This document shows, piece after piece, positions 1-64,000 of a DNA stretch of 64,000 nucleotides (positions within the stretch are counted from its first letter, which is position 1; every line of letters starts with the position of its first letter). The stretch is taken from IMG/VR virus record IMGVR_UViG_3300017649_000004. The stretch is one strand, 5' to 3'. Below the pieces are notes generated by a model. That model saw only the letters and a program-made list of their open reading frames with translations. It was not told the origin of the DNA and did not search any database. The position numbers and the translations under genes were made by a program. This DNA is from a virus. Its lineage: Duplodnaviria > Heunggongvirae > Uroviricota > Caudoviricetes.

Positions 1-51
1 AAATGGCGTGTTAGAAGGTAAGTAAGCATTTACTTCCCTACGAGGTCAATT

Positions 52-720
52 ATGGGCGCGAAGGTCTATCTCTGTTCCTTTGATCCGGACTCGACCGATC
101 AGGACGACCCTTCCAACACGCAGCTGCTGGAACTGGACGAGTTCTCGCCGCTGGGAACGGCTCAACTCGACTTTGGTGCCAGCCCTGAGACCCACGACTG
201 CGAGATCGTGAATCTTGGTCCCGATCCGATCTGGTGGACTGTCCGCGGCGAAGAGATTGCCGATGTCACGCCGCAGATGATGCGCGGCCGCACCCGTATT
301 CTCCTGCCGGGCGAGCGCTACGCGCAGCCGGGCAAGTATGAGAACAGCCACTTCTATTTTGCGCATGAGAACCCGCGCGCCTCGACGCTGTTCCGCCATC
401 AGCCGATCAGCATTGAGGGCGACTTCCGCGTCTACGTCACCTGGTCGGGCACCGACTATGAGTGGAACGTGATCTTCCCGCAGGTCCACGCGGTCAACGC
501 GACCATCTCCTCGAGCTTCTTTGCCCTGGCGCCGGACGCTGAAGAGCCGGATGTGTGGGATATTGCCGAGCTTCCGGCCGTCACCGACTTTGCCGAAGGC
601 ACGCAGGCATGGGCCGAGCTCACCGTTTCCGATGGCGAGTTCACCAAGACCTTCAAGTCGGAAGTCTACGTCCTGCCGGCGCTGCCCGAAGGCGGTCCTG
701 AACAGGGTGGTGACGAGTGA
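52..720 (+). CDS. hypothetical protein, possibly a tail-associated structural protein
   Basis: 222-aa ORF preceded by a hairpin motif at 17-38 and immediately upstream of the tail fiber genes. No recognisable catalytic motif. Confidence 0.5.
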   Translation: MGAKVYLCSFDPDSTDQDDPSNTQLLELDEFSPLGTAQLDFGASPETHDCEIVNLGPDPIWWTVRGEEIADVTPQMMRGRTRILLPGERYAQPGKYENSHFYFAHENPRASTLFRHQPISIEGDFRVYVTWSGTDYEWNVIFPQVHAVNATISSSFFALAPDAEEPDVWDIAELPAVTDFAEGTQAWAELTVSDGEFTKTFKSEVYVLPALPEGGPEQGGDE

Positions 721-1067
721 GCTATTCCCAGTATCTACAGGGAAAGGCGATCCAGACCGGCTGTGACTGGCGGCTGAAAATCACGATCAATTCGGCCGCT
801 CTGGAGGAGTTTCCCTCTAACGCCCATTTCCTCGCGCACATTCGCGATCACGCAGATGGTCCTTTGAAGGCCGCTCTCTCCACTGAGGACGGCACCATCA
901 CGCGTATGAACTCCAAGACCATCGAGCTGATCATTCCCGCCACCGTCAGCGCCAGCTGGCAGGCGGGCACTGTCGTAATGGACGTGCTGCGCGTCGATAC
1001 CAGCACCCCGATCCACCTGGGATTTGACCTCGAAGTCCCGGTCAAGCGCACAATTACGAGACCCTAA
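717..1067 (+). CDS. hypothetical protein
   Basis: 116-aa ORF. ATGA overlap with the upstream gene, and its TAATG stop overlaps the tail fiber start. Confidence 0.45.
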   Translation: MSYSQYLQGKAIQTGCDWRLKITINSAALEEFPSNAHFLAHIRDHADGPLKAALSTEDGTITRMNSKTIELIIPATVSASWQAGTVVMDVLRVDTSTPIHLGFDLEVPVKRTITRP

Positions 1068-4000
1068 TGTCCGAAGAAGTAGTCCTTAATTTCGCCGACG
1101 ACATCAAGGTTGTGCAGCGTCACAACAAGGACGTGCATCTGGTGCTTTCGAAGGAAGGCACGCAAGGTGTCCCGGGCCTCAAAGGTGACAAGGGTGATAA
1201 AGGCGACCCTGGCGACAGCGCCTATACGGTTGCCGTGCAGAATGGCTTCAGCGGAACTGTTTCGCAGTGGCTGGACTCGCTCAATGGCAGGCCGGTCGAG
1301 ATGCGCCGCAATGGCACCGACGTTGAGTGGCGCATTCAGGGAGACAGCACCTGGGCTGCTCTGTTCCCGCTCAACGATGTGAAGGGTGACAAGGGCGACA
1401 AGGGCGACAAGGGTGATCAGGGTGACAGCGCCTACACGGTCGCTGTTCAGAACGGCTTTGTCGGCACTGTGTCGGCCTGGCTTGCGTCCCTTCACGGCAA
1501 GCCGATCGAGGTCCGGCGCAACGGCGCAAACATCGAATGGCGCATTCAGGGTGAGACGACCTGGACCGTCATGGTGCCGCTTGCGGACATCAAGGGCGAC
1601 AAGGGCGATAAGGGCGACACTGGCGCGACCCTCGAGATGCGTGACAATGGCACCTATCTCCAGTGGCGTCCGGTTGGCGCCACGACGTGGAACAACCTCG
1701 TTTCCAAGGCTGACATCAAGGGCCAGGACGCCAAGGAGCTCGAACTTCAGAAGACGACCACGCACATTCAGTGGCGGCGCGTTGGTGACGTCTGGAACAA
1801 CCTCGTCGAACTCATCGAGCTGAAGGGCGAGGACGCCGAGGAAATCGAAATTCGTCGCAGCGGCGACTACTTGCAATGGCGCCGCGGAACCGGTGCCTGG
1901 ACAAACTTTGTCGAACTGACCGACATCAAGGGCGATCCGGGCGAAGAAATCGAAATCCGCAAGACCTCTACGCACATTCAGTGGCGCCTCGGCGAAGGCG
2001 CCTGGCAGAATGTCGTTGCAATCACCGACCTTGTTGGCCCGACCGGCAACAACGCATGGACGCCGGTCATTGCGTTGCTTTCGCATGGCGAGAGCCGCGT
2101 GCAGCAGATCATCGATTGGATCGGCGGCTCGGGCGCAAAGCCGGCAACCGGCATGTATCTCGGTCCGACCGGCTACGTCACCGACATCAACGATGCGACC
2201 GACGTTCGCGGCACAGCCGGCGCTGGCTCGGGCGACATGGAAATGTTGACCTATGACCCGGATGAAGACGGTATCGTTGAGCGCGCCGATGTTGCTGACA
2301 GCGTTGCCTGGGAGGGCGTCACCGACAAGCCGTCGGCCTTCCCGCCGACCGCGCACGAACATTCGGCCAGCGAAATCAACTCGGGCACGCTCAATGCTGC
2401 TCGTATTCCGGACCTGGCAATCTCGAAGATCACCAACCTTCAGTCCGAACTCAACGGCAAGGTGAATGCTTCGCAGCTCGGCGTTCCGGGCGGCGTGGCA
2501 ACCCTCGATGAGCTGGGCAAGGTTCCCGCCGCGCAGCTTCCGAGCTACGTCGATGACGTTCTGGAAGTGGAAGACTATGAGAGCTTGCCGACGACCGGCG
2601 AGAGCGGCAAGATCTACGTGCTCGTCACGCCCTACACCTCGGGCGGTGTGACGTCCTCGCAGTTCCGCTGGACCGGCTCGAGCTATGCGCCGATCGTTGC
2701 GTCGCCTGGCTCGACCGACGCTGTGCCGGAAGGTCCGAACAACCTCTATTTTACCTATGGACGTGTTCGCTCGACGGCCCTGTCCGGCCTCTCGACCGCG
2801 ACGAACGCCGCGATTGCGGCAGGCGACACGGTTCTGAGCGCCTTTGGCAAGCTTCAGGCCCAGATCACCGCAGCCGTTAACGCGATCGCCGGCAAGGCGG
2901 ACGCTTCGCACACCCACGCAAATGCCACGACCTCGGCCCATGGCTTCATGTCGTCGACCGACAAGAGCAAGCTCGACGGGATCGAAGCAAACGCTGACGT
3001 GACTGACGCGCAGAATGTGGGCTCGTCTATTCACGGATCGACGGCCAAGACGACCCCTGTCGATGCTGATACTGTTGCGCTGATCGATAGCGCGGCCTCG
3101 AACGCCCTGAAGAAGCTGTCCTGGTCGAACATCAAGGCGACGCTCAAGACCCACTTTGACACGCTCTACGCTGGAAAGGCACACTCGCACGCCTTCGCCG
3201 ACATCACCGGCAAGCCGACGACGCTTGCTGGATACGGCATCACGGATGCGCTGGCCGGTGAGACGCACACGCACCCGATGTCGGACGTGAGCGGCCTCGA
3301 GGATGCACTTGCCGCCAAGGCACCGCTTGCCTCGCCGGCGTTCACCGGCAACCCGACTGCCCCCACTCAGTCGGCCGGCAACAATACGACCCGTATCGCA
3401 ACGACGGCGTTCGTGCAGACGGCCATTTCGAGCAAGGCCAATACCGCGTCTCCGGCTCTGACCGGCACGCCGACTGCTCCGACCGCCGCCGCCGGCACCA
3501 ATACGACGCAGATTGCAACTACGGCGTTCGTTCAGACGGAAATTGCCGGCAAGGCAAACACCTCGCACACTCATGCAATCGGCGATGTGACCGGTCTTCA
3601 GGATGCGCTGAAGGGCAGTTTCACTGATACGGCGGTTCCGACCATCACTGACCTCGATGCGTTGCGCGGCAAGGGCATCAAGTTCTTCGCCTTCGCCGAC
3701 ACTGCGACGGGCGCACCGACCGGCTTTGGTTCGAGCTATGACGCGCTTGGTCTGAGCTGGGCGTCGAACGGCCAATGCACGCAGATCACCAATATGGGTC
3801 ACACCGGCCTTGTCTGGCGTATCGACGATGCCTCGGCAAGCTCCACGGCGACCTGGACTGAATGGGCGCGCATCCTCGACTCGCTCAACTTCAGCGAGTT
3901 CGCGATGCCGATCGGGGGCACCACTGGCACCCTCACGATGAAGCGTCAGGGTAACGACGAGCTGCCGCCTCTCGTTGTCGAGAACACCAACTACGCGACG

Positions 4001-5023
4001 CGCGCCGTCATGGAGTTCAAGACGACCGGCTCGTATCCGGTTTTCATCGGTCAGGGCGATCAGGGCTATTTCGCGATCGGCAATAGCTGGGACATTCGTG
4101 ACTCTGCCAATGCTACGTTCCGCGTCCAGGCCCATACCGGCAATGTCAACACGAAGGGCACCCTGAAGGTTGACGGCAAGGCGACGTTCGCGGCCGCAAC
4201 CTCGGCTGGTGCCGGCATCAACATCGGTCAGGCCGCGCTCAACCCGAGCACGCTCGCGGACGGTGACATGTGGATCAATGGCAGCGCGCTCTATGTCCGC
4301 TGCAACGGCACGAACCGTGTTCTCGGCGCTACCGGCAATCTGTCGACCGTCTCGCAGGCGGAAGCAGAAGCAGGCACGGCAACTACGACCCGCGCCTGGA
4401 CGGCTCAGCGTGTTGCCCAGGCCATCGCAGCTCAGGCCGCTGCCAAGACACATACCCACGCGATTTCGGACATCACGAACCTCCAGACGGCGCTTGACCA
4501 GAAGGTAACTAACGACGACGCGGTGATCAAAGGTGTCCTCACGGTGAGGGAGGCCACCACCGGGGGTATTGGCGCTATTGAGCTTGGCGGTCAGTCCGGC
4601 GCGAACACGCCCTACATCGACTTCCACTGCGGCGCGACCGCCATCGACTACGACGTCCGGATCGTTGCGAGCAACGGTAACGGCACCAATGGTGGCGGCG
4701 TCCTGAACATCTCTGCGACCAGCGTGACCGCTAGCGGAAACCTTGGTGCCTATTCCGATGCTCGTCTCAAGACGAATGTTGAAACGATCGAGGACGGCCT
4801 CAGTCTCGTCTCGCAGATGCGCGGTGTCCGCTACACCCGAGATGGCAAGCGTCAGGTTGGTGTCATCGCTCAGGAAATGCAGAAGGTGCTGCCTGAAGTC
4901 GTCATTGAGGCTGACGACGAGATGAAGACCCTTGCAGTCACCTACGGCAACATCGTCGGCGTCCTGATCGAAGCGATTAAGGAGCTGAAGGCTGAGGTCG
5001 ACGAGATGAAGAGGGCAGCGTAA
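1067..5023 (+). CDS. tail fiber protein with collagen-like GDKGDKGD triplets, tandem N-terminal repeat modules, fiber repeats and a C-terminal peptidase S74 intramolecular chaperone domain
   Basis: 1318 aa. Three copies of a ~50-aa module (...SAYTVAVQNGF.GTVS.WL.SL.G.P.E.RRNG...EWRIQG..TW) flanked by (KGD)n collagen-like runs. Five or more 'L/IQWRR...W.N.V...DIKG' repeats. Duplicated 'TTRIATTAFVQT' tail-fiber repeat. C-terminus 'SDARLKTNVETIEDGLSLVSQMRGVRYTRDGKRQVGVIAQEMQKVLPEVV' matches the S74 self-cleaving chaperone (S-D-x-R-x-K motif). Confidence 0.85.
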   Translation: MSEEVVLNFADDIKVVQRHNKDVHLVLSKEGTQGVPGLKGDKGDKGDPGDSAYTVAVQNGFSGTVSQWLDSLNGRPVEMRRNGTDVEWRIQGDSTWAALFPLNDVKGDKGDKGDKGDQGDSAYTVAVQNGFVGTVSAWLASLHGKPIEVRRNGANIEWRIQGETTWTVMVPLADIKGDKGDKGDTGATLEMRDNGTYLQWRPVGATTWNNLVSKADIKGQDAKELELQKTTTHIQWRRVGDVWNNLVELIELKGEDAEEIEIRRSGDYLQWRRGTGAWTNFVELTDIKGDPGEEIEIRKTSTHIQWRLGEGAWQNVVAITDLVGPTGNNAWTPVIALLSHGESRVQQIIDWIGGSGAKPATGMYLGPTGYVTDINDATDVRGTAGAGSGDMEMLTYDPDEDGIVERADVADSVAWEGVTDKPSAFPPTAHEHSASEINSGTLNAARIPDLAISKITNLQSELNGKVNASQLGVPGGVATLDELGKVPAAQLPSYVDDVLEVEDYESLPTTGESGKIYVLVTPYTSGGVTSSQFRWTGSSYAPIVASPGSTDAVPEGPNNLYFTYGRVRSTALSGLSTATNAAIAAGDTVLSAFGKLQAQITAAVNAIAGKADASHTHANATTSAHGFMSSTDKSKLDGIEANADVTDAQNVGSSIHGSTAKTTPVDADTVALIDSAASNALKKLSWSNIKATLKTHFDTLYAGKAHSHAFADITGKPTTLAGYGITDALAGETHTHPMSDVSGLEDALAAKAPLASPAFTGNPTAPTQSAGNNTTRIATTAFVQTAISSKANTASPALTGTPTAPTAAAGTNTTQIATTAFVQTEIAGKANTSHTHAIGDVTGLQDALKGSFTDTAVPTITDLDALRGKGIKFFAFADTATGAPTGFGSSYDALGLSWASNGQCTQITNMGHTGLVWRIDDASASSTATWTEWARILDSLNFSEFAMPIGGTTGTLTMKRQGNDELPPLVVENTNYATRAVMEFKTTGSYPVFIGQGDQGYFAIGNSWDIRDSANATFRVQAHTGNVNTKGTLKVDGKATFAAATSAGAGINIGQAALNPSTLADGDMWINGSALYVRCNGTNRVLGATGNLSTVSQAEAEAGTATTTRAWTAQRVAQAIAAQAAAKTHTHAISDITNLQTALDQKVTNDDAVIKGVLTVREATTGGIGAIELGGQSGANTPYIDFHCGATAIDYDVRIVASNGNGTNGGGVLNISATSVTASGNLGAYSDARLKTNVETIEDGLSLVSQMRGVRYTRDGKRQVGVIAQEMQKVLPEVVIEADDEMKTLAVTYGNIVGVLIEAIKELKAEVDEMKRAA

Positions 5024-6093
5024 TGGCACTTCCCACTTCCGGCACCATTACGGCCGCAATGATCAATACGGAGCTGGGGCGAGCGGCCAACGCGGCGTTC
5101 AACCTGAACGATTCCGCAGTCCGCGCTCTGGCTGGGCGTCCGTCGGGCGCGATCAGTTTCTCGGATTTCTACGGCAAAGCCGCTGAGACGGTCCTCTACG
5201 CGCCGTCTAACTCGTTCGCCACCAACATCGCGGACATCTTCAATAACGCAGAGGCCGGTCTGTGGGCGTCGACCACGAAAAAGAAACGATTGATCGTCAA
5301 CCAAGCGGTCGGGCCTCTCGTCATCAACAGCGCCTTTGGTGCTGGGCTCACCATCGAGGTTACGTCGGCGGGTAGCATCAACGGTTTCGGCGGCGCAGCA
5401 AACAGCGGTGTCGGCGGAAACGCACTCAACATCACCACCGCGACAGGCATCACCCTCATCAACAACGGTGTCATCCGAGGCGGTGGCGGCGGCGGCGGTA
5501 AAGGCGGCAACGGGGGAACGGGAACGTTCAATATCTCGGAGCGGGTGCCGCCGTCAGGGGACTACCCCTACGGAACCGCGGCAGGCCAGGCTATGTGGAC
5601 TGTGCTATCGTCCTCGGAGCTCCGTTGGGATGGGGCACTTCTGGCGGGGTCGTTTGGCACTGGTGTGACGCAGATTACGGTCGGCGAGTGGACCTACCAC
5701 CGTAGCACTCTCGTTGCGACGCTACCCCCCGGCACCCTCCCGAACCAACCGTTTCCTGCCTTCAGATACGCCGTCTTTCGCACCCGCACTATCACCACGA
5801 CCTCGTCCGGAGGGGCTGGAGGCAACGGCGGTCGCGGCCAAGGCTGGGACGGCGCAGCAGCAGCCGGTGCAAACGGTGCGGCAGGCGGCACGAACGCTGG
5901 TGCGGGCGGCAAGGGCGGCAACGGCGGTGCCTATGGTAACGCAGGTGCTACCGGCGCGACCGGCGCATCGGGCAACGCTGGCGCTGGCGCGGCAGGCACG
6001 GCCGGTGGTGCCGCTGGTAAGGCAATCAACGGCTACAACCGTGTGTCCTACTCGGGATCGGGTAGTTTGCTCGGCGGAACTGCCAACACGTAA
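5023..6093 (+). CDS. glycine-rich fiber or tip protein
   Basis: 356 aa. The C-terminal third is a Gly/Ala/Asn-rich tract (GGAGGNGGRGQGWDGAAAAGANGAAGGTNAGAGGKGGNGG...). TAATG overlap with the tail fiber gene. Confidence 0.55.
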   Translation: MALPTSGTITAAMINTELGRAANAAFNLNDSAVRALAGRPSGAISFSDFYGKAAETVLYAPSNSFATNIADIFNNAEAGLWASTTKKKRLIVNQAVGPLVINSAFGAGLTIEVTSAGSINGFGGAANSGVGGNALNITTATGITLINNGVIRGGGGGGGKGGNGGTGTFNISERVPPSGDYPYGTAAGQAMWTVLSSSELRWDGALLAGSFGTGVTQITVGEWTYHRSTLVATLPPGTLPNQPFPAFRYAVFRTRTITTTSSGGAGGNGGRGQGWDGAAAAGANGAAGGTNAGAGGKGGNGGAYGNAGATGATGASGNAGAGAAGTAGGAAGKAINGYNRVSYSGSGSLLGGTANT

Positions 6094-6095
6094 TA

Positions 6096-6119
6096 ATAAG
6101 TAAGTCAGCACTTACTTCC
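6096..6119 (+). promoter_or_regulatory. intergenic GTAAGT hairpin element (hairpin-only class)
   Basis: AAGTAAGT-cagc-ACTTACTT, 60 nt upstream of the phoH start. Confidence 0.45.
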
Positions 6120-6179
6120 TTTCGGCATTTCGGGTAGATTGGGTCCAAGTGAATACCCCTCCCTTCCGGAGTTCCCGAA

Positions 6180-6932
6180 ATGCCCAAGCCCTCCAAGTCC
6201 CTCGCCCGTCAGAAGCGCCGCGAGAAGCGTGCGCTCGCCGCTGAGAAGCGCCAGATTCTTGACCAGTTCCAGAGGGACCAGGCTCCCTTCGCCCCTCGCA
6301 AGGCAAGAGTCGAACCTGTCCGGCCGCTGACGGCCGCGCAGCGTGCCTATGACGCAGCAATCCATACCGCCGATGTCGTCTTCGGCATTGGTCCGGCCGG
6401 CACCGGCAAGACCTGGTTTGCCGCCATGCGAGCTGCTGAGGCGCTCGACATGAAGGAGATCAAGAAGATCATCGTCACGCGCCCCGCCGTTGAAGCCGGC
6501 GAGTCCCTCGGCTATCTGCCGGGCGAGCTCGAGGAGAAATACGAGCCCTACTTCCGGCCCGTGCGCGATGCCTTCGAGGAGTATTTTGGCCGGGGCTACG
6601 CGGAGTATCTGATCAAGGAAGGCAAGATCGAAGCTCGTCCGCTGGCCCTTCTGCGCGGCGCGACCATCAAGGACGCCTGGCTGATCGCCGACGAAATGCA
6701 GAATGCGACCGAAGGGCAGTTCAAGATGCTCCTGTCGCGCATTGGTGAGAATGCAAAGTTCATCCTCAATGGCGATCCGAAGCAAAGCGACCTGCCGGCG
6801 GGCAAGTCTGGCCTCATCACCGTGCAGAAGAAGCTGGAGCATATCGACGGCATTCAGACCGTCCGGTTTGGTCGTGGTGACATTGTGCGCTCTGGCATCT
6901 GCCAGGCGATCGTTGAAGCGTTTGAGGGATAA
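6180..6932 (+). CDS. phoH: PhoH-like ATPase
   Basis: Walker A 'GPAGTGKTWFAAMRAAEAL' and overall PhoH-family organisation. This is a common phage auxiliary gene. Confidence 0.85.
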   Translation: MPKPSKSLARQKRREKRALAAEKRQILDQFQRDQAPFAPRKARVEPVRPLTAAQRAYDAAIHTADVVFGIGPAGTGKTWFAAMRAAEALDMKEIKKIIVTRPAVEAGESLGYLPGELEEKYEPYFRPVRDAFEEYFGRGYAEYLIKEGKIEARPLALLRGATIKDAWLIADEMQNATEGQFKMLLSRIGENAKFILNGDPKQSDLPAGKSGLITVQKKLEHIDGIQTVRFGRGDIVRSGICQAIVEAFEG

Positions 6933-6987
6933 AGAGCGCACTCCGATGTGCGCTCGTTATATGTTCGCTATCAACGAAAGTTAGCGC

Positions 6988-7719
6988 ATGACCAGCATCA
7001 TCACCGCATTCTCTACTGCTTTGGAGGCTGAGCGAACCGACACCCTGGAGAACGACTACTACTGCCAGTTCTTGGATCGGGAGATCGTCGACAGGGAGCT
7101 CGGCCTCTTCACTTCGAAATGGTTCGACTACCGGCACATGACGCCGCTTCAGGCCACCGGTGCCTATGTGGAGGCCTACAACAAGGTCTTCCGTGACATT
7201 TACGCCCGCGAGTTCGACTATGAACGGGCGCAATATATCGTCGCGCTCAATTTCGAGAGAATGCTGGCTGCGCTCCGGTTCAAGAACGACATGAAGCAGC
7301 GCCGCTACTTCGTCGGGTGCTGGCGTGGCCGGCAGATCGCAGACTATCTGTGTATGCCCTACGAGGTCTATGTGGAGCTCGCCTTCACGTTCCGGATGCG
7401 GCACTGGAAGCAGAATTTCATGCCGCAGCCCTATCACCTCTATCGCGAAGAGGATGTCGAGAAGATCATCGCTCGCTGGGAAGAGCTGAAGGAAACCCGG
7501 ATCTACACGGCTGAGCACTCCGCATACCTCGTCCAGAACTACGAGGGTGCGCGCCACCAGGACGACTACCACGAGTGGCTGTTTGTCCAGGCCGAGAAGC
7601 GCCAGGCAACGGCCGAGCACCTTGCGGATTTCATCAGGAACGACCAGCTCCCTTACGAGAAGGTTCGCTCGCGCGTCGATCCCGACTTGTTTGAGCAGGT
7701 CGACTACTTCCTGCAATAA
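6988..7719 (+). CDS. hypothetical protein
   Basis: 243-aa ORF with coding-like composition. Followed by a palindromic terminator. Confidence 0.55.
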   Translation: MTSIITAFSTALEAERTDTLENDYYCQFLDREIVDRELGLFTSKWFDYRHMTPLQATGAYVEAYNKVFRDIYAREFDYERAQYIVALNFERMLAALRFKNDMKQRRYFVGCWRGRQIADYLCMPYEVYVELAFTFRMRHWKQNFMPQPYHLYREEDVEKIIARWEELKETRIYTAEHSAYLVQNYEGARHQDDYHEWLFVQAEKRQATAEHLADFIRNDQLPYEKVRSRVDPDLFEQVDYFLQ

Positions 7720-7793
7720 CCCAAGCGAGAGCGCGCTATACGTCATAGCGCGCATTTTTCGCGTCTTATAGTGTAAGTAAGCGCATACTTAGG
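7720..7793 (+). promoter_or_regulatory. promoter-like CCCA-N10-CGCTATA box plus GTAAGTAAG-loop-ACTTA hairpin
   Basis: CCCAAG, then 10 nt, then GCGCGCTATA (also the terminator arm). CTTATA plus GTAAGTAAGCGCATACTTAGG ends 8 nt before the ATG at 7801. Confidence 0.45.
7731..7759 (+). terminator. rho-independent terminator
   Basis: Perfect palindrome GCGCGCTAT-acgtc-ATAGCGCGC followed by ATTTTTC, 12 nt after the stop of the 6988-7719 gene. Confidence 0.6.
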
Positions 7794-7800
7794 AAACGTC

Positions 7801-9123
7801 ATGTCTGAGACGGAAGCGCAATTCGAGTTCGACCCTGCATTTCAGCGCAAAATCGCTTCGCTGTTCCTGCGGGACTCGCAATTCGCGATCAAAACCAAAG
7901 ATCTGATCAAGCCGGAGTATTTCACCGAGCAGGCTGTCGGCACGATGGTTCGCGTCGTGCAGAACCACCTTCAGGTCTACAAGACGATCCCGGATCTGCG
8001 CATTCTGCCGACCGTCCTCAAGGACGAGATCACGGCCAAGCGTATTCGCACCGACCAGATCGGCGAGGTTCGCGACTTCATCAAGGAAGCCGTGTCGGCC
8101 GACCTGTCGAACCCCGATTATGTGGTCGACAAGGTGGTCACCTTCGCAAAGCGTCAGGCGATCGAGCAGGCAATGATCGAGTCCCTGCCGCTCCTCGACA
8201 AAGGTCAGTTCGACAAGATCGCCGAGATTATGAAGAAGGCGACCTCTGTCGGGCTCCTGGTCGACGATGAGGACTACGACTACTGGGCGGAAATCGAGAA
8301 CCGAACCAAGGAGCGTAAGGACTACGACGACGGCAAGGTCGTGCGCGACGGCATCACGACCGGATATTCGGGCATCGATGCGCACCTCTACCACCTCGGA
8401 TGGGGTCGCAAGGAGCTTTCGTGCATCATGGGCGCTGCGAAGGCCGGTAAGTCGATGTCCCTTGGTGACTTCGGCCGCAATGCCTCGCTCGCCGGCTACA
8501 ATGTCCTCTACATCACGCTCGAAGTCGGCAAGAAGATCATCGCCGATCGTCTCGACGCGGCAAACGCCGACACGCTCATGCGTGAGCTTATCAAGGATCA
8601 CGCGGCGGTCGATCGCGCGATCAAGGCGCTGGCAGCCAAGAACACTGGCCGCTTTCACATTCGCGAGTTCGCGTCCGGCACCTTCAAGCCGTCGGCGCTC
8701 AACCGGCTGATCGAAAGCTATCGCGCCAAGGGCATCATCTTCGACCTGATCATTGTCGACTACGCCGACATCATGGCCGCGGAGTATCGCTCGGACTCGC
8801 TCCAGGAGAACCTGCGCACGATCTACGTGGACCTTCGCGCGCTCGCCTTCGAGCACAATGTCGCGATGCTGACTGCCACGCAGACGAACCGTGAAGGCGC
8901 AAAGGCCGCGACGGCCAAGGCAACCGACGTCGGCGATGACTGGAACAAGGCACGCACGGTCGACATCCTCATCGGCATCAATGCGACTGAGGCTGAGAAG
9001 AAGGCCAATGAGGCGCGTCTGACCTGGCTGCTGTCGCGTAACACCGAAGATGGCTTCTCCCTGCGCATCAAGCAGGATCGCCAAAAGATGAAGTTTTTGA
9101 CCAAAATCCTGGGCAAAGTCTGA
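7801..9123 (+). CDS. DnaB-family replicative DNA helicase
   Basis: RecA-like C-terminal domain: Walker A 'GAAKAGKSMSLG', 'IIVDYADIM', and 'LTATQTNREGAKAA' (DnaB/T7 gp4-like motifs). Confidence 0.75.
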   Translation: MSETEAQFEFDPAFQRKIASLFLRDSQFAIKTKDLIKPEYFTEQAVGTMVRVVQNHLQVYKTIPDLRILPTVLKDEITAKRIRTDQIGEVRDFIKEAVSADLSNPDYVVDKVVTFAKRQAIEQAMIESLPLLDKGQFDKIAEIMKKATSVGLLVDDEDYDYWAEIENRTKERKDYDDGKVVRDGITTGYSGIDAHLYHLGWGRKELSCIMGAAKAGKSMSLGDFGRNASLAGYNVLYITLEVGKKIIADRLDAANADTLMRELIKDHAAVDRAIKALAAKNTGRFHIREFASGTFKPSALNRLIESYRAKGIIFDLIIVDYADIMAAEYRSDSLQENLRTIYVDLRALAFEHNVAMLTATQTNREGAKAATAKATDVGDDWNKARTVDILIGINATEAEKKANEARLTWLLSRNTEDGFSLRIKQDRQKMKFLTKILGKV

Positions 9124-10232
9124 TGGCTCGCATCACGTTCGAACAGGTTGAGGAAGAGCTTGATCTGGAGTTCTTCCTCGAGCGGGAGTCCGTCTCGTTC
9201 AAGGTCACGCGCGGCGTCAACGGCGTGCAGCTGAACATTCGCACCTGCCCGTTCTGTCACGACGCTCGCTGGCGCACTTATTTCGGCGTCGATACCGGCC
9301 GCGGAAACTGCTTCGTGTGCTCGCGCGGCTTCAACAAGGCGAGCTTCATCCACGCCTACTATGACCACCAGAGCTGGCGCGATACGTGGGTCGAGATTGA
9401 AGCGATCCTGCGCGATCAAGGCTGGCGGCCGAAGCGAAAGGCTGTCGTTGCCGTCGATCATGGTGACATTCAGCTTCCGGTATCCGATCCCCTGCCCCTC
9501 GAGGACGGTTCGAACCTCGCCTATCTCGAGCAGCGCGGCTTTTCGGGCGAGATCGCCGAGTATTTCAAGCTGCGCTGGTGTCAGTTCGGCTGGTGGCGCT
9601 ACCGGGACGAGGAAGGCAACTGGCAGAACCAGAATTTCGCCGATCGCATCATCATCCCCGTCTATGACCTCGATGGAACGCTCAAGACGTTCCAGGGCAG
9701 AGACATCACCGGCACCAGCAAGTCGAAATACCTTTTCCCGAAGGAGCTGCCCGGCACTGGCCGCTACCTGTTCAACGGTCAGAACGTCATTGCGACGGAT
9801 CACGTTGTGATGGGTGAAGGTGCGTTCGACGTTGCAGCGATCAAGGTGGCGTTCGATGAGGACGCACAGCTGCGGCACGTCGTGCCGATTGGATCGTTTG
9901 GCAAGCATCTGTCTTACGGCTCGACGCAAGGCGACGACCAGCTTGGCCGGTTCGTCCAGCTAAAGGCGCGCGGGGTCAAGTTCGTCACGCTCATGTGGGA
10001 CGGCGAGGAAAAGGCGCTGGTGGCCGCGCTCGATGCAGCAAAGCTTCTGGCCGGCATTGGCCTGACGGCGCGGATCGCGCTGCTGCCCTACGAGAAAGAC
10101 CCCAATGAAGTCACCCCGGGCGTTGTGCGTGCGGCCTTCTACAAGGCTGAGCCGTGGAGCTCTGCGCTCGATCTGAAATGGCGGATGCGTAACCCCTACA
10201 GCGAGCGGGAACGCGCGCGTCTCGGGTTGTAA
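9123..10232 (+). CDS. DNA primase (zinc ribbon plus TOPRIM)
   Basis: Zinc ribbon 'CPFCHDARW...GNCFVCSRGF'. TOPRIM-like 'VVMGEGAFDVAAI'. Translationally coupled to the helicase (TGATG). Confidence 0.75.
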   Translation: MARITFEQVEEELDLEFFLERESVSFKVTRGVNGVQLNIRTCPFCHDARWRTYFGVDTGRGNCFVCSRGFNKASFIHAYYDHQSWRDTWVEIEAILRDQGWRPKRKAVVAVDHGDIQLPVSDPLPLEDGSNLAYLEQRGFSGEIAEYFKLRWCQFGWWRYRDEEGNWQNQNFADRIIIPVYDLDGTLKTFQGRDITGTSKSKYLFPKELPGTGRYLFNGQNVIATDHVVMGEGAFDVAAIKVAFDEDAQLRHVVPIGSFGKHLSYGSTQGDDQLGRFVQLKARGVKFVTLMWDGEEKALVAALDAAKLLAGIGLTARIALLPYEKDPNEVTPGVVRAAFYKAEPWSSALDLKWRMRNPYSERERARLGL

Positions 10233-10312
10233 GTAAGAATTAACTTAATCCACGCGCTTCCAATGCGCGTCTCGCTATAACTGAAGCAAGTGCAGAGCTG
10301 AGGATCAACTAA

Positions 10313-10852
10313 GTGGCTGAATATCCTATCAAAGTCACTGCCCAATCGTTCAACCATTCGGGCGGGACGAAATCATACCACCTCATGCTGATCCGAACGG
10401 TGACTGGTAAATGCGTCATCGTTCGCCGGTGGGGCAGAGTCGGCCAGTTCGGCCAGCTGAAGGCCGAGCACTACAACACCGTCTCGTCGGCAATGGAGGC
10501 TTTTGAAAGCCTGATCGATGAGCGCCGGCGCAAGGGCTACTCCGCAGCTGGCCTGTCGGTCGAGCGCGAGGCCAAGACGCAAAACGATCTGGTCTCGGCA
10601 ATCACCCTGCCGGTGTTCTCCAAGCTTGGCCCCAAGACCATCAACCACCTCGACCCGACCTACGACACCTCGCGTATGCACGAGCCTGACGAGCCGACGC
10701 TCGATGAGGACACCTTGCGCAAGGTTCGTCAGCCGACGGCGCGCGGCATCTCCCAGGAAGAATACGAGGAAATGGTGCGCCGGCAGGAGGCAGAGCGGCT
10801 CGCGGTCGAGCGCAACCACTACGAATCCATCCCTGAATTTGGAATGTTCTGA
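10313..10852 (+). CDS. hypothetical protein with C-terminal ...IPEFGMF tail
   Basis: 179 aa with a GTG start. It ends with the shared NPxFGMF-stop motif, and its TGA overlaps the next ATG. Confidence 0.5.
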   Translation: MAEYPIKVTAQSFNHSGGTKSYHLMLIRTVTGKCVIVRRWGRVGQFGQLKAEHYNTVSSAMEAFESLIDERRRKGYSAAGLSVEREAKTQNDLVSAITLPVFSKLGPKTINHLDPTYDTSRMHEPDEPTLDEDTLRKVRQPTARGISQEEYEEMVRRQEAERLAVERNHYESIPEFGMF

Positions 10853-11409
10853 TGCGCCACTACCTGACCCTATCGAAAGCGAACCAGTTCAAGTTCGTCT
10901 GCCCGATCTTCGGCGCCGAGACCCGTTTCAGCGCCTGCGCGAAGCTGCGCGATATTGTCTATGTCGGCGGCCGCCCGCCAGTGCGCAAAGGCTGCCAGGC
11001 GTGCATCGCCTCCAGCAAGTGTCCGGCTGCGGAAGTCATTCGTCGCATCAGCTTTGGCGGCGGCGTTGCGCCTGACGATCACTGCTCCGAGACGCCGACT
11101 GTCGGCAAGCTGCGCCGTGACGTGCTTGAGCGGATCGCTCCGGTCGTCGTGCTTGAGGCGACCATGAGCAAGTATGGCGTGCCCGATGGCGAGCGCGCGC
11201 TCATTAACAGTTCGCGTGAGCGCATCGAGAAGGCGATCGCGACGGCTCCGAAGGGCGAGTTCGATTACAACTACTCGCGTCCGACGACGACCACGCGCTC
11301 TGCATCGAAGTCGACTGCGAAGGCTGCCAAGCCTGCGCCGAAATCCAGCAACGACAACATCAACCAGGCAGCTGCGACCGGCGACCTTGCTGCTGCTGTG
11401 TCTCTGTAG
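10852..11409 (+). CDS. hypothetical Cys-rich protein with C-terminal AAATGDLAAA tail
   Basis: 185 aa. It has multiple Cys residues near the N-terminus. Its C-terminus 'NQAAATGDLAAAVSL' is shared with the 30553-30903 ORF. Confidence 0.5.
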   Translation: MRHYLTLSKANQFKFVCPIFGAETRFSACAKLRDIVYVGGRPPVRKGCQACIASSKCPAAEVIRRISFGGGVAPDDHCSETPTVGKLRRDVLERIAPVVVLEATMSKYGVPDGERALINSSRERIEKAIATAPKGEFDYNYSRPTTTTRSASKSTAKAAKPAPKSSNDNINQAAATGDLAAAVSL

Positions 11410-11411
11410 GA

Positions 11412-12851
11412 GTGACCATGAGCGCCTTCGACGTAATGATGCTCATTGACCAGATCGCGGCAACTTCGTCGCGATCGGAGAAGGAGCGTCTGACCTGCGA
11501 GCTTGCCAAGTTCGAGGTCGGGCGCTTCGCCCTCAAATGGGCATACGACCCCAACATCACCTATGGCATCAACGTGAAGGCGATGCCTGAAGGCAATGGC
11601 ATGGACATCGCCTTCACCACTCCGACGATCGAGCCGCTCTTGACGAAGCTCGCAACGCGACGGCTCGCCGGCAAGGCGGCCGAGCGCGAGGTCCATGAGG
11701 TTCTCGCCGCGCTCAACGACTATTCGCGCACCCTCCTGCTGCGCATCCTGATGAAAGACCTCAAGTGCGGCATTGCCGAGTCCACGATCAATCTGGCGAT
11801 GCCTGGCCTGATCCCGGTCTTCTCCGTGATGCGCGCGCAGAAGTTCGAGGAAAAGCGCCTCAAGACCTGGCCGCAGATCATCGAGCCGAAGCTCGACGGC
11901 TACCGGTTCACCTTCCTGTGCCGCGACGGCCACGGCGGCTTCTTCACGCGCTCGGGCAAACGTGCGCCGGCGGCCGATCACCTCGTTGAGCCGATGATCG
12001 CAACGGCGCTCGCCGCCCTGCAGGTGAGCCAGAACAACACGCTTCGGTCTACGCTCAGCACTCGTCCGGGCGATCTGACGCGCTATGCTCGCGATGATCT
12101 GAATTTCATGGTCGACGGCGAAATGATGATGCCGGGCGACTTCAATGAAACGGGCGCGCTCAGGCGCAAGGACGAGCAGGCGCTGGATGCGACGTTCCAC
12201 GTCTTCGACATCATGTCCTATGCCGACTTCAACGCACCGGGCAGCTTCGCCAAGCCCTATATGGAGCGGCGCAAGCTGGTCGAGGAGTTCGTCGCAAACG
12301 CTGTGAGCGACAAGATCACCAAGACGCCCCGCTACATCATCAACTCGGTCGATGAGGCCTACGAATACTACAACAAGTTCCGCGAGCGCGGGCTTGAAGG
12401 CGCAATGGTCAAGGATCCGAACGGCTTCTACGACAAGAAGAAGTCCTACTCCTGGCTCAAGATGAAGGCCGAGGAGAGCGAGGATCTTCCGATCGTCGGC
12501 GTCTTCCAGGGCGAGCCGATGACCAAGTATGAGCACTGTCTCGGCGGCATTATCGTTCGGCGCGAGAACGGCATGAACGTCAGCGTTGGTGGCGGTTTCA
12601 CCGACCAGCAGCGCGAGGAGCTTTGGGAGCTCTGGAAGGCTGACGCAAAGGAGCTGCGCATTTTGCCCGACTGCGGCCCCAAGGGCGTCTTCGTCCAGCC
12701 GACCGAGCCGCTGACCAACGGCAAGCTCATCGGCCGCCTCGCCGAGATCCGCTACCACGAGGAGACGCCTGACGGGTCGCTGCGTCATCCGCGCTTCCTG
12801 CGCTTCCGCGACGACAAGGCGGGCGAGCTCGAGGCGAACGAGGCAGCATGA
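11412..12851 (+). CDS. ATP-dependent DNA ligase
   Basis: Adenylation motif I 'IIEPKLDGYRF' (KxDG) and a ligase-like length of 479 aa. Confidence 0.8.
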   Translation: MTMSAFDVMMLIDQIAATSSRSEKERLTCELAKFEVGRFALKWAYDPNITYGINVKAMPEGNGMDIAFTTPTIEPLLTKLATRRLAGKAAEREVHEVLAALNDYSRTLLLRILMKDLKCGIAESTINLAMPGLIPVFSVMRAQKFEEKRLKTWPQIIEPKLDGYRFTFLCRDGHGGFFTRSGKRAPAADHLVEPMIATALAALQVSQNNTLRSTLSTRPGDLTRYARDDLNFMVDGEMMMPGDFNETGALRRKDEQALDATFHVFDIMSYADFNAPGSFAKPYMERRKLVEEFVANAVSDKITKTPRYIINSVDEAYEYYNKFRERGLEGAMVKDPNGFYDKKKSYSWLKMKAEESEDLPIVGVFQGEPMTKYEHCLGGIIVRRENGMNVSVGGGFTDQQREELWELWKADAKELRILPDCGPKGVFVQPTEPLTNGKLIGRLAEIRYHEETPDGSLRHPRFLRFRDDKAGELEANEAA

Positions 12852-13090
12852 AGTTCTTCCTCGTCATCTACATCGGCACTCAGGTGGCGGGTCTGATTGA
12901 CCCCTCTCCTGTCACGCGCAACGAATGCCTGCTTCGCGAGGCAAAGCTCAACCGTGAGCTACGCGAGCTGGTCAGCCTGATTACCGCGGTGGCCGCGCCT
13001 GGCAGACTGCCGAAGGACTTTCAGTCCATCCGCGTGGTCTGCGAGTATCGCAACAAGCGTCCGGCGATCACCTACGAGCGCAAACACTAG
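12848..13090 (+). CDS. hypothetical small protein
   Basis: 80 aa with a hydrophobic N-terminus, overlapping the ligase stop. Confidence 0.4.
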   Translation: MKFFLVIYIGTQVAGLIDPSPVTRNECLLREAKLNRELRELVSLITAVAAPGRLPKDFQSIRVVCEYRNKRPAITYERKH

Positions 13091-13091
13091 C

Positions 13092-14216
13092 TCATTCGCG
13101 CCTGCGCTGCGCATAGCGGCGCAGTTCGCCCGCAAGATTGACCTTGCCCTCCCTGATCAGGCGCACCAATGCCCTGAAATAGCCGCCGGCGTTCTTGATC
13201 GGGTCCGATCCGGGCGTCGGCTGTGCCTGTAGCTGCACCACATAGACGAGCGTTGCCGCCGCGGGCAGGTGCCCAATTCGCTCGCAAGCTTCCTCCCAGC
13301 CCGACGGCGACACGCCAAATGCGCCTCTCATGCGCGCGGCGGCCGCAATCAACTCCCGATCCGAGCGCACTTCGCCGAAAAATTCCATTGCGTCAGGGCA
13401 AGTGTGGATCAAATCCGCGGCGTTCGCAGTTAGACTCGGCGGTTCGGCCCCACTAGTAGACTCATTGCCGTTGTTACAAGACTGGTCAGGGGCATATTTG
13501 TTATGGTCTTCATGACGGCCATTCTTGCCGCCACAGGCGGCATAATATCTTCCCTCGGCTTCCTCACGCAGCTGCTTCCACTCCGACCGGAACGGTTCAA
13601 CCGCGCATCCCTTGGCAGAGCGCCTGGGAGAGCGTCTGGCAAGCTCGAGGGCTCGCGCCGTCAGGTCGCTGATGTCTTCCTGCGGGAAATACTCGGCAAG
13701 CGCCCTGAGCGCTTCCTGAGCCGAACGGCGATGCACCGTCAGTTCATCGAAGGCCAGCTTCCACTCATGCTCGCGCTCGGCCTGCGCCTGCACCATCTGA
13801 CGCCACTCTTCCATGCGCGCGACGAGCGGGCCAAGGTCGAAGCCATAGGCACGAATGATCTGGCCCTGCCGTGAGCGCTGGGCAAACCGCTTGCCGTTCG
13901 GGCTGTCCTTGGTGGTGATGACGCCAAGCTCGATCAGCCGGCGAATGGCGTAGCGGATCGTGCGCTCGGGAACGCCCGTGCGCTCCACCAGGTATTCGTT
14001 CGACGGCCAGACGAGCATCCGGCCCTCAATCAGTTCACCGCCATAGACGGCGCAAAGCTGGTCGAGAATGTAGCGGCAGCCGGTATTCAGGCTGAGCGCC
14101 TTGGCGCACAGACGCGCCGCCTCAAAAAGATCCTGTTTGTCGGCTGAACTCGGCTCGACTGGTAACGGCGCAAGCGCCGCCATCGAGCGCCAACCGGTAT
14201 GTTGCGCTTTCCTCAT
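13092..14216 (-). CDS. repC: RepC-like plasmid replication initiator
   Basis: The N-terminal region 'LDQLCAVYGGELIEGRMLVWPSNEYLVERTGVPERTIRYAIRRLIELGVITTKDSPNGKRFA...AYGFDLGPL' resembles the repABC RepC N-terminal domain (the DSPNGKRYA motif). The gene is on the minus strand in an otherwise plus-strand genome. Confidence 0.6.
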   Translation of the reverse strand: MRKAQHTGWRSMAALAPLPVEPSSADKQDLFEAARLCAKALSLNTGCRYILDQLCAVYGGELIEGRMLVWPSNEYLVERTGVPERTIRYAIRRLIELGVITTKDSPNGKRFAQRSRQGQIIRAYGFDLGPLVARMEEWRQMVQAQAEREHEWKLAFDELTVHRRSAQEALRALAEYFPQEDISDLTARALELARRSPRRSAKGCAVEPFRSEWKQLREEAEGRYYAACGGKNGRHEDHNKYAPDQSCNNGNESTSGAEPPSLTANAADLIHTCPDAMEFFGEVRSDRELIAAAARMRGAFGVSPSGWEEACERIGHLPAAATLVYVVQLQAQPTPGSDPIKNAGGYFRALVRLIREGKVNLAGELRRYAQRRRE

Positions 14217-14364
14217 TTTGCTTCCCCAAATCGGGGCAAAGCTCCGCCAGTCCGGTCGCTAGCAACCGGTTGACAAATCACCTCTGATTCGGGATAACCA
14301 CCTTGGTGACGCTTTGAGATTGGTTATCTCGGTTTGCGGGTGATTATCTCGAAGAGGAATTTTG
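14217..14364. repeat. iteron-like GATAACC / GGTTATC / GATTATC repeats downstream of repC
   Basis: 'GGGATAACCACC', 'GATTGGTTATCTCGG', 'GGTGATTATCTCG'. Three copies of a TTATC-core motif in both orientations within ~70 bp. Confidence 0.4.
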
Positions 14365-14400
14365 AAAAGGCCCTGGGATTGCCGTCTCGGGGCCTTTTGC
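14365..14400. terminator. bidirectional rho-independent terminator
   Basis: AAAAGGCCC ... GGGCCTTTT stem flanked by an A-run and a T-run, placed just beyond the 3' end of the minus-strand RHH gene. Confidence 0.55.
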
Positions 14401-14406
14401 TTTGCC

Positions 14407-14676
14407 CTACATCCTTCTTCCTTCCAAGAATGCGTTCACTGCCTGCGCGACCAGCTCAGACCGGTTCTTAAAGCCACCCTGCGCTACAAACTGGTCCATG
14501 TCGCTGCGGAGTTTTTCGTTAAGCCAGACCACGATCTGTGCCTCTCCTGCTGCCTCACGGTTAAGCCGATACCTCTGTGCGGGGTTAAGTGCTCTGGTGT
14601 CCTTCGTCATAGTTCCGAATCCGAAAATCAGATCGCTCGCTAGTGATGCCCGATTCCCTCGAAAGTCGATAGCCAC
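14407..14676 (-). CDS. ribbon-helix-helix (CopG/Arc-like) transcriptional regulator
   Basis: 89 aa with a GTG start. 'IVVWLNEKLRSDMDQFVAQGGFKNRSELVAQAVNAFLEG' fits the RHH beta-alpha-alpha pattern (...NRSE..A...). Confidence 0.55.
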   Translation of the reverse strand: MAIDFRGNRASLASDLIFGFGTMTKDTRALNPAQRYRLNREAAGEAQIVVWLNEKLRSDMDQFVAQGGFKNRSELVAQAVNAFLEGRRM

Positions 14677-14870
14677 AAATTTTTAACCACAACCGCATCG
14701 ATCGTTGCACGCCACGGCTGTAGGCAGCGGCGCGGGTTCGACTCAGCGGCGCCCAGTAAGTATGCGCTAATTTACATTCCCACAAGAGCAGCGCTATATG
14801 TGAGTCACAGCGCAAGCGATTTGCGGTTAAGAGCGACAAAACGCATTCAGAGGAACGCTAAGGAACGAAT
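14677..14870. promoter_or_regulatory. divergent switch region between the RHH and XRE regulator genes
   Basis: Contains direct repeats CCACAA-N10-CCACAA, the near-palindrome TGTGA-G-TCACA, and a GCGCTATATG box, all within 194 bp. Confidence 0.45.
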
Positions 14871-15377
14871 ATGAGCGAAGCACAGGGGCGCCCCGAGAAA
14901 GACAACGAAATCGGCCGGTTCATCGAAGGACGGATGAGTCAGCTTGGCCTCACACAGCGTGAGGTTGCGGATATCGTCGGCTTTAAGAACCGCAATATGC
15001 TCTCATTCATCAAGAACGGCGACGGCAAGCTCCCACTTGAGCGCGTTGCCGGCATGGCGCGCGCGCTTAAAGTTCCAGCTTCCGAGTTGTTCGAGATGGC
15101 GCTTAGACAGCACTACTCGTCGGACACCATTGAGCTGATGAAGCAGGCGCTCACAGAGGCGTCCCTTTCAAGAGACGAGGCAGAACTCCTGGACCTGTTT
15201 CGGGTTCATGTGCCGCGCGGCAAGTTTACAGCCGACGCCCTGCGCCGGATAGCCGACGAGATGGAAAAGACTGGCAAAGACCAGGCGGTCGAAGCGGCTC
15301 GTAAGCAACTCGCCGAGGCGGCAAGGTTCGGCCGCAGGGCCGTGCCGAATGAGGAGATCGAACCCGAAGAAAGCTGA
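14871..15377 (+). CDS. HTH XRE-family (Cro/CI-type) transcriptional regulator
   Basis: 'MSQLGLTQREVADIVGFKNRNMLSFIKNGDGKLPLERVAGMARALKVPASELFEM' is a canonical XRE helix-turn-helix. It is transcribed divergently from the RHH gene. Confidence 0.7.
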   Translation: MSEAQGRPEKDNEIGRFIEGRMSQLGLTQREVADIVGFKNRNMLSFIKNGDGKLPLERVAGMARALKVPASELFEMALRQHYSSDTIELMKQALTEASLSRDEAELLDLFRVHVPRGKFTADALRRIADEMEKTGKDQAVEAARKQLAEAARFGRRAVPNEEIEPEES

Positions 15378-15473
15378 CGAATTTATCCACCCCATGCGTC
15401 GCCAGGTTATATCTGAGGCGGCGCACTTTTACGCGTCCTTGTTGATAAGGAAGCGCTTACTTAAACCAGAAGC

Positions 15474-15674
15474 ATGATGGCCCACATGACGAAGAATGCA
15501 CCTGTCCTGTTTATGTCCAATGAAGATGCACTGGAGATTGCTCAGGACATGACGGAGCTGACAATCAACCACCTTGAAGGTGTGACCGTTTATACCGGTA
15601 AGCATCAAAAACACGGCTCTTGCCACGTTATTGTCCCTGCGTTCGGCGGGTCTATGCTTCTATTCTCCTTTTGA
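15474..15674 (+). CDS. hypothetical small protein
   Basis: 66-aa ORF preceded by a hairpin-motif variant. Confidence 0.35.
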   Translation: MMAHMTKNAPVLFMSNEDALEIAQDMTELTINHLEGVTVYTGKHQKHGSCHVIVPAFGGSMLLFSF

Positions 15675-15737
15675 GCTCCAAGCGCGCTTTTTGTATCTCA
15701 AAGCGTAAGTAAACGCTTAGTTATCCGCGAGAGAGAC

Positions 15738-18086
15738 ATGAACCGTGAAATCGTAGAGCTCCGCGAAGTCATCACGAAGCTGGTGCCGCTGCTGGCTGGT
15801 CGTGGCCTCAAGGTCACGCAGCGTGGCAGCCAGGCTTACGTGAATGCTGATCCGGTCACGAAGAAGCCAGTGTCGGTCAACATTCCGAACATTTCGGACA
15901 ACGCATCGCCGGACTTCATCCGCGCGATCCAGGGCTTCATCGATCACGAAGTGGCTCATGTCCTCTACACGGACTGGAACCACTACTGCCGCGGTGCGTC
16001 TGCGGCAGATTTGAAGAAGCCGGAAGTGCAGCGCTTCATGAACACCCACAACATCGTGGAGGACACGATGATTGAGCGGCGCATGGTCGAGGACTTCCCC
16101 GGCTCAAGCCGCAATCTGTCGGACACGCGCCGCTACTTCCTTGAGCGCATCACCAAGAAGGCGCTCGAGACAGCCAAGAACGACAAGGAAGCGTTCATCT
16201 ACCTGCTCGTGCCGACCATGCGCGCGCTCGCTGGTCAGCAGGAGATGCAGGACTTCATGGATGACGGCGGCTACTGGAAGAACCCCTTCGTCAAGGGCGT
16301 GGTCGAAGGCTTGAAGCCTGACACCCTCCAGAAGCTCAAGAAGGCGCGCTCCACGATCGAGACGCTGGAGATTGCCGAAGAACTCCACGCAATTCTCTAT
16401 CCGCCGCAGCCTCCGGCACCACCCATGCCGTCGGCACCGTCCGACTGCGATGACGAGGGGCAGGACAGCGACAGCAGCTCCGGCAGCCCGAGCTCCTCGA
16501 AGAAGAGCAAGGACAAGCCCGAGAAGAAGGCTGACGAGGGTGATGGCGACGGTGAGCGCGATCACCAGGAGTCAGGCGAGGAGGGCACGTCCAAGGACAA
16601 GAAGGGCAAGAAGGACAAGTCGAAGAAGGACGACAAGTCCGACGAGGAGAAGGAGGAAGGCGCTGGCGACAAGGGCGATGACGAGGACGCCCGCGACGGC
16701 GAGGAAGACGAGGACGGCGAAGGCGGTGATGCCGGCGACGATGATGGCGAGTCTGACGCCGGTGACGAGGGCGAGGAGGAAGACGACGACAAGGGCAAAG
16801 ACAAGGGCTCTGACGGCGACGAGGAAGAAGGCGGAGACGACGAGGGCGAAGGCTCCGGCGGCGAAGGAGACGATGAGTCTGAGGACGCCGATGAAGGCGG
16901 CGATGATGAGAACGGTGAGGATGGCTCTGGAGCGCCCGGCAAGTCCGGCGACAAGGGCGGTGACTCCGACGAGGAAGGAAAGAAGAAGGCACCGGAAGTG
17001 ATCACCGAAGGTGCTGACGGTGGCGGCGTTGGTGAAATGAACGGCGACGACACCGAAAACTCTCCTGGTGGCGGCGTCAGCAACGACGAAGGTAAGAGCC
17101 TGTTCGACTTCGATGACGATGCCTTCGAAGAAGCGGACATGAGCAAGCAGATCGCGATCCTCATCTCCGACGAAGCCGTCGAAGCGATGGATCCTGCCGA
17201 ATACCTCGTCTACACGCGCGAGTTCGACCGGATCGAGCCCGTCAACGTGCCTGACAAGATGGATTCGACCTGGGTGCCGAAGATGGAAGAGGAAGTGCGT
17301 CTGACGAGCGGCCGCTTGCAGAAGGACATTGAGCGGATGCTCGCCTCGCAGTCGCACGTCATCCGCACGCCTGGTCACAAGAAGGGCAAGCTACATGCGC
17401 CTTCGCTCTATCGCGTGATGCAGGGCGATCCGCGCGTGTTCACGCAAAAGCAGGAGCATGTGTCGAAGGACACGGCAGTGACCCTTCTGTGCGACAACTC
17501 CGGCTCTATGGGCGGTGCCAAGATGAAGCTCGGCATGATTTCGTCCTACGCGCTGGCGGTCACGCTCGAACGGGTCAAGATCAGCTACGAAGTGCTCGGC
17601 TTCACCACCGGCAACTTCTCGCGCATTCCCAACTCGATCCTCGAAGCGATGCAGGACGAAGTGGCAAAGACCGGTCTGCGATACGATCGGATCGAGCCGA
17701 TCAACATGCCGATCTACAAGGACTTCGATGAGCGGCTCGATGCGCGCGTAAAGGCGAGGTTCGCTTACATGATGTTCGCGCAGCGCGGTCTGAACGGCAA
17801 CATCGACGGCGAGTCCCTCGAATATGCTGCCATGCGCCTGATGAAACGCCCTGAAAAGCGCAAGGTGATGATCGTGCTGTCTGATGGTCAGCCTGCCGGA
17901 TCCTGGCGCTCCGGGCCTCACCTCAAGACGGTGGTCGAGCGCCTCAACAAGACGGGCATCGAGACCGTCGGCATCGGCATCATGGATCGCTCCGTGGCGC
18001 GCTACTACGACAAGCATGTGGTCATCACCAAGCTCGACGACCTGCCGGGCAGCGTCATGGGCGAGTTGAAGCGCATTCTGACGTAA
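15738..18086 (+). CDS. cobT: CobT-like vWA-domain protein with a hyperacidic D/E/G-rich linker
   Basis: C-terminal vWA MIDAS motif 'LLCDNSGSMGG'. There is a ~250-aa acidic low-complexity tract in the middle. Partnered with the downstream CobS-like AAA+ gene. Confidence 0.75.
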   Translation: MNREIVELREVITKLVPLLAGRGLKVTQRGSQAYVNADPVTKKPVSVNIPNISDNASPDFIRAIQGFIDHEVAHVLYTDWNHYCRGASAADLKKPEVQRFMNTHNIVEDTMIERRMVEDFPGSSRNLSDTRRYFLERITKKALETAKNDKEAFIYLLVPTMRALAGQQEMQDFMDDGGYWKNPFVKGVVEGLKPDTLQKLKKARSTIETLEIAEELHAILYPPQPPAPPMPSAPSDCDDEGQDSDSSSGSPSSSKKSKDKPEKKADEGDGDGERDHQESGEEGTSKDKKGKKDKSKKDDKSDEEKEEGAGDKGDDEDARDGEEDEDGEGGDAGDDDGESDAGDEGEEEDDDKGKDKGSDGDEEEGGDDEGEGSGGEGDDESEDADEGGDDENGEDGSGAPGKSGDKGGDSDEEGKKKAPEVITEGADGGGVGEMNGDDTENSPGGGVSNDEGKSLFDFDDDAFEEADMSKQIAILISDEAVEAMDPAEYLVYTREFDRIEPVNVPDKMDSTWVPKMEEEVRLTSGRLQKDIERMLASQSHVIRTPGHKKGKLHAPSLYRVMQGDPRVFTQKQEHVSKDTAVTLLCDNSGSMGGAKMKLGMISSYALAVTLERVKISYEVLGFTTGNFSRIPNSILEAMQDEVAKTGLRYDRIEPINMPIYKDFDERLDARVKARFAYMMFAQRGLNGNIDGESLEYAAMRLMKRPEKRKVMIVLSDGQPAGSWRSGPHLKTVVERLNKTGIETVGIGIMDRSVARYYDKHVVITKLDDLPGSVMGELKRILT
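16440..17110 (+). repeat. GAC/GAG/GGC-rich low-complexity coding repeat (CobT acidic linker)
   Basis: Runs of gacgag/gaagac/ggcgat codons that produce long mirror ORFs on both strands. Confidence 0.6.
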
Positions 18087-18198
18087 GAAAATGTCAGTAT
18101 GGGCTTACTTTCCCTATAGACTCCCAAACTCGATGTAAGTAAGTTCTTCATTACTAGAGCGCAGACGCGAGCGCTTAGCACACAAGAGGGAATTTCAC

Positions 18199-19461
18199 AT
18201 GACGGACACTGCTCTCGTCGCCGACAACGCGTCGGCGGCCACCGCCACTGTTGCGACTCCTGATGACGGCAAGATCGTTTGCCAGCTCGATGGTGTTCGC
18301 TGCCACATCATTCAGACGCACCTGCGCGACCATCATCCGAACTACACGATCGAGGACTATATCCGCGATTATCCGGATGCTCCGCTCATGTCGCCGACGG
18401 CTCTGGCGATGAAGGAGAAGCGCGAGAAGGAGCTGGCTGCCAAGAAGGCGGCTCAGGCAGCGGCCGCACCAGCAGGTGCCCAGGCAGCGCTCGTCACTGA
18501 AAGCGTTGGCGCAGCTTCGCTCGTTGCCAAGAACGAGCTGTTCCATGAGGTCTTCGAACTCGGCAATGCGCCGGCGGCGATGAACTCGATGGGCAAGCCA
18601 ATCCCTTGCACCGTGTTCACCGGTCACGACCACCTCTCGCGCGACTATCTGGCAGAGGTCGATAAGGCCTATGTGTTCAACATCGACCTGCTCAAGAAGG
18701 TCATGGTGGGCTTGCAGCTCAACATTCCGATCTATCTGTGGGGTATGCACGGCACTGGTAAGACGACCGTGCTCGAACAGGCAGCTGCGCGCACTCGCCG
18801 GCCGTTCCTGCGCAACCAGCACACCATCAACATGCAAGAGTCCGACGTTCTCGGACAGTGGACCGTCAAGGATGGCTCCACGCAGTTCCAGCTCGGGCCG
18901 CTGCCGATGGCGATGATCCACGGCTGGGTCTACTGCGCCGACGAGTATGACTTTGCCATGCCGTCCGTGACCGCGCTCTACCAGCCGGTGCTCGAAGGCA
19001 AGCCGCTGCTGATCAAGGAAGCGCCGGCAGAGTTCCGCAAGATCGAGCCGCATCCGAACTTCCGCTTCTGCGCAACCGGCAACACGAATGGCGGCGGTGA
19101 CGAGACTGGCCTCTACCAAGGCACGCTGGTGCAGAACGCGGCGAACTACTCGCGCTTCGGCATCACCGAAGAAGTCAAATACATGGAGCCGGCGCTCGAG
19201 GAGAACGTGATTTGCGCCAAGACGCGGATCAGCAAGTCGGATGCTTCGAAGATCGTCCGGTTCGGCAACGACATTCGCAAGGCCTTCGGTGAAGGCAAGA
19301 TCAGCGCGACCGTCTCGCCGCGTGAGTTGATCTGCGCCGCTCGCCTGGGTGTCGCATTCGGCGGCAACTGGAAGATGGGCCTTGAACTTGCCTTCGGTAA
19401 CCGCCTCTCGCGCATCGATCGCAAGACCGTCGAGCAGTATCTCCAGCGGATCTTCCCGTAA
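18199..19461 (+). CDS. cobS: CobS/MoxR-like AAA+ ATPase
   Basis: Walker A 'LWGMHGTGKTTVLEQAA' and MoxR/CobS-type AAA+ organisation, sitting directly after the CobT-like gene. Confidence 0.75.
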   Translation: MTDTALVADNASAATATVATPDDGKIVCQLDGVRCHIIQTHLRDHHPNYTIEDYIRDYPDAPLMSPTALAMKEKREKELAAKKAAQAAAAPAGAQAALVTESVGAASLVAKNELFHEVFELGNAPAAMNSMGKPIPCTVFTGHDHLSRDYLAEVDKAYVFNIDLLKKVMVGLQLNIPIYLWGMHGTGKTTVLEQAAARTRRPFLRNQHTINMQESDVLGQWTVKDGSTQFQLGPLPMAMIHGWVYCADEYDFAMPSVTALYQPVLEGKPLLIKEAPAEFRKIEPHPNFRFCATGNTNGGGDETGLYQGTLVQNAANYSRFGITEEVKYMEPALEENVICAKTRISKSDASKIVRFGNDIRKAFGEGKISATVSPRELICAARLGVAFGGNWKMGLELAFGNRLSRIDRKTVEQYLQRIFP

Positions 19462-20096
19462 TGCAGCAAGTGAAATACCGCGACCCGAAGGAGTCGAAGG
19501 CGCAGATCCGCGCCTTCGCCTACAAAGTTCTGCGGCGCATTCATGCACTGGGCGGCAAGACCACCTCGCTTGAGGACGTCGAGCAGGAGCTTTGGATTGC
19601 CTGGTGCAAGGCGTGCGAAGCCTATGACGAGAAGGGCGGCGCAAGCTTCAAGACCTTCCTGCACATCGGCATGGTGCGTCACATCAACCGCTACGTGCAG
19701 AACAACTTCGAGCGCCTGCACGGTGAAACGGTTGCGCTCTCGCTCGAAGCACCGATGGGTGACGATGACGGCGCAACGCTCGCTGAGGCTGTTCCTGACA
19801 CGGCCGAGCGTCAGGACACGAAGCTGATCGAGGAAGACGTCAAGGAGCGCGTGATGCGCCGGCTGACGCCTCGGGCACGTCAGTTCGTCCAGATCCTGCA
19901 CGACCAGCCGATCGAGCTGGTCCGGGAGCTGGACAAGTTCAAAGAGAAGCAAAAGGTCGCGCGCGAAGTCGGGGTTCAGTTCTCCGCTCCGCGCCGCCTC
20001 ACCAGCTGGATGGTTTTCGATCTCATGGGCGCCAGCCGCACGGAGCGCACGGCGATCATGCGCGAAATCGAAGCCGTCACAAGAAAGTTCGCCTGA
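19461..20096 (+). CDS. sigma-70 family (ECF-like) RNA polymerase sigma factor
   Basis: Region-2-like 'ELWIAWCKACEAYDEKGGASFKTFLHIGMVRHINRYV' and region-4-like 'LTPRARQFVQILHDQP'. Overlaps the cobS stop (TAATG). Confidence 0.6.
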   Translation: MQQVKYRDPKESKAQIRAFAYKVLRRIHALGGKTTSLEDVEQELWIAWCKACEAYDEKGGASFKTFLHIGMVRHINRYVQNNFERLHGETVALSLEAPMGDDDGATLAEAVPDTAERQDTKLIEEDVKERVMRRLTPRARQFVQILHDQPIELVRELDKFKEKQKVAREVGVQFSAPRRLTSWMVFDLMGASRTERTAIMREIEAVTRKFA

Positions 20097-20108
20097 TCCG
20101 GGGTTCTG

Positions 20109-20642
20109 ATGACCAACATTCCGAAGTTTTCGCCTGGCTGTTTCGGCTCTGCGGTGACCTTCCGCAAGGATGATATGGTCTGCGGCACATGCAAGTTCGC
20201 CGAGCTGTGCGAGCCGGCTCACCTTCAAGCTGTTGCAGCGCTGCGTGAGCGTTACGGCATCGAGGCTCCGGCAGCGCGCACTCAGAAGAAGCAGGTCAAG
20301 GAAGCGCCGGCAAAGACCGTCGATCCCGCGCTGCTCGTTCTGCCGAAGAAAACGCGCGTCCTGATCGAGCGCCTCGATCGCGGTGACTTCGACATCGTGG
20401 GCAAGCTCAAGCGCGGTGAGAACCCTTTCAGCAACTCGTTCCAGTTCCTGCGCGTGGCCTGCCACCTTCTGCTGCGCATGAAGGATCCGATCGACGCAAA
20501 GCTTCTGGCGGCAGCGTTCGTCAAGGCGCTCGCCTGGCAGCAGAACACCGCCGAGGCTCACGCGCGCATGGCAATCCAGGCGCTCACCCATGTTGGTGCC
20601 GTCGACAATGTGGACGGTAGGATTTCGCTGCGGAGGATCTGA
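20109..20642 (+). CDS. hypothetical Cys-containing protein, possible anti-sigma or zinc-binding
   Basis: 177 aa. N-terminal 'CFGSAVTFRKDDMVCGTCKFAELC'. It lies directly downstream of the sigma gene. Confidence 0.45.
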   Translation: MTNIPKFSPGCFGSAVTFRKDDMVCGTCKFAELCEPAHLQAVAALRERYGIEAPAARTQKKQVKEAPAKTVDPALLVLPKKTRVLIERLDRGDFDIVGKLKRGENPFSNSFQFLRVACHLLLRMKDPIDAKLLAAAFVKALAWQQNTAEAHARMAIQALTHVGAVDNVDGRISLRRI

Positions 20643-20830
20643 TGCAGCTTTACGTCTCCTACTCCTACTCGTCCGACTTCAAGCAGGGTGTAGCCAGCAT
20701 CGGCTTCAACCACATGGGCGCACCGCGGACCTTCGACGATGTGGTGAAGCTGCGCAAGCTGATCGAGAAGGAACACCCGGCCGGCACGGTCATCGTCATC
20801 AACACCTGGCACGAACTTCCCGGAGCCTGA
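20642..20830 (+). CDS. hypothetical small protein
   Basis: 62 aa, translationally coupled by TGATG. Confidence 0.4.
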   Translation: MQLYVSYSYSSDFKQGVASIGFNHMGAPRTFDDVVKLRKLIEKEHPAGTVIVINTWHELPGA

Positions 20831-20831
20831 T

Positions 20832-23800
20832 ATGCACTCCATCCTGGCTGCGCGCACCGACTTCTCTGTCGGCGAGGCCATCCTGACCGTCGAGCAACTG
20901 GTCAAGGCGGCCGTCGAGGCAGGTGAGAAGGTCGTCGCGCTTACCGACACCATGTCGATCACCGGCATGATCGACTTCACCAATCGCGCAAAGAAGGCCG
21001 AGCTGAAGCCGATCATCGGCACCAGGCTCAGGCTCACCGACAATCCGACCTGGCGGCCGACGGGCGACGAAAAGCGCAAGAACATGCCGCGCTCCTACTA
21101 TCTGACCGTCTATGCGCGCTCGGAAGCAGGAATGCAGGCGATCTACCGGCTGCTGACGCTCGCAAACAGTGAGGTGCGCTTCTACTACGAGGCAAAGCTC
21201 GGCTTCGAGGACTTCTATGAGGAGCTCGAAAAGGTCGGGCCTGACGAGCTTGCAATCGTGCTTGGCGACAGCCAGTCCGTCCTTGAGCATCCCGATTGCG
21301 AGACGATCACGCACAAGCTCGGTCAGCTCTGCTCGGCAGTCTTTGCGCCGCTGATCCCGATCCAGACGCCCTATTTCGGCCGCCTGAACCAGATCGCTGC
21401 CGAGCTTGTCACCAAGGAGCTCGCAAAGCCGATCGTCGTGCGTCCGGCTCTCTATGCCAAGGGCGAAGCCGACACCCAGGAAGTGATGACGGCGATCGCC
21501 GAGAACCAGAAGATCACCGATCCGTGGTTCTGTATGCGCTACAACCGCGACATGCACGTCATGGGCGTGCAGGAGCTGGTCGAGCACATCAAGGTCATGG
21601 CCGATCACCTGACGAAACGCGGCACGAGCATTGGCGCCATGTTCCGCGAGGGTCTGCTCAATACGCGCGTCCTTGCCGGCCTCATCGGCTACGAGTGGAA
21701 GAAGCAGCTGCCGTCCCTGCCGAAGATGGCGGATGACGAGTTCATGGCGGTGATGAAGGCGTGCAAGGAAGGCTGGGAGAAGCGCTTCAACGACAAGGTA
21801 TTCGGCCACCGTCCGGGCGACGAGGAGCTCGAGAAGGTCTACAAGCCGCGCCTTGCCTACGAGCTGTCGGTGCTCAAGAAGCTCAACTTCTCGGGCTACT
21901 TCCTGCTGGTGCAGGACGTGGTGCAGTTTGCGAAGTCGAACGGCATCATGGTGGGCCCGGGTCGTGGCTCCGTTGGTGGATCCCTCGTTGCCTATCTGAT
22001 GGGCATTACCGAGTGCGATCCGATCCGCTTTGGCCTTCTGTTCGAGCGCTTCATCAACCCGGAACGTATCGACCTGCCTGACGCCGACCTCGACTTCATG
22101 TCCGAGCGCCGGCACGAGGTGTTCGAATATCTGCTGCGCAAGTATGGCGCCGAGCGTGTGGCCGGCGTGTCGAATTTCGGCACTCTTGGTGCGCCGTCCG
22201 CCATTCGCGACGTCGGCCGCACGACCGGCATTCCTGAGCGTGAATATTCGGTTTCGAAATACGTGCCGAAGGTTCACGGCCAGACGGTCGAGTTGAACAA
22301 GGCGCGCGAGGAAGTCCCGGAGATTGACCAGTTCGCGCAGAAATATCCGTTCCAGTGGAAGATCATGGAGCGGCTCGAAGGCACGATCCGCAACTTCAGC
22401 CAGCACGCCGCCGGTGTCGTGGTTGCCGGCTGCGATCTGGTCGAGCGCGCGGTGCTTGAAAAGCGCAAGGACGGCTATGTCGTGTGCTGGGACAAGCGCA
22501 TCGTTGAGGAGCAGGGCCTGATCAAGATGGACGTCCTGGGGCTCAACACCCTCGACGTCATCAAGCTTGCCCTCGACTATATCCGCGAGCGCACGGGCAA
22601 GGAGCCCGATCTCATGCGCATTCCGCTTGACGACCATGAGGTGCTGCAAAACTTCGCCAAGGCGAACACGACCGGCATCTTCCAGTTCGAGTCTGGCGGT
22701 ATGCGCCGTCTGCTCAAGGAGCTCGGCGCCGACGGCACGATCACCTTCGACGACATCACCGCGGCCACCGCGCTGTTCCGTCCTGGTCCGATCGAGTCCG
22801 GCATGATGGACTCCTACTATCTGCGCAAGCAGGGCAATGAGCGCGTCGATTACGACCACCCGCTTCTGGAGCCGATCCTGAAAGAGACGTTCGGCGTCAT
22901 CGTCTACCAGGAGCAGGTCATGAAGATTTCGCAGGTCATCTGCGGCTACTCCGGTGCCGACGCTGACAAGCTGCGCAAGATCATGGGCAAGAAGCTGCCG
23001 GAGGAGATGCGCAAGGAGAAGGTGAAGTTCGTTGACGGCGCAGTCAAGACGATTGGCTGCGACAGGGACTGGGCAGAAGCGCTGTTCGATAAGATCGAAG
23101 GCTTTGCCTCCTACGGCTTCAATAAGTCGCATTCCGTAGAATACACGCTCATCTCCTATCAGGCCATGTGGCTCAAGACCTACCATTCGGTCGAGTTCTA
23201 CGCGGCTGCGCTGTCGCTGCTGAAAGAGGACAAGCTGCCGGGCCTGATCCGTGACGCAAAGATGCTTGGCATCGACGTCTCGATGCCCGACATCAACATT
23301 TCGACCGACCGGTTCGAGATTGCCACCGACGTGCGCCTGGTCATTCCGCTACAGCGCATCAAGGGCCTGTCCGAGCGCGCAACGCAGGAAATCATCAATG
23401 CGCGCAAGGCCGGCGGTCCCTTCAAGGACAAGGCCGACTTCGTGTCGCGTGTCGCGCGGCGCATCGTCAACGCAAGGGTGCAGGACGCGCTTGATCGTGT
23501 GGGTGCATTTGCGCGCATCGAGCCCGGTCAGTTGCCGGCGAACGATCCGAGCCGCGTGAAGGACCAGATCGAACTTATCCCGGGTCTGATTGCCGCGCAT
23601 GTGCCGATCAATCGCGAAATGCACCGCGACAAGCTGACGAAGGAAGCGATTGGCGAGGTCATCTACGAGTATCGCGCCAATCATGGTCCCGGCAGCGGCC
23701 AGGCAGACGGAGTGCCGGTCAAGCCCTCCTTCGGCAAGGAAGCCGAGTTCGTGATCATCTCCGACGCGCCGAACGGTGAAGAGGAGCAGGTGGGCATGAT

Positions 23801-24191
23801 GGGCTGGTCGCAGTCGAATGGTGCCGTCATTGAAGCGATGGCGGAGGTCAGCTTGCAGCGCGAGCACGCCTACTGGACCTCGCTGATCAAGCGGCCGAAG
23901 CGCGGCAAGCAGGTCACGCCCGAAGAGGTCGCGACTTACCTTCCCTACCTCAAGCGTGAGCTTGAGATCCTCGAGCCGCCGATCATCGTGCTGCTCGGCT
24001 CTCAGACGGTGCGCACCTTCATTCCGGACTTCAAGGGCAAGGCCTCTGACAGTGCCGGCAAGGTCGTCTACTCGAAGGAATATGACGCCAATCTCGTCAT
24101 CGGCTTCTCGCCCGGTGAGATTTGGCATGACCCCGACAAGCAGCAGAACATGAATGAGGTGTTCGCTGCGGTTGCAACTCTGCTCGCATAG
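20832..24191 (+). CDS. dnaE: DNA polymerase III alpha subunit (DnaE-type, with N-terminal PHP domain)
   Basis: 1119 aa. 'GFNKSHSVEYTLISYQAMWLKTYHSVEFYAAALS' matches the DnaE palm/fingers signature. The N-terminal region is PHP-like. Confidence 0.85.
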   Translation: MHSILAARTDFSVGEAILTVEQLVKAAVEAGEKVVALTDTMSITGMIDFTNRAKKAELKPIIGTRLRLTDNPTWRPTGDEKRKNMPRSYYLTVYARSEAGMQAIYRLLTLANSEVRFYYEAKLGFEDFYEELEKVGPDELAIVLGDSQSVLEHPDCETITHKLGQLCSAVFAPLIPIQTPYFGRLNQIAAELVTKELAKPIVVRPALYAKGEADTQEVMTAIAENQKITDPWFCMRYNRDMHVMGVQELVEHIKVMADHLTKRGTSIGAMFREGLLNTRVLAGLIGYEWKKQLPSLPKMADDEFMAVMKACKEGWEKRFNDKVFGHRPGDEELEKVYKPRLAYELSVLKKLNFSGYFLLVQDVVQFAKSNGIMVGPGRGSVGGSLVAYLMGITECDPIRFGLLFERFINPERIDLPDADLDFMSERRHEVFEYLLRKYGAERVAGVSNFGTLGAPSAIRDVGRTTGIPEREYSVSKYVPKVHGQTVELNKAREEVPEIDQFAQKYPFQWKIMERLEGTIRNFSQHAAGVVVAGCDLVERAVLEKRKDGYVVCWDKRIVEEQGLIKMDVLGLNTLDVIKLALDYIRERTGKEPDLMRIPLDDHEVLQNFAKANTTGIFQFESGGMRRLLKELGADGTITFDDITAATALFRPGPIESGMMDSYYLRKQGNERVDYDHPLLEPILKETFGVIVYQEQVMKISQVICGYSGADADKLRKIMGKKLPEEMRKEKVKFVDGAVKTIGCDRDWAEALFDKIEGFASYGFNKSHSVEYTLISYQAMWLKTYHSVEFYAAALSLLKEDKLPGLIRDAKMLGIDVSMPDINISTDRFEIATDVRLVIPLQRIKGLSERATQEIINARKAGGPFKDKADFVSRVARRIVNARVQDALDRVGAFARIEPGQLPANDPSRVKDQIELIPGLIAAHVPINREMHRDKLTKEAIGEVIYEYRANHGPGSGQADGVPVKPSFGKEAEFVIISDAPNGEEEQVGMMGWSQSNGAVIEAMAEVSLQREHAYWTSLIKRPKRGKQVTPEEVATYLPYLKRELEILEPPIIVLLGSQTVRTFIPDFKGKASDSAGKVVYSKEYDANLVIGFSPGEIWHDPDKQQNMNEVFAAVATLLA

Positions 24192-24199
24192 GAGAAGCC

Positions 24200-24751
24200 A
24201 TGACCGACACGACCGCGGATCCCGTGAAAGAACCGACCACCTTTCAGGTGCGCGAGTTCATCGACGCCAAGAAGCTGAAGGAAGACCTGGCCTTCAATGA
24301 CCAGGACTTGACGACGGCGATGATGCAGCAGTCCTCGCTGTTCTCCTACTACGGCGTGCTGGCGGCCGAGGCTGCGCGCCAGGTGGATGTGGTCAAGCTC
24401 CTGCTCGAGAACACCGAGGCGGCGATCTACCAGCTCGAACGCAACAAGGCGGCAACCGCCGGCGAGAAGCTGACGGAGGCGATGCTTGAGAAGCGGGTAG
24501 CGCGCAACTCCCGGGTCATCGGCATGAAGAAGGCGCTCAACGAGGCAAAGCGCATCGAAGCGATCGGCAAGACGGCCGTCGAAGCCTTCCGCCACCGCCG
24601 CGACATGCTGGTGCAGATGGGCCTCATTTCGCGTGAGGAGATGAAGGGCGAGCTGCGGATCCAGGAGAAGAATATCCGCGAGAGCGCCTACGAATATCAG
24701 AAGGATTCGGTCCTCGAGCGGATGGGTCGCAAGCCTTCTGAGGACGCATAA
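24200..24751 (+). CDS. hypothetical protein
   Basis: 183 aa, predicted helical or coiled-coil. Confidence 0.5.
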   Translation: MTDTTADPVKEPTTFQVREFIDAKKLKEDLAFNDQDLTTAMMQQSSLFSYYGVLAAEAARQVDVVKLLLENTEAAIYQLERNKAATAGEKLTEAMLEKRVARNSRVIGMKKALNEAKRIEAIGKTAVEAFRHRRDMLVQMGLISREEMKGELRIQEKNIRESAYEYQKDSVLERMGRKPSEDA

Positions 24752-24757
24752 AAACGT

Positions 24758-24812
24758 GCATCCCATTTTATTTGACGCTATAAGTAAGTCAGCGCTTACT
24801 TATAGCGCATTC
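24758..24812 (+). promoter_or_regulatory. full promoter/5'-hairpin element
   Basis: GCATCCCA - N10 - CGCTATAAGTAAG - tcagcg - CTTACTTATAGCG (12-bp perfect stem), 17 nt upstream of the ATG at 24829. Confidence 0.55.
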
Positions 24813-24828
24813 GAAGGAACCTCTAACC

Positions 24829-25098
24829 ATGTCTCTTCTGGAACGCATCCTCGCCCTGTTTGGAATCGAACCGTCTATCGAGCGCATCACGCGTCCGATG
24901 GAAAAGATCGCTGCCAGGCTGGAGCGCTATGCAACTCAGCAGGAGTCGAAGGCTCAGGCTGATGAAAAGAGGGCTCGGCATCTCCTCGAGCGCTCGAACA
25001 GGGAGCTGGAACAGTCGGCGGAGGCTGCGGAGCTGGCTCAGCAATACCGGACCTTTGGTCCGCGCCGCCAGATGGCAGCTGGCATCCCGGCTGAATAA
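24829..25098 (+). CDS. hypothetical protein
   Basis: 89 aa. A hairpin promoter element lies upstream at 24758-24812. Confidence 0.45.
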   Translation: MSLLERILALFGIEPSIERITRPMEKIAARLERYATQQESKAQADEKRARHLLERSNRELEQSAEAAELAQQYRTFGPRRQMAAGIPAE

Positions 25099-25119
25099 TC
25101 CGACAGCATCCCAACACGA

Positions 25120-25214
25120 TCTAGCTATATAGCTACGTAGCTGCATAGCTAACTACGGACTTCGAAATCACCAAGCGCAAAGCACCAAAGCACTAAAGCA
25201 CGAAAGGCAAAGCA
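25120..25214 (+). promoter_or_regulatory. unusual leader of the SSB gene: TAGCTA palindrome cluster plus (AAAGCAC)5 tandem repeat
   Basis: TAGCTATATAGCTACGTAGCTGCATAGCTA (overlapping palindromes), then CAAAGCACCAAAGCACTAAAGCACGAAAGGCAAAGCA immediately before the ATG. Confidence 0.5.
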
Positions 25215-26261
25215 ATGGATTCTGCACTTCGCAAAATGGTATCGCAGGCTAAGGCCAAGTATGCCGGCAATGCTGGCAAGGCCATCAAGCCGAACGAAGG
25301 TCGCAACACCTATCGTATTCTCGCGCCGAAGAACGTTTCCTGGACTGGTCCGAACGGTGAGTTCTGGGCAGACCTTGGCGTTCACTGGATCAAGGCGGAA
25401 GAGAACGCGAAGCCGGCTGTTGTGATCGGCGACTGCGATACCGTCTACCAGCAGCCGTCGGTGATCAACACCGCCATCGAAATGGCGATCAACTCCGCCA
25501 TGGATGAGGAGAGCAAGAAGCTCTACGAAAGCTGGAAGGCGCGCAAGTCGGTGCTGCTGAACGTCATCGACCGTTCGAGCGGCAACGAGGAGATCCTCGA
25601 GCTGACCCCCTCCACCTGGGGTAAGGTTCTTGAGCTTATCGCTCTCCACCTGGACTTCGGTCAGGACATCACCGATCCGGAAAACGGCGTCGACATCATC
25701 ATCACGCGCACCGGCAAGGGTCTGAACACCAACTACGACGTCGCTGTGGCTCCGGGTAAGAGCCAGCCGGTCACTCCGGAGCAGCTCGCGCGCGCCAAGG
25801 ACTTGCAGGAGTTCATCCGCTCGAACTACTTCCGCGGTGAAGAGCAGAAGGCACTGAACGCGATCCAGCAGTTTGCCGGTATCTCGGTGCCGCGTCTTGC
25901 TGGTCCGGCAAATGCCGGCGCACTCGCTGGCCCGGCAGCAGCAACGCTTGCTCGCACTCCGACCGCTGCGCTTGCTTCGCCGAACGTTGCTGTCGCTGAC
26001 GCGGCTGTCGATGTTGAGGTTCCGACCACGGCGGCTCCCGCTGCAACTGTCTCCGCTGAGGAGCAGGCAGCTATGGATGAGGCTGCTCGTCGCCGCGAGG
26101 AGATTCTGCGTCGTCAGCAGGAAGCGGCTCGTGAACTGGAAGAGCTTGAGCGCCAGGCCGCAGCAACCGCCCAGCCGGCTGCTGCCGTTACTCCCGCATC
26201 CGCGAACGTGTCGGCCGATGATGCCGACGCAATCCTGAGGGAGCTCGAGGGTCTGGGCTAA
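25215..26261 (+). CDS. putative single-stranded DNA-binding protein (T4 gp32-like)
   Basis: 348 aa. It sits between dnaE and the FEN/recA genes. The N-terminal pattern 'KAIKPNEGRNTYRILAPKNVSWTGPNGEFWADLGVHWI' is reminiscent of the gp32 core. It has an Ala/Pro-rich linker and an acidic C-terminal tail. The 5' leader is unusual. Confidence 0.5.
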   Translation: MDSALRKMVSQAKAKYAGNAGKAIKPNEGRNTYRILAPKNVSWTGPNGEFWADLGVHWIKAEENAKPAVVIGDCDTVYQQPSVINTAIEMAINSAMDEESKKLYESWKARKSVLLNVIDRSSGNEEILELTPSTWGKVLELIALHLDFGQDITDPENGVDIIITRTGKGLNTNYDVAVAPGKSQPVTPEQLARAKDLQEFIRSNYFRGEEQKALNAIQQFAGISVPRLAGPANAGALAGPAAATLARTPTAALASPNVAVADAAVDVEVPTTAAPAATVSAEEQAAMDEAARRREEILRRQQEAARELEELERQAAATAQPAAAVTPASANVSADDADAILRELEGLG

Positions 26262-26271
26262 TCGAGAAGTA

Positions 26272-26363
26272 GTCTGACGCGTCCCCTCTCGCGTCAGACG
26301 CCCTCCGGTGTCGCGCCCGGAAGGCTAGGCGGCAGCGTGTTTCCTGTGCGCGCTGCCGCCCAT
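26272..26363 (+). terminator. two tandem GC-rich hairpins after the SSB gene
   Basis: GTCTGACGCG-tcccctct-CGCGTCAGAC and GGCGGCAGCG-N13-CGCTGCCGCC. There is no clean T-run. Confidence 0.35.
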
Positions 26364-26379
26364 TCCTTTAGGAGTTACC

Positions 26380-27327
26380 ATGTCGAAAAACTACCTGCTC
26401 ATCGACGGCAACTCGTTCGGCTACTACTACAACAACGCCAAGAAGCTCACGATCGGCAATCTGCCGGTCCAGGCGATCTTCGGCTTTCTGCGTGGTCTGC
26501 GCCAGCAGCTTGCCTTCTTCCAGCAATACACGCCGGTCGTGCTTTGGGACGGCGCTTCGTGGCGCAAGACCATGTTCGCCGAATACAAGGCCAACCGCGA
26601 CAAGGCTGATACCAAGGCAGCTCTCGCTCAGCTTCGCATGAAGGACGAGTATCAGCAGCAGGTGCCTCACATCAAAAAGGCTCTGCGCTTTCTTGGTATG
26701 CCGCAGCTGTCGGCTTTCAACATGGAAGCTGACGACCTCGGCGCAATCCTGACCGACCGCTACAGCAAGGACGGTCGCGTCATCCTGCTTACGGGTGACA
26801 AGGATTGGCTTCAGCTGGTTGGGCCGAACGTGACATGGCGCGACTTCATCAACAACCGGATGGTCACGCTCAAAAACTTCGAGGAAATGACGGGCGTTGA
26901 AACGCCTGCTCAGTTCGTCGAGGTCAAGGCACTGATGGGCGACACTGGTGACAACGTGCCGGGTGTTGGTGGCATTGGTGAGAAGGGCGCAGTCGAGTTC
27001 ATCAAGACCTACGGCTCGTTTGCCAACTTCACCAACCAGGTCATTTTCGAGAAGTCGATCGACCTGAAATCGCTGCCGAAGAAGTATCGCGACCTCGTGG
27101 AGAACGAGGAAAAGGCAATCGCCTTCGCGCGCAACATCACGCTGATGGACCTGCGCACCAAGCACCGGCCGGCGCCGATCAATCTCAATCTCGATAAGGG
27201 CGAACCTGACGCCCTCAAGTTCAAACGCTTCTGCGAGATCCTCCTCTTCAACTCCATCCTCAAGGAGTTCGATGACTGGATCCGCGTCTTTCCTGCATTC
27301 CGTGAAGAAGCCGCACTGGCGGCATAG
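26380..27327 (+). CDS. 5'-3' exonuclease / flap endonuclease (FEN, T4 RNase H-like)
   Basis: 'LIDGNSFGYYYN' and 'LTGDKDWLQLV' match the Pol I 5'-exo/FEN motifs. Confidence 0.75.
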   Translation: MSKNYLLIDGNSFGYYYNNAKKLTIGNLPVQAIFGFLRGLRQQLAFFQQYTPVVLWDGASWRKTMFAEYKANRDKADTKAALAQLRMKDEYQQQVPHIKKALRFLGMPQLSAFNMEADDLGAILTDRYSKDGRVILLTGDKDWLQLVGPNVTWRDFINNRMVTLKNFEEMTGVETPAQFVEVKALMGDTGDNVPGVGGIGEKGAVEFIKTYGSFANFTNQVIFEKSIDLKSLPKKYRDLVENEEKAIAFARNITLMDLRTKHRPAPINLNLDKGEPDALKFKRFCEILLFNSILKEFDDWIRVFPAFREEAALAA

Positions 27328-27335
27328 GAGTATCC

Positions 27336-28442
27336 ATGAGCACGCCTGACGAAATCGCAGCTGCACTCGGTGGTCTTGCCAAGCACGACGAGCAGTCGAC
27401 CGTCACCCACTTCCTCGACACCGGCTATCCGCCGCTCAACTACGCGCTCGCGTCCCGTTGGGATGGTGGTCTGCCGGTTGGTCGCATCGTTGAAATCTAC
27501 GGTCCTGAGTCCTCGGGCAAGACGGCGATCGCAACGATGGCGATGATCTCGGCGCAGAAGGCTGGCGGCTATGCCGGCTTCTCCGACCACGAACGTTCCT
27601 TCCAGCAGTATCTTGCCGAAGGCATGGGCCTTGATCCGCATCCCGGCCGCTTCCTCTATCGCAAGCCGAACACCTTCGAGGAGAGCCTGGCGCTCTGCGT
27701 CGAAGTGGCAATGACCTTGCGCGACAAGAAGCTGATCGCGCCGTCTGCTCCGATCTGTTGGGTGTTTGACTCGCTCGCCTTTATGACGCCCAACTCGGCC
27801 TTCTACGATCCCAAGACCGGCAAGCCGAAGCCGCTCGGTCAGCGTTCGATGCACGACAACACCGCTCTTGCTCGCGCGACCTCGGCCAACTTCCCGGCGT
27901 TCGCTCAGTTGTGCGACGACCTTGGTATCTGCGCGATCTTCCTCAACCAGATCCGCCTGAACATCGGCATCGTCTACGGCAATCCTGAAACGACGCCGGG
28001 CGGCAAGACGCCGAAATACGTGTTCTCGACTCGTATCTCGCTCGGCGCGACCAAGGTGCAGAAGGGCAAGGGTTCCGAGGCAGAAGTCATGGGCACGGAG
28101 ATCACCGCGCGCATGGTCAAGAACAAGGTCGCCCGTCCGTTCCAGACGGCAACCTTCCGCCTCGACTACACCGACGAAGGCCAGGCCCGCTTCAACTTCC
28201 ACCGCTCGATGATCGAGTTCCTGAAGGAAGAGAAGATCCTCAAGGAGTCTGCCGGCTGGATTGAGTGGGAAGGCAAGAAGTATTACGCCTCTGTTCTGGC
28301 CGACAAGCTGATGAATGAGCCGGATGGCTACGACAAGCTGAAGGCTCTGCTGCCGTCGTCTTACGAGCCGCCGGTTGTTGCCGAAGCTGATGTGTCGGCG
28401 ATCACCGGAGACGCAGACGCAGCGCTTCCCGCAGCAGCATAA
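27336..28442 (+). CDS. recA: RecA/UvsX-family recombinase
   Basis: Walker A 'EIYGPESSGKTAIA' and overall RecA architecture. Confidence 0.8.
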   Translation: MSTPDEIAAALGGLAKHDEQSTVTHFLDTGYPPLNYALASRWDGGLPVGRIVEIYGPESSGKTAIATMAMISAQKAGGYAGFSDHERSFQQYLAEGMGLDPHPGRFLYRKPNTFEESLALCVEVAMTLRDKKLIAPSAPICWVFDSLAFMTPNSAFYDPKTGKPKPLGQRSMHDNTALARATSANFPAFAQLCDDLGICAIFLNQIRLNIGIVYGNPETTPGGKTPKYVFSTRISLGATKVQKGKGSEAEVMGTEITARMVKNKVARPFQTATFRLDYTDEGQARFNFHRSMIEFLKEEKILKESAGWIEWEGKKYYASVLADKLMNEPDGYDKLKALLPSSYEPPVVAEADVSAITGDADAALPAAA

Positions 28443-28497
28443 CCCGCGTCCCCCTTCCCGTTCTGCTATATGTCTACTTGGACTGTAACAGAACGGG

Positions 28498-29022
28498 ATG
28501 CGGATGAAGGTTATCTCAATCTCACAGCCCTTCGCGACGTTGGTCGTGAAGGGCTACAAGGTCTTTGAAACGCGTAGTTGGCCGGCGCCGGCGTCGATCA
28601 TTGGCGAGACACTTGGCATTGCCTCGACCAAGACCGTTCGACCCGATGCGCGCGCCCATGCCGAGGATCCCGAGTTCGCCCAATTCTATGAGCGGCTCGG
28701 GCTGCCGGCATTGGACGAGCTCGTATGCGGACACCTGCTTGGCACCGTCACCGTCGACTCCTGCGAACTGATGACGGAGGAGTTCCTCGAGGACGTTTCG
28801 CGCGAGGAGAAAGCATATGGCTGGTGGCAGCTGGGTTTCTACGGCTGGAGGCTTACGCATCCGCGTGAGCTGAAGGTTCCTATCGCCATCCGCGGAGCGC
28901 AGGGCATCTACACTTGGAATGGAATGATCCCGAGTGAGGAAGAAGAAGCAGCCCAAACTCAAGCCGACCAGGCTCGTTCGCAACGGCCGCAGGATATACG
29001 GCGGCATCTACACGTTGTCTGA
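28498..29022 (+). CDS. ASCH-domain protein
   Basis: N-terminal 'MKVISISQPFATLVVKGYKVFETRSWPAP' plus '...YGWRLTHPRELKVPIAIRGAQGIYTW' (PUA-like ASCH fold). Its last ~30 codons overlap the next ORF, so the 3' end is uncertain. Confidence 0.5.
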   Translation: MRMKVISISQPFATLVVKGYKVFETRSWPAPASIIGETLGIASTKTVRPDARAHAEDPEFAQFYERLGLPALDELVCGHLLGTVTVDSCELMTEEFLEDVSREEKAYGWWQLGFYGWRLTHPRELKVPIAIRGAQGIYTWNGMIPSEEEEAAQTQADQARSQRPQDIRRHLHVV

Positions 29023-29344
29023 TGGTCGCGAGGTCTATCTCGCATGGCGCAAGCAGTCCGAGGTCTATCGCTCCAGCGAAAAGACCATTTCGGACGCGGT
29101 AGCGGCAGACAAGGCAGCATGGGCGATCGATGACGACACGCTGCGCAACCTTGCAACCGAAGGCATCGAGATCGTAGGCGTCCTGGTGCGCGATACCCTG
29201 GACGTCTACATCACCCACATCTCCAACTTCTTCGACACCGCCAAGGCCAAGATCATGAATTATGAGAGCCGTGGCGGTGCCTTGCAGCGCTACCTGCCCT
29301 TCAAATTCTTCGCCGTGAAAACGGGAGCAGCGAAGGTCAAGTAA
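28934..29344 (+). CDS. hypothetical basic protein
   Basis: 136 aa with a GTG start located 88 nt inside the ASCH ORF in another frame. Good coding composition. Confidence 0.4.
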   Translation: MRKKKQPKLKPTRLVRNGRRIYGGIYTLSDGREVYLAWRKQSEVYRSSEKTISDAVAADKAAWAIDDDTLRNLATEGIEIVGVLVRDTLDVYITHISNFFDTAKAKIMNYESRGGALQRYLPFKFFAVKTGAAKVK

Positions 29345-29354
29345 ACCCTTCTGC

Positions 29355-29400
29355 GACCCAAACGCTCGCGCGCTATAAGTGATCAGTCAGCACTTACTAA
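29355..29400 (+). promoter_or_regulatory. full promoter/5'-hairpin element
   Basis: GACCCA - N10 - CGCTATAAGTG - atcagtcag - CACTTAC, upstream of sbcD. Confidence 0.5.
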
Positions 29401-29413
29401 CGGACAATCAGAC

Positions 29414-30496
29414 ATGAAAGCAGGCATTGCCTCCGATCTGCACTGTCATGCGTGGACCATGTTCTCGCGCACCAATGCAGATGGCGTGAACTCGCGCCTT
29501 CGCTACACCCTTAATGAGCTGTCGCGCGCTGCAAACACCGTTCTGGCGGCCGGCGGCGACTGTCTCGTCATTTCCGGCGACATTTTCCATACGCGCGGCG
29601 TGCTTGATCCCGAAGTGCTCAATCCGACGCGCGCAACGATCCGGGAAATCCTCGAGAGCGGCGTTTCGATCTATGCGATCCCCGGCAATCACGACCTCAA
29701 GTCGAAGGACACGGACGAGCTGTCCTCTGCGATCCAAAATCTGACGCAGGAGACGATCGAGGGCGCAACCTTCCGCATCTTCAATCGCGTCGGCGCCATC
29801 CGGCATGGTCCCTTCACCTTCGGCTTCGTTCCCTGGCGCTGGACGACCGAGGCGCTGCTTGAGGATCTGGTGGAGCTGTTCAAGCGCCCGGATGCGTCAA
29901 AGATGGACGTGTTCATCCATGCTGGCATTGACGGCGTGCTCTCGGGAATGCCGGCGCATGGCCTGACCGACGCACAGCTGGCAGCCTTCGGCTTCCGCCA
30001 CGTCTTTGCCGGCCACTACCACAACCATCACGACTTCAAGAACGGCGTCATCTCCGTCGGCGCTTCGACACATCAGACGTGGGGCGATGTCGGCACACGC
30101 GCCGGCTTCCTGCTGCTCGATGCAGACGGCACCGTCACCTTCAACGACACGAAGGCGCCGAAGTTCATCGACCTGACCGGCAAGGATGAGCTGGAGATGG
30201 AGCTGGAGTGCCAGGGCAATTTCGTGCGCTTCCGCGGACCTGCAATGACGCAGGACCAGATCAAGGACTTGCGCGAGCAGTTCTACGCCTGGGGCGCTCT
30301 TGGCGTGTCCATCGAAGTGCCGAAGGCGGTTGTGACCGCGCGCACCACTGCGCCGGCAAAGGGTCTAACGCTTGAGCAGTCGGTCGAAAAGTTCATTGCG
30401 GAGTCCGATCCGCATCCGACGCTGACGGCCGATCAGATCACCAAGCGGGCGCTTGAGACGCTCGCGGCTTCCCGCATCGTCTACGAAGAAGCCTGA
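29414..30496 (+). CDS. sbcD: SbcD/Mre11-family nuclease
   Basis: Calcineurin-like phosphoesterase motifs 'GDIFHTRG' and 'IPGNHD'. Confidence 0.75.
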   Translation: MKAGIASDLHCHAWTMFSRTNADGVNSRLRYTLNELSRAANTVLAAGGDCLVISGDIFHTRGVLDPEVLNPTRATIREILESGVSIYAIPGNHDLKSKDTDELSSAIQNLTQETIEGATFRIFNRVGAIRHGPFTFGFVPWRWTTEALLEDLVELFKRPDASKMDVFIHAGIDGVLSGMPAHGLTDAQLAAFGFRHVFAGHYHNHHDFKNGVISVGASTHQTWGDVGTRAGFLLLDADGTVTFNDTKAPKFIDLTGKDELEMELECQGNFVRFRGPAMTQDQIKDLREQFYAWGALGVSIEVPKAVVTARTTAPAKGLTLEQSVEKFIAESDPHPTLTADQITKRALETLAASRIVYEEA

Positions 30497-30552
30497 CGAT
30501 CGCCAATCGCAGCAATGTTATTGTGAGAGAACAATAACTTAGAAGGTCGCTC

Positions 30553-30903
30553 ATGCTTTATAACGTGTATTTCACGACCCGGCAGATCGTCACGAGTTAC
30601 GACGCGACGGGCAAGAAGATCGGCGAAGTGGAGAATGCAATTCTCCACTCGCTGACGGCTTTGCCGCTGTCGACGGCGCTTCAATACAAGGATCTCGGGA
30701 ACTTCCGGATCGAGCGCTACGTGGCGGAGCAGAGGCGCTGGAGCGGCGGCGACAAGTCCAAACACCACCGTTTCGAGCCGACGACGCGCGGCATGAAGAA
30801 GGGCGAGACCCTTCGCGGCGCCGGCACATCGACCAAGCATCGCACCTCCATCGCCGAAGCGGCCGCAACCGGCGACCTGGCAGCAGCAATCAACGGGAAA
30901 TGA
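30553..30903 (+). CDS. hypothetical protein with C-terminal AAATGDLAAA tail
   Basis: 116 aa. Its C-terminus 'IAEAAATGDLAAAINGK' is shared with the 10852-11409 ORF. Confidence 0.45.
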   Translation: MLYNVYFTTRQIVTSYDATGKKIGEVENAILHSLTALPLSTALQYKDLGNFRIERYVAEQRRWSGGDKSKHHRFEPTTRGMKKGETLRGAGTSTKHRTSIAEAAATGDLAAAINGK

Positions 30904-30907
30904 CCGG

Positions 30908-32845
30908 ATGAAGTTCGGCAAGCTCACTATCGAAAATTTCCTCGCCATCTCGAGCGCGGAAGTGAACCTCGCAGATCGGGGCCTGGTAGGCATCCAGGGT
31001 GTCAATCACCTGGACTCGTCCGCCTCGTCAAACGGCTCCGGTAAATCCTCGATCGCCGACGCCCTGTGCTGGTGTTGGTTTGGCGTCACGGCGCGTGGGT
31101 CGTCCGGCGACGAGGTAATCAATGACGAGGCGGGCAAGAATTGCCGTGTGGTCTCGGTGCTCGAGGACGGGCATCTGACCTACACTGCCACGCGCCACCG
31201 CAAGCACAAGACGGGCAAGAACACCTTCACGCTCACGGTCCATGATGGCCTGACCGAAACGGACCTGACGAAAGGCACCGACAAGCTCACGCAAGAGGTT
31301 GCCGGCCAGATCCTCGGCTGTTCGCTCGACGTGTTCGTGGGCTCGATCTACGCCGGCCAGGAAAAGATGCCTGACCTGCCGTCGATGACGGACAAGCAGC
31401 TGAAGGTGCTGATCGAGGAAGCAGCCGGCGTCACCGTCCTCGAGGGCGCTTACCAGAAGGCACGGGAAAACACGAATGAGGCGGCAAAGAAGGTCGTGAC
31501 GCTGGAGGCGAGCGTTCAGTCGATCAGCGACAAGATCGCTTGGGTCGACGGACAGATCGAGGACCAGAAGAAGGCTGCCGCTGCCTGGAAGAAGAACCAG
31601 GCAGACGAAATTGATCGCAAGAAGGCCGAGGCTGCGGCAGTCGTCCCGGTGCTCAAGAAGTATCAGGAAGACATCGCCGCGATGCAGGCTCTCAAGCTGG
31701 AGCATCAGATCACCGCGGTTGATGCCAGGATCGCGGCGGTCAAATCGGAGAATGACGAGCTTGCCCGCCTTGAGCGCGAGCTGGCCGACGCCGCGTCCCA
31801 ACTGGCCCTAAAGCAGAAGGCGCTCAGTGACGCTGTTCACCGGCAGGGAGTCTACAAGGCAGAAGTCGCGACGGTCGAGCACAAGATTGGCTGTCCGTGC
31901 GGCGAGTGCGGCAGACCGTTGACGGAGAAGGAGCTCGAGGGCGTCAAGAAAGCGGCAACCGACAAGCTCGACACGCAGACGAAGGAGGTCGGCCGGATCG
32001 ATGCAGAGGTCAAGGAAGCGCTTGACCGGGTAACGCGCGCAGAGAAGGCGCGCAACGACTTCAAGGCGACGATGACCGACATCAGCGCGGCAACGGCTGA
32101 ACGTGCGCGCCTGGGCTCCGAGCTTGCCAACTACAACGAGCTTTTGCGTCAGCAGGCGGCAAGTGTCGCACAGGCAAAGGCACTGCGTGACAAGATCGCC
32201 GAGCTTTCTGCGGCCGCAAATCCGCATGAGGCGACGATCGTCAAGCTCACCGAGGAACGCGACAAGCTGAAGGTGCAGCTTGACGGCGAGGAGAAGAAGC
32301 TCAAGGCGGCGCGCGACGAGGTTGAGCTTGAGAATGCGGTGGTCAAGGTCTTCGGACCTGCCGGCGTGCGAACGCGCATCCTCGATGAAGTCACGCCCTT
32401 CCTCAACGCGCAGACCTCCAAGTATCTGTCGACGCTCTCCGACGGCAACATCGACGCGACCTGGACGACGCTGACGAAGAACAGCAAGGGCGACCTGAGG
32501 GAGAAGTTCTCCATCGACGTGTCGAACGCGACCGGCGGCAAAATCTTCAAGGCGCTCTCCGGCGGCGAGAAGCGCAAGGTGCGCATTGCGGCCGCGCTTG
32601 CCCTGCAGGATCTGGTTGCAACCCGCGCCACCAAGCCGATCGACCTGTTCATCGGTGACGAGATCGATGATGCGCTCGATCCGGCTGGCCTTGAGCGCCT
32701 GACGGTCATTCTCGAGGAGAAGGCGCGCGAGCGTGGCTCGGTGTTCGTCATCTCCCACAACGAGCTGCGGGATCACATCAAGCAGGTGTTGCTGGTTGAG
32801 AAGATGCCCGACAAGACCACGAAGGTCACGGAGACTGTGCTGTGA
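30908..32845 (+). CDS. sbcC: SbcC/Rad50-family ATPase
   Basis: N-terminal 'FGKLTIENFLAIS...LVGIQGVNHLDSSASSNGSGKSS' (Walker A), a long coiled coil with zinc hook 'CPCGECGRP', and C-terminal signature/D-loop 'LSGGEKRKVRIAAALA...LFIGDEIDDALD'. Confidence 0.75.
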   Translation: MKFGKLTIENFLAISSAEVNLADRGLVGIQGVNHLDSSASSNGSGKSSIADALCWCWFGVTARGSSGDEVINDEAGKNCRVVSVLEDGHLTYTATRHRKHKTGKNTFTLTVHDGLTETDLTKGTDKLTQEVAGQILGCSLDVFVGSIYAGQEKMPDLPSMTDKQLKVLIEEAAGVTVLEGAYQKARENTNEAAKKVVTLEASVQSISDKIAWVDGQIEDQKKAAAAWKKNQADEIDRKKAEAAAVVPVLKKYQEDIAAMQALKLEHQITAVDARIAAVKSENDELARLERELADAASQLALKQKALSDAVHRQGVYKAEVATVEHKIGCPCGECGRPLTEKELEGVKKAATDKLDTQTKEVGRIDAEVKEALDRVTRAEKARNDFKATMTDISAATAERARLGSELANYNELLRQQAASVAQAKALRDKIAELSAAANPHEATIVKLTEERDKLKVQLDGEEKKLKAARDEVELENAVVKVFGPAGVRTRILDEVTPFLNAQTSKYLSTLSDGNIDATWTTLTKNSKGDLREKFSIDVSNATGGKIFKALSGGEKRKVRIAAALALQDLVATRATKPIDLFIGDEIDDALDPAGLERLTVILEEKARERGSVFVISHNELRDHIKQVLLVEKMPDKTTKVTETVL

Positions 32846-33048
32846 ATGCGCTCGACATTGCAGGGGTGACGATCCTTTGGGTCGTCATCACCTCCCTTCT
32901 TTGTTGCGCGGTGTTTTGGTGGTGCAGCGAGCACGGCGAGGACCGTGACACTCCGGGAAGCATGTTCAGGGCAACTGCCCTGGCGCTCCTCGTTGGCGCC
33001 ATTTCGCTGCTCTGTTTTGTTCTGTTCCTCGGCGTCGTGCTGTTTTAG
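32842..33048 (+). CDS. small membrane protein
   Basis: 68 aa with two hydrophobic helices. Confidence 0.45.
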   Translation: MNALDIAGVTILWVVITSLLCCAVFWWCSEHGEDRDTPGSMFRATALALLVGAISLLCFVLFLGVVLF

Positions 33049-33072
33049 CCCGCCGATCCCGCGAGGTTCCTT

Positions 33073-33396
33073 TTGACCAAGAATGAGTTGCTGCTGGTGC
33101 AGCTGATGGAAGAGTGCAGCGAGGTTGCAAAGCGCTGCTCGAAGGCGCTGCGTTTCGGTCTGGACGAGGTTCAGCCTGGTCACTTCGACACCAATGCAAA
33201 GCGCATCCGTGACGAACTGCACGACGTCATCAGCACGGCCCTGGTCCTTCAGTCGGAAGGACTTTTGGAGGACATCCTGCCGGACGGCGAGACGGTGACG
33301 TCGCGTGCGCATCGCATCGCCCGCTTTGCCGAATATTCGCGCAAGCGGGGCTGTTTGATTGAGGATGCAACCCCTTTGATTCAGCGCTATATGTAA
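33073..33396 (+). CDS. MazG-like NTP pyrophosphohydrolase (putative)
   Basis: All-alpha, 107 aa. The E-E-x-x-E ... E-x-x-D spacing ('LMEECSEVAKR ... IRDELHDVIS') fits the MazG/HisE catalytic motif. Confidence 0.45.
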   Translation: MTKNELLLVQLMEECSEVAKRCSKALRFGLDEVQPGHFDTNAKRIRDELHDVISTALVLQSEGLLEDILPDGETVTSRAHRIARFAEYSRKRGCLIEDATPLIQRYM

Positions 33397-33410
33397 GTAA
33401 GAACTTACGG
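33369..33410 (+). promoter_or_regulatory. full promoter/5'-hairpin element
   Basis: AACCCC - N10 - CGCTATATGTAAGTAAG - aa - CTTAC. It overlaps the upstream stop codon. Confidence 0.5.
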
Positions 33411-33426
33411 ACGAGGGCTATATATC

Positions 33427-33906
33427 GTGGCAAGACGAAAAGTGACCCTGACTGAAGAGGAACGCAAACTTCGCGAGGAGATCGGCTCGCAGATCGTAGA
33501 GAAGCTCAAGGAGCAGTCCTTCGAGTGCGAGAGCCTCTACAAAGCGACCGTCAAGTATGGCGAGGAGGAAGGCAACCGCTTTCGCAAGAAGGAGATCATC
33601 CCGGGCTGGGAGTTCTTCCTGTCCTACCACTATCTCGGCGCGGCCGGTCAGATGATCTTCGGCCTCATGCCGGAGGATGACCAGGAATACGAGTTCGTGG
33701 AGATGAACGCCAAGGAGCTCGACCAGGTATTCCCGCTCATGGGCTCCAAGATCGCCGAGACCTTTGGCGTGAAGGGCGAGAAGCTGCCGGAAGTGATCGA
33801 AAACGTCATCGCCAAGCATGTTGAGGATCAGCTGATGGCTGCGGCGCGCGAGCGTGAAGCAGCGATCGCCGCCTATGAGGACAATCCTGAGTTTGGAATG
33901 TTCTGA
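33427..33906 (+). CDS. hypothetical protein with C-terminal ...NPEFGMF tail
   Basis: 159 aa with a GTG start. It ends 'YEDNPEFGMF' and its TGA overlaps the next ATG. Confidence 0.5.
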   Translation: MARRKVTLTEEERKLREEIGSQIVEKLKEQSFECESLYKATVKYGEEEGNRFRKKEIIPGWEFFLSYHYLGAAGQMIFGLMPEDDQEYEFVEMNAKELDQVFPLMGSKIAETFGVKGEKLPEVIENVIAKHVEDQLMAAAREREAAIAAYEDNPEFGMF

Positions 33907-34217
33907 TGAACGATCTGACGGAAACTGAGCAGAAATACCTGCGCGTGTTCGTCCGGGAGCTCATGTCGCTTTACTCGAACCCGAGCAACGCGGCGGCGGC
34001 GGTGCTCGAGGCAGATAGCCGCAAGGCGGACATCTGGCACCTCCAGGGAAAGCTCCAGGAGGCCTTCACACGTCTCAGGAACCTCGAAATGTCACCGCCG
34101 GTGCCCGATGCGCATTTGCACATGCGTTTCGAGAAGCTGGCGGAAGAGGTCAGAGGCGAAATCACTGCGGTTTCCAACCGCGTCAACGAACTCATTCCCG
34201 GTTACGGAGCATTCTAA
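33906..34217 (+). CDS. hypothetical protein
   Basis: 103 aa. The C-terminus 'IPGYGAF' is a degenerate version of the FGMF tail. Confidence 0.45.
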   Translation: MNDLTETEQKYLRVFVRELMSLYSNPSNAAAAVLEADSRKADIWHLQGKLQEAFTRLRNLEMSPPVPDAHLHMRFEKLAEEVRGEITAVSNRVNELIPGYGAF

Positions 34218-34795
34218 TGGCTAAGATCCGTGTTGCAGGACTCGACGGATCCAAACGCAACTTCGGGGTCGCAATCATGGAGATTGATACGCGAACCCTC
34301 GAAGCAGAGGTTGTCGACCTCATCCTGATCAAGACGGAGAAGGAAAAGTCCAAGCAGGTGCGCAAGTCCTCGGACAATTTCCGCAGCGCCTGCCAGATCG
34401 CCGAGGAGCTGCCCAAGGCACTCAAGGGCGTGACCTCGATCTTCATTGAAGTGCCGAGCGGCGGCCAGTCCTATGACGCAGTGCTGGGCTTTGGCATCGT
34501 CATCGGGCTCTACGCATCGATTGAGCGTATGCTGGGCATCCCGGCTGTCGAGGTTGCCCCGAGTGAAACCAAGCTCGCGGCCGTCGGCACGAAAACCGCC
34601 TCGAAGCAGGAAATGATCGAGTGGGCATTCGAGAAGTTCCCGAACGCGCCCTGGCGCACCCGCAAGCTCAAGGGCGAGACGGTGCCGACCCTCGACAACG
34701 AACACCTCGCTGATGCCGTGGCGATCGTCCACGCCGGCATGAAGACGCCAGCCTTCCGTCAGACGCTCGCGATCCTCACTGCCGCAGCGGCGTGA
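34217..34795 (+). CDS. RuvC-like Holliday junction resolvase
   Basis: RNase H-fold acidic residues in RuvC order: 'VAGLDGSKRNFGVAI', 'IFIEVPSG', and 'DNEHLADAVAIVHAG'. Confidence 0.65.
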   Translation: MAKIRVAGLDGSKRNFGVAIMEIDTRTLEAEVVDLILIKTEKEKSKQVRKSSDNFRSACQIAEELPKALKGVTSIFIEVPSGGQSYDAVLGFGIVIGLYASIERMLGIPAVEVAPSETKLAAVGTKTASKQEMIEWAFEKFPNAPWRTRKLKGETVPTLDNEHLADAVAIVHAGMKTPAFRQTLAILTAAAA

Positions 34796-34810
34796 TTTTC
34801 ATTTGTCAAG

Positions 34811-34835
34811 TCTAGTAAGTAAGCACTTACTTTCG
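34811..34835 (+). promoter_or_regulatory. GTAAGT hairpin element (hairpin-only class)
   Basis: GTAAGT-aagc-ACTTAC, upstream of nrdB. It is preceded by TTGTCAAG. Confidence 0.45.
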
Positions 34836-34890
34836 TAGGATGAGGATTCCCGCCTTGGGAATCCCTTTCAGATCATCACCCGAGTGACCA

Positions 34891-35856
34891 ATGCTGTTTG
34901 AAAAACAAGTGGCGCGTAAGCCCGACCTGTATCCCTGGAGCCGTCCCTACATCGAAGCCATGCACGAAGGCTTCTGGACTGTGAAAAAGTTCACGTTCGA
35001 CTCCGACAAGAACGATTTTGAGCTGAATCTGACCGACCAGGAGCGTGTGATGGTTACGCGCTGCCTGGCTGCAATTGCGCAGATCGAGGTCAAGGTGAAG
35101 GAGTTTTGGGCGCGCCTCGGCCAGAACCTGCCGCACCCGTCCATGTCCGACCTCGGCATTACGATGGCAAACATCGAGGTCATCCATAACCAGGCATATG
35201 AGCGTCTGCTCGAAGTCCTCGGGCTTGAGAACGTGTTCGAGGAGAACATGAGCGTTCCGGCGATTGCCGGCCGCGTGGGCTACCTCACGAAGCACATGGA
35301 GAAGGTCTACGGCGACGACAAGAAGCAGTATATCTACTCACTGGTCCTCTTCACGCTGTTCGTGGAGAACGTCAGCCTGTTCTCGCAGTTCTATCTGCTC
35401 CTGTGGCTGAACCGGAACAAGAACGTCCTCAAGGACACCGCCCAGCAGGTCAAATACACCCGCAACGAGGAGCTCCTGCACGCTCAGGCGGGCATGAAGA
35501 TCATCAACACGCTTCGGGAGGAATATCCGGAGCTGTTCGATGACGACCTCAAGCGCAAGATCGTCCATGAGTGCCACGTCGCCCTCGACGCCGAAAGCCA
35601 GCTGATCAACTGGATGGTTGGCGACTATGCCGGCGAGGAGTTCTCGGCTGCAATTCTCAAGACCTATGTCGCGATGCGCCTCAATGAGAGCCTCGAGGGC
35701 ATTGGTTACGAGCCGATCTTCGTAATCGACCCCGAACACGAACGCCAGACCTTCTGGATGAGCGTCGGCCTCTACGCCCCGCCCAAGGTCGACTTCTTCC
35801 ATTCCGAACCCACGGCTTACACGCAAGCAGACGCGCCAGATGAGGATGATTTTTAA
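34891..35856 (+). CDS. nrdB: ribonucleotide reductase small (beta) subunit
   Basis: Ferritin-like di-iron E...H pairs ('IEVIHNQAYERL', 'EELLHAQAGM') and a typical length of 321 aa. Located immediately upstream of nrdA. Confidence 0.7.
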   Translation: MLFEKQVARKPDLYPWSRPYIEAMHEGFWTVKKFTFDSDKNDFELNLTDQERVMVTRCLAAIAQIEVKVKEFWARLGQNLPHPSMSDLGITMANIEVIHNQAYERLLEVLGLENVFEENMSVPAIAGRVGYLTKHMEKVYGDDKKQYIYSLVLFTLFVENVSLFSQFYLLLWLNRNKNVLKDTAQQVKYTRNEELLHAQAGMKIINTLREEYPELFDDDLKRKIVHECHVALDAESQLINWMVGDYAGEEFSAAILKTYVAMRLNESLEGIGYEPIFVIDPEHERQTFWMSVGLYAPPKVDFFHSEPTAYTQADAPDEDDF

Positions 35857-37535
35857 TGCGCCCTGACTACCACTACCTCAACGCCATCTCGCTAAAGACG
35901 CTCTCGCGCGGCTACTTGAATGGCACGTTCCTTGACCACGAGCTGAAGGACGCGGCGATCGACCGCGTTAACTACCTCGTCACGCACGCCGAAGAGATCC
36001 TCGGCTTTGAGCTTCCGACCATGCGCCTTGCTGTGCGCCGCGGCTGGCTGTCGCCGGCATCGCCGGTCTGGTCGAATTTCGGCACCGAGCGCGGCCTGCC
36101 TATCTCGTGCAACGGCTCGTTCATGGACGATGACATGGACTCCATTCTCTGGAAGGTCGCAGAGATTGGCATGATGACCAAGGAAGGCGCTGGAACGTCC
36201 TGCTATATGGGCAAACTGCGCGGCTTTGGCTCCAACATTTCCGGTGGCGGCACGTCTCAGGGGCCGAAGCACTTTGCCCGTCTGATCCAGGAGCACCTGC
36301 AGGTCGTCAGTCAGTCGAACGTCCGCCGCGGTAACGGCGCCGTCTACATTGACGTCGACCATCCGGACATCGAACGCTGGCTCAAGATCCGCTCCATCAC
36401 CGGCGGTGTGCATGATGAAATCCAGCACCTTTCGTTTGGCGTCTGTATCTCGTCGGCCTGGATGAAGGAGATGCTTGCCGAGGCCAAGGGCGGCCCGAAG
36501 CGCCAGCTGATGGCGAAGATCCGCAATAAGCGCCGCGAGACCGGCTATCCGTTCATCATCTTCACGGACAACGCCAACGATCAGGCGCCGCAGGTGCTCA
36601 AGGACAAGGGTCTGCGCATTTGGGCGTCGAACCTGTGCACCGAGATCATGCTGCCGTCCTCGCCGAACGAGAGCTTCGTGTGTGACCTGTCCTCGGCGAA
36701 CCTGCTCCACTATGACGAGTGGAAGGGCACGCCGTTTGTCCGCGAGCTGATCTACTTCCTCGATGCGGTGATGACCGAATACATCGAGAAGACCGCAAAG
36801 AACCGCCTGCTTGCAGATGCGCACCGTTTCGCTGTTCGCTGGCGCGCGCTGGGTCTTGGCACGCTGGGCTACCACTCGCTCTTGCAGTCCAAGGGTATCG
36901 CGTTCGAGAGCGAGGAAGCGCGCGAGCTTAACATCGAGGTTCATCGCCACATTCAGCAGGAAGCGGACGCCGCGTCCCGCTACCTGGCCGATGTGTTCGG
37001 CGAGCCGGAAGGCATGATCGGCACCGGCTACCGCAACCTGACCCGTTGCGCGATCGCCCCGACGACCAGCTCCTCGATCATCTGTGGTCAGGTCTCGCAG
37101 TCGATTGAGCCGTGGGACTCGAACATTTTCGAGAACGACAATGCCAAGGGCGTTTTCGTTCAGAAGAACGCTCACCTTGAGGAGCTCCTCGAAAGCCTCG
37201 GCAAGAACACGAACGAAACCTGGGCGTCGATCGCCAAGGCCGGCGGCTCGGTGCAGCACCTTGACTTCCTGACGGATCATCAGAAGGCGGTCTTTAAGAC
37301 CTTCGCCGAGATCGACCAGAAGGAGATCATCATTCAGGCAGCCGACCGGCAGAGGTTCATCGACCAGGGCCAGAGCCTCAATATCAAGCTCCCGCCGGAA
37401 GCGACGATGAAGGAAGATGTGGACCTGATCGTGCTGGCTTGGGAGCTTGGGTTGAAGTCCCTCTACTATCGCAAGGGTCTCAACAAGGCTCAGGAAATGG
37501 CCCGTCAGAATGAGTGTTTGGCTTGCCAGGCATGA
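35856..37535 (+). CDS. nrdA: ribonucleotide reductase large (alpha) subunit, short form lacking the ATP cone
   Basis: Active-site 'SNLCTEI' (NxCxE). Also 'SPVWSNFGTERGLPISC' and 'RRGNGAVYIDVDHPDIERWL'. Confidence 0.8.
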   Translation: MRPDYHYLNAISLKTLSRGYLNGTFLDHELKDAAIDRVNYLVTHAEEILGFELPTMRLAVRRGWLSPASPVWSNFGTERGLPISCNGSFMDDDMDSILWKVAEIGMMTKEGAGTSCYMGKLRGFGSNISGGGTSQGPKHFARLIQEHLQVVSQSNVRRGNGAVYIDVDHPDIERWLKIRSITGGVHDEIQHLSFGVCISSAWMKEMLAEAKGGPKRQLMAKIRNKRRETGYPFIIFTDNANDQAPQVLKDKGLRIWASNLCTEIMLPSSPNESFVCDLSSANLLHYDEWKGTPFVRELIYFLDAVMTEYIEKTAKNRLLADAHRFAVRWRALGLGTLGYHSLLQSKGIAFESEEARELNIEVHRHIQQEADAASRYLADVFGEPEGMIGTGYRNLTRCAIAPTTSSSIICGQVSQSIEPWDSNIFENDNAKGVFVQKNAHLEELLESLGKNTNETWASIAKAGGSVQHLDFLTDHQKAVFKTFAEIDQKEIIIQAADRQRFIDQGQSLNIKLPPEATMKEDVDLIVLAWELGLKSLYYRKGLNKAQEMARQNECLACQA

Positions 37536-37743
37536 GGTTTCACCGCCACGACAAAGTGTCTCCGGAGGAGCGCTTTTGGGCCAAGGTTGAGAAAGGGGGG
37601 CCAGCACCGATTGCTGGCCCTGGAAGGCAACCAAGGACGGGCGCGGCTACGGAATGTTCGCGATAGGAAAGCTCGCGGCGCGTTTCGGGCTCAGTGAAAG
37701 TCACGCGAGCCGTGTGTCTCGCGGTTTGAGAAGGGAATAGCAA

Positions 37744-37980
37744 ATGCACTTTAAGGTCATCACCAAGCCTGGCTGCCCCTACTGCGACCAGGCGAAGGCC
37801 CTGATTAAGATGAAGGGTCACACCTATGAGGAAGACCGGCGCGACACGCCGGCAGGGCTTGATGCCTTCGTTCAGGAAGGCTTCCGCACCTTCCCGCAGA
37901 TCTTCGTTGGCGAGAAGCTGATCGGCGGCTTCGACCAGTTGAAGGTCTACTTCGCAGCGATGCCGGACGACGACTTCTAA
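37744..37980 (+). CDS. glutaredoxin
   Basis: 78 aa with CPYC active site 'KPGCPYCDQAKALI'. Confidence 0.7.
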   Translation: MHFKVITKPGCPYCDQAKALIKMKGHTYEEDRRDTPAGLDAFVQEGFRTFPQIFVGEKLIGGFDQLKVYFAAMPDDDF

Positions 37981-37988
37981 GTCCCGCT

Positions 37989-38048
37989 GCATCCCAAGTC
38001 GCTGCGCGCTATATCGTAAGTATATGCTTACTAGCGCGTAGCGCACAG
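37989..38048 (+). promoter_or_regulatory. full promoter/5'-hairpin element (copy 1 of a duplicated ~60-nt leader)
   Basis: GCATCCCAAGTCGCTGCGCGCTATATCGTAAGTATATGCTTACTAGCGCGTAGCGCACAGGAGGATCAATG. Confidence 0.55.
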
Positions 38049-38056
38049 GAGGATCA

Positions 38057-38239
38057 ATGATCACGTCCGCCTACGAGTATCAGCCCGAGCAGCCGGTCAC
38101 CAAGCAGCAGTTCGAGCTGATTGCGGCAGCGATCAAGGCCGACAATGACAACAAGGTCGGTGAGGACATTGGTCTGGAGCACGTCGACTGCGGCGCCGGT
38201 GCCTGCCCGATCGATTTCGCAGACAAGAAGGTGGCATGA
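38057..38239 (+). CDS. hypothetical small protein
   Basis: 60 aa, preceded by a ~60-nt leader that is duplicated upstream of the 38539 ORF. Confidence 0.4.
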   Translation: MITSAYEYQPEQPVTKQQFELIAAAIKADNDNKVGEDIGLEHVDCGAGACPIDFADKKVA

Positions 38240-38460
38240 TGTGGAAGATTTACACCGCTGAGTGGTGCGGCTGGTGCAAGAAGGTCAAGGCAGCCCTTGC
38301 CCTTCGCGGCATCGACTTCGAAGAGGCAGACGTCGAAAAGGACATGACGGCTCGCGCTGAGTTCCAGGCCGCCGGTCACAAGACCCTGCCGCAAATCTAC
38401 CACAACGGACGTCACATCGGCGGGCACGACCAGACGCTGGTCTATCTCGAAACGCTGTAA
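38236..38460 (+). CDS. NrdH-like glutaredoxin-like protein
   Basis: 74 aa with 'WCGWCKKVKAALA' (CxxC) in a thioredoxin-fold context, next to the nrd genes. Confidence 0.6.
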   Translation: MMWKIYTAEWCGWCKKVKAALALRGIDFEEADVEKDMTARAEFQAAGHKTLPQIYHNGRHIGGHDQTLVYLETL

Positions 38461-38470
38461 CGTTCCATCT

Positions 38471-38527
38471 GCATCCCAAGTCGCTGCGCGCTATATCGTA
38501 AGTATCTACTTACTAGCGCGCAGCGCA
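38471..38527 (+). promoter_or_regulatory. full promoter/5'-hairpin element (copy 2 of the duplicated leader)
   Basis: Near-identical to 37989-38048 (GCATCCCAAGTCGCTGCGCGCTATATCGTAAGTATCTACTTACTAGCGCGCAGCGCAAAGGAGGATGAATG). Confidence 0.55.
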
Positions 38528-38538
38528 AAGGAGGATGA

Positions 38539-38742
38539 ATGCGCATCTCGTCTCAACCGACGAACAGGCATGAAAACAGCAGGCTCAAGTCGCTTGCGGG
38601 GCTCATCCAGTCCCTGAGCTACTCGGAGATGAAGCAGTTCTCGCAAAAACTGACGAGCGCCTACGAGGACAGCGAAGTCGCAATGCCCGAGGCACTTCTC
38701 GCCGTTTCTGCGGACATTCTGCACGATGCGTCTTGTGTCTGA
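38539..38742 (+). CDS. hypothetical small protein
   Basis: 67 aa. A possible 42-aa TM peptide ORF (38733-38859) follows before thyX. Confidence 0.35.
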   Translation: MRISSQPTNRHENSRLKSLAGLIQSLSYSEMKQFSQKLTSAYEDSEVAMPEALLAVSADILHDASCV

Positions 38743-38856
38743 CCTCATCGCCTTTGCCGTGCTCGCCCTGAGCATCGGCATCGTGCTCGGCGTGACGGTC
38801 GACATGTTCATGCTCCCCGACACCCATCCGCGATACGCACAAAGCTGGAGCTTTCA

Positions 38857-39867
38857 TTGAGCAAGAACCAGATGTTTGCCCGCGTCGTGCTTGCCAGCAA
38901 GGCCACGACCGGCGCACCGCCCCTGATCTCCGTTCACATGCGCTATCCGCGCATCATCCACGGCGAGCTGATGACGCACCGCGTCTTTAGCCGAAATGCC
39001 CGTTCTTCGCGCGCCGTGCCGGTCAGGACCATGCTGAACGAGGTCACGACCAAGCCGTTCGTGCCGTGGCACTGGGGCAAGAACCAGAAGGGTATGCAGG
39101 GCGCAGGCGACCACAATGCGCCGGTGGAGCTTGAGGCTGAGGTCGATACGGGTATCGGTCAGTTCCCTCTTCCTAAAGACCACACGCGCGAAGAGGCATG
39201 GCTGTGGGCGCGCGACCAGGCTGTCGCAGCGGCCGAGGCGTTCATGGACGCCGGCTACCACAAGCAACTCGTGAACCGCCTGCTGGAGCCTTTCTCCTTC
39301 ATCGACACGCTGGTCACCTCGACCTCCTGGGCGAACTTCTTCCATCTTCGCCGGCACAAGGATGCAGAGCCTCACTTCCAGGATCTGGCCGAGCTGGTGT
39401 TTGAGGCGATCGAGAACGCCGAGTTCCAGACCCTTGGGGTTGGCGAGTGGCACCTGCCTTACGTTAACGACGCAGATTGGAAGCAGGCGGGCGATTTCGT
39501 GCACAAGAACGGCAACGGCGTTGTCACGCATGAGGCCGTTCTGGAGGTTCTCAAGAAGATCTCCGCAGCCCGTTGCGCTCGCATCTCCTATGCGCCGTTC
39601 GACGGCAATCCGAGCTACGAGCGGGAGCTTGAGCGCTTCGAGCATCTGATCAATTCGGAGCGTATGCACGCCTCGCCGGTCGAGCATCAGGCAACGCCGG
39701 ACACCCTGTCGCACTATGAGCTGACCAGCGTCGACCTGAACACCGGTCATGAGAGCCTGGTGAGCTCCGGCACGGGCTACGACAACCAGCACCTGCACGG
39801 CAACCTCGACGGCTGGGTCCAGTGGCGCAAGACCTTCCCCGACGAAGCTCTGCGAGACGCCGCATGA
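38857..39867 (+). CDS. thyX: flavin-dependent thymidylate synthase ThyX
   Basis: ThyX signature 'ELMTHRVFSRNARSSRA' (RHRxxSxxxxSxR-like). The start is ambiguous between TTG at 38857 and ATG at 38872. Confidence 0.75.
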   Translation: MSKNQMFARVVLASKATTGAPPLISVHMRYPRIIHGELMTHRVFSRNARSSRAVPVRTMLNEVTTKPFVPWHWGKNQKGMQGAGDHNAPVELEAEVDTGIGQFPLPKDHTREEAWLWARDQAVAAAEAFMDAGYHKQLVNRLLEPFSFIDTLVTSTSWANFFHLRRHKDAEPHFQDLAELVFEAIENAEFQTLGVGEWHLPYVNDADWKQAGDFVHKNGNGVVTHEAVLEVLKKISAARCARISYAPFDGNPSYERELERFEHLINSERMHASPVEHQATPDTLSHYELTSVDLNTGHESLVSSGTGYDNQHLHGNLDGWVQWRKTFPDEALRDAA

Positions 39868-40061
39868 GTGAACCGACTGCCGGAATCCTCCAGGTCATCG
39901 AGGTCATCAACAGCGACACTCTGGAGCCGGGCTTCTACTGGCGCGGCGAGGAGGAACTCGTTGGCCCCTACCCGACGCAGGAAGCAGCGATTGAAGGCGC
40001 TCGGGAGGCTGTTCAGGACGCGCTCGAGGAAGCGGTCCGCAATTTGTTTGAAGGAAAATGA
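39864..40061 (+). CDS. hypothetical acidic small protein
   Basis: 65 aa. ATGA overlap with thyX. Confidence 0.4.
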   Translation: MSEPTAGILQVIEVINSDTLEPGFYWRGEEELVGPYPTQEAAIEGAREAVQDALEEAVRNLFEGK

Positions 40062-40516
40062 CGATGGGAAACACTGTGAACGTCAAGTTCAAGAAGCTGC
40101 ATCCGCAGGCAAAGATTCCGACCTATGGCTCGGCGGATGCGGCCGGCTGCGACCTTTATGCTGCATTCGATGGTGATCCGATCGCTGTGGCTGGTGGCTC
40201 GACCGTGACCATTGACTGCGGCTTTGCGATGGAGTTGCCGGCGGGATACGAGGCTCAGGTTCGGCCGCGCTCCGGCCTTGCTGCCAAGCACCAGCTCACC
40301 GTCCTCAACACGCCGGGCACCATCGATGCTGACTACCGCGGCGAAGTGAAGGTCATCCTGCACAACGCAGGTGAGCGCACCTACTACGTCAATCCCGGCG
40401 ATCGCATCGCGCAGATGGTCATTCAGCCGGTCTGGCGTGCCGAGTTCGAGGAAGTGGAGGAGCTTTCCGACACTGTTCGTGGCACTGGCGGCTTTGGATC
40501 GACGGGGACGAACTAA
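40058..40516 (+). CDS. dut: dUTPase (trimeric dUTP diphosphatase)
   Basis: Motifs 'GSADAAGCDLYA', 'RPRSGLAAKH', 'GTIDADYRGEV', and a C-terminal 'RGTGGFGSTG'. Confidence 0.8.
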   Translation: MTMGNTVNVKFKKLHPQAKIPTYGSADAAGCDLYAAFDGDPIAVAGGSTVTIDCGFAMELPAGYEAQVRPRSGLAAKHQLTVLNTPGTIDADYRGEVKVILHNAGERTYYVNPGDRIAQMVIQPVWRAEFEEVEELSDTVRGTGGFGSTGTN

Positions 40517-41136
40517 TGCTTTTCGGCATTGTAGGCTCGTCGGGAGTGGGCAAAACCACTCTCGCCAAGGCCCTCGCTGAAAACCTCGGCATTCACTACA
40601 TCGACGGATCGATCACGAAGCTCGGCAAGGAGCTGGGCTACGATCCGGTCGCTCCGCTCGGTCTGAGCCAGCGCATTGCCCTTCAGTATGGTCTGCTCAA
40701 GGCGCACATGGACCTGATCGAGCAGGCGCCGCGTCCCGCGATCATCGACCGGACGCCGGTCGACATGGTAGGCTACATGCTTTGCGAGTTCGACATGCAC
40801 TCGAGCCTGATCCTTTCGGACAAGGAGCTTGAGCTGGCCGACCAGTATGTCGACCTGTGCAAGCAGGCGGTGAATGCCCGCTACGATACCGTGTTCCTTC
40901 TATCGCGCCTGCCCACCTATGAGGAGGCAGACACGCGCCCAAAGCTCAACCCGGCCTATCAGCGGCACAGCCATCTGGTGATGACCGGCGTCTTCCGGGA
41001 GCTCAACGACTGCGTGAATACGGTCTACGTCAACACGACGAACCTGGAAGAGCGGATCAGCGCCGTGGAGGACATCATCGTCCGCCGCCTCGATGAGATC
41101 GAGGAATTGAAAAAGTCCTCGCTCCACATTCACTAA
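40516..41136 (+). CDS. P-loop deoxynucleoside monophosphate kinase-like protein
   Basis: Walker A 'FGIVGSSGVGKTTLAKALAE' and a kinase-like length of 206 aa in the nucleotide-metabolism block. Confidence 0.55.
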   Translation: MLFGIVGSSGVGKTTLAKALAENLGIHYIDGSITKLGKELGYDPVAPLGLSQRIALQYGLLKAHMDLIEQAPRPAIIDRTPVDMVGYMLCEFDMHSSLILSDKELELADQYVDLCKQAVNARYDTVFLLSRLPTYEEADTRPKLNPAYQRHSHLVMTGVFRELNDCVNTVYVNTTNLEERISAVEDIIVRRLDEIEELKKSSLHIH

Positions 41137-41143
41137 ACCGCGC

Positions 41144-41200
41144 GCATCCCAAGCGCGCATTGCTATAACTCTAGTCGTAAGTCAGCGCTTACTAGCAGCG
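41144..41200 (+). promoter_or_regulatory. full promoter/5'-hairpin element
   Basis: GCATCCCA - N10 - TGCTATAA ... GTAAGT-cagcgc-TTACTAG. Confidence 0.5.
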
Positions 41201-41217
41201 CAGAGAAAGAGGAAAAC

Positions 41218-41703
41218 ATGACGAAAATCTCTCTCAACTCGGTCCAGGCTGAGGTCGAAAAGGAAGCGGAAGAGCGCCTGGTGCAGTTTGAGCAGGAGCG
41301 CCTGAAGCTGGAAGCGCTAAACGCGCTGGAGCTGGTGCGCCAGGTCAAGAGCGTCGTCGAGGACGCTGAGAAGGCAGCTGACCTGCTGCGCACGGCTCGC
41401 GACGATCTTGAGGATCATCTTGCCGTGCTCAAGCAGCAGCTTCGCGTCGTCAAGGACGTTCGCCGCTCCGGGAAGCGCCTCCTCGAGCGCGTTGCGGAAG
41501 TCGCTGATGCCGAAATGCCGATCGAGGAGTTTGTGGCGATGAACTCCGACCTTTCGGAATACGTCGAGGACGCCCGTAACGATCTGGATGACGCCCACGA
41601 GAATCTGATGGCGGACATTATCGCCCGCACCGGCGACCTCGATCCGGTCAATGCCAAGCAGTGCCCGTGTCCGGCTTGCATCGAGAACCGGCTCGCCGCC
41701 TAG
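41218..41703 (+). CDS. hypothetical coiled-coil protein
   Basis: 161 aa, helical and E/L/A-rich, with a C-terminal 'CPCPAC'. Confidence 0.5.
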   Translation: MTKISLNSVQAEVEKEAEERLVQFEQERLKLEALNALELVRQVKSVVEDAEKAADLLRTARDDLEDHLAVLKQQLRVVKDVRRSGKRLLERVAEVADAEMPIEEFVAMNSDLSEYVEDARNDLDDAHENLMADIIARTGDLDPVNAKQCPCPACIENRLAA

Positions 41704-41721
41704 TTCCGGTTCTCAATGCCA

Positions 41722-41751
41722 GGCGGGGCTCACGTAGCCCCGCCTTTTTTT
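41722..41751 (+). terminator. rho-independent terminator
   Basis: GGCGGGGCT-cacgt-AGCCCCGCC stem followed by TTTTTTT, 19 nt after the stop at 41703. Confidence 0.75.
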
Positions 41752-41782
41752 CATGTCGTGAGCGCGCATGTTCCTGCCGCGC

Positions 41783-41824
41783 TCCATTCTGATGCTCGCT
41801 ATAAGTAAGCACATACTTATTCAG
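41783..41824 (+). promoter_or_regulatory. full promoter/5'-hairpin element
   Basis: CTCCA - N10 - CGCTATAAGTA - agcaca - TACTTAT, upstream of the GHKL gene. Confidence 0.5.
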
Positions 41825-41850
41825 AGGCGCGACACATACAGAGGGTCAAC

Positions 41851-44274
41851 ATGCAGGTCACGCAGCTATCTGACCTCGACACGCACGTCGTTATTGGCGG
41901 CGGCGAGGCCAAGTCATTCCGTATTGCCGAGACGCCAGAGTTCTACACAGTGCTGTCGTCCACGCTCTATCGCGACAAGATGCTTGCGGTAGTGCGCGAA
42001 ATCATCTGCAACGCCTGGGACGCGCACATCGTCGCCGGCAAGACGGATCTGCCGATCGACATTACGGTCGATGAGAATGAGTTCGTCGTGCGCGACTACG
42101 GCCCCGGTATTCCGCACGAAAAGGTCGGCGACGTCTACTGCGTCTACGGCGGCACGACCAAGGTTGCTGACGAGAACCAGAACGGCGGCTTTGGCCTCGG
42201 CTCGAAGGCTCCTTTCGCCTACAATGACCACTTCACCGTTTCCAGCGCGCACGGCGGCAAACTTGGCGTCTACGCTATCTCGCGCGGCGGCATGGAGACG
42301 AACGGCACGCCCGACTATCGTCTGATGCAGATGGTCGACTGCGGCCAGACCGGCGTCACTGTCTCGATTCCCCTGCTTGAGCCGGGCGATCGCGACAAGT
42401 TCATTAGCCTCATCAACCGTGTCTGCCGCAATGGCGGCATCAAGGCTCAGATCAACGGCCGCCCGATCAAGGTCTTCGACTACACCAACGCGCGCAAGCT
42501 TGGCTTCTGCGTTGCCGGTCGCGGCTACGAGCTGAAAGAAAGCCGCGTCTACGTGCTTTACGGCACGGTGCTCTATCCGCTCACGACGACCGATCAGGAT
42601 TTGATGCGCCTTGTCCAAGCGTGCGGCGACCTTCTTCGCGATACCGGCACGCTGATCCTGTGCGCAGAGCCTAACTCGATCGGCGTTACGCCCTCCCGCG
42701 AGTCCCTCAGCTACACCGCGCGCACTACGGAGTATCTGACCAGGCGCCTCACGCGCGCCTACCGGCGCATCCTTGCCGAGCAGCGCCGTCAGATTAAGCC
42801 GGTGTGGGCGAAGTTTGTGCGCGCGAAGTTCACGCCCTTCAGCGGCGGCTCCTTGTGCGACGCCTACCACAAGCTGCTCAACTTCAATCCCAGCGTAGCG
42901 GACGAGAACGCCTTCCGCGACACGCTCGAGGACATCGGCCGCAGCTCCTCCGTCTACTGCATCAACAGCCTCCTTCAGAACAAGACCAGGGAGGCGTGTC
43001 TGGTGCTGAAGGCAGCACACCCGGATCTTCGCCGGCCGCTGCGCCGAATGGCCTACATTCGCGGCGAGCGCGGCTACCGCAATGTGTTTGGCGAGCATGT
43101 GCCGGCGATTTCGAAGCTGCGCCATGACACGCGTCTGATGATGCGCGTTGCCGCCAAGGCGGGTCTGCTGCGCCAGATGTATATGGCGCACAACGAGGGC
43201 ACGCCTGGCTTGCGCCTGACCTTCAACAAATACTGCACCGACGCGCTCGACTTCGTGCAGAAGGTCAATCCGACACTGTTCGTCGGCTTCTCGCAGCGCG
43301 ACGTTGGCGCGCAGATCAAGGCCGAAGGCCAGGAGCGCGTCAAAGGCTGGGCCTCCGCCGAAGCTGTGGTCGCAATCATTCTGCGCCGCAACCAGCACAA
43401 GAAGCTCGAGGAGATCCGCAAGCTCGCTGCGCACTACGGCATCAAGCTCCATGAGTGCAGGATCACCAAGCCGCCCAAGCGTGAGCCGAAGAAGAAGGAA
43501 CCGAAGTTCTACGACCTTGAGAAATATACGAAAACTCTCGCACTCGGGGAGCCGACACTGGAAAGCGCACCCTTCTTCGTGCGCTCGCGCCGCTCGCAAT
43601 ACGAGCATCAGCTCCTGACGCCGATCACCCGGGCGTTCGAGTTCCTGAAGCGCAAGTTTGGCACGATCGCGATTGCGACCGATGCGAAGGACGAGGCGGC
43701 ACTCAAGGCGCAAGGCGCTCGCGACATCATCGAAGTGATGATGGACGAGCTGAAGGTCGGCATCGACAAACGCGAATGGCAGTTTGTCCACGCGACCAAG
43801 GCAGGCTGGCATTTCAGGGGTTCGAATTACTACTGCCCGTCCGGAATCATGATGGGCGCGATGCTGGCAAGCATCCGCGTTGCCGCCGAGTTCGCGCCGC
43901 AGAAGATGAAGCTGACGGATTCGCTTCTGAACGCCCAGGCCGTGCTCAAGACCCTCTCGGAATACGCCAACTGGCTGAGCAACCGCGGCAGTTCCGCCAA
44001 GGTCAGGGAGAACATCGAAGTGTTGCTCAATCAGCTGACGCAGAACGCAAAGAGGAACTTCAAGGGCCAGGGCTATCACCCCGACACGTTCGACGAGGAA
44101 TGGTCGTTCCTCGCCATCTTTGGCGGCTGCCCTTCTATCCGCACTGAAGAGGACGCCCAGGTCTTCATCGAGACGGTTCGCTTCCTCAAGCGCCGGCACG
44201 AACGCCAGCAGGCGCGCGAAGCTGCAAACACCAACACCGAAACAGCAACTGACTCCGGAAAGGAAGCCGCATGA
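41851..44274 (+). CDS. GHKL-family (Bergerat-fold) ATPase domain protein of unknown function
   Basis: 807 aa. N-box 'VREIICNAWDAH', G1 'VVRDYGPGIP', G2 'GGFGLGSKAPFAY' in canonical order and spacing. The remaining ~600 aa are unassigned. Confidence 0.6.
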   Translation: MQVTQLSDLDTHVVIGGGEAKSFRIAETPEFYTVLSSTLYRDKMLAVVREIICNAWDAHIVAGKTDLPIDITVDENEFVVRDYGPGIPHEKVGDVYCVYGGTTKVADENQNGGFGLGSKAPFAYNDHFTVSSAHGGKLGVYAISRGGMETNGTPDYRLMQMVDCGQTGVTVSIPLLEPGDRDKFISLINRVCRNGGIKAQINGRPIKVFDYTNARKLGFCVAGRGYELKESRVYVLYGTVLYPLTTTDQDLMRLVQACGDLLRDTGTLILCAEPNSIGVTPSRESLSYTARTTEYLTRRLTRAYRRILAEQRRQIKPVWAKFVRAKFTPFSGGSLCDAYHKLLNFNPSVADENAFRDTLEDIGRSSSVYCINSLLQNKTREACLVLKAAHPDLRRPLRRMAYIRGERGYRNVFGEHVPAISKLRHDTRLMMRVAAKAGLLRQMYMAHNEGTPGLRLTFNKYCTDALDFVQKVNPTLFVGFSQRDVGAQIKAEGQERVKGWASAEAVVAIILRRNQHKKLEEIRKLAAHYGIKLHECRITKPPKREPKKKEPKFYDLEKYTKTLALGEPTLESAPFFVRSRRSQYEHQLLTPITRAFEFLKRKFGTIAIATDAKDEAALKAQGARDIIEVMMDELKVGIDKREWQFVHATKAGWHFRGSNYYCPSGIMMGAMLASIRVAAEFAPQKMKLTDSLLNAQAVLKTLSEYANWLSNRGSSAKVRENIEVLLNQLTQNAKRNFKGQGYHPDTFDEEWSFLAIFGGCPSIRTEEDAQVFIETVRFLKRRHERQQAREAANTNTETATDSGKEAA

Positions 44275-45587
44275 ACATCGTTCGCGTAGTCTCCGCCATC
44301 ACCGCCAGGGGCGGCGTGACGCTCTATCTTGCTGACGGCAGGACGATCAACCTGCCGGCGCGCTCCTATCGCACCGAAGCAATCATGCGCGAGATTGCCT
44401 GCCCGCTCGCCGAGCGCAAGCAGCCGGAAATCGACCTCGACCTCTACTCCATCGAGGCGCGCATCGAGAACAGGACCGGTGGTTTCGTCTCGTTCCTCAA
44501 GCGCAAGTGGAAGGACTTTGCCGCTATGTTTGGCGGCAAGGCGCCTGACGGCGCCACGCCGGAGGCAGACACGCTGGTTGCTGTCGTCAACGGCGTCGAA
44601 ATCCCGGGCATGGAGAAGATCGAGCGGCAGCTCGAACATGCGGCCTATAAGGACTGCGTTGGCCTTCAGAAGTTCCTGGGGCGCCTGTCCACGGTGATCA
44701 ACGAGCGTGGGCACACGGTGCAGGAGCTGCTCGACTTCCTGTCCAAAGGCGACCTTCCGATCGCTGATGACGGCATGATCGTCGCCTACAAGTCGCTGGT
44801 GCGCGAGGGTGACCACTATCTCGACTGTCACTCGCGCTCGGTGCGCCAGCGCGTCGGCTCGCTTGTGCGCATGGACGTCAACATGGTCGATCCGAACCGG
44901 CGCATTGAGTGTTCGCACGGTCTGCATGTCGGCCGCCGTGACTATATGGGCCAGTTCAGCGGTGACGTGATGACCCTGATCCTGATTGACCCGGCAGACG
45001 TCGTTGCCGTGCCGCTCAAGGATCCGAGCAAGATGCGTGTGCGCGCCTATCAGATCGTCGGCGAGCTGACTGAGGAAGGCCGGCAGCTGATCCGTCAGAA
45101 CAAGCCGATGACGAGCGTTGAGGCTGACGCCAAGCTTCTTGCCTCTGTGCTGCGCGGCGAGCGCGTCCCGGTCATCGAGACTGTCGACATCGGCAAGAAC
45201 GGCATGGTGATCGACATTCGGGAGGAAAAGCCTGCTGTAGTGCCGGTCGTTGAAGAAAAGGCCCATGCGCTCGATGACTCCGGCGAGAAGGCTGAGGAGC
45301 TTGTTGCGAATGTGCGCGAGACGGTCAAGGAGGTCGTCGAGCAGCAGAATGCGGCAGCGGCCGAAGTGACCACCGAGAACGTGTCCGCGGATCCCGCAAA
45401 GCCCGAGAAGGCTGCAAAGCCGAAGTCGAAGAAGCCGAAGAAGGGCAGCTACGATCACATTCCGGAGAAGTGGCGCCAGGCTTACATCGACGTGACCACC
45501 GGCAAGATGAGCCAGCGCGAGGCGGAAAAGGTTTACCGCATCTCCGCCAAGAAGCTGCGCGCGCTCATCCGCGAAAACGCCAAGTAA
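44271..45587 (+). CDS. hypothetical protein with Lys-rich C-terminus
   Basis: 438 aa. ATGA overlap with the GHKL gene. The C-terminal region is 'KPEKAAKPKSKKPKKGSYDHIPEKWRQAY...'. Confidence 0.55.
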   Translation: MNIVRVVSAITARGGVTLYLADGRTINLPARSYRTEAIMREIACPLAERKQPEIDLDLYSIEARIENRTGGFVSFLKRKWKDFAAMFGGKAPDGATPEADTLVAVVNGVEIPGMEKIERQLEHAAYKDCVGLQKFLGRLSTVINERGHTVQELLDFLSKGDLPIADDGMIVAYKSLVREGDHYLDCHSRSVRQRVGSLVRMDVNMVDPNRRIECSHGLHVGRRDYMGQFSGDVMTLILIDPADVVAVPLKDPSKMRVRAYQIVGELTEEGRQLIRQNKPMTSVEADAKLLASVLRGERVPVIETVDIGKNGMVIDIREEKPAVVPVVEEKAHALDDSGEKAEELVANVRETVKEVVEQQNAAAAEVTTENVSADPAKPEKAAKPKSKKPKKGSYDHIPEKWRQAYIDVTTGKMSQREAEKVYRISAKKLRALIRENAK

Positions 45588-45656
45588 CACCCACAACATG
45601 ACCATCACTTGCTGACTTAAAGTGTCAGCAAGTGATTACTTACAGGAGACAAAGAC

Positions 45657-45854
45657 ATGCGTTTTCTTGACAGCATCCTTGACTTCGTGTGGTCGATCGC
45701 CTGCTTCGCGCTCGCAATCTCGATCCCTTGCTCATGGGTCACGCACGTCATCCGCTGCATTCTTGACGAGTCCTGGATCCTGCTGATCCTCGGCGCCATC
45801 GTCTTCCCGATCGGCTGTGTCCACGGTTTCGGCGTCTGGCTGGGGATCTTCTGA
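45657..45854 (+). CDS. small membrane protein
   Basis: 65 aa with two hydrophobic segments. Preceded by an 11-bp-stem hairpin (45606-45634) followed by ACTTAC. Confidence 0.4.
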   Translation: MRFLDSILDFVWSIACFALAISIPCSWVTHVIRCILDESWILLILGAIVFPIGCVHGFGVWLGIF

Positions 45855-46001
45855 TGGCGAGCTCAGACTCTACTACGCTCGCCTTCCTCGCGAAGTCGTT
45901 TGGTGTGGCCGTTCTGATTTCGGCTGTGATTGCGCTGTTCGTAGCGGCCGTCCTTGTGACGGTCGCGCCATGCCCACCCTCGTCCTTCTGAGGAGAGTTC
46001 T

Positions 46002-46643
46002 ATGAGTGACCGCAAGAGCCACTTCATGTTCACGGCCAGCGGCCAGAAATACTGGCCGATGGAGCCGCGCAGCGAGGAGGTTGACATCGAGGTGATCGCG
46101 CATCACCTCGCCAACCAGTGCCGCTACAATGGCGCAACGCGTCATCCGAAGTTCCCGCGCCGGATCTTCTATTCGGTCGCTGAGCACTCGGTCTATGTCG
46201 CCCACTACATCGAGCACGATCTCGGTCAGCCGCAGTTCGCGCTTGAAGGTCTGCTGCATGATGCAGCCGAAGCCTACATTGGCGACCTCATTCGCCCGCT
46301 CAAATACGACGATGCCTTCCGTGAGCCGTTCTTGCGGGTGGAGCAGCGCAACGAGGTTCGGATCGCCACGCGTTTCGGATTGCAGTATCCGTTCCCGCAA
46401 GCCGTGCGCCTGGCGGACGAGGCTGTGACGGCCGCCGAGGTTCAGCAGATCATCGCTGAGACGCCGGGCGAGGACTTCAAGACCGGCTATCTGCACGATG
46501 CGGCGACCACCGCGCCGGTCAAGATCGCGATGCACCCTCCGTTCGAAGCCAAGAACCTCTTTATGAACACGTTCCGCCGGCTGATGCTGGAGCGCAGCAA
46601 GTTCCGCGCAGTCCCGCAGTCGCTTGCGCTATATTGTAAGTAA
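46002..46643 (+). CDS. HD-domain phosphohydrolase (YfbR-like 5'-deoxynucleotidase)
   Basis: 'IAHHLANQCRYNG', 'VAEHSVYVA', and 'LLHDAAEAYIGD' form the H...HD...D metal-binding set. Confidence 0.65.
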   Translation: MSDRKSHFMFTASGQKYWPMEPRSEEVDIEVIAHHLANQCRYNGATRHPKFPRRIFYSVAEHSVYVAHYIEHDLGQPQFALEGLLHDAAEAYIGDLIRPLKYDDAFREPFLRVEQRNEVRIATRFGLQYPFPQAVRLADEAVTAAEVQQIIAETPGEDFKTGYLHDAATTAPVKIAMHPPFEAKNLFMNTFRRLMLERSKFRAVPQSLALYCK

Positions 46644-46657
46644 GGACATACTAGCGA
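46611..46657 (+). promoter_or_regulatory. full promoter/5'-hairpin element
   Basis: GTCCCG - N10 - CGCTATATTGTAAGTAAGGACATACTAGCG. It overlaps the stop of the HD gene. Confidence 0.45.
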
Positions 46658-46664
46658 GACGCAA

Positions 46665-46904
46665 ATGACCGACGCGGACAACTGGCCGACATTCGCTGAG
46701 GAGCTCGGCAGGAAGACCTCTTCCGAGCTTGAGAAATGGACGGTCGCCTACGAGGCGGGAAAGATCACCTTACGGGAGTTCTACCTGATCGTGAGCACCC
46801 TCTACGACGCGACCAGTGGCCTGGCGCCGAGGGACATCAGCAACCTGCTCGCGGACGTCCATCAGTTCCTGCGAGTGAAGGCGAAAAGGAAGAAAGCCGC
46901 TTGA
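46665..46904 (+). CDS. hypothetical small protein
   Basis: 79-aa ORF. Confidence 0.4.
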   Translation: MTDADNWPTFAEELGRKTSSELEKWTVAYEAGKITLREFYLIVSTLYDATSGLAPRDISNLLADVHQFLRVKAKRKKAA

Positions 46905-46912
46905 GAAAGCAA

Positions 46913-47170
46913 ATGTGGTTGGTGTGCGACGAGTGCCACACCGAGGTGATGATCAGCCGCCTGACGCGAAACTGCATTGAAGCGCCCTGCCCTGCCTGTG
47001 GCGCGTCAATGCTGTCGGAGGACGATTACAAGATCGCGAAGAAGGCAATGCGCTGGAACAGCGTCGCAAACTGGCTCGGCAAGCTTGCGGGGCTCTTCCG
47101 GCAAGTCGAGACGGTTCAGATACACACGCACGTCAAGGACGGGCAGGTTTCGCGGAGGATCCTGTCGTGA
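46913..47170 (+). CDS. zinc-ribbon small protein
   Basis: 85 aa from an internal ATG: 'MWLVCDECHTEV...APCPACGAS' (CxxC...CxxC). Confidence 0.4.
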   Translation: MWLVCDECHTEVMISRLTRNCIEAPCPACGASMLSEDDYKIAKKAMRWNSVANWLGKLAGLFRQVETVQIHTHVKDGQVSRRILS

Positions 47171-47706
47171 GCAAGTTCCCGAAGGATCGCTGGATCATCG
47201 ACGCAATCAAGCGCGGCTACATCATTCCGCGTGAAGACGGTTCGATCCTTCGGGCGATCTCGGCCGATAAGAACGGCAACGTTGATCGCTCGAAGGGCTA
47301 CCGGCTCGTCACGCAGCAGATCCACAAGAAGTCCGGCCGGGTCTATTTCAATTTGAGCTGGAGGGGCTTCACCAAGTCCGTGCTGGTCAACCGGGTGATT
47401 GCTCTGCGCTTCCACCCGAACCCCCTCAACTTGCCGCAGGTGAACCACGTCGATGGCAACAAGGAGAACAACGCGGCCAGCAATCTCGAATGGTCGAGCG
47501 GCTCCGACAACGAGAAGCACGCTCACCGCACGGGGCTCAAGACCGGTCGCGGTTCTGCAAATTCGAACGCCAAGCTGACGGCAGATGACGTTCTGTGGAT
47601 CCGAAACAATCCGTCGGTCCCTGACGCCGAGTGCGCCGCGAAGTTTGGCGTGTCGCGTTCGACCATCATCAATATCCGCAAGGGCAAGACCTGGACGCAT
47701 CTTTAA
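47167..47706 (+). CDS. HNH homing endonuclease (HNH_3/AP2-type)
   Basis: 'VNHVDGNKENNAASNLEWSSGSDNEKHAHRTG' matches the HNH_3 motif. C-terminal 'AKFGVSRSTIINIRKGKTW' is HTH-like. GTG start overlapping the upstream stop. Confidence 0.7.
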   Translation: MSKFPKDRWIIDAIKRGYIIPREDGSILRAISADKNGNVDRSKGYRLVTQQIHKKSGRVYFNLSWRGFTKSVLVNRVIALRFHPNPLNLPQVNHVDGNKENNAASNLEWSSGSDNEKHAHRTGLKTGRGSANSNAKLTADDVLWIRNNPSVPDAECAAKFGVSRSTIINIRKGKTWTHL

Positions 47707-47716
47707 GGAGGCGACA

Positions 47717-48076
47717 ATGCCTGAACGTCAGGGAGAAATCTTCGTCTTTGGCTCGAACCAGGCCGGCGTCCATGGCGCCGGTGCAGCCAAATATGCGCGC
47801 GAGCGCCACGGTGCCGTCATGGGCCAGGGTGAAGGCTTGCAAGGCACAAGCTACGCCATTCCCACCAAGGACTGGACCATTCGCACACTGCCGCTCGACA
47901 TCATCCGCATCTTTGTCGACCGCTTCCTCGACTTCGCGCGAGAGCATCCGGAGATGTCCTTCTACGTGACGCCGATCGGATGCGGACTGGCGGGCTACAA
48001 GCGCGCCGACATCGAGCCGCTGTTCAAGGACATGCCGGCCAACTGCCGCTTTGCGGAGACGTGGGACGATCACTGA
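47717..48076 (+). CDS. hypothetical protein
   Basis: 119 aa from ATG with RBS AAGGAGG. Motif 'IFVFGSNQAGVHGAGAAKYA' is unassigned. Confidence 0.45.
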   Translation: MPERQGEIFVFGSNQAGVHGAGAAKYARERHGAVMGQGEGLQGTSYAIPTKDWTIRTLPLDIIRIFVDRFLDFAREHPEMSFYVTPIGCGLAGYKRADIEPLFKDMPANCRFAETWDDH

Positions 48077-48176
48077 TGGCTCGTGGCCCTGACCGGTTCA
48101 TCAACGCTGTGTGGGCCGCTCAGGGCTGCGCCGGCATCGCTTTATGTTTGCATTGGATCTTCACGGAGTTCTTTGG

Positions 48177-48740
48177 ATGATCGTCGCGAAAATCGACATC
48201 GAAACGACCGGGCTTCTGGCGCCGGATCATCGCATCATTGAGGTCTATACGAGCCTCTACAAGAACCGGAAGAAGGCGTTCGTCTACGACCAGCGGATTG
48301 ATCCGCAGCGCTCGATTTCCGCGGAAGCGCAGCGTGTTCATGGCATTGCCTACACCGATCTGCTCGGCAAGCCGACCTGGGATACCGTGGGCCCGGTCCT
48401 CTACAAAGTCCTCGAGCGCGCCGACCTGTATGTGTGGCACAACGGCGACGAGTTCGACGGTCCTTTCCTCGATATGGAGTTCAAGCGCATCGGGCTGCCG
48501 GGCCTGCCTAAGCGGCCGTCGATCGACACCATGGCGGAAGGTCTCTGGGCGACCCACAACGGCAAGAAGCCGAAGCTTGCCGAACTCTGCTTCGCCTGCG
48601 GCGTGCCGTATGACCCGGCAAAAGCACACGCAGCCTCCTATGACGTTGAGGTCATGGCCGAGTGCTTCTACCGCGGAGTCGAGTGGGGTTTCTTCAAGCT
48701 CCCGGAAGTAGCGAGCGAGGAAATGCGCCTCGCCGCTTGA
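48177..48740 (+). CDS. DnaQ-like DEDDh 3'-5' exonuclease
   Basis: Exo I 'IDIETTGL', Exo II 'YVWHNGDEFDGPFL', Exo III 'ASYDVEVMAECF'. Start taken at the internal ATG of ORF 48111-48740. Confidence 0.7.
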   Translation: MIVAKIDIETTGLLAPDHRIIEVYTSLYKNRKKAFVYDQRIDPQRSISAEAQRVHGIAYTDLLGKPTWDTVGPVLYKVLERADLYVWHNGDEFDGPFLDMEFKRIGLPGLPKRPSIDTMAEGLWATHNGKKPKLAELCFACGVPYDPAKAHAASYDVEVMAECFYRGVEWGFFKLPEVASEEMRLAA

Positions 48741-48833
48741 GCTCCCTGCCGCTCTCCAAGAATTGCTGCTGTATAAGTAAAACATAAGCAATTCAAAGCG
48801 TTAACGACGCAAGTGCGAACACAGGAGAGCATC

Positions 48834-49661
48834 ATGCAGGACGTAACAGCAATCAACACCGACGTCGCAGCGACGATGGAAAGCATCGACATGGCACTGG
48901 CTGATCTTGACCTCGAGAATGATGAGGTCGTCGAGGAGCTCGACGCGGCGCTCGAGGATCTGGAGGCGATCGCGGAAGAAGAAGCCGTGGTTGAAGAGCC
49001 GGAGGTTGTCGAGGAGCAGGAAGTCGAAGCAGCTGCCGAGGAGTCCACGCTGACCGCTGCGGCGATCGATGACGACCTGCTCGCGGATCTCGACCTGGAG
49101 CTTGCTCGCACCGAAGCCTACAACGCCCAGGAGTCGGCGCCGATCGCCTCTGAGGAGGAGCAGGAAGCCATCAAGGCCAAGGGCGCTGCTCGCGCCAAGA
49201 AGGCATCGAGCGGATCGAGCACGCCTCGCGCAGCAACGCCGCGCACGCCGCGCGACATTAACGCGGTGCCGGCAGAGGTCTTCGTTCTGAACGGCGACGT
49301 TGCTGCGATGGACGATGCGGCCAAGGATGCTGCGAAAGCTGCAACGATGGCGCTGCTGCCCAAGCAGGTGAAGGTCGCTGAGAAGTTCGAGAACCTTCTC
49401 ATGTCGCTCGCCGCCGGCAAGCTTCCCTCGCGCTACACGGTCGTCGCTTACAAGGCGCTCGCCGCGCGCAAGACGCTGACCTCCGCTGATCTGGTCGGCG
49501 CATACAAGGCAGAAGGTCTGAAGGAAGGCACTGCGCGCTCGCAGTCCGGTCAGATGATGAACCTCTTCTCGACCTTGCAGATCGCTGACCGCTCCGGTCA
49601 GACGCTGACGCTGCGCGAGGACTCGAACCTCGCTGCTCGCCTTAACGCACTGCTGAGCTAA
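48834..49661 (+). CDS. hypothetical protein with acidic N-terminus
   Basis: 276 aa from ATG with RBS AGGAGAG. D/E-rich N-terminal third, Ala-rich C-terminus. Confidence 0.5.
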   Translation: MQDVTAINTDVAATMESIDMALADLDLENDEVVEELDAALEDLEAIAEEEAVVEEPEVVEEQEVEAAAEESTLTAAAIDDDLLADLDLELARTEAYNAQESAPIASEEEQEAIKAKGAARAKKASSGSSTPRAATPRTPRDINAVPAEVFVLNGDVAAMDDAAKDAAKAATMALLPKQVKVAEKFENLLMSLAAGKLPSRYTVVAYKALAARKTLTSADLVGAYKAEGLKEGTARSQSGQMMNLFSTLQIADRSGQTLTLREDSNLAARLNALLS

Positions 49662-49676
49662 CGTCACCGCTCGCAG

Positions 49677-49713
49677 TGCAGCAGCTAGAGCCGTGGCCCC
49701 GGCTCTAGCTGCA
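49677..49713 (+). terminator. 13-bp-stem hairpin, possible terminator or processing site
   Basis: GCAGCTAGAGCCG-tggcc-CGGCTCTAGCTGC directly after the stop at 49661. No T-run. It is followed by a GCATCC box. Confidence 0.4.
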
Positions 49714-49757
49714 TCCGCTTCAACATCCGCTATATGGTAAGTAGCGACATACTTATG
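49710..49757 (+). promoter_or_regulatory. full promoter/5'-hairpin element
   Basis: GCATCCGC - N9 - CGCTATATGGTAAGTA - gcgaca - TACTTATGG. Confidence 0.5.
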
Positions 49758-49765
49758 GAGAGAAC

Positions 49766-50425
49766 ATGCCGCTCTGGAAGGTAAAGCGGGGGCGCGACGC
49801 CTACGCTATCGAGGAAACTATTGTCGAGGCTGAAAGCGCCGAGCAAGCCGAGCAAATTGCCACAGATCGCGACAATCGCGACGTGGTGAAGTGGGCCGAC
49901 ACCGGCGAGGTCGTCACCTTCGACGACACGCGCCTCTTCGACGGCGAGACCGTCAAGGTGGAGGATGACGAGGACGCGCTGCTGCTCGAAGCTAGAACCC
50001 TGCTGCTTTCGCCGCGTGAGGCTGCGACCCTGTTCGCGTCCATGCAGCACTACGCGGATGAGGGCTTTGATGAGCGCCACAATCGCCCCGATCGCGTCAA
50101 CTTCTTCGCGACGAGCAACGGCATGTTCCGGGCGCTTGAGCGCGACGAGGTTTACATGCTGCTGGGCAAGCTTTCGAGGTTCTTCAGCCTCAAGCTGCGC
50201 ATGGAAACGCCCGTGGATCCCGCAGCTGCCAATTTCCACACCATCACCGTGAGCCGCGAGGAGCACTCGACCATCCTCGCCGCGCTGCGCATGTGGATCG
50301 ACAACCTGATGCGCGGGCCCGACTACTTCAGCGATGCGCTGCTCGAAATAGCCACCAATGGCGACAAGCACGACTTGCTTGCCCCGGAAGCCATTGATGC
50401 GCTTTGTGAGAGGGTCAACGTCTGA
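49766..50425 (+). CDS. hypothetical protein
   Basis: 219-aa ORF preceded by a full promoter/hairpin element. Confidence 0.5.
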   Translation: MPLWKVKRGRDAYAIEETIVEAESAEQAEQIATDRDNRDVVKWADTGEVVTFDDTRLFDGETVKVEDDEDALLLEARTLLLSPREAATLFASMQHYADEGFDERHNRPDRVNFFATSNGMFRALERDEVYMLLGKLSRFFSLKLRMETPVDPAAANFHTITVSREEHSTILAALRMWIDNLMRGPDYFSDALLEIATNGDKHDLLAPEAIDALCERVNV

Positions 50426-50568
50426 TGCTGACCGACGCCACCGCTACCCTCCCCGCCGAGGAGGTTTCCGTCGAACCCAAGGAGACCGAGCACCATCCGG
50501 TCTTCCGCGACTTCATTCATGTCGGCTCGATCGACAAGTTCGCCTGATTTTTACCCAAGAGAGTAAGT

Positions 50569-50817
50569 ATGCACTTCCTGATTTCTGCCGTCACCGAGAC
50601 TGCAACTGACTGGTTGCTGCGCATCAAGGAGACGCTGCGCTGGCTCGCCGATGGAGGCTCCGACCGGGCGCTCCGGCAGTCCATCAGCGATAACCTGCCC
50701 GACCTCAGCACCTACCAGGTCGCGCTAATCCTCGGCGTTCTCGCGCTCGCCTGGGCGTTCTACGCCTGCCTGTTCCTGCACCCGGAAGACGAGCGCCGTG
50801 ATCGAGATATTTACTGA
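50569..50817 (+). CDS. small membrane protein
   Basis: 82 aa. Its start codon lies inside the loop of an AAGT-atgc-ACTT hairpin. Confidence 0.4.
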   Translation: MHFLISAVTETATDWLLRIKETLRWLADGGSDRALRQSISDNLPDLSTYQVALILGVLALAWAFYACLFLHPEDERRDRDIY

Positions 50818-51244
50818 CGGCGGCTGCCGGCCGAACCCGGGCGTCGGCGCATGGGCTGCGATCCTGCTGTGGAAGGGGCACATGCGTGAGCTGACCGGCT
50901 CGGAGCGTGGGACGACCAACAACCGGATGGAGATGATGGCCGTCATCAAGGGGCTCGGCGCGATCAAGAAGCCGAACCAGAAGATCACCGTCTACACCGA
51001 CAGCAAATACGTCCAGCAGGGCATCACTTCCTGGATCAAGAAGTGGAAGAAGAACGGCTGGAAGACCACACAGAACACGCCGGTCAAGAACGAGGATCTC
51101 TGGAAGAAGATGGATCGGCTCCTCGGTGAGCATGACGTCACCTTCCGGTGGATCAAGGGCCACAACGACAACCCGCTCAATGAGCGCGCCGACGCGCTCT
51201 GCACCCAATCGATCAACCGTGAATATGGAGGCGTCTATGTCTGA
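50798..51244 (+). CDS. rnhA: ribonuclease HI
   Basis: 'IEIFTDGGCRPNPGVGAWAAIL', 'RMEMMAVIKGL', 'VYTDSKYV', and 'NERADALC' form the canonical RNase H D-E-D-D set. Confidence 0.85.
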   Translation: MIEIFTDGGCRPNPGVGAWAAILLWKGHMRELTGSERGTTNNRMEMMAVIKGLGAIKKPNQKITVYTDSKYVQQGITSWIKKWKKNGWKTTQNTPVKNEDLWKKMDRLLGEHDVTFRWIKGHNDNPLNERADALCTQSINREYGGVYV

Positions 51245-51437
51245 GGCGGTCGAGCCGATCAGAAGCATCTCCTTCATCCCCGGAACGAGTCGCGTTCGCA
51301 TTCGTTGGCGTAACGGCTTCAACCGCGAGCAGCGCATTGCCTTCCTCGAACAGCTGAAGGTTCAGGTTCGCAATGAGCTGGTCGTGGAGAAGATGCAGAG
51401 CTACCTGGAGGAGCCGGAAATGGCCCTCTCCCCGTAA
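51237..51437 (+). CDS. hypothetical small protein
   Basis: 66 aa. ATG overlaps the rnhA stop (ATGTCTGA). Confidence 0.4.
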   Translation: MSEAVEPIRSISFIPGTSRVRIRWRNGFNREQRIAFLEQLKVQVRNELVVEKMQSYLEEPEMALSP

Positions 51438-51664
51438 ACCTGCACGACTTTGTTGGCTGTTCCTTTGCAGGAATAGCAGAGCTCCTGGCACTTGGAGCTG
51501 CACAGAAGGCGCGCAACCTCATCACGCGTCGGCTTCTTCGAGGCAGTCAGGAGCTTGAGCCCCACGAACATGGCCGTTTGGGGCGACAGGACGGTGTTCT
51601 TACGCGCGTTCGCGCGGGCAAGAAGCGCCTCACCAAGCTCAGCTTCGGTCCACGTCCTGGTCAT
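51401..51664 (-). CDS. hypothetical Cys-containing protein (minus strand)
   Basis: 87 aa with high GC3. C-terminal 'LLCSSKCQELCYSCKG'. It fills a + strand gap between 51437 and 51703. The RBS is weak. Confidence 0.3.
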   Translation of the reverse strand: MTRTWTEAELGEALLARANARKNTVLSPQTAMFVGLKLLTASKKPTRDEVARLLCSSKCQELCYSCKGTANKVVQVYGERAISGSSR

Positions 51665-51702
51665 GTTCCTATTTCGTTCTCATTTGGACAGGAGTCAAGC
51701 GT

Positions 51703-51906
51703 ATGTCCGACATGACCGAGTTCGAAAAAGCCAAGCGCCGGGAAACCCTCGAGGAATGCGCATCCATGATCCAGGACTTCCTGAACGATCTGGTGACCGA
51801 GGCGGCGGATCCCGACATCGAATCCTATGAGGACGTCGATCCGCAGCTGAGCCGGCTGCACAGCGAGATCCTGGGTCTGCTGAAGGAAACTGACACCAAG
51901 CACTGA
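51703..51906 (+). CDS. hypothetical acidic small protein
   Basis: 67-aa ORF. Confidence 0.35.
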   Translation: MSDMTEFEKAKRRETLEECASMIQDFLNDLVTEAADPDIESYEDVDPQLSRLHSEILGLLKETDTKH

Positions 51907-51964
51907 AACCTGCCGCAGTCCAACTGCGCGCTCGCTATAGATAAAACGCAATAAATTCAATACG

Positions 51965-52366
51965 TTGAGCGAAAGAACCGCTTCAACGAGGAGGGAAGCT
52001 TTGCCCGAATTTCAGAAGTTCGCGCGCGCGGTGAAGGCGCGCTTTGATCAGATGTCCAAGCATGAGCTTTACGTGGTGGACGTCGACGACCTCTTCGACA
52101 AGTATCTGGCCGCCTTCCCGGAAGGCACCAATCCCATCTACCGCGTGCGCACCTATCACGACGGCTCCTACGACAAGCACTTCATCCGTGCCGTGGGTAA
52201 TGTAGTGTCGATCGCCGACGGTAAGGTTTCCACGCTGTGGGATCTGAAGGGACTGCCTTACCCGTATGACGTCGTTGCCAAGCGCCTCGACCTGGAGGAA
52301 GATGACGGCGGGCCTTGCCTCTGGATTAAGGCAAGAAACGCCTATCCCGGCACCCGCGGGCAGTAG
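51965..52366 (+). CDS. hypothetical protein
   Basis: ORF with a non-ATG start. TTG at 52001 with RBS GGAGGG is an alternative start. Confidence 0.4.
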   Translation: MSERTASTRREALPEFQKFARAVKARFDQMSKHELYVVDVDDLFDKYLAAFPEGTNPIYRVRTYHDGSYDKHFIRAVGNVVSIADGKVSTLWDLKGLPYPYDVVAKRLDLEEDDGGPCLWIKARNAYPGTRGQ

Positions 52367-52414
52367 AATCTTGTTTAATCACCACCAAACAAGCTAACAG
52401 AGAAATATAGCACA

Positions 52415-53365
52415 GTGCTCAAACAGTTTGCCCTAGATTACCAGTCGCATGCGTTCCGCTCCACGAGGGCGATACATGCCGACTGTTTCGAGTGGCTGGG
52501 TCGCATTCCCGCAGACAGCCTCCACGCCATTGTGACCGACCCGCCCTATGGAGTGAAGGAATACGATTTCGATCAATTGGAGAAGAAGGATAACGGCAAC
52601 GGCGGCATATGGCGCATCCCGCCCTCCTTTGATGGTCATATACGGTCGCCCCTCCCGCGATTCACAGCCCTCGATAAGAAAGAGCGTGAAGCCATTGACC
52701 GCTTCTTCTTTGAGTGGGGCAAACAGGTCATTCATGCCCTTCGGCCCGGCGGGCATGTATTTCTCGCCAGCAATTCATTTTTGTCGCAGCTGGTGTTCAG
52801 TGCTCTAGTGCGCAGTGGGCTTGAGTTTCGCGGGGAGTTCATCCGGCTAGTGCGCACCCTTCGAGGAGGGGACCGCCCAAAGAACGCTGAGGAGGAGTTC
52901 CCGGATGTGTGCTCCATGCCGCGAGGCTGCTACGAACCGTGGGGCATTTTCCGCAAGCCGATCCCGACAAAGATGACTGTCGCCGAGTGCCTGCGCACGT
53001 ATCAGACCGGCGGGCTGCGTCGTCTCGCTGATGGCAACCCTTTTGCGGATGTCGTGCTCAGTGAGCGGACGCCGAAACGCGAACGTGAGATTGCGAACCA
53101 CCCAAGCATCAAACCGCAATCGCTGATGCGCCAGATCGTTCGCGCAGCCCTCCCTTTGGGTGAGGGCGTGATTGCCGATCCATTCATGGGCTCTGGCTCC
53201 ACCGTGGCAGCAGCGGAGGCACTAGGGCTACATTGCGTGGGCGTAGAGCGGTATCGGGACTATTACGACATGGCTGTCGAAGCAGTGCCGCAACTCGCTC
53301 GCGTCGATGTTCGATCCTTTGCCCACAAGGAAGTGGAGCTGGAATCGCAGCTCCATCTCCTCTGA
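52415..53365 (+). CDS. DNA methyltransferase (beta-class N6-adenine/N4-cytosine)
   Basis: Motif IV 'IVTDPPYGV' precedes motif I 'ADPFMGSGSTVAAAEALG'. No hairpin promoter element lies upstream. Confidence 0.8.
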   Translation: MLKQFALDYQSHAFRSTRAIHADCFEWLGRIPADSLHAIVTDPPYGVKEYDFDQLEKKDNGNGGIWRIPPSFDGHIRSPLPRFTALDKKEREAIDRFFFEWGKQVIHALRPGGHVFLASNSFLSQLVFSALVRSGLEFRGEFIRLVRTLRGGDRPKNAEEEFPDVCSMPRGCYEPWGIFRKPIPTKMTVAECLRTYQTGGLRRLADGNPFADVVLSERTPKREREIANHPSIKPQSLMRQIVRAALPLGEGVIADPFMGSGSTVAAAEALGLHCVGVERYRDYYDMAVEAVPQLARVDVRSFAHKEVELESQLHLL

Positions 53366-54037
53366 CTACAACGGCAAGCCTGGCGCGTTGTAGATCCAGT
53401 TCGCCATCATCTTCTCGTAGCCGGAGTTGGTCACGCTTGCCGTGATCGTTCTCCGGCTAGTTTCGGACCGCCCGGCGAACTTCCAATCCTCTTTGGTCAA
53501 TTGTGCGCCCACAACGCGGAGGAACCGGAAAGGCATGGGTGGCACCCCGTTCGCCTCATCAACCGCTCGGTTGCCGTCGAACATGATCACCATCAACCAG
53601 CAATCCTCCGCGTTGTGCCCTTGCCACGACTTGAGGTAGCGAGAGGCCTTAACCTCGATACCTTCGTTGCAGTATTGCATCGAATCGTTAGGGAACCGTC
53701 CAGCTGGAAGAAGGTCTGGGTGCCCGTTGTGGTAACGATTCTTGACGATGCCCGGGGAGTGTTTGGGCAGATTCGCGGTCATGAACTCGCCCACAATGCT
53801 GCTAAAGTTCGCGGGCATCAGCATTGTCTCTAAACGAGGTGATGCGTTCTCATGCAGCCGAACATTAACCATCTGCATGAAGCCGATGAAATCGTTCATC
53901 GCCGCGCAGATGTGTTCGATCGTCACGCCGTAAGGGATAACCGCATTTGGGTTGAAGTGCTCGATCTTTACCGGCTCAGGGTTGCAGGCTTGGAATTCTA
54001 GTTGTTCTTCTGGTGTCATCCGCTCCGCTTGCTCCAC
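53366..54037 (-). CDS. candidate type II restriction endonuclease (PD-(D/E)xK)
   Basis: 223-aa minus-strand gene convergent with and abutting the MTase. It has a PD...ExK arrangement ('HPDLLPAGRFPNDSMQYCNEGIEVK'). Confidence 0.45.
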   Translation of the reverse strand: MEQAERMTPEEQLEFQACNPEPVKIEHFNPNAVIPYGVTIEHICAAMNDFIGFMQMVNVRLHENASPRLETMLMPANFSSIVGEFMTANLPKHSPGIVKNRYHNGHPDLLPAGRFPNDSMQYCNEGIEVKASRYLKSWQGHNAEDCWLMVIMFDGNRAVDEANGVPPMPFRFLRVVGAQLTKEDWKFAGRSETSRRTITASVTNSGYEKMMANWIYNAPGLPL

Positions 54038-54094
54038 AAGTTATTACAACACTGTGATGCTAGCGGTGAACAAGACAACGTGCCAGAGGGATGA

Positions 54095-54325
54095 GTTGCG
54101 CCCAGATCGCTTGCGCTGGCGAGGGAGAAGGCCGACGCGATCCGCGAGAAGCTGGCGCGGGGAGAAGACCCGAGAGCAGAAAAGAAGCCGGCCCGCATCG
54201 TCACCTTCGCCGACTGCATGATCGACTTCCACCGGCACTTTGCGGCGTCTCGCGAGAGGGCGCTCGCCCGGCTTGAGGAGATCAGGCGGCAGATGCAGGA
54301 GGAGGAAGAGGACGAAGCCGCGTAA
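54095..54325 (+). pseudogene. tyrosine-integrase N-terminal fragment (remnant)
   Basis: A start-less frame translates to '...AREKADAIREKLARGEDPRAEKKPARIVTFADCMIDFHRHF...', resembling the integrase arm-linker region ('ARERRDEARKLLAEGIDPSEARKAEK...TFGEVAEEW' type). No catalytic domain follows. Confidence 0.35.
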
Positions 54326-54337
54326 CTTCCTCACGCA

Positions 54338-54383
54338 GCCCAAATATGTGCGCGCTATACAGTAAGTATCAGCTTACTTACGG
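54338..54383 (+). promoter_or_regulatory. full promoter/5'-hairpin element
   Basis: GCCCA - N10 - CGCTATACAGTAAGTA - tcagct - TACTTAC. Confidence 0.5.
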
Positions 54384-54394
54384 AGTGTAACACG

Positions 54395-54523
54395 ATGAAG
54401 GATCCGCTCGAGCCGCACATCAACCAGGACGGCACCGCGTTCAATGGCAACCACGCCGTGATCGCGGTGTCCGCCCTGATCGCAGTTCTCGCCGGTATCG
54501 GCGCAATCGTCAGCTTGTTCTGA
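54395..54523 (+). CDS. small TM peptide
   Basis: 42 aa, 'MKDPLEPHINQDGTAFNGNHAVIAVSALIAVLAGIGAIVSLF'. Preceded by a full promoter/hairpin element. Confidence 0.35.
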   Translation: MKDPLEPHINQDGTAFNGNHAVIAVSALIAVLAGIGAIVSLF

Positions 54524-54535
54524 CAGGAGGTCAAA

Positions 54536-54652
54536 TGGGTCTGCTGACCGTCATCGGAGGCCTGGTAGTCGCCGGTCTCATCGTTCTCGGCGCTTACACC
54601 GCCGCAAATCGCATCACCAATTCCAGCCCGAAGCGCAGAAAGGGAAACTAGG
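54536..54652 (+). CDS. small TM peptide
   Basis: 38 aa, 'MGLLTVIGGLVVAGLIVLGAYTAANRITNSSPKRRKGN'. RBS CAGGAGG. Confidence 0.35.
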
Positions 54653-54653
54653 C

Positions 54654-55502
54654 ATGTCCATCAGGGGTGTTATCGGCCTGATCGGTCTCTTCTTCGTCGT
54701 CGCCATCCTCGGTGGCTCGTTCTACCAGGTTGACGAAGGTCACCGCGGTATCATTCTGCGCAATGGCGCGCTCGTCGGCGTTGCCGATCCTGGCCTTCAC
54801 ATGAAGATGCCGTTCGTGGACGAGGTTCGCAGCATGAGCGTCCAGTCGCACGCCCTGGAGCTCAAGAACGAGCCTGCCTACTCCGCCGATCGCCAGCAGG
54901 CGGACATCACCTTGTCGGTGAACTACGCTCCGCTGCCGAGCGAGGTCGCTTCGATCTTCAAGTCCTTCGGCGGTATCGAAGGCATGGAGGCGCGTGAGTT
55001 GCAGCGCCAGCTCAAGCAGGAGCTCAAGACGGTCTTTGGCCGCTACACGGCTGATACGGCGATCCGCGAGCGCGCGAAGCTCCACGCTGACATTGCCGAA
55101 GCCCTTGGCAACATCGGCCGTGGCTACATTCGCGTCGAAGGCATGAACATCGAGAACATCGACTTCTCGAAGGTCGTCGAAAAGGCAGCTGAGGATCGCG
55201 CCGTCGCTGAAATGGGTGTTGCGACCAAGCGCCAGGAACTCGAACGCGAGAAGGTCCAGGCTGAAATTCAGGTCACGCAGGCTCAGGCGCGAGCTGACTC
55301 CGAATATGCAGTCGCCGAAGCAGCAGCGAAGGCAATTCGTGTGAAAGGTGAAGCTGAAGCCCACGCCATTCGCGAACGCGGTAAGGCTCTGCGCGAGAAC
55401 CCTGAGCTGGTTGGTCTGATCACCGCGGAGAAGTGGAACGGCGCACTGCCGCAGCAGATGGTCCCGGGTAGCGCAGTGCCGTTCGTCAGTCTGAACAAAT
55501 AA
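54654..55502 (+). CDS. SPFH/band-7 (prohibitin/HflC-like) membrane protein
   Basis: N-terminal TM helix followed by 'FYQVDEGHRGIILRNGALVGVADPGLHMKMPFVDEVRSMSVQ' (SPFH core), then a coiled-coil C-terminus. Confidence 0.75.
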   Translation: MSIRGVIGLIGLFFVVAILGGSFYQVDEGHRGIILRNGALVGVADPGLHMKMPFVDEVRSMSVQSHALELKNEPAYSADRQQADITLSVNYAPLPSEVASIFKSFGGIEGMEARELQRQLKQELKTVFGRYTADTAIRERAKLHADIAEALGNIGRGYIRVEGMNIENIDFSKVVEKAAEDRAVAEMGVATKRQELEREKVQAEIQVTQAQARADSEYAVAEAAAKAIRVKGEAEAHAIRERGKALRENPELVGLITAEKWNGALPQQMVPGSAVPFVSLNK

Positions 55503-55659
55503 TCGTCCTCCCAAGACGAAGCGAAAGGGGCGGCGCATCTGCGTCGCCCCTCTTTTTGTTATCCGCCGGCTCCCATGGGCAGAACATTCCGCTCGCGTTC
55601 CTGCCGACTTCCAAGTGTTCGAGTGCGATTATCTTTGCATCAGCACAAAGGAGCACCGA

Positions 55660-55956
55660 ATGTATTTCTTCTATCCTCCGCACAGCGAGAACAAAGGCGC
55701 GCAGATCAACATTTGGAAATGGAACGGCACGAAGCAATACCTCAAGCACTACGATCAGATGCTCTACCTTCATTTCGTCCTGAAAAATCCTCGGGCGAGT
55801 GAGCAGGAAAAGAGGATCGCCAGGCACGAGATCGGCATCGCCGAAAAGAAGCTCGCCTTCTGGACCCGTCACCCGAACTTTGATGAGCAGGAGGCACAGA
55901 AGGGCGCGGAAAAGCTCAAGAAGATGTGGTTAAGCGGCGAGCGTGTCGTCGCTTAG
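55660..55956 (+). CDS. hypothetical protein
   Basis: 98 aa from ATG with RBS AAAGGAG. Confidence 0.4.
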   Translation: MYFFYPPHSENKGAQINIWKWNGTKQYLKHYDQMLYLHFVLKNPRASEQEKRIARHEIGIAEKKLAFWTRHPNFDEQEAQKGAEKLKKMWLSGERVVA

Positions 55957-56145
55957 AGGGTCGCTATAAGCGTCGGTCCCGAAGAACAGGGCCTCGACCG
56001 CCAGCTGCGCGAAGTCCGTGGAGCCTTCCTGAAGGAAGGTTTCACGGTCGAAGCTGTGGCCGGCGTTGACGCAGAACTCCTCGATGGAGTCCAGAATGAA
56101 ATCCTGCAATCGCTCCGCGACTGCCAAAAACTCGCTCCTGGTCAT
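55930..56145 (-). CDS. hypothetical small protein (minus strand)
   Basis: 71 aa, occupying a + strand gap. Plausible RBS AGGAA. Confidence 0.3.
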   Translation of the reverse strand: MTRSEFLAVAERLQDFILDSIEEFCVNAGHSFDRETFLQEGSTDFAQLAVEALFFGTDAYSDPLSDDTLAA

Positions 56146-56369
56146 TTGTGTTCCTGTTTTGTTCTCTCCGGAATAAATTCCTAGCTGCTTCGCTCGGCGC
56201 CGGCAACAGGATTCTCGACCCGCTCACAACCCGCGTCAGACCCAAGCTGACGCGCGCTATAAGTGACATGTGAGTAAGACGAGCAAAGGAGATAGCTAGA
56301 CGATTACATAGCTAGATAGCTATATCATGCTCCGATCTTCCGTTTCTGAAATTGCCTGGGAGCATGATG

Positions 56370-56525
56370 ATGACCAAAACAAACCCTGTAGCAAAAGCTC
56401 TCGCGAACCGTGCGCTGCATCAGCGCAAAGTCAAGCCGCGCAAGGGGCGCGGGAGCTACACCCGCAAGAACCAGAAAATCCCGGATGTTCCAGCCTGGTC
56501 GCGCATCGAGCCGCCGCCAGGATAG
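56370..56525 (+). CDS. small basic ORF with ArfA-like motif (tentative)
   Basis: About 52 aa, 'MTKTNPVAKALANRALHQRKVKPRKGRGSYTRKNQ...'. The KGRGSY-RK stretch recalls the ArfA ribosome-rescue motif. Confidence 0.2.
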   Translation: MTKTNPVAKALANRALHQRKVKPRKGRGSYTRKNQKIPDVPAWSRIEPPPG

Positions 56526-56538
56526 AAAGGCCTACCCC

Positions 56539-56802
56539 ATGATCGAGGCGTTAGCGATCACGGTCACAGTTTTAATGGCGGACGCAAAGCCCCAGGACGA
56601 CGCGCGCATCGTGCCATTCCGAGTCATGCCTCTGGAAGAATGCCACGATTGGCAGCGCCGTCAGCGCAGTCATCCGAAGGAGACAGTCGACCGGACGACC
56701 TTCAGGAAGGTTGAAGCCGTCTACTACGAGTGCCTGACCGTTGGTCCGGAGCTTCAGACCTTGGTGGGTATATCGGCTGGAATGATGTCGGCTCCGAAGT
56801 AG
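56539..56802 (+). CDS. hypothetical protein
   Basis: 87 aa from the internal ATG of ORF 56410-56802. Confidence 0.4.
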   Translation: MIEALAITVTVLMADAKPQDDARIVPFRVMPLEECHDWQRRQRSHPKETVDRTTFRKVEAVYYECLTVGPELQTLVGISAGMMSAPK

Positions 56803-57002
56803 TGAGCCGCTCTGGCGAACTCGTCCAGGTCGAAGCATACCGTCGCCTGGAGCTTAAATGCGTCGAACTTAATCCCCCGCTGCGTGAAGTGCCCTTCTAC
56901 GCTATTCCAAATGGTCCGCTCGAGGGAGCGAACCTCCTCATCAAATCGCTCTCTGTCCATCTTGTGGAACTCAGTGTCCCGGAGTTTTGGTATCAAGGAC
57001 AT
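56754..57002 (-). CDS. hypothetical protein (minus strand)
   Basis: 82 aa with a coherent sequence. It converges on the 56539 ORF. Confidence 0.35.
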   Translation of the reverse strand: MSLIPKLRDTEFHKMDRERFDEEVRSLERTIWNSVEGHFTQRGIKFDAFKLQATVCFDLDEFARAAHYFGADIIPADIPTKV

Positions 57003-57163
57003 GCCCTATACCGAGCGTAAATTCACCTTGCAAGCATCCCCGAGCCGCAAATTTTGGCTTATGGCGAACATTGTTTTTTCCGAGTTAACATAATGATTTA
57101 ACTGGCATTACCTAATATTTCACGGTATGTCTGAGCCGAGCCCTGCAAGGCGGGAGAAACGCA

Positions 57164-57490
57164 GTGGGAAGACGCGTAAATATCTTTACGGCCCTCACCA
57201 AATCCAGACCGAAACGAGACAATCTAGTGGAGCCGGGAGACGTAGCTCTCCTGCTGAAAAGCGACGGTTCCACGGAAGTGCTTACATTCGGTTATGACAC
57301 TTCCAGATTGGAGCAGCCGGATTATCTGCTGACGGAGATGGACCGTTTCATGATGAAACAGGGCGAGATAATCTTCGCGCTCGCCGTGGCAGCCAACAGC
57401 CCCAAGATCATGGATCAGCTAATCGCCTGGGCCGCGGATCCCGAGGTTGTCGACTTCGCCACGCTCCACGCCATGCAAAAGAGACACTGA
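57164..57490 (+). CDS. hypothetical protein
   Basis: 108-aa ORF. Confidence 0.45.
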   Translation: MGRRVNIFTALTKSRPKRDNLVEPGDVALLLKSDGSTEVLTFGYDTSRLEQPDYLLTEMDRFMMKQGEIIFALAVAANSPKIMDQLIAWAADPEVVDFATLHAMQKRH

Positions 57491-57497
57491 CCACGGC

Positions 57498-57758
57498 ATG
57501 AACAGACTGAGGCTTGAATTTGCGACCCTCGGGTTCCTCTCGGAGATGCGCAAACAGTTCGCCTTGCTGCACCCCGACAAGGAATGCCCGATCGGCAGCT
57601 TCGAGGAATACTCCCCGGAGCAGCGGTCTGCCCTGATGGCGGCCGTCCAAAAGGCGATCAAGTTCGGCGCCGACGAAAGTGACGCCCTCTTCATCCAGTG
57701 GCGCCAGCGCCGGGAAGAGCAAGCCGCGCAATCTTCCGACAGCAGTCCACTACAGTAG
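57498..57758 (+). CDS. hypothetical protein
   Basis: 86 aa from an internal ATG. Confidence 0.4.
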   Translation: MNRLRLEFATLGFLSEMRKQFALLHPDKECPIGSFEEYSPEQRSALMAAVQKAIKFGADESDALFIQWRQRREEQAAQSSDSSPLQ

Positions 57759-57803
57759 TCGCTATAACGTAAGTATGCACTTATTGACGGAGCATACTTA
57801 TGG
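57744..57803 (+). promoter_or_regulatory. full promoter/5'-hairpin element
   Basis: AGTCCA - N10 - CGCTATAACGTAAGTATGCACTTA ... AGCATACTTATGG. The start codon is inside the distal arm. Confidence 0.45.
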
Positions 57804-58087
57804 TGCTGGAAATGCTACTCGCGACGGCAATCGCGCACGACAAGCTCGGGCTCGATATGCGCGCTACGCGTGACGGAACAAACGAACCAACCGTGCGCCT
57901 GTGGGCGCGCGAGGGCGGCGTCAAATTCACGCTGGCTGAACTCTCCGAAAGCCAGCTCAACGCGATGATCACCGAGGCAAAGCAGGGCCTGAAGCCGACA
58001 GTGCCCGAGCCGGTCACGCGCGTTCCTGTAGATCCGCAGGTCACCACCTATCAGCGTCCTCGGCCGCATCTGACGGTGGTGCAATGA
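57800..58087 (+). CDS. hypothetical protein
   Basis: 95 aa. Its ATG is embedded in the downstream arm of the promoter/hairpin element. Confidence 0.45.
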   Translation: MVLEMLLATAIAHDKLGLDMRATRDGTNEPTVRLWAREGGVKFTLAELSESQLNAMITEAKQGLKPTVPEPVTRVPVDPQVTTYQRPRPHLTVVQ

Positions 58088-58290
58088 AAGTCCTCTACCA
58101 GAAGCTCAAGCAGGTCGCCGACAAGGAGGAGCGCCCCTACAAGGTGGGAATCGAGGTTGTGACCGGCTCATACCTTGAGGGCCAGGTCGTTGCGGCCGAC
58201 AGCTACCACCTGCATCTGATCAGCGATGACTACCACTGGTTCCTCAATTGGGATCACATCGTGGGGCTGACGATCAAATGGACGGCCTGA
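58084..58290 (+). CDS. hypothetical small protein
   Basis: 68 aa, ATGA overlap. Confidence 0.4.
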   Translation: MKVLYQKLKQVADKEERPYKVGIEVVTGSYLEGQVVAADSYHLHLISDDYHWFLNWDHIVGLTIKWTA

Positions 58291-58712
58291 CGATCACCGG
58301 AGGCGACGAGCAGCTCCACGAGGTCTTGAAAGCGATCCTCGGCGGCAATCGGCGCAGTGCCCGTGTTAGCGGATACAGTCCCGATGGCTGTTGGATCGAC
58401 GAATACACGACGACCCTGCGGCCGATGCCAAAGGTCTACGCGACCTTCACCGACGAGCGTGTGCCCGACGTGATGGTCCAGATCGTGGACGGCAACATCG
58501 AGCATCCCCGGTTCAAGCCTGTGAAGAGCCGGAAGGGCGAAACCCTGCGATTTCAGACGCCCTACCAGGTCAAGGTGAACGAGAAGGTGCTGCCCAAGGT
58601 CTACATGACACTGCGGGGAGCATCGAACAACGCCAAGACGATCCTTCGGGAACACGTCGAGGCATACATCAGGGAGAACATCGCCAACAATCCGACCTTC
58701 GGAATGTTCTGA
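58278..58712 (+). CDS. hypothetical protein with C-terminal ...NPTFGMF tail
   Basis: 144 aa from ATG at 58278. Ends 'IANNPTFGMF'. Confidence 0.5.
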   Translation: MDGLTITGGDEQLHEVLKAILGGNRRSARVSGYSPDGCWIDEYTTTLRPMPKVYATFTDERVPDVMVQIVDGNIEHPRFKPVKSRKGETLRFQTPYQVKVNEKVLPKVYMTLRGASNNAKTILREHVEAYIRENIANNPTFGMF

Positions 58713-58743
58713 GCCCGGCGGACGGCGAGCAATCGCCGAGCTC

Positions 58744-58796
58744 GGCCCACGCTTTCGCTCGTTATAACGTGTAAGTAAGCGCATACTAAGGAGGGT
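58744..58796 (+). promoter_or_regulatory. full promoter/5'-hairpin element
   Basis: GGCCCA - N10 - CGTTATAACGTGTAAGTAAGCGCATACTAAGGAGG. Confidence 0.45.
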
Positions 58797-58799
58797 GCT

Positions 58800-58991
58800 A
58801 TGCAACCGCCGAAGAACGTTTTGGATTACCTCGCTGATTGTGCTGAACAGGCAGGCGAGGCCTTTCCGGGCGAGATTAAAGCCCGACTCTGGAATCCCGG
58901 CGCCCACGGTCCTTCATCGACCACAGCGCTGATCGTAGGGCTTGTCGATGGGCGTGACGTGAAGATCACCGCTGAGGTGATGCTGTCATGA
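58800..58991 (+). CDS. hypothetical small protein
   Basis: 63 aa, RBS AAGGAGGG. Confidence 0.4.
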   Translation: MQPPKNVLDYLADCAEQAGEAFPGEIKARLWNPGAHGPSSTTALIVGLVDGRDVKITAEVMLS

Positions 58992-59236
58992 GCACCAACA
59001 AGCGCCGTCGCGAAATCATGGCTTTCGCGAAAACCCTTTGTCCTGACGCTCGTATGGAAATGTCAGGCGACAACCATCTGCGCGTCATCTTTACCGGGCC
59101 GCTCGGGACCAGGAAGGTTCACCTGTCCCTGACCCCATCGGACCATCGTGACGCCAAGAACAGCCGACGCGACATGCTCCGCGCTGCGCGCACCGTCGGT
59201 CTCATCCCCGCGAACGACTCCAGAAAGGAGGGCTGA
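58988..59236 (+). CDS. hypothetical small protein
   Basis: 82 aa, ATGA overlap. Confidence 0.4.
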   Translation: MSTNKRRREIMAFAKTLCPDARMEMSGDNHLRVIFTGPLGTRKVHLSLTPSDHRDAKNSRRDMLRAARTVGLIPANDSRKEG

Positions 59237-59237
59237 C

Positions 59238-59786
59238 ATGAAGAAGGTCGTTCAGGAGGCACGCAAATTTGCCAAGGCACATCACAAGGAACAGCGGCGT
59301 CCCTACACGGGACGCCCTTACGTCGAGCATCTGAAGGGTGTCGCTGGCATCGTAAGCAAGGTTCCAGGTGCAACGCCGCAGATGATCGCTGCGGCCTGGC
59401 TGCACGATGTGGTGGAGGACACGCCCGTCGATTTCGATGAGGTCTACTCACGCTTCGGTTATGAGGTGGGCGAGCTTGTCGATGCCCTGACCAACTACAC
59501 GAACAAGGACCGGCAGAACGCCTTCGAGCTGAATTGCATCCGGCTCGAAATGTCACCGGCGGCCGCACAGACCATCAAGTGCGCCGACATCCTGCACAAC
59601 GTCTCCGACATCATCGCTGTCGCGCCACGGGGTAAAGCGCTGTCTTACGTCGGCGAGAAGCTGTCGGTTCTTTCCAGGCTCAACTCCGCGGATCCCGATC
59701 TGCGCGCAAGGGCGATCGAGGCCTGTCTTGCCGTCCAGCTCGAGGACGCGCTCGAGGAGCCGGCAGCAATGAGGATGGCCGCATGA
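59238..59786 (+). CDS. small alarmone hydrolase, RelA/SpoT-type HD domain ((p)ppGpp hydrolase-like)
   Basis: 'AHHKEQRRPYTGRPYVEHLKGVAGIV...AAWLHDVVEDTPVDFDEV...FGYEVGELVDALT' matches the SpoT/Mesh1 HD signature HxxxxR...PY..H...LHDxxEDT...FG.eV..LVd. Single-domain, 182 aa. Confidence 0.7.
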   Translation: MKKVVQEARKFAKAHHKEQRRPYTGRPYVEHLKGVAGIVSKVPGATPQMIAAAWLHDVVEDTPVDFDEVYSRFGYEVGELVDALTNYTNKDRQNAFELNCIRLEMSPAAAQTIKCADILHNVSDIIAVAPRGKALSYVGEKLSVLSRLNSADPDLRARAIEACLAVQLEDALEEPAAMRMAA

Positions 59787-60097
59787 CGTTCCGCACCTCA
59801 GTCGCCTGCTTCGACATGAACGACCCGCTGAGCAAGTGCATCGCCGAATACTCCGCCATGATGCGCGGCGCCGGCCCAGGCACGGAGCTCTGCACCCAGT
59901 TGCGCGACCAGATGATGAACGATCCGCTGGTCGTCGCCAACGCCGAGGAGCTGCTCCAGATGATCCCGCGCAACGGCGATCAGGTCGACATAATCATGCG
60001 CGTTGCCTGCAAGCGCGTTCTTGCCCGCACCGCTGCTCAAGAGAAGAAGCAATCCCTCGCGCACCTTCAGACGAACCCGCTGTTCGGAATGTTCTGA
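59783..60097 (+). CDS. hypothetical protein with C-terminal ...NPLFGMF tail
   Basis: 104 aa. Ends 'LQTNPLFGMF'. Confidence 0.5.
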   Translation: MTFRTSVACFDMNDPLSKCIAEYSAMMRGAGPGTELCTQLRDQMMNDPLVVANAEELLQMIPRNGDQVDIIMRVACKRVLARTAAQEKKQSLAHLQTNPLFGMF

Positions 60098-60169
60098 AAG
60101 CGCTGTCCCCTGCGTAAGCCCATATTTTTCAATGCTAAATTCTACACAGTGAGAACAGGAGTAGTCTTG

Positions 60170-60547
60170 GTGAATATCGAGAACATCAATCGGCTGATCG
60201 CCGCGCTCCGCTCGCCAAAAGGTGTGGGATTTAACCTGGGAACCTACGTGGGGGAGCAAACCGACAAATTGCCTGACCAGACAGGCAACAACCTTCCGTA
60301 TGTGGCGTGCCTGGCTGGTCACGCTTTCATGCTGCACACGGGAATGCCGCCTGGCGACGCAAAAGAGGTCGATCCAGACACCATTGAGGAAGCCGCTGTG
60401 GCGTTCCTCGGTGTCTCCCGCCGCCAGGGCTGGGAGCTGTTCTTCGACCTCCCGGATGAGGTCGTGCTTGAAACAATCACCGTCGACCAGGCGGTCGCCA
60501 CGCTGGAGCGGCTGAAGGCGACTGGCGAAGTCCGCTGGGAGCTCTGA
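60170..60547 (+). CDS. hypothetical protein
   Basis: About 125 aa with a GTG start and RBS AGGAG. Confidence 0.45.
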   Translation: MNIENINRLIAALRSPKGVGFNLGTYVGEQTDKLPDQTGNNLPYVACLAGHAFMLHTGMPPGDAKEVDPDTIEEAAVAFLGVSRRQGWELFFDLPDEVVLETITVDQAVATLERLKATGEVRWEL

Positions 60548-60548
60548 A

Positions 60549-60791
60549 ATGGAACTCAATCGCGAACCGATGCGAGCCGAAACGCTCGCCAAGCTCATCG
60601 AGTATCTGACCGCCTGCATGGAGGTAGGCTGGGAAGGCAGCGACACTGCGGATGACGTGGAAGTCTGCACCATCTCCAACATGATCGAGGCGCCAGGTCT
60701 CGACGGCATCAACGCCGGCATTCGCATTGGTCTCGTGGATGAGACGGGCAAGCGCCGCACGGTCGAGCTGCTCGCGCGCGAGATCCTCTGA
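60549..60791 (+). CDS. hypothetical small protein
   Basis: 80-aa ORF. Confidence 0.4.
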   Translation: MELNREPMRAETLAKLIEYLTACMEVGWEGSDTADDVEVCTISNMIEAPGLDGINAGIRIGLVDETGKRRTVELLAREIL

Positions 60792-60884
60792 ATGTGCCTC
60801 TCACGCCCCTCAGAGAACCCTGCCGCGCTCCAAAGCGTGTCGTGAGACTCTCAATTCATCGAAAATCACTGAAGCGAGCATCAC

Positions 60885-61730
60885 ATGCCCAACCACGTCA
60901 CCCACCGTCTGATCATCACCGCGCCGTCCAAGGAGGCGCTGGACAATTTCATCGTGTCGGTCGCGTCTAAGGACGAAAACGACTTCTCCGCGTTCTGCTT
61001 CGAGACACTGGTCCCGACGCCGATCTGCATCCAGGAGTCCGAGTCCTCGAGCGACGTTGAGGTCGGTCTTGCTCTGCTCGATCGGCTCGACTGCTCCGAC
61101 AGGATGTTTGGCGCGAAGACGCTTGACGAGTTCGTCGCCCAGTATCTCAGCTATTCGTGGGTCCAGTCCGCGGGCGTCACCAACAAGGACGAGCTGCTCG
61201 ATTTCCTGCGCAAGCGACATCCGGAAGCTGAGGCGAAAGCCATGCACGCCATCAAGTGTAAGGAGGAGACCGGACACGCCGATTGGTATTCCTGGCGCAT
61301 CCAGAATTGGGGCACCAAGTGGAATGCCTATTCGGTCGATCTTGAGCGCACCGACGACACCACTGTCGAGTTGAAATTCGACACCGCCTGGTCGACGCCG
61401 GAGCCGATCTTTGCGGCGATCGCCGAGAAGTTCCCGGATCTTCGCATCATCGGCGCCTGCTTCGATGAAGGCTGGAACTTCGCGTGCGGCATCAAGATCG
61501 GCGACGGCGATTGTGTGATCCTCGATGCACCGAACGATCACATGGACCAGCTCTATGCGTTCGTCTACGGCGCATGGCCGGAGCATGATGACGAGGACGA
61601 GGCGCAGCTGATCGAGCACGACGAACTGCCGACGCCGGCACGGATCCTCGAGGATCTGACCAAGGCTAAGGAAGCGAAGAAAGCCGCAGTCGTAGCCGCG
61701 GCGAAGGAAGTCGCAGTCGCAGCGCAGTAG
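60885..61730 (+). CDS. hypothetical protein with WGTKWN motif
   Basis: 281 aa. 'WYSWRIQNWGTKWNAYSVDL...FDTAWSTPEPIFAAIAEKFPDL' is reminiscent of the Api92/DUF1281-like family. Confidence 0.45.
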   Translation: MPNHVTHRLIITAPSKEALDNFIVSVASKDENDFSAFCFETLVPTPICIQESESSSDVEVGLALLDRLDCSDRMFGAKTLDEFVAQYLSYSWVQSAGVTNKDELLDFLRKRHPEAEAKAMHAIKCKEETGHADWYSWRIQNWGTKWNAYSVDLERTDDTTVELKFDTAWSTPEPIFAAIAEKFPDLRIIGACFDEGWNFACGIKIGDGDCVILDAPNDHMDQLYAFVYGAWPEHDDEDEAQLIEHDELPTPARILEDLTKAKEAKKAAVVAAAKEVAVAAQ

Positions 61731-61834
61731 GGCGCCGCGTCCCGCGAAGGCCGTCTCCTTTCGAGGAGGCGGCTTTTCTTTTGGCCGAACGAATCCCACG
61801 GTCGCCCGTTCTACCGGCTGTTGGAGTCGGTTCG

Positions 61835-62152
61835 ATGAGTAATCAGTGGTGGTCGCGTCCCGTCCACGTCGCCGTGAGCAACGGCACCTCGGTGGTGGTC
61901 AATAACAACCGCCTTGCCGCGGAAATGCTCCTGAAATGGCCGCTGGAAGGCTCAGAGAAGGCCGCCTGGGCCCGGCGCGCTACCCTGCGCTCCATGGAAC
62001 GTCCTGACGATCCTGGGCCTCTCCTGTCGGCGCAAATGTGGTTCGAAGCGGCCGCCGAGGAGGCAGGGCTGCGCATGGACCCGCCACCGCCCTCCATGGC
62101 ACCCAAGACATTCAAGACACCGGTTTGGCGACGGCGGAAATCTCGCCATTAA
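61835..62152 (+). CDS. hypothetical protein
   Basis: 105 aa from an internal ATG with RBS GGAG. Confidence 0.35.
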   Translation: MSNQWWSRPVHVAVSNGTSVVVNNNRLAAEMLLKWPLEGSEKAAWARRATLRSMERPDDPGPLLSAQMWFEAAAEEAGLRMDPPPPSMAPKTFKTPVWRRRKSRH

Positions 62153-62946
62153 TCCCCAAAAGCGCACCGTTCGTTTGCGCCACCCAATGAACGATAACCT
62201 TCCATTATCGTGCATTATCCCGGCCGCGCTCCAAATCGCGCTCTGATAGATCAGAAGCATGAGAAGCGCGCACGACGCGCGAAGCGAGATGAGCGAGGGG
62301 AGAACGGACATGAGCCGTCATTTATGAATTGGAGGGTGGCTACCTCCGTAACAATAGCCCGGTCAAGAACCGTTACACATACGGAGGGAGCTCCTTCATA
62401 AGAGGCAGGCGCGTCGGGACGGTGTTGAGAAACCGGCGGCCAGGAGCTCTCCCGCCTGTCACCGCGCCCGTCAGGGGTAGTCTCGGTGAAATTTCATCAA
62501 GGGCTCGGCATTGCGCCGACCAGAAACCGCTTGAGTGCTCACAATCCCCACGGTGAGCTGGCGGAGAGCTCGGCTTGCATAGGCAGGTCGTTCGTCCCGA
62601 CCGGCGCCGTGGTGATCAATGACCACTCGTGCCGCTCCGCGGAGCTTGCTAAGGTGCAAACAGATTCGAGGGCAGAAGCAGCCGCGCCGTGCCAGCCGGC
62701 GCACCGGGAGGATGAGCCAACCCGGCTGAGGCAAAACAGGCTTTGCCCTCGAACTGGAGGTGACGCCATGTGGTTCTTTCCATTTAGCGCCGCCCTGGAG
62801 ATACGAAAAACCCGGAGCGGCTGGCTAGTGCGACTCCGGGTCAATTTCGTAATCTAGGAAACGAGGGGCAGGTTCGCGCCTGCTCCTCACTCCGGGAATA
62901 TGACCTCTCTCCCCTCCCCTTTCAAGTCCTGAATACGTTCCGTCCG

Positions 62947-62990
62947 ACATCCAACTTCTCGCTCGCTATAAGTAAATCATTACTAACAGC
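62947..62990 (+). promoter_or_regulatory. full promoter/5'-hairpin element
   Basis: ACATCCA - N10 - CGCTATAAGTAA - atca - TTACTAAC. Confidence 0.45.
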
Positions 62991-63009
62991 AACGCGCGAG
63001 CAAGCGACG

Positions 63010-63387
63010 ATGAACACTCAGGTCCAGATTTCCCTTCACGCAGACTGCGCACTCGACAGCAGCCGCTATCACGTCCGCGCAGTCCTTCCGCGCATCCTCG
63101 AGCGCGAATTTCTCAAGATCATCCGTGGTCACGGCCACATGACCGGCGACCTCAACGGTCTGCGCGTCGAGTTCTATGACGCCGACTATGAAGGCGAGGA
63201 AATCGCTTTCGGCTACGGCTGCATCAATCAGGACGTCTCCTTCAGCCTGAAGCCTGGTCAGGAAGCCCTGGTCATTGACCTGTCGATCAGCAAGGGACTC
63301 GACCATGCCGCCGGCGAGCTGCCGGACTGCTTCTGGTGCGAACCTGCAATGATCATGCGCCGTCTCCTCGGCGCCATTCAGCACTGA
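63010..63387 (+). CDS. hypothetical protein
   Basis: 125-aa ORF preceded by a promoter/hairpin element. Confidence 0.45.
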   Translation: MNTQVQISLHADCALDSSRYHVRAVLPRILEREFLKIIRGHGHMTGDLNGLRVEFYDADYEGEEIAFGYGCINQDVSFSLKPGQEALVIDLSISKGLDHAAGELPDCFWCEPAMIMRRLLGAIQH

Positions 63388-63398
63388 TGGAGGGCACA

Positions 63399-63683
63399 AT
63401 GACCGACTTCCTGCGCAAGCTCATCACCGACGCCGTGGCGGCCGGCTTCACCCTCGACGTCAACCATGAGGGCGAGACGGACTACCTCGGGACCAACCCC
63501 GATGAAGCCTACAAGGCGGCGACGGCGTGCGACTGCATGTGGATCAACCTCATCGCCGCCGACGGCAAGGTCACGGGCTACGCGCTCGTCATCAACGGGC
63601 TCAACGACGACGAGGTGATCGCCGACTACTCCGGTCAGTGGCTCGATGAATGGTGGAACCGGAACATAGGGAGCAACCTGTGA
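63399..63683 (+). CDS. hypothetical small protein
   Basis: 94 aa from ATG with RBS GGAGGG. Confidence 0.4.
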   Translation: MTDFLRKLITDAVAAGFTLDVNHEGETDYLGTNPDEAYKAATACDCMWINLIAADGKVTGYALVINGLNDDEVIADYSGQWLDEWWNRNIGSNL

Positions 63684-64000
63684 TGGACATTTTCTCCAAG
63701 GTGAAGGTCGACGAGGCGCTCAGACCTTACGTGTGCCTCTCGACCGACAAGCTGGCCGAGCTGATCCGCGAATGTGCCCGCTCAACCGATCCTGCCGACG
63801 CCATGTCGAAACGGCTCGAGGAGATCGGCCGCAACAGGCGTCAGGCGATCGAGGAGAACAAGGAGGTTCGCAAGCGAGAGGATAAGGCGTTCTTCGAGAA
63901 CTACACCCGCTGGCCTGGCTCCTACTGCTGCGTGAAGGAGCAGCCATGGCTTCCAGGGCAGACGCGCAGGTTCGGCACCGTCTACCTGGACGAGTTTCAA
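63683..64000 (+). CDS. hypothetical protein (partial, continues beyond the window)
   Basis: ATG at 63683 overlapping the upstream TGA. The frame is open to the window end. Confidence 0.4.
   Translation, partial: MDIFSKVKVDEALRPYVCLSTDKLAELIRECARSTDPADAMSKRLEEIGRNRRQAIEENKEVRKREDKAFFENYTRWPGSYCCVKEQPWLPGQTRRFGTVYLDEFQ

Follow-up and report, generated by a model that had tools for sequence, protein, structure and literature searches.

A repeated element that punctuates the genome of a rhizobial phage consists of two separable parts, a promoter-like motif, which we call class E, and an AT-rich dyad. The window, by which we mean the whole 64,000-nucleotide stretch of DNA that was analysed, comes from a phage related to B1VFA and RHEph10, which are Rhizobium siphophages and putative phage-plasmids. 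An earlier note on this DNA had treated the repeat as a single promoter-plus-hairpin element; the repeat is real and lies where that note placed it, far above shuffle expectation in word counts, weight-matrix scans and dyad patterns, but promoter and dyad are separable. The explanation we favour, with confidence somewhat short of an even chance, is that the short intergenic gaps hold two independent DNA elements, a phage promoter class and an operator for a dimeric regulator.

The class E consensus is (T)TCC-N5-GCAnCCCA-N11-GCTATAW. A weight-matrix scan of the window, with the matrix derived from 22 aligned sites, found 23 sites on the + strand and none on the - strand at scores of at least 14 (0.1 in shuffles), and 24 and none at scores of at least 10. 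CGCTATA occurs 17 times on + and once on - in the window, and the strict pattern CCCA-N9/10-CGCTATAW gave six matches, compared with 0.00 in shuffles. The gap from CCCA to GCTATA is 11 nt in 19/22 sites, equal to 10 nt to CGCTATA, and 10 nt in 3/22, in keeping with the spacing of 10, occasionally 9, nt given earlier. All good copies of promoter and dyad fall in the non-genic 12.5% of the window or in the last codons of a gene. Class E lies 26-105 nt upstream of a start codon in 20 of the 23 listed copies, and for those at 28446, 56237 and 58742 the next called start is 221-463 nt away. This gene-co-oriented, intergenic placement supports the view that the upstream part of the repeat behaves like a promoter family. 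Class E is conserved in B1VFA and in IMG/VR relatives: scanning related phages gave 75 unique sites with the same profile as those of the window, and in B1VFA there are 22 copies on + and none on -, restricted to the early and replication regions, with none between 31 and 81 kb.

Several class E sites, all on the + strand like those below, are dyadless and were absent from the first list. These are the class E-like sites at 6938-6962 (PWM score 16.8; GTTATAT, nested in a terminator-like GC hairpin with a T-rich tail at 6934-6955), 10255-10280 (21.2; no downstream dyad), 14775-14799 (18.8; gap 10, upstream of an HTH_3 gene), 15387-15412 (14.4; upstream of a cobT/cobS/sigma operon), 28446-28471 (17.6) and 60115-60140 (18.4; GCTAAAT), and the class E sites at 25106-25130 (28.0; upstream of a gp32-like SSB gene, Pfam gp32) and 51915-51940 (27.3).

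The conserved box of class E spans roughly -33 to -26, with 13 bp between it and the -10 hexamer, and there is no -35 element. Its -10, GC-TATAWn, matches the rhizobial consensus CTTGAC-N17-CTATAT, with CTTGNN-N18-TATNNT reported from Agrobacterium dRNA-seq (PMC3384568), which agrees with the original reading of CTATAW as an alphaproteobacterial-type -10. The comparison with middle promoters also holds, in that class E resembles those of T4 in combining a host-type -10 with a box near -30, at the spacing of the T4 MotA box (12 +/- 1 bp from the -10; PMC2988021). The window has no host-type promoter: an E. coli-type scan gave 4 matches against about 13 expected, and CTTG-N19-21-TANNNT gave none against 6.05 expected. 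We propose that class E is a phage-specific promoter class with a rhizobial-type -10, a GCAnCCCA box in place of a -35 hexamer, and a weaker TCC/CCT box near -40, and that it would drive early, replication and nucleotide-metabolism genes. The -10 would be read by region 2 of the host sigma-70, and the -30 box by something besides the normal region 4/-35 contact, which could be a phage activator or the phage's own ECF-like sigma factor. The latter is encoded at 19461-20096 on the + strand (Pfam Sigma70_r2; phrog_351; TIGR02937 sigma70-ECF over residues 18-147), downstream of class E promoters, and has a region-4-like C-terminus.

The second element is an AT-rich dyad of 18-20 bp, (G)TAAGTAAGnnCTTACTTA(C), or by arms (G)TAAGTAAG-nn-CTTACTTA(C), for which Rfam has no family. 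The window has about 22 copies and B1VFA about 45, with or without a promoter. In the window, TAAGTA-N6-TACTTA with at most two mismatches gave 26 overlapping matches (0.07 in shuffles), and GTAAGTA occurs 16 times on + and three times on -, the three on - being the other arm of perfect dyads. The assertion that all copies lie on the coding strand is therefore apt for the promoter and for the bias in upstream-arm conservation, but not for the dyad core, which is palindromic and for which strand is meaningless. Among the 26 hairpins listed originally, a recognisable dyad is present at about 20; those at 18083, 18135, 46636, 48773, 50563 and 56270 either are degenerate or lack one of the arms, and the hairpin at 45606 is of another kind, strong and 11 bp long, with a solitary 3' arm after it. 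The full promoter-plus-dyad architecture, put at 15 or more copies, is found in 13-14.

Promoter-linked dyads take several forms. Dyads overlap the -10 of the class E sites at 24758-24783 (24.5; dyad variant with a 10-nt centre, 24780-24803), 41779-41804 (27.8; dyad 41801-41820, upstream of a rIIA-like gene, PHROG rIIA) and 62946-62971 (28.3; dyad 62968-62987). The site at 29353-29378 (29.8) carries the variant TAAGTG-N9-CACTTA at 29376-29396. Two sites occupy the last codons of a gene whose stop codon falls in the 5' arm of the following dyad, namely 33367-33392 (21.3; gene 33073-33396, dyad 33393-33412) and 46609-46634 (20.2; gene 46002-46643, dyad 46636-46655 with a weak 3' arm). The duplicate sites at 37989-38014 (31.9) and 38471-38496 (32.5) have dyads with 2-nt centres at 38016-38031, flanked by GCGCGCTA/TAGCGCG, and at 38498-38513. 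Further pairs are 41144-41168 (26.9; gap 10) with the variant GTAAGTCAGCGCTTAC at 41177-41192, the class E-like 49711-49735 (14.3) with 49737-49756, 54335-54360 (27.5) with perfect 7-bp arms at 54362-54381, 57742-57767 (29.0) with alternative short and long pairings at 57769-57801, and 58742-58767 (19.5; GTTATAA) with a mismatched 3' arm at 58771-58790; the class E site at 56237-56262 (24.8) has a degenerate dyad. The class E-like site at 7716-7741 (23.9), whose -10 lies within the 5' arm of a terminator-like hairpin (7731-7753), precedes a dyad at 7773-7792. At 18-37, the dyad GTAAGTAAGCATTTACTTCC lies at the window edge, where a class E promoter is not visible. Other copies are a variant with a 10-nt centre 3 nt past the stop of 5023-6093 (6096-6119), a dyad with the stop of 9123-10232 in its 5' arm and then a promoter (10229-10248), TAAGGAAGCGCTTACTTA at 15445-15464, a dyad upstream of a cobT-like gene (15705-15724), two degenerate copies upstream of a cobS-like gene (18083-18157), and, upstream of RNR beta, a promoterless dyad with a GC hairpin after it (34815-34834). 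Family-wide, about 70% of dyads have no recognisable adjacent promoter.

Across the family, dyads adjoin class E 36 times in sense and never in antisense, and in 32 of these 36 the dyad begins no more than 3 nt upstream and no more than 5 nt downstream of where GCTATAA ends. Eight window copies place the G of GTAAGTA 0-1 nt past CTATAW, and in three or four more the dyad overlaps the -10. Because the 5' arm abuts or overlaps the -10, a start about 7 nt past the hexamer would coincide with the end of that arm, and transcripts would not begin with the GUAAGUA hairpin as the earlier note proposed. Should an ECF-like sigma read GCTA as the true class E -10, initiation could fall on the dyad's first bases in the '+2' register. 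In front of structural genes of the relatives stand textbook host-type promoters whose 17-bp spacer is the dyad: the arrangement TTGnnn-n-[dyad]-TAnnnT, in which a host-type -35 and -10 (CTTGCA-N18-TACAAT) flank the dyad as spacer, occurs with 25 dyads in sense and one in antisense. The late region of B1VFA has 13 host-type promoter matches against 2.75 expected, and in five of the seven on its + strand a dyad occupies the spacer or follows the -10 directly.

A less probable but serious alternative is that the dyad acts as an RNA stem-loop in 5' untranslated regions or between cistrons, as originally suggested, protecting transcripts from 5'-end-dependent decay (RNase E or RNase J), being processed or bound by a phage nuclease or RNA-binding protein, or coupling translation of neighbouring genes. 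Dyads are always co-oriented with their genes and lie directly 5' of the Shine-Dalgarno sequence, and in most window copies 9-31 nt separate the end of the 3' arm from the start codon, where the earlier note gave 8-30 nt. At 6096 and 34815 this distance rises to about 60 nt, and at 10229 a promoter intervenes. One start codon, at 50569, does fall within the loop of a weak hairpin (50563-50580), as was noted. TAA in the 5' arm serves as the stop codon of the upstream gene in 60/226 copies, and since genes are nearly all co-directional, read-through transcripts would hold the whole element. The centre varies in the window (2, 6, 9 or 10 nt) with complementarity retained, which is easier to reconcile with a hairpin than with a fixed dimer site, and in five window dyads complementarity runs into the flanks (CGCTA...TAGCG). 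Some dyads extend to long stable stems of -17.6 to -20.1 kcal/mol. The upstream arm is about four times better conserved than the downstream (single-mismatch copies split 9 vs 32; arm mismatches 9 vs 35 in promoter-oriented dyads), which a symmetric dimer site would not predict, barring extra constraint from the -10 and from upstream stop codons.

Against an RNA role, in the 32 of 36 promoter-linked copies a sigma-70-type start would come after the beginning of the 5' arm, the 25 spacer copies are wholly upstream of the start, and one B1VFA copy lies upstream of tRNA genes. Among 226 unique oriented copies there was no excess of wobble pairs (28 wobble, 30 A:C and 105 transversion mismatches), compensatory change was seen in only 1/63 copies with two mismatches, and the promoter-oriented subset had 9 wobble and 6 A:C. 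The AT-rich stems are weak, with predicted energies of -1.8 to -7.2 kcal/mol (z scores -0.5 to -3), for example -1.8 at 10229, -3.7 at 7773 (9 nt before the start codon at 7801), -5.5 at 34815 and -7.2 at 54362; in two copies, 15705 and 58771, the predicted fold does not use the dyad. Stable folds occurred only in copies that include the untranscribed -10, such as 24780-24803, where complementarity reaches GCTATA and the fold including the -10 is -20.1 kcal/mol. A conserved stem with a variable loop is also the reverse of most protein-bound RNA hairpins.

The dyad is instead most likely an operator at which a phage-encoded dimeric regulator binds double-stranded DNA, judging from its sequence and placement. 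Phages with only about 76% gene identity share its exact sequence while the flanks carry no information, which argues for selection on the 18 bp themselves. Divergent intergenic regions have 30 copies and convergent ones 6, pointing to promoters or 5' ends and not 3' ends, and in B1VFA they are distributed genome-wide, in the structural region, upstream of tRNA genes and at a minus-strand promoter. RHEph10 has a lineage-specific homologue, GTCAGTCAAT|ATTGACTGAC, that keeps dyad symmetry and occupies equivalent kinds of sites, including TTGGCA-N17-TACCAT spacers; the phage lineage, and not the host, thus sets dyad specificity. A bound protein would sit over the -10 and start site at class E, in the 17-bp spacer or directly past the -10 of the relatives' host-type promoters, and also at intercistronic junctions. 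As to the sign of regulation, it would occlude RNA polymerase and could block read-through, which, if the dyad is bound, might silence the whole genome in a plasmid-prophage state or set early/late timing. It counts against this reading that early genes would be served by phage-type promoters and structural genes by host-type ones, an odd temporal logic. The layout of a phage promoter with a dispersed palindrome is already known from other phages.

A candidate binder is the Xre/Cro-type HTH_3 protein encoded at 14871-15377 on the + strand (Pfam HTH_3, E=2.4e-8). B1VFA and RHEph10 have syntenic homologues, and in each of the three phages the gene neighbours the divergent repC region. In 12 further loci, the two dyad types go with different recognition helices, a link between protein and dyad type that rests on two lineages.

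The closest known architecture to promoter plus dyad is the PeSL cassette of T4-like phages, in which a stem-loop lies between the -35 and -10, overlaps the -10 or follows just downstream (PMC2839356). It is conceivable, though we think it improbable, that the repeats are such composites, kept mainly as transcription-unit insulators or as homology patches for modular gene shuffling, with no dedicated sequence-specific binder and with uniformity arising from recombination or gene conversion. The matching architecture, the GC hairpins with T-rich tails nested in two window promoters, the near-identical duplicate at 37989/38471 and the many small genes of unknown function flanked by promoter or dyad copies fit this idea. 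PeSL stem-loops are strong GC-rich terminators, whereas the dyad stems are weak, AT-rich and without a U tract, and neither the exact dyad conservation amid uninformative flanks nor the symmetry retained in RHEph10 would be expected of it.

We give very little credence to a further proposal, that the upstream arm TAAGTAAG is a -10-like octamer, likened to T4's TATAAATA, read by the phage sigma, so that dyads would be late promoters. In its favour, conservation is better in that arm, no motif other than the dyad recurs in the structural-gene region of B1VFA, arm-to-start-codon distances of 28-50 nt would suit a promoter, and the phage encodes a sigma factor. A one-sided element leaves unexplained that in B1VFA the downstream arm is nearly as conserved as the upstream; moreover, the arm lies at -28 to -21 in spacers but at -10 to +3 at class E, terminators directly follow several copies, and the region-4-like C-terminus of the sigma leads one to expect a -35 partner.

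The intergenic repeat is real, highly non-random and apparently undescribed. As a feature of phage genomes it is of a familiar type, the conserved promoter cassette that has an inverted repeat or operator built into it. Two motifs make it up: a phage promoter-like motif, here called class E, (T)TCC-N5-GCAnCCCA-N11-GCTATAW, and a separate AT-rich palindrome of 18-20 bp, the dyad, with a TAAGTA-N6-TACTTA core (TAAGTAAGCACTTACTTA in its double-stranded form). In word counts over the window, GTAAGTA occurs 16 times on the + strand and 3 times on the - strand, and CGCTATA 17 times and once, respectively. A strict promoter pattern gave 6 matches against 0 in shuffles, a weight matrix built from 22 aligned class E sites found 23 sites on the + strand and 0 on the - strand (0.1 per shuffle), and the dyad, with two mismatches or fewer, gave 26 overlapping matches against 0.07 expected from shuffles. 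All good copies fall either between called genes, in the 12.5% of the window that these leave free, or in a gene's last codons. The matrix, word and dyad counts, all far above chance, bear out the non-random repeat and the strand bias that the earlier note had claimed for the words it named and that class E sites share. Of the hairpin positions it had listed, about 20 carry a recognisable dyad, the others being degenerate or reduced to a single arm; the one at 45606 is another hairpin, outside the dyad family, and eight promoter copies that lack a dyad were missing from the list. Its idea of one composite element stands as far as both motifs being present, and fails in B1VFA, a related Rhizobium phage, where promoter and dyad occur independently.

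The hairpin at 45606-45645 is strong, with an 11-bp stem (CACTTGCTGAC...GTCAGCAAGTG); after it come a lone 3' arm, ATTACTTAC, and a Shine-Dalgarno sequence. Near-identical promoter-plus-dyad cassettes, the sole duplicated cassette noticed, were found at 37989-38031 and 38471-38513, ~480 bp apart, before two small genes; their promoter parts share a 22-nt CCCA...GCTATAT match.

The window has a GC content of ~60%, carries nearly all of its genes on the + strand, and is syntenic with the 122-kb siphophage B1VFA, which infects R. leguminosarum VF39SM, with ~76% nucleotide identity in the best-conserved genes. RHEph10, a putative Rhizobium phage-plasmid, and its relatives are more distant kin, and no close relative of the window was found in the plasmid collection searched. 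A 2025 announcement presented B1VFA and V1VFA-S as siphophages with plasmid-like repC, parA and parB, without regulatory analysis (PMC12509600). Predicted window genes include tail-fibre-end genes, a primase/helicase, ligase, a minus-strand repC, Pol III alpha, a gp32-like SSB, RecA, RNR, ThyX, dUTPase, rIIA/rIIB and many small genes, with the large ORFs accounted for by CobT-like, AAA, Pol III alpha and rIIA/rIIB proteins. No phage RNA polymerase was found among the encoded proteins, and a 1205-aa B1VFA protein is a beta-helix protein with Ig-like domains, not an RNA polymerase; the idea that a phage-encoded polymerase starts in T7 fashion at 'TATA|G' was rejected because no such enzyme was found. 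An operon at 15738-20096, conserved in the window, B1VFA and RHEph10, encodes a CobT-like VWA protein, a CobS/CbbQ-like AAA ATPase and a sigma factor. The sigma factor is ECF-like, with region 2 and a region-4-like C-terminus, and in all three phages its gene lies downstream of class E promoters.

A family-wide class E profile of 75 unique sites has information at G-C-A (-33 to -31), Y-C-C-A-A (-29 to -25) and C-G-C-T-A-T-A-A (-15 to -8); position -7 is uninformative, a weak CCT/TCC lies near -40, and no -35 hexamer was present in the aligned sites. The box lies 13 bp from the -10 hexamer (GCAnCCCA-N13-TATAWn), and the constant spacing first reported holds, with 11 nt between CCCA and GCTATA in 19 of 22 sites. 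The class E -10 agrees with the rhizobial consensus CTTGAC-N17-CTATAT, for which Agrobacterium dRNA-seq gives CTTGNN-N18-TATNNT (PMC3384568). This profile, the rhizobial-type -10 and the co-orientation of the sites support the promoter reading of the earlier note. The alternative of TAAGTA as the true -10 with CCCA as the -35 was rejected, as the distance from CCCA to TAAGTA ranges over 13-20 nt and that from CCCA to GCTATA is fixed. In B1VFA, class E sites number 22 on the + strand and 0 on the - strand and occur only at 0.4-31 kb and 81-122 kb, the zones of early and replication genes, and RHEph10 has weaker versions, CCCA-N11-GCTATT.

No host-type promoter was found in the window, where a sigma-70 scan gave 4 matches against ~13 expected and CTTG-N19-21-TANNNT gave 0 against 6.05. 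With the host-type pattern at chance in the early and replication regions of B1VFA and depleted in the window, these regions seem to avoid host-type promoters. Since the window lacks such promoters, either class E is usable at the start of infection or a factor enters with the DNA. The early region seems to have no promoters other than class E, and for this reason these may not be 'middle' promoters, even though the 'middle promoter geometry' proposed earlier is correct as geometry. In T4, the MotA box lies 12 +/- 1 bp from the -10, and transcription from these promoters involves sigma appropriation (PMC2988021). Class E shows the same arrangement: T4 middle promoters and class E both combine a host-type -10, no -35 hexamer and a phage box centred near -30, and class E would, like the T4 promoters, drive replication and nucleotide-metabolism genes, but the class E box, GCAnCCCA, differs from T4 TGCTTtA and is accompanied by an extra box near -40. 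The resemblance is one of geometry only, and a Pfam/PHROGs scan of ~40 window proteins, including a minority of the small ones, found no match to MotA or AsiA.

Two class E promoters, at 6934-6962 and 7731-7753, enclose GC-rich, terminator-like hairpins that end in a T-rich tail; because the -10 forms the tail or the 5' arm, terminator and promoter share bases there. Runs of ATAGCTA/TAGCTA repeats directly follow the promoter -10 at 25124-25160, 56301-56335 and B1VFA 105092-105130; one such run precedes the gp32-like SSB gene, and B1VFA keeps the pattern.

The dyad is more widely distributed than class E. The window has ~22 copies and the family 226 unique copies, and all good copies are intergenic; in B1VFA, ~45 copies are spread genome-wide, including the structural region, upstream of the tRNA cluster and at one minus-strand promoter. 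An exact 18-mer scan of IMG/VR returned 79 loci, several of them on ~120-kb genomes. The TAAGTA-type dyad was absent from the first 50 kb of RHEph10, the part scanned, and this phage carries a clearly related GTCAGTCAAT|ATTGACTGAC at the same kinds of site. The dyad may follow a promoter at a distance of 0-35 nt, precede one, stand ahead of a GC hairpin or terminator, or occur alone. Tandem pairs were seen in B1VFA at 54257-54409, 59078-59220 and 66229-66410, located upstream of a terminase small-subunit-like gene, within a divergent region and upstream of the major capsid gene. In the late region of B1VFA, several dyads have CAAT(A/T)GGG plus a GC hairpin after them, an arrangement also found in RHEph10.

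Two kinds of promoter are touched by the dyad, the flanks of which carry no general information. Class E lies immediately upstream of it in 36 sense cases and 0 antisense, and the pattern TTGnnn-n-[TAAGTAAGnnnnTTACT]-TAnnnT, typically gCTTGCAAg...TACAAT, occurs 25 times in sense and once in antisense orientation. Read as CTTGCA-N18-TACAAT, the latter matches the sigma-70 consensus of Agrobacterium and rhizobia; the dyad occupies its spacer and provides the first two -10 bases. In B1VFA this dyad-in-spacer arrangement precedes the portal gene and a tail gene and also follows the major capsid gene, and RHEph10 spacers hold that phage's own dyad (TTGGCA-N17-TACCAT, TTGATG-N17-TACCAT). The host-type pattern is enriched in B1VFA only in the structural region (45-80 kb), with 13 matches against 2.75 expected, a number that no shuffle reached; five of the seven + strand matches there have a dyad in the spacer or right after the -10, and the dyad-bearing host-type promoters of this phage include those before the capsid gene and a ParB-like gene. 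Divergent intergenic regions hold 30 dyads and convergent ones 6, which ties them to promoters or 5' ends rather than to 3' ends. About 70% of family dyads have no recognisable adjoining promoter.

The hairpin had first been read as a 5'-terminal stem-loop of the mRNA, a proposal that start geometry, weak folds and the absence of RNA-type evolution in 226 copies leave unsupported. Stabilisers of this kind, such as the E. coli ompA and T7 gene 10 leaders, have a stable stem-loop within a few nt of the 5' end. The dyad is like them in being a stem-loop near a promoter, upstream of a ribosome-binding site, and unlike them in that its stems are weak and its arm mostly precedes the expected start. 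The G of GTAAGTA falls 0-1 nt after CTATAW in eight window copies and overlaps the -10 in three or four. Family-wide, 32 of the 36 promoter-linked dyads begin -3 to +5 nt around the end of GCTATAA, with the 5' arm beginning, on geometry only, at -10 to -3 relative to a sigma-70-type start; in these copies, which speak against a 5'-terminal mRNA stabiliser, the arm would lie largely ahead of the predicted transcript. The promoter-linked dyad spans about -10 to +8 or -5 to +13, and a predicted start at the 7th base after the hexamer would keep at most 1-2 bases of that arm in the transcript. For RNAs of the '+2' register to begin at the arm, the -10 would have to be GCTA and the start ~6 nt beyond it; even then, those of the overlapping register would not do so.

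Folding and sequence variation give a similar picture. The dyads fold weakly (-1.8 to -7.2 kcal/mol; z scores -0.5 to -3) and lack a U tract; two copies fold otherwise than as the dyad, and folds are stable only where the stem includes the -10. A terminator scan of the window picked up no dyad, and an intrinsic terminator was rejected, as the dyads lack a GC-rich stem with a U tract; an RNase III site was rejected because the stems are too short, save in 3-5 window copies. Covariation was assessed across the window, B1VFA and IMG/VR, which together gave 226 unique oriented copies; for these, orientation by coding potential agreed with promoter orientation in 61 of 62 cases. Across the six core pairs there were 28 wobble pairs, 30 A:C and 105 transversion mismatches, only 1 of 63 dyads with two mismatches was compensated, and the promoter-oriented subset had 9 wobble versus 6 A:C. 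A wobble-only signal seen by eye in the window alone (~5-6 versus 0 A:C) was gone at 226 copies, and no dyad matched Rfam at gathering thresholds. A structured RNA family is thus not supported: wobble and A:C are about equally frequent, compensation was found once in 63, and Rfam gave no match.

A broader RNA reading, in which the dyad acts in read-through transcripts, in processing or in translational coupling, is nevertheless a serious rival, although we consider it rather unlikely. It is retained because of the asymmetry of the arms, the variable centre, the pairing of the flanks and the ~70% of copies without a promoter. The centre of window dyads is 2, 6, 9 or 10 nt with complementarity kept, and five window dyads extend their pairing into CGCTA...TAGCG flanks, both of which favour a folded single strand. 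Conservation is clearly higher in the upstream than in the downstream arm (mismatches 9 versus 32, and 9 versus 35), which counts against an operator; this asymmetry may be due in part to overlap with the -10 and with stop codons, and in 60 of 226 dyads the upstream ORF ends inside the arm. Start geometry, weak folding and the near-equal numbers of wobble and A:C pairs speak against the RNA reading.

Our tentative prediction, to which we give slightly less than an even chance, is that the dyad is a double-stranded DNA operator for a phage-encoded dimer. An operator fits better than an RNA structure because four features combine: the 18-bp dyad is conserved in sequence with a variable centre; it differs between phage lineages of one host genus; it has no pairing-specific evolution; and its registers vary, always within the polymerase footprint of two promoter classes. 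The variable place in the core promoter suggests occlusion, that is repression, rather than activation, and the putative bound regulator would occlude polymerase at promoters. Intercistronic dyads could serve as roadblocks, in the manner of the stoperators known as roadblocks inside operons (PMC9283540).

Judging by sequence, a candidate dyad binder is the Xre/Cro-type HTH_3 protein at 14871-15377 (+; E=2.4e-8), which has conserved, syntenic counterparts in B1VFA (B1VFA_128) and RHEph10. Its gene adjoins the divergently transcribed repC region and has a dyad upstream of its own promoter. The recognition helix of the protein reads G(Y/F)(K/S)(N/S)(Q/P/R)NM(I/L)(T/S)(M/F) in the window, in B1VFA and in five IMG/VR genomes, seven phages that all carry the TAAGTA dyad. 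Five IMG/VR loci bearing the RHEph10-type dyad, RHEph10 itself among them, have GWTQSNMVTM instead; with only two lineages, this correlation is a lead, not a test. Minus-strand repressor candidates at 53366-54037, 54044-54343, 51401-51664 and 55930-56145, together with three B1VFA ORFs, were set aside for want of any Pfam/PHROG match. A host factor (IHF, CtrA, parS) was rejected by eye, with no consensus match, and also because phages that infect one host genus carry different dyads.

In the fullest form of the operator model, which is speculative and on balance improbable, one phage dimer would read 20-45 dispersed 18-bp operators, some over the starts of the MotA-like class E and, in relatives, others in the host-type spacers of structural genes. 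It would silence a 120-kb plasmid-prophage or set early/late timing, perhaps because genome replication titrates it; alongside this, the early and middle genes of a rhizobial siphophage would use -30-box promoters analogous to T4 sigma appropriation with unrelated components.

The closest architecture to promoter plus dyad is that of the PeSL cassettes of the T4-like phages RB49 and phi1 (PMC2839356, PMC4122927), which share with our repeat the many intergenic promoters with an inverted repeat in the spacer, over the -10 or just downstream. Comparable nesting is found here, with the dyad over the -10 or start at class E and in the 17-bp host-type spacers of relatives, and with the GC hairpins inside promoters at 6934 and 7731. 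The authors of those studies speculated that the stem-loop is the target of a DNA-binding protein (PMC2839356, PMC4122927). PeSL promoters are sigma-70 consensus early promoters, whereas here the early class has a -30 box and no -35, and it is the structural genes of relatives that have sigma-70-type versions. The stems of PeSLs, rich in GC, act as terminators in vivo, whereas dyad stems are AT-rich, weak and without a U tract; the dyad is not a stable terminator stem, no sigma-70 consensus promoter was found in the window, and host and phage group are different.

Dispersed repressor sites are the best functional analogues of the dyad. Like dyads, the stoperators of Cluster A mycobacteriophages (L5 gp71 type) occur in dozens of copies in short intergenic gaps, co-oriented with transcription, some at promoters and many inside operons, and the bound repressor both represses initiation and stops elongation (PMC9283540). 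The dyad likewise is one short site present in many copies at promoters and gaps genome-wide; stoperators, however, are asymmetric 13-14 bp sites bound by a monomer, and the dyad is symmetric, if better conserved in its upstream arm. A further difference is that lysogeny is only suspected for the present phage group. In phiC31, conserved inverted repeats are paired with phage-specific conserved early promoters, and P1 has C1 operators as well as a palindrome at about -22 in its late promoters (Lpa). Both phages resemble the present case in having one short, often palindromic site at many promoters of a large temperate phage or phage-plasmid, with sequences unrelated to the dyad.

Literature searches with the motif words and for rhizobiophage promoters or palindromes returned nothing relevant, and the papers covered contained no mention of these motif sequences or of this phage group's regulatory repeats. 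The group comprises rhizobial siphophages or putative phage-plasmids of ~115-125 kb (B1VFA, V1VFA-S, RHph_X66, RHEph10 and many IMG/VR genomes), for which no regulatory biology has been described. The regulatory map obtained here includes a phage promoter class, host-type structural-gene promoters, a dyad touching both, and a named candidate regulator; early genes on a -30-box class, with the structural genes of relatives on operator-bearing host-type promoters, make an unusual layout. If the operator model is true, it would explain the silencing or timing of such a large element and provide portable promoter/operator parts for Rhizobium; if the RNA model is true, the dyad would be an unusual sequence-conserved stem read by a phage factor.

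Two further observations concern the minus-strand region near 54 kb and its neighbourhood. The 223-aa ORF at 53366-54037 (-) has >3,400 homologues in very diverse bacteria and metagenomes and a 100% identical copy on 27 contigs, belongs to no Pfam/PHROG family, and looks like a widely travelling accessory gene. At ~54100-54325 (+), a start-less open frame resembles, by eye only, the N-terminus of a P4-type tyrosine integrase (…AREKADAIREKLARGEDPRAEKKPARIVTFADCMIDFH…) and may be a gene remnant.

Follow-up and report, generated by a model that had tools for sequence, protein, structure and literature searches.

Why should proteins with nothing else in common end in the same few residues? In the window analysed here, a 64,000-nt stretch of a Rhizobium-phage-like phage-plasmid that encodes a DnaE-UDG polymerase, CobT/CobS-like genes and RepC, the sequence TTYGGAATGTTCTGA occurs four times, exactly and always on the + strand, with copies ending at 10852, 33906, 58712 and 60097; 100 shuffles gave no match (0 expected versus 4 observed). 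Each copy closes an open reading frame, and the encoded C-termini are ..SIPEFGMF, ..DNPEFGMF, ..NNPTFGMF and ..TNPLFGMF, respectively, bearing out the shared tail and identical DNA that an earlier, sequence-only reading of the window had described. Translation likewise confirms the end ..LIPGYGAF that it had assigned to a fifth frame, 33906-34217. With this variant included, [N/I]-P-x-[F/Y]-G-[M/A]-F terminates five window ORFs against 0.013 expected (binomial P ~3e-12), the expectation being derived from three internal [FYW]GxF occurrences in the window's 82-gene set. The families are otherwise as dissimilar as first claimed and remain unconnected at E<1e-3 once their last 10 residues are removed. 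We also considered whether the tails are frameshifted continuations or annotation artefacts. In an 82.5-kb metagenome contig, an independent pipeline called two of the tail ORFs, 58278-58712 and 59783-60097, and orthologues of each of the four FGMF families occur in related phages; the tail ORFs are therefore real genes and not such artefacts.

The first tail gene (10313..10852, +) occupies a primase-X-ligase slot and encodes a WGR-domain protein of 179 aa (Pfam WGR, E=1.2e-12). Its tail IPEFGMF spans 10829-10849, and its TGA stop (10850-10852) shares its A with the ATG of the gene at 10852-11409. All members of this WGR family carry the tail (13/13), ending ..NELYGRF in RHph_X66 and ..NPRFGMF in RHEph10. 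The SbcC-X-RuvC slot holds two tail genes in the window and three in succession in a related contig, L010. The stop of the first (33427..33906, +; 159 aa; tail NPEFGMF at 33883-33903) overlaps the start of the second (33906..34217, +; 103 aa; tail IPGYGAF at 34194-34214), whose TAA in turn overlaps the ATG of a RuvC-like gene (34217-34795). The overlap of stop and next start (TGATG or TAATG), originally noted for two genes, is hence seen at 10852 and 33906 and also at 34217. In the AF2 model of 33427-33906 (pLDDT 95), a small beta-barrel is followed by a long, 33-residue C-terminal helix and then the tail; fold comparison gave no informative match for this protein, and family comparison with related phages found no orthologue of 33906-34217. 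Neither of the remaining genes has a coupled downstream gene. One (58278..58712, +; 144 aa; tail NPTFGMF at 58689-58709) lies in an accessory region, with its start taken as the pipeline-called ATG 58278 within a longest ORF from TTG 58248; its orthologues end ..HPAFGGF in RHph_X66 (108817-109479), ..NPMFGRF in RHEph10 (78415-78966) and ..NPKFGMF in locus L011. The other (59783..60097, +; 104 aa; tail NPLFGMF at 60074-60094) lies 3' of an HD-domain hydrolase and has orthologues in RHph_X66 (111263-111805, ..LSTFGAF) and in loci L029 and L038. The helix-plus-tail end of this last protein gives a weak match (E=4e-4) to that of the RHph_X66 orthologue of 33427-33906, the only trace of similarity seen between families.

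Is it the protein or the DNA that is conserved? Loss of the tail in homologues and synonymous variation within it had been named as the observations that would decide. In all four FGMF families the tail is kept in orthologues from related phages, and at 30-45% identity it survives changes of the -2 residue and of the codons for Gly, Phe and stop. Unrelated proteins thus carry in common a C-terminal short linear motif that is conserved at the level of the protein. Among 83 diverse members of the 33427-33906 family, Gly at -3 is present in 100%, Phe at -1 in 99% and Pro at -6 in 86%, with F, W or Y at -4, and the -2 residue is R in 45%, M in 28%, A in 11%, L in 7% and K in 5%; almost all of 100 representatives of the family (50% identity) end Y-x-x-[NH]-P-x-[FWY]-G-x-F. 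As is generally the case for short linear motifs, the tail is short, lies outside the globular domain, is conserved between diverging flanks and recurs on unrelated proteins beyond chance.

How far does the motif extend beyond the window? Five proteins bear it in the window, six in RHph_X66 and seven in RHEph10, where chance would give about 0.03 or fewer per genome. Counts across the loci are not independent, because the loci share ancestry and the patterns that recovered some of them required TGATG. The tail is borne by no fewer than 30 families unrelated in sequence, among them WGR proteins, two BRCT proteins and serine recombinases. Its variants in relatives often sit in the same two fixed slots, primase-X-ligase and SbcC-X-RuvC, as WGxW ends in SSU5-like elements of E. 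coli and Klebsiella and as WGAF-G and FGGW-A ends in Pseudomonas ZY21. SSU5-like elements of Enterobacteriaceae, which are known carriers of resistance genes, belong to the tail-bearing group. Stenotrophomonas phage BUCTxx99 has a YGxW end on 11-13 proteins, but its primase and SbcC 'core' slots are without a tail, which counts against a docking function. In whole-collection scans for NPxFGMF-stop and ENPxWGxW-stop, all bona fide ORF matches fell in elements of this supergroup or in short contigs not assignable to any other phage or plasmid group (11/13 viral matches, 9/31 genome matches, the rest being chance short ORFs, and 38/38 viral matches), and unrelated phages infecting the same hosts gave no match.

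If the motif is conserved as protein, why are the four window copies identical as DNA? The sequence-only reading had left room for recombinational module shuffling and for a DNA- or RNA-level function. Recent copying of the tail DNA is not supported, since flanking synonymous sites differ among the four copies. The nucleotide core GGAATGTTCTGA lies at 10841..10852 (+) and again at 33895-33906, 58701-58712 and 60086-60097, and in the first of these the GGA is placed 8 nt upstream of the overlapping ATG. GGA accounts for 6% of Gly codons in the window, yet 5/5 window tails use it (P~8e-7). Among 47 tails of the clade, coupled genes have GGR 30 times and GGY 4 times, versus 5 and 8 in uncoupled genes (Fisher p=0.0012), and tail genes are coupled to a downstream gene about twice as often as the background (11/18 versus 25/80, P~0.009). 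The association of GGR with translational coupling suggests a probable second role of the Gly codon, as a Shine-Dalgarno-like element of the gene coupled to it, although two window tails use GGA with no coupled gene. The identical DNA would then be a by-product, Met having a single codon, TTC and TGA being common, and the rare GGA perhaps being favoured for its second use in ribosome binding at the gene that overlaps the stop. Could the element act primarily at the nucleic-acid or translation level, as a gene-boundary signal, a recombination joint or a nascent peptide tuning termination and re-initiation on the next gene? The rare GGA, the GGR association and the excess of coupling speak for such a role, but we regard it as very improbable: the amino-acid motif is kept across GGA/GGG/GGC/GGT, TTY and TGA/TAA/TAG, with Phe changed to Trp or Tyr, and in the 13/47 tails that are uncoupled; the window copies are not recent copies; and a Shine-Dalgarno requirement explains neither the two aromatic residues nor N-P. 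A DNA- or RNA-level function holds up in the narrow sense of the probable dual use of GGA, the tail itself being protein-level, and the coupling excess leaves room for a co-translational or RNA-level contribution.

The motif's existence, conservation, distribution, protein-level selection and codon-coupling association are established. For its function, we propose, with a probability of roughly 55%, that the tail is an address tag tethering unrelated proteins to one common receptor encoded by the phage-plasmid. The consensus is [N/H/I]-P-x-aromatic-G-x-aromatic-COOH, with FGMF as the form in the window phage; binding would rely on a pair of aromatic side chains and an obligatory Gly as anchors, with position -2 free, and the tail, placed at the end of a helix or linker, would tether otherwise unrelated proteins to a single receptor pocket. 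Two core clients would occupy the fixed slots after primase and after SbcC, whereas other clients would be accessory and lineage-variable, several with DNA-lesion or DNA-structure modules (WGR, BRCT, serine recombinase). Packing of the tail in cis is possible given its pLDDT of ~83 in the 33427-33906 model; mutual information shows no covariation of tail and body. The receptor would be encoded inside the conserved replication/recombination core, where the gp32-like SSB, the DnaE-UDG polymerase, RecA, the CobT(VWA)/CobS(AAA+) pair and ParB-like proteins are candidates, and our best guess is an element-encoded replication/recombination hub. The restriction of the tail to one clade favours a receptor encoded by the element over one common to all hosts, but could instead come from inheritance, irrespective of where the receptor resides. 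Of the common docking partner originally envisaged, the tail has the signature of a shared receptor, for docking or for degradation, while the partners then named are so far unsupported, the motif departing from the defining positions of the beta-clamp motif and of an SSB-type tail. We tentatively extend the tether proposal to a possible, hitherto undescribed 'tail code' of SSU5-like and Rhizobium-type phage-plasmids, in which several motifs (aromatic-G-x-aromatic, TGDLAAAI and -AA) would mark proteins of replication, recombination and accessory functions. Aromatic-G-x-aromatic would plug up to a dozen clients into a new, element-encoded hub, a functional analogue of the sliding clamp or RPA in a DnaE replisome without a recognisable clamp. 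These clients may be interchangeable and would include WGR and BRCT proteins as sensors of nicks or lesions, a resolvase, and proteins that probably counter host defence.

A shared receptor might also be a protease. Bacteria classically mark proteins for degradation by non-polar and aromatic C-termini (the Parsell/Sauer C-terminal determinants, the ssrA tag), and a C-degron for a host AAA+ protease (Lon, ClpXP/ClpAP, FtsH) or a phage protease would impose a common, timed turnover. Many tail proteins are small and accessory, RHph_X66 and RHEph10 encode an HslV-like peptidase, and a second conserved tail, the ssrA/ClpX-like -AA-COOH, ends 11/82 window genes (P~1e-8) and is kept in orthologues. 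We nevertheless find turnover unlikely, although the points against it may be compatible with a host protease and it stays a live rival. Specified position by position over some length (N/H-P, aromatic, invariant G, aromatic), the motif goes beyond plain non-polarity; its last residue is F in some lineages and W in others, despite the strong conservation of host proteases; neither the HslV-like peptidase nor the phage AAA ATPases occur in the tail-bearing BUCTxx99, CMS-2020a and ZY21; and two tail proteins occupy core replication/recombination slots. In detail, the tails end G-x-F rather than in the (L)AA-COOH of ClpX C-motif-1, the AA class being 11 other genes, and their penultimate M, A or R does not fit an activating HbYX/HslU-type tail (hydrophobic-Tyr-X), nor is the HslV-like gene present in all tail-bearers.

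Hijacking of host machinery, with the tail docking on a conserved hub of the host (the beta sliding clamp, SSB, RNA polymerase or a chaperone), is decidedly unlikely as well, even though host take-over typically involves arrays of small, diversified early proteins and these phages have a DnaE-type polymerase yet no recognisable clamp (no clamp or loader family among 30 window ORFs scanned with Pfam and PHROGs). The window's x-F-G-M-F superficially resembles clamp-binding pentapeptides, reportedly including Pol II QLGLF and alpha QADMF, and shares with the beta-clamp motif (QL[SD]LF / QLxLxL) an aromatic or hydrophobic last residue on a flexible end, here an F that follows a helix or linker and is replaced by W in gamma-proteobacterial lineages. 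The likeness is lost across the family: the residue aligned to the defining Gln is unconserved (L, N, E, D, M and others at -5 in the 83 members; E, E, T, L and G in the window), and that aligned to Leu/Met, although Met in the window, is mostly Arg (45%) in the family, also A, K, S, G, T or D, and is D, G, T, V, E or R in BUCTxx99. The polymerase moreover bears a separate, canonical-looking QIELIPGL. No Asp/Glu run of the SSB or T7 type occurs in any of the five window tails, and our whole-collection scans did not find the motif in unrelated phages that share these hosts. The least probable reading is a virion- or capsid-targeting peptide that loads proteins into the head for co-injection, comparable to the T4 capsid-targeting sequence or to encapsulin cargo, in which functionally unrelated proteins bind an HK97-fold shell through a common short C-terminal peptide. 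Early delivery would suit DNA-binding proteins and potential counter-defence factors, of which several bear the tail, but the operons that contain the tail genes are those of replication, recombination and accessory functions, with two of the genes placed in the primase and SbcC slots, and the scaffold, protease and other structural-module proteins of RHph_X66 and BUCTxx99 are all without the tail.

What is the relevance of such a tail? The replisomes of T4, T7 and bacteria are wired through docking peptides that several proteins share at their C-termini, and this one is found on at least 30 families of functionally uncharacterised proteins in a widespread phage-plasmid group. It could place many 'hypothetical' proteins in one pathway and is a simple sequence rule for annotation. 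As a peptide of 7-12 residues it is also an experimental handle for pull-downs, competition and structure prediction, one that could identify the hub of a DnaE-based phage replisome without a recognisable clamp. The putative dual use of its Gly codon would be a neat overlap of protein and translation signals.

We found no description of the tail motif in the literature, and both motif and receptor appear to be undescribed. Among known classes, the beta-clamp motif, SSB tail, ssrA-type degron, HslV, AAA ATPases and capsid targeting were ill-fitting or unconserved, and a class II PDZ ligand or OMP C-terminal signature (hydrophobic at -1 and -3) is at odds with the invariant Gly at -3. In T4, the polymerase gp43, the sigma-like factor gp55 and the co-activator gp33 bind one hub, gp45, through similar short hydrophobic C-terminal epitopes that are interchangeable and borne on divergent flexible linkers (PMC2988020). 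The likeness lies in one type of short C-terminal epitope on unrelated phage proteins. The T4 tails, however, are hydrophobic plus acidic and have no N-P..aromatic-G-x-aromatic, and their receptor is a known clamp encoded beside its loader, whereas here no clamp was recognised, the DnaE-UDG polymerase (..VATLLA) and sigma-like factor (..TRKFA) are without the tail, and far more families carry it. T7 gp2.5 (SSB) and gp4 (helicase-primase) share a C-terminal tail with an essential terminal Phe that docks on T7 DNA polymerase; those tails are strongly acidic, unlike the non-acidic window tail with its obligatory Gly and second aromatic at -4. The SSB tip (..DDDIPF) and the beta-clamp motif likewise organise DNA-metabolism interactomes round a hub through short peptides, terminal or borne on linkers, that end in Phe, but the SSB topology is reversed, with one tail and many receptors, and the defining clamp-motif residues are not conserved here. 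Encapsulin cargo peptides resemble the tail as short C-terminal peptides separated by a linker from unrelated bodies; they differ in consensus and in their shell receptor, for which we found no support. The window also encodes a pair of acidic, Phe-ending tails, on the RNR small subunit (34891-35856, ..PDEDDF) and a glutaredoxin (37744-37980, ..MPDDDF). Docking of the RNR small-subunit tail on the large subunit follows the same logic, but with another motif, a known receptor class (R1) and only two clients.

Four copies of the 15-mer TTYGGAATGTTCTGA lie in the window, all on the + strand, ending at 10852, 33906, 58712 and 60097, against an expectation of 0 from shuffled sequence. Upon translation, the reading frames that they close end, in coordinate order, in ..SIPEFGMF, ..DNPEFGMF, ..NNPTFGMF and ..TNPLFGMF, and a fifth frame, 33906-34217, ends in ..LIPGYGAF; the stop overlaps the next start at 10852, 33906 and 34217. 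Independently, gene prediction on a metagenome contig of 82.5 kb that includes the window also yields the 144-aa and 104-aa tail proteins. Among the 82 genes of the window set, [FYW]GxF occurs internally just 3 times, a rate that predicts 0.013 terminal occurrences, whereas 5 are observed (P~3e-12). Given the four copies of the 15-mer and this excess of terminal motifs, the shared tail singled out by the sequence-only reading is real. The finding is statistically overwhelming and far more general than the window alone could show.

Megablast with two window segments found no close DNA relatives in the phage collection, and relatives were recovered at the protein level only, via DnaE. The window polymerase is 72% identical to those of the Rhizobium phages RHph_X66 (X66), V1VFA-S and B1VFA, 63% to that of Rhizobium phage RHEph10, and 36-44% to those of Stenotrophomonas phage BUCTxx99, Pseudomonas Nickievirus and the E. 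coli and Klebsiella SSU5-like phage-plasmids. X66 and RHEph10 show synteny with the window, and ParA, ParB and RepC are present in both. The window has a GC content of ~0.60, and nearly all of its genes lie on the + strand. They encode a tail fibre, PhoH, a DnaB-like helicase (7801-9123), primase (9123-10232), an ATP-dependent ligase, a RepC-like protein (minus strand), CobT(VWA)-like and CobS(MoxR AAA+)-like proteins, a sigma-like factor, a gp32-like SSB and a DnaE polymerase with a fused UDG-superfamily domain. They also specify a 5'-3' exonuclease, RecA (27336-28442), SbcCD, a RuvC-like resolvase, RNR, glutaredoxin, rIIA/rIIB, an epsilon-like exonuclease and a band-7 protein. The RepC-like protein (13092-14216, minus strand) is 61-63% identical to its X66 and RHEph10 counterparts and lies, with a CopG-like gene (14407-14676, minus strand), antisense inside the replication module, an arrangement consistent with a phage-plasmid lifestyle. 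The CobT/CobS-like pair (15738-18086 and 18199-19461), kept in all four lineages, lies shortly before the genes for the sigma-like factor and DnaE. In the polymerase (20832-24191) the usual C-terminal OB/tau-binding region is missing; the UDG domain (Pfam UDG, residues 968-1101) has family-4-like motifs that look altered (SDAPNGEEE, with the HPS motif not clear). This fusion is kept in the Stenotrophomonas, Pseudomonas and E. coli relatives, and in the window DnaE an internal sequence following the HhH domain, QIELIPGL, resembles a clamp-binding hexapeptide.

The tail is retained in orthologues that have diverged to 30-45% identity. The WGR protein (10313-10852) ends in ..IPEFGMF in the window, ..NELYGRF in X66 and ..NPRFGMF in RHEph10; for the 33427-33906 family the corresponding ends are ..NPEFGMF, ..NELFGAF and ..NPNFGRF, and for the 58278-58712 family ..NPTFGMF, ..HPAFGGF and ..NPMFGRF. 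The 59783-60097 protein ends in ..NPLFGMF and its X66 orthologue in ..LSTFGAF; a RHEph10 orthologue was not found. Codons differ among these orthologues (GGA, GGG, GGC or GGT for Gly, TTY for Phe, TGA, TAA or TAG as stop), so that the search for synonymous variation proposed from sequence alone came out clearly: codons change while the tail amino acids are kept. Read from these comparisons, selection on the tail acts at the protein level. Word-indexed protein searches with the 33427-33906 and WGR proteins returned near-identical sequences only, whereas an exhaustive HMMER search reached diverged relatives of 33427-33906, giving 100 cluster representatives, nearly all of which end in Y-x-x-[N/H]-P-x-[F/W/Y]-G-x-F. 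Across 83 aligned members, position -7 is N in 64% and H in 18%, -6 is P in 86%, -4 is F in 72%, W in 13% and Y in 12%, -3 is G in 100%, -2 is R in 45%, M in 28% and A in 11%, and -1 is F in 99%. Counted over the complete genomes, X66 has 6 tails and RHEph10 has 7, with ~0.03 expected in each. Stripped of their last 10 residues, the tail proteins of all loaded loci fall into about 39 groups unconnected by BLAST, at least 30 of them bona fide.

What, then, accounts for the identical nucleotides, which had left a DNA- or RNA-level function or module shuffling open? Met has a single codon, and TTC and TGA are common in the window (84% of Phe codons and 45% of stops, respectively). Just 6% of window Gly codons are GGA (69% are GGC), and GGA is used in 5/5 window tails (P~8e-7). 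Over 47 non-redundant tails of the clade, Gly is encoded by GGA in 23, GGG in 12, GGC in 9 and GGT in 3. Where the next gene's start overlaps or abuts the tail stop, 30 tails have GGR and 4 GGY, versus 5 and 8 in uncoupled tails (Fisher p=0.0012), and such coupling is about twice as common in tail genes as in the background (11/18 vs 25/80, P~0.009). The tail GGR lies 8-9 nt upstream of the next start and is often extended to GGAG, GGGAG or GGAA; it probably doubles as a Shine-Dalgarno element for the next gene. This explanation fails to cover the tails ending at 58712 and 60097, because their GGA codons (58701-58703 and 60086-60088) have no coupled downstream gene. Synonymous sites flanking the four window copies differ (AAT/AAC, CCT/CCG, TTT/TTC), which argues against recent copying of the tail DNA. 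Codon constraints and the probable ribosome-binding role thus explain most of the identity.

NPxFGMF-TGA was matched 13 times in 2.9 M viral contigs, 11 times by a real ORF; 10 of these ORFs belong to this clade and one lies on a 7.9-kb contig (L014) that could not be placed. In 185,579 genomes the pattern had 31 matches, of which 9 are real ORFs, all alphaproteobacterial (Paracoccus, Sphingomonas, Novosphingobium, Gemmobacter, Celeribacter and others). Four of these nine are serine recombinases with a Resolvase N-terminal domain on Rhodobacterales contigs (L061, 2504-3280, minus strand; L071, 1230-2132; L085, 6922-7998; and L087), in which ..KNPxFGMF is preceded by a Pro/Glu-rich linker. The recombinases of L071 and L085 neighbour an XRE-like homologue of window 14871-15377, and that of L061 neighbours HipA and a nucleotidyltransferase-binding protein. 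In BUCTxx99, 11-13 small proteins end in ..[E/N]-x-Y-G-x-W, including ten whose small genes, unrelated to one another, stand in tandem (27312-30074 of locus L051, minus strand) and all end in YGxW; directly upstream of this array are a cell-wall hydrolase and a classical AAA ATPase (30078-31523). Two array proteins are BRCT domains, and one YGxW protein looks, from its HAEQ..PCDAC motifs, like a putative cytidine deaminase. The E. coli SSU5-like element CMS-2020a has two tails only, ..ISWGSW and ..ENPIWGTW, which occupy exactly the slots between primase and ligase and between SbcC and RuvC, those of the WGR protein and of 33427/33906, respectively, in the window; the E. coli slot-protein families, phrog_4248 (post-primase, a slot also filled by a 330-aa family) and phrog_2117 (post-SbcC), are annotated as 'unknown function'. 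In the Pseudomonas element ZY21 the same slots end in ..GWGAFG, ..DFGGWA and ..EIGGWS, with one extra residue. A scan for ENPxWGxW-TAA gave 38 matches, 38/38 of them real ORFs, in three families, two post-SbcC and one post-primase, with SSU5-like gene order in the nine contigs checked for synteny. Together, the FGMF, YGxW, WGxW and one-extra-residue forms define a general motif, [N/H]-P-x-aromatic-G-x-aromatic, at or one residue from the C-terminus, and this tail is ancient in the supergroup. A ~410-430-aa protein ending in ..GRQQTPLFGAF also occurs on unrelated 27-43-kb viral contigs (L032, 1325-2617; L044, 5629-6849; also L020 and L033). Its C-terminal part looks by eye like a putative terminase large subunit, and its ending could be a chance resemblance or a similar tail in use, e.g., for portal docking.

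We classify the tail, from its sequence pattern, as a putative hub-binding C-terminal SLiM. It would act as a peptide-in-pocket docking motif: two aromatic residues would serve as anchors around an invariant Gly, position -2 is free and N-P would form a turn, the whole being attached through linkers to otherwise unrelated proteins. An AF2 model of 33427-33906 (pLDDT 95) predicts one helix before a small six-stranded barrel and further helices after it, the last of which spans 33 residues and leads into the 7-residue tail; no informative structural neighbour of the body was found. Docking of the tail in cis on its own body was rejected, as MI/APC detected no tail-body covariation in 83 sequences. 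The C-terminal tails of T7 gp2.5 and gp4 are one of the closest precedents. The other is provided by T4 gp43, gp55 and gp33, which carry interchangeable C-terminal clamp-binding epitopes (PMC2988020). The proposal of a shared docking or degradation signal is supported in kind by a conserved tail on unrelated proteins. No description of the motif was found in literature on shared phage C-terminal motifs, SSU5 replication modules and RHEph10, and it is missing from a survey of prokaryotic SLiMs.

The specific partners first named are not supported. The defining Gln and Leu/Met positions of the beta clamp motif are not conserved in the tails, and DnaE bears its own QIELIPGL; the acidic run of an SSB/T7-type tail is absent, and ssrA-type, HbYX and PDZ class II patterns do not match. 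Several candidates were rejected as general receptors: the HslV-like peptidase of X66 and RHEph10 and the AAA ATPases of X66 and, beside the tail array, BUCTxx99 are not conserved among tail-bearing lineages, and rIIA/rIIB are absent from BUCTxx99 and CMS-2020a. Capsid targeting was rejected since the tail is missing from every scaffold and structural protein of X66 and BUCTxx99. Still candidates, because they are kept in all lineages, are PhoH, the 6988-7719 family, DnaB, primase, ligase, CobT/CobS, DnaE-UDG, the 24200-24751 family, the gp32-like SSB, the 5'-3' exonuclease, RecA, SbcCD, RuvC, RNR, the epsilon-like exonuclease and the band-7 protein. The protein at 20109-20642 is counted among the conserved core as well. 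A PDB sequence search with three conserved core proteins of no assigned function gave nothing significant, the sole match being 6988-7719 to family-4 UDG (E=0.64), and no conserved internal copies of the motif, as in mimicry, were found in core proteins. A ParB-like pair and a UvsW-like helicase are annotated in X66, RHEph10, BUCTxx99 and ZY21. In whole-collection scans every real match fell in this supergroup or in a short unassignable contig, and the terminal aromatic changes with lineage; both points favour a receptor encoded by the element itself, though it may instead be a host protease or host hub.

Other C-terminal tags recur in these genomes. Eleven of 82 window genes end in -AA-COOH versus 1.07 expected (P~1e-8), at 5023, 12851, 27327, 28442, 34795, 39867, 41703, 44274, 48740, 59786 and 63935; they include the ligase, 5'-3' exonuclease, RecA, RuvC-like protein, ThyX, rIIA, epsilon-like exonuclease and an HD hydrolase. 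This end is kept in X66 and RHEph10 orthologues; the BUCTxx99 orthologues with listed C-termini (ligase, 5'-3' exonuclease and RecA) have no AA end. It could serve as a degron of the ssrA/ClpX type or as a further docking tag. A third common motif, (A)A-x-TGDL[A/T]AA[I/V/L] with the stop 2-6 residues further on, is found in window genes 10852-11409 and 30553-30903, in X66 at 54093-54650, 76035-76367, 76367-76675 and 26781-27476, and in RHEph10 at 30895-31470 and 51910-52260. Its bearers are otherwise dissimilar: one is encoded next after the WGR protein, another between SbcD and SbcC, and in X66 a head-module protein has it too. Acidic tails ending in Phe are carried by the RNR small subunit (34891-35856, ..APDEDDF) and glutaredoxin (37744-37980, ..MPDDDF) and kept in RHEph10 (..DDEF and ..GDDDF), which suggests that the two proteins may dock at the same site on the RNR large subunit. 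Finally, in the gp32-like SSB (25215-26261) an Ala/Pro-rich low-complexity linker of ~100 residues joins the core to a conserved acidic/hydrophobic tip (..DADAILRELEGLG in the window, ..LAELDNLV in X66, ..DDIDDFLGEL in BUCTxx99) that resembles the T4 gp32 C-terminus, making the SSB itself a putative tail-bearing hub.
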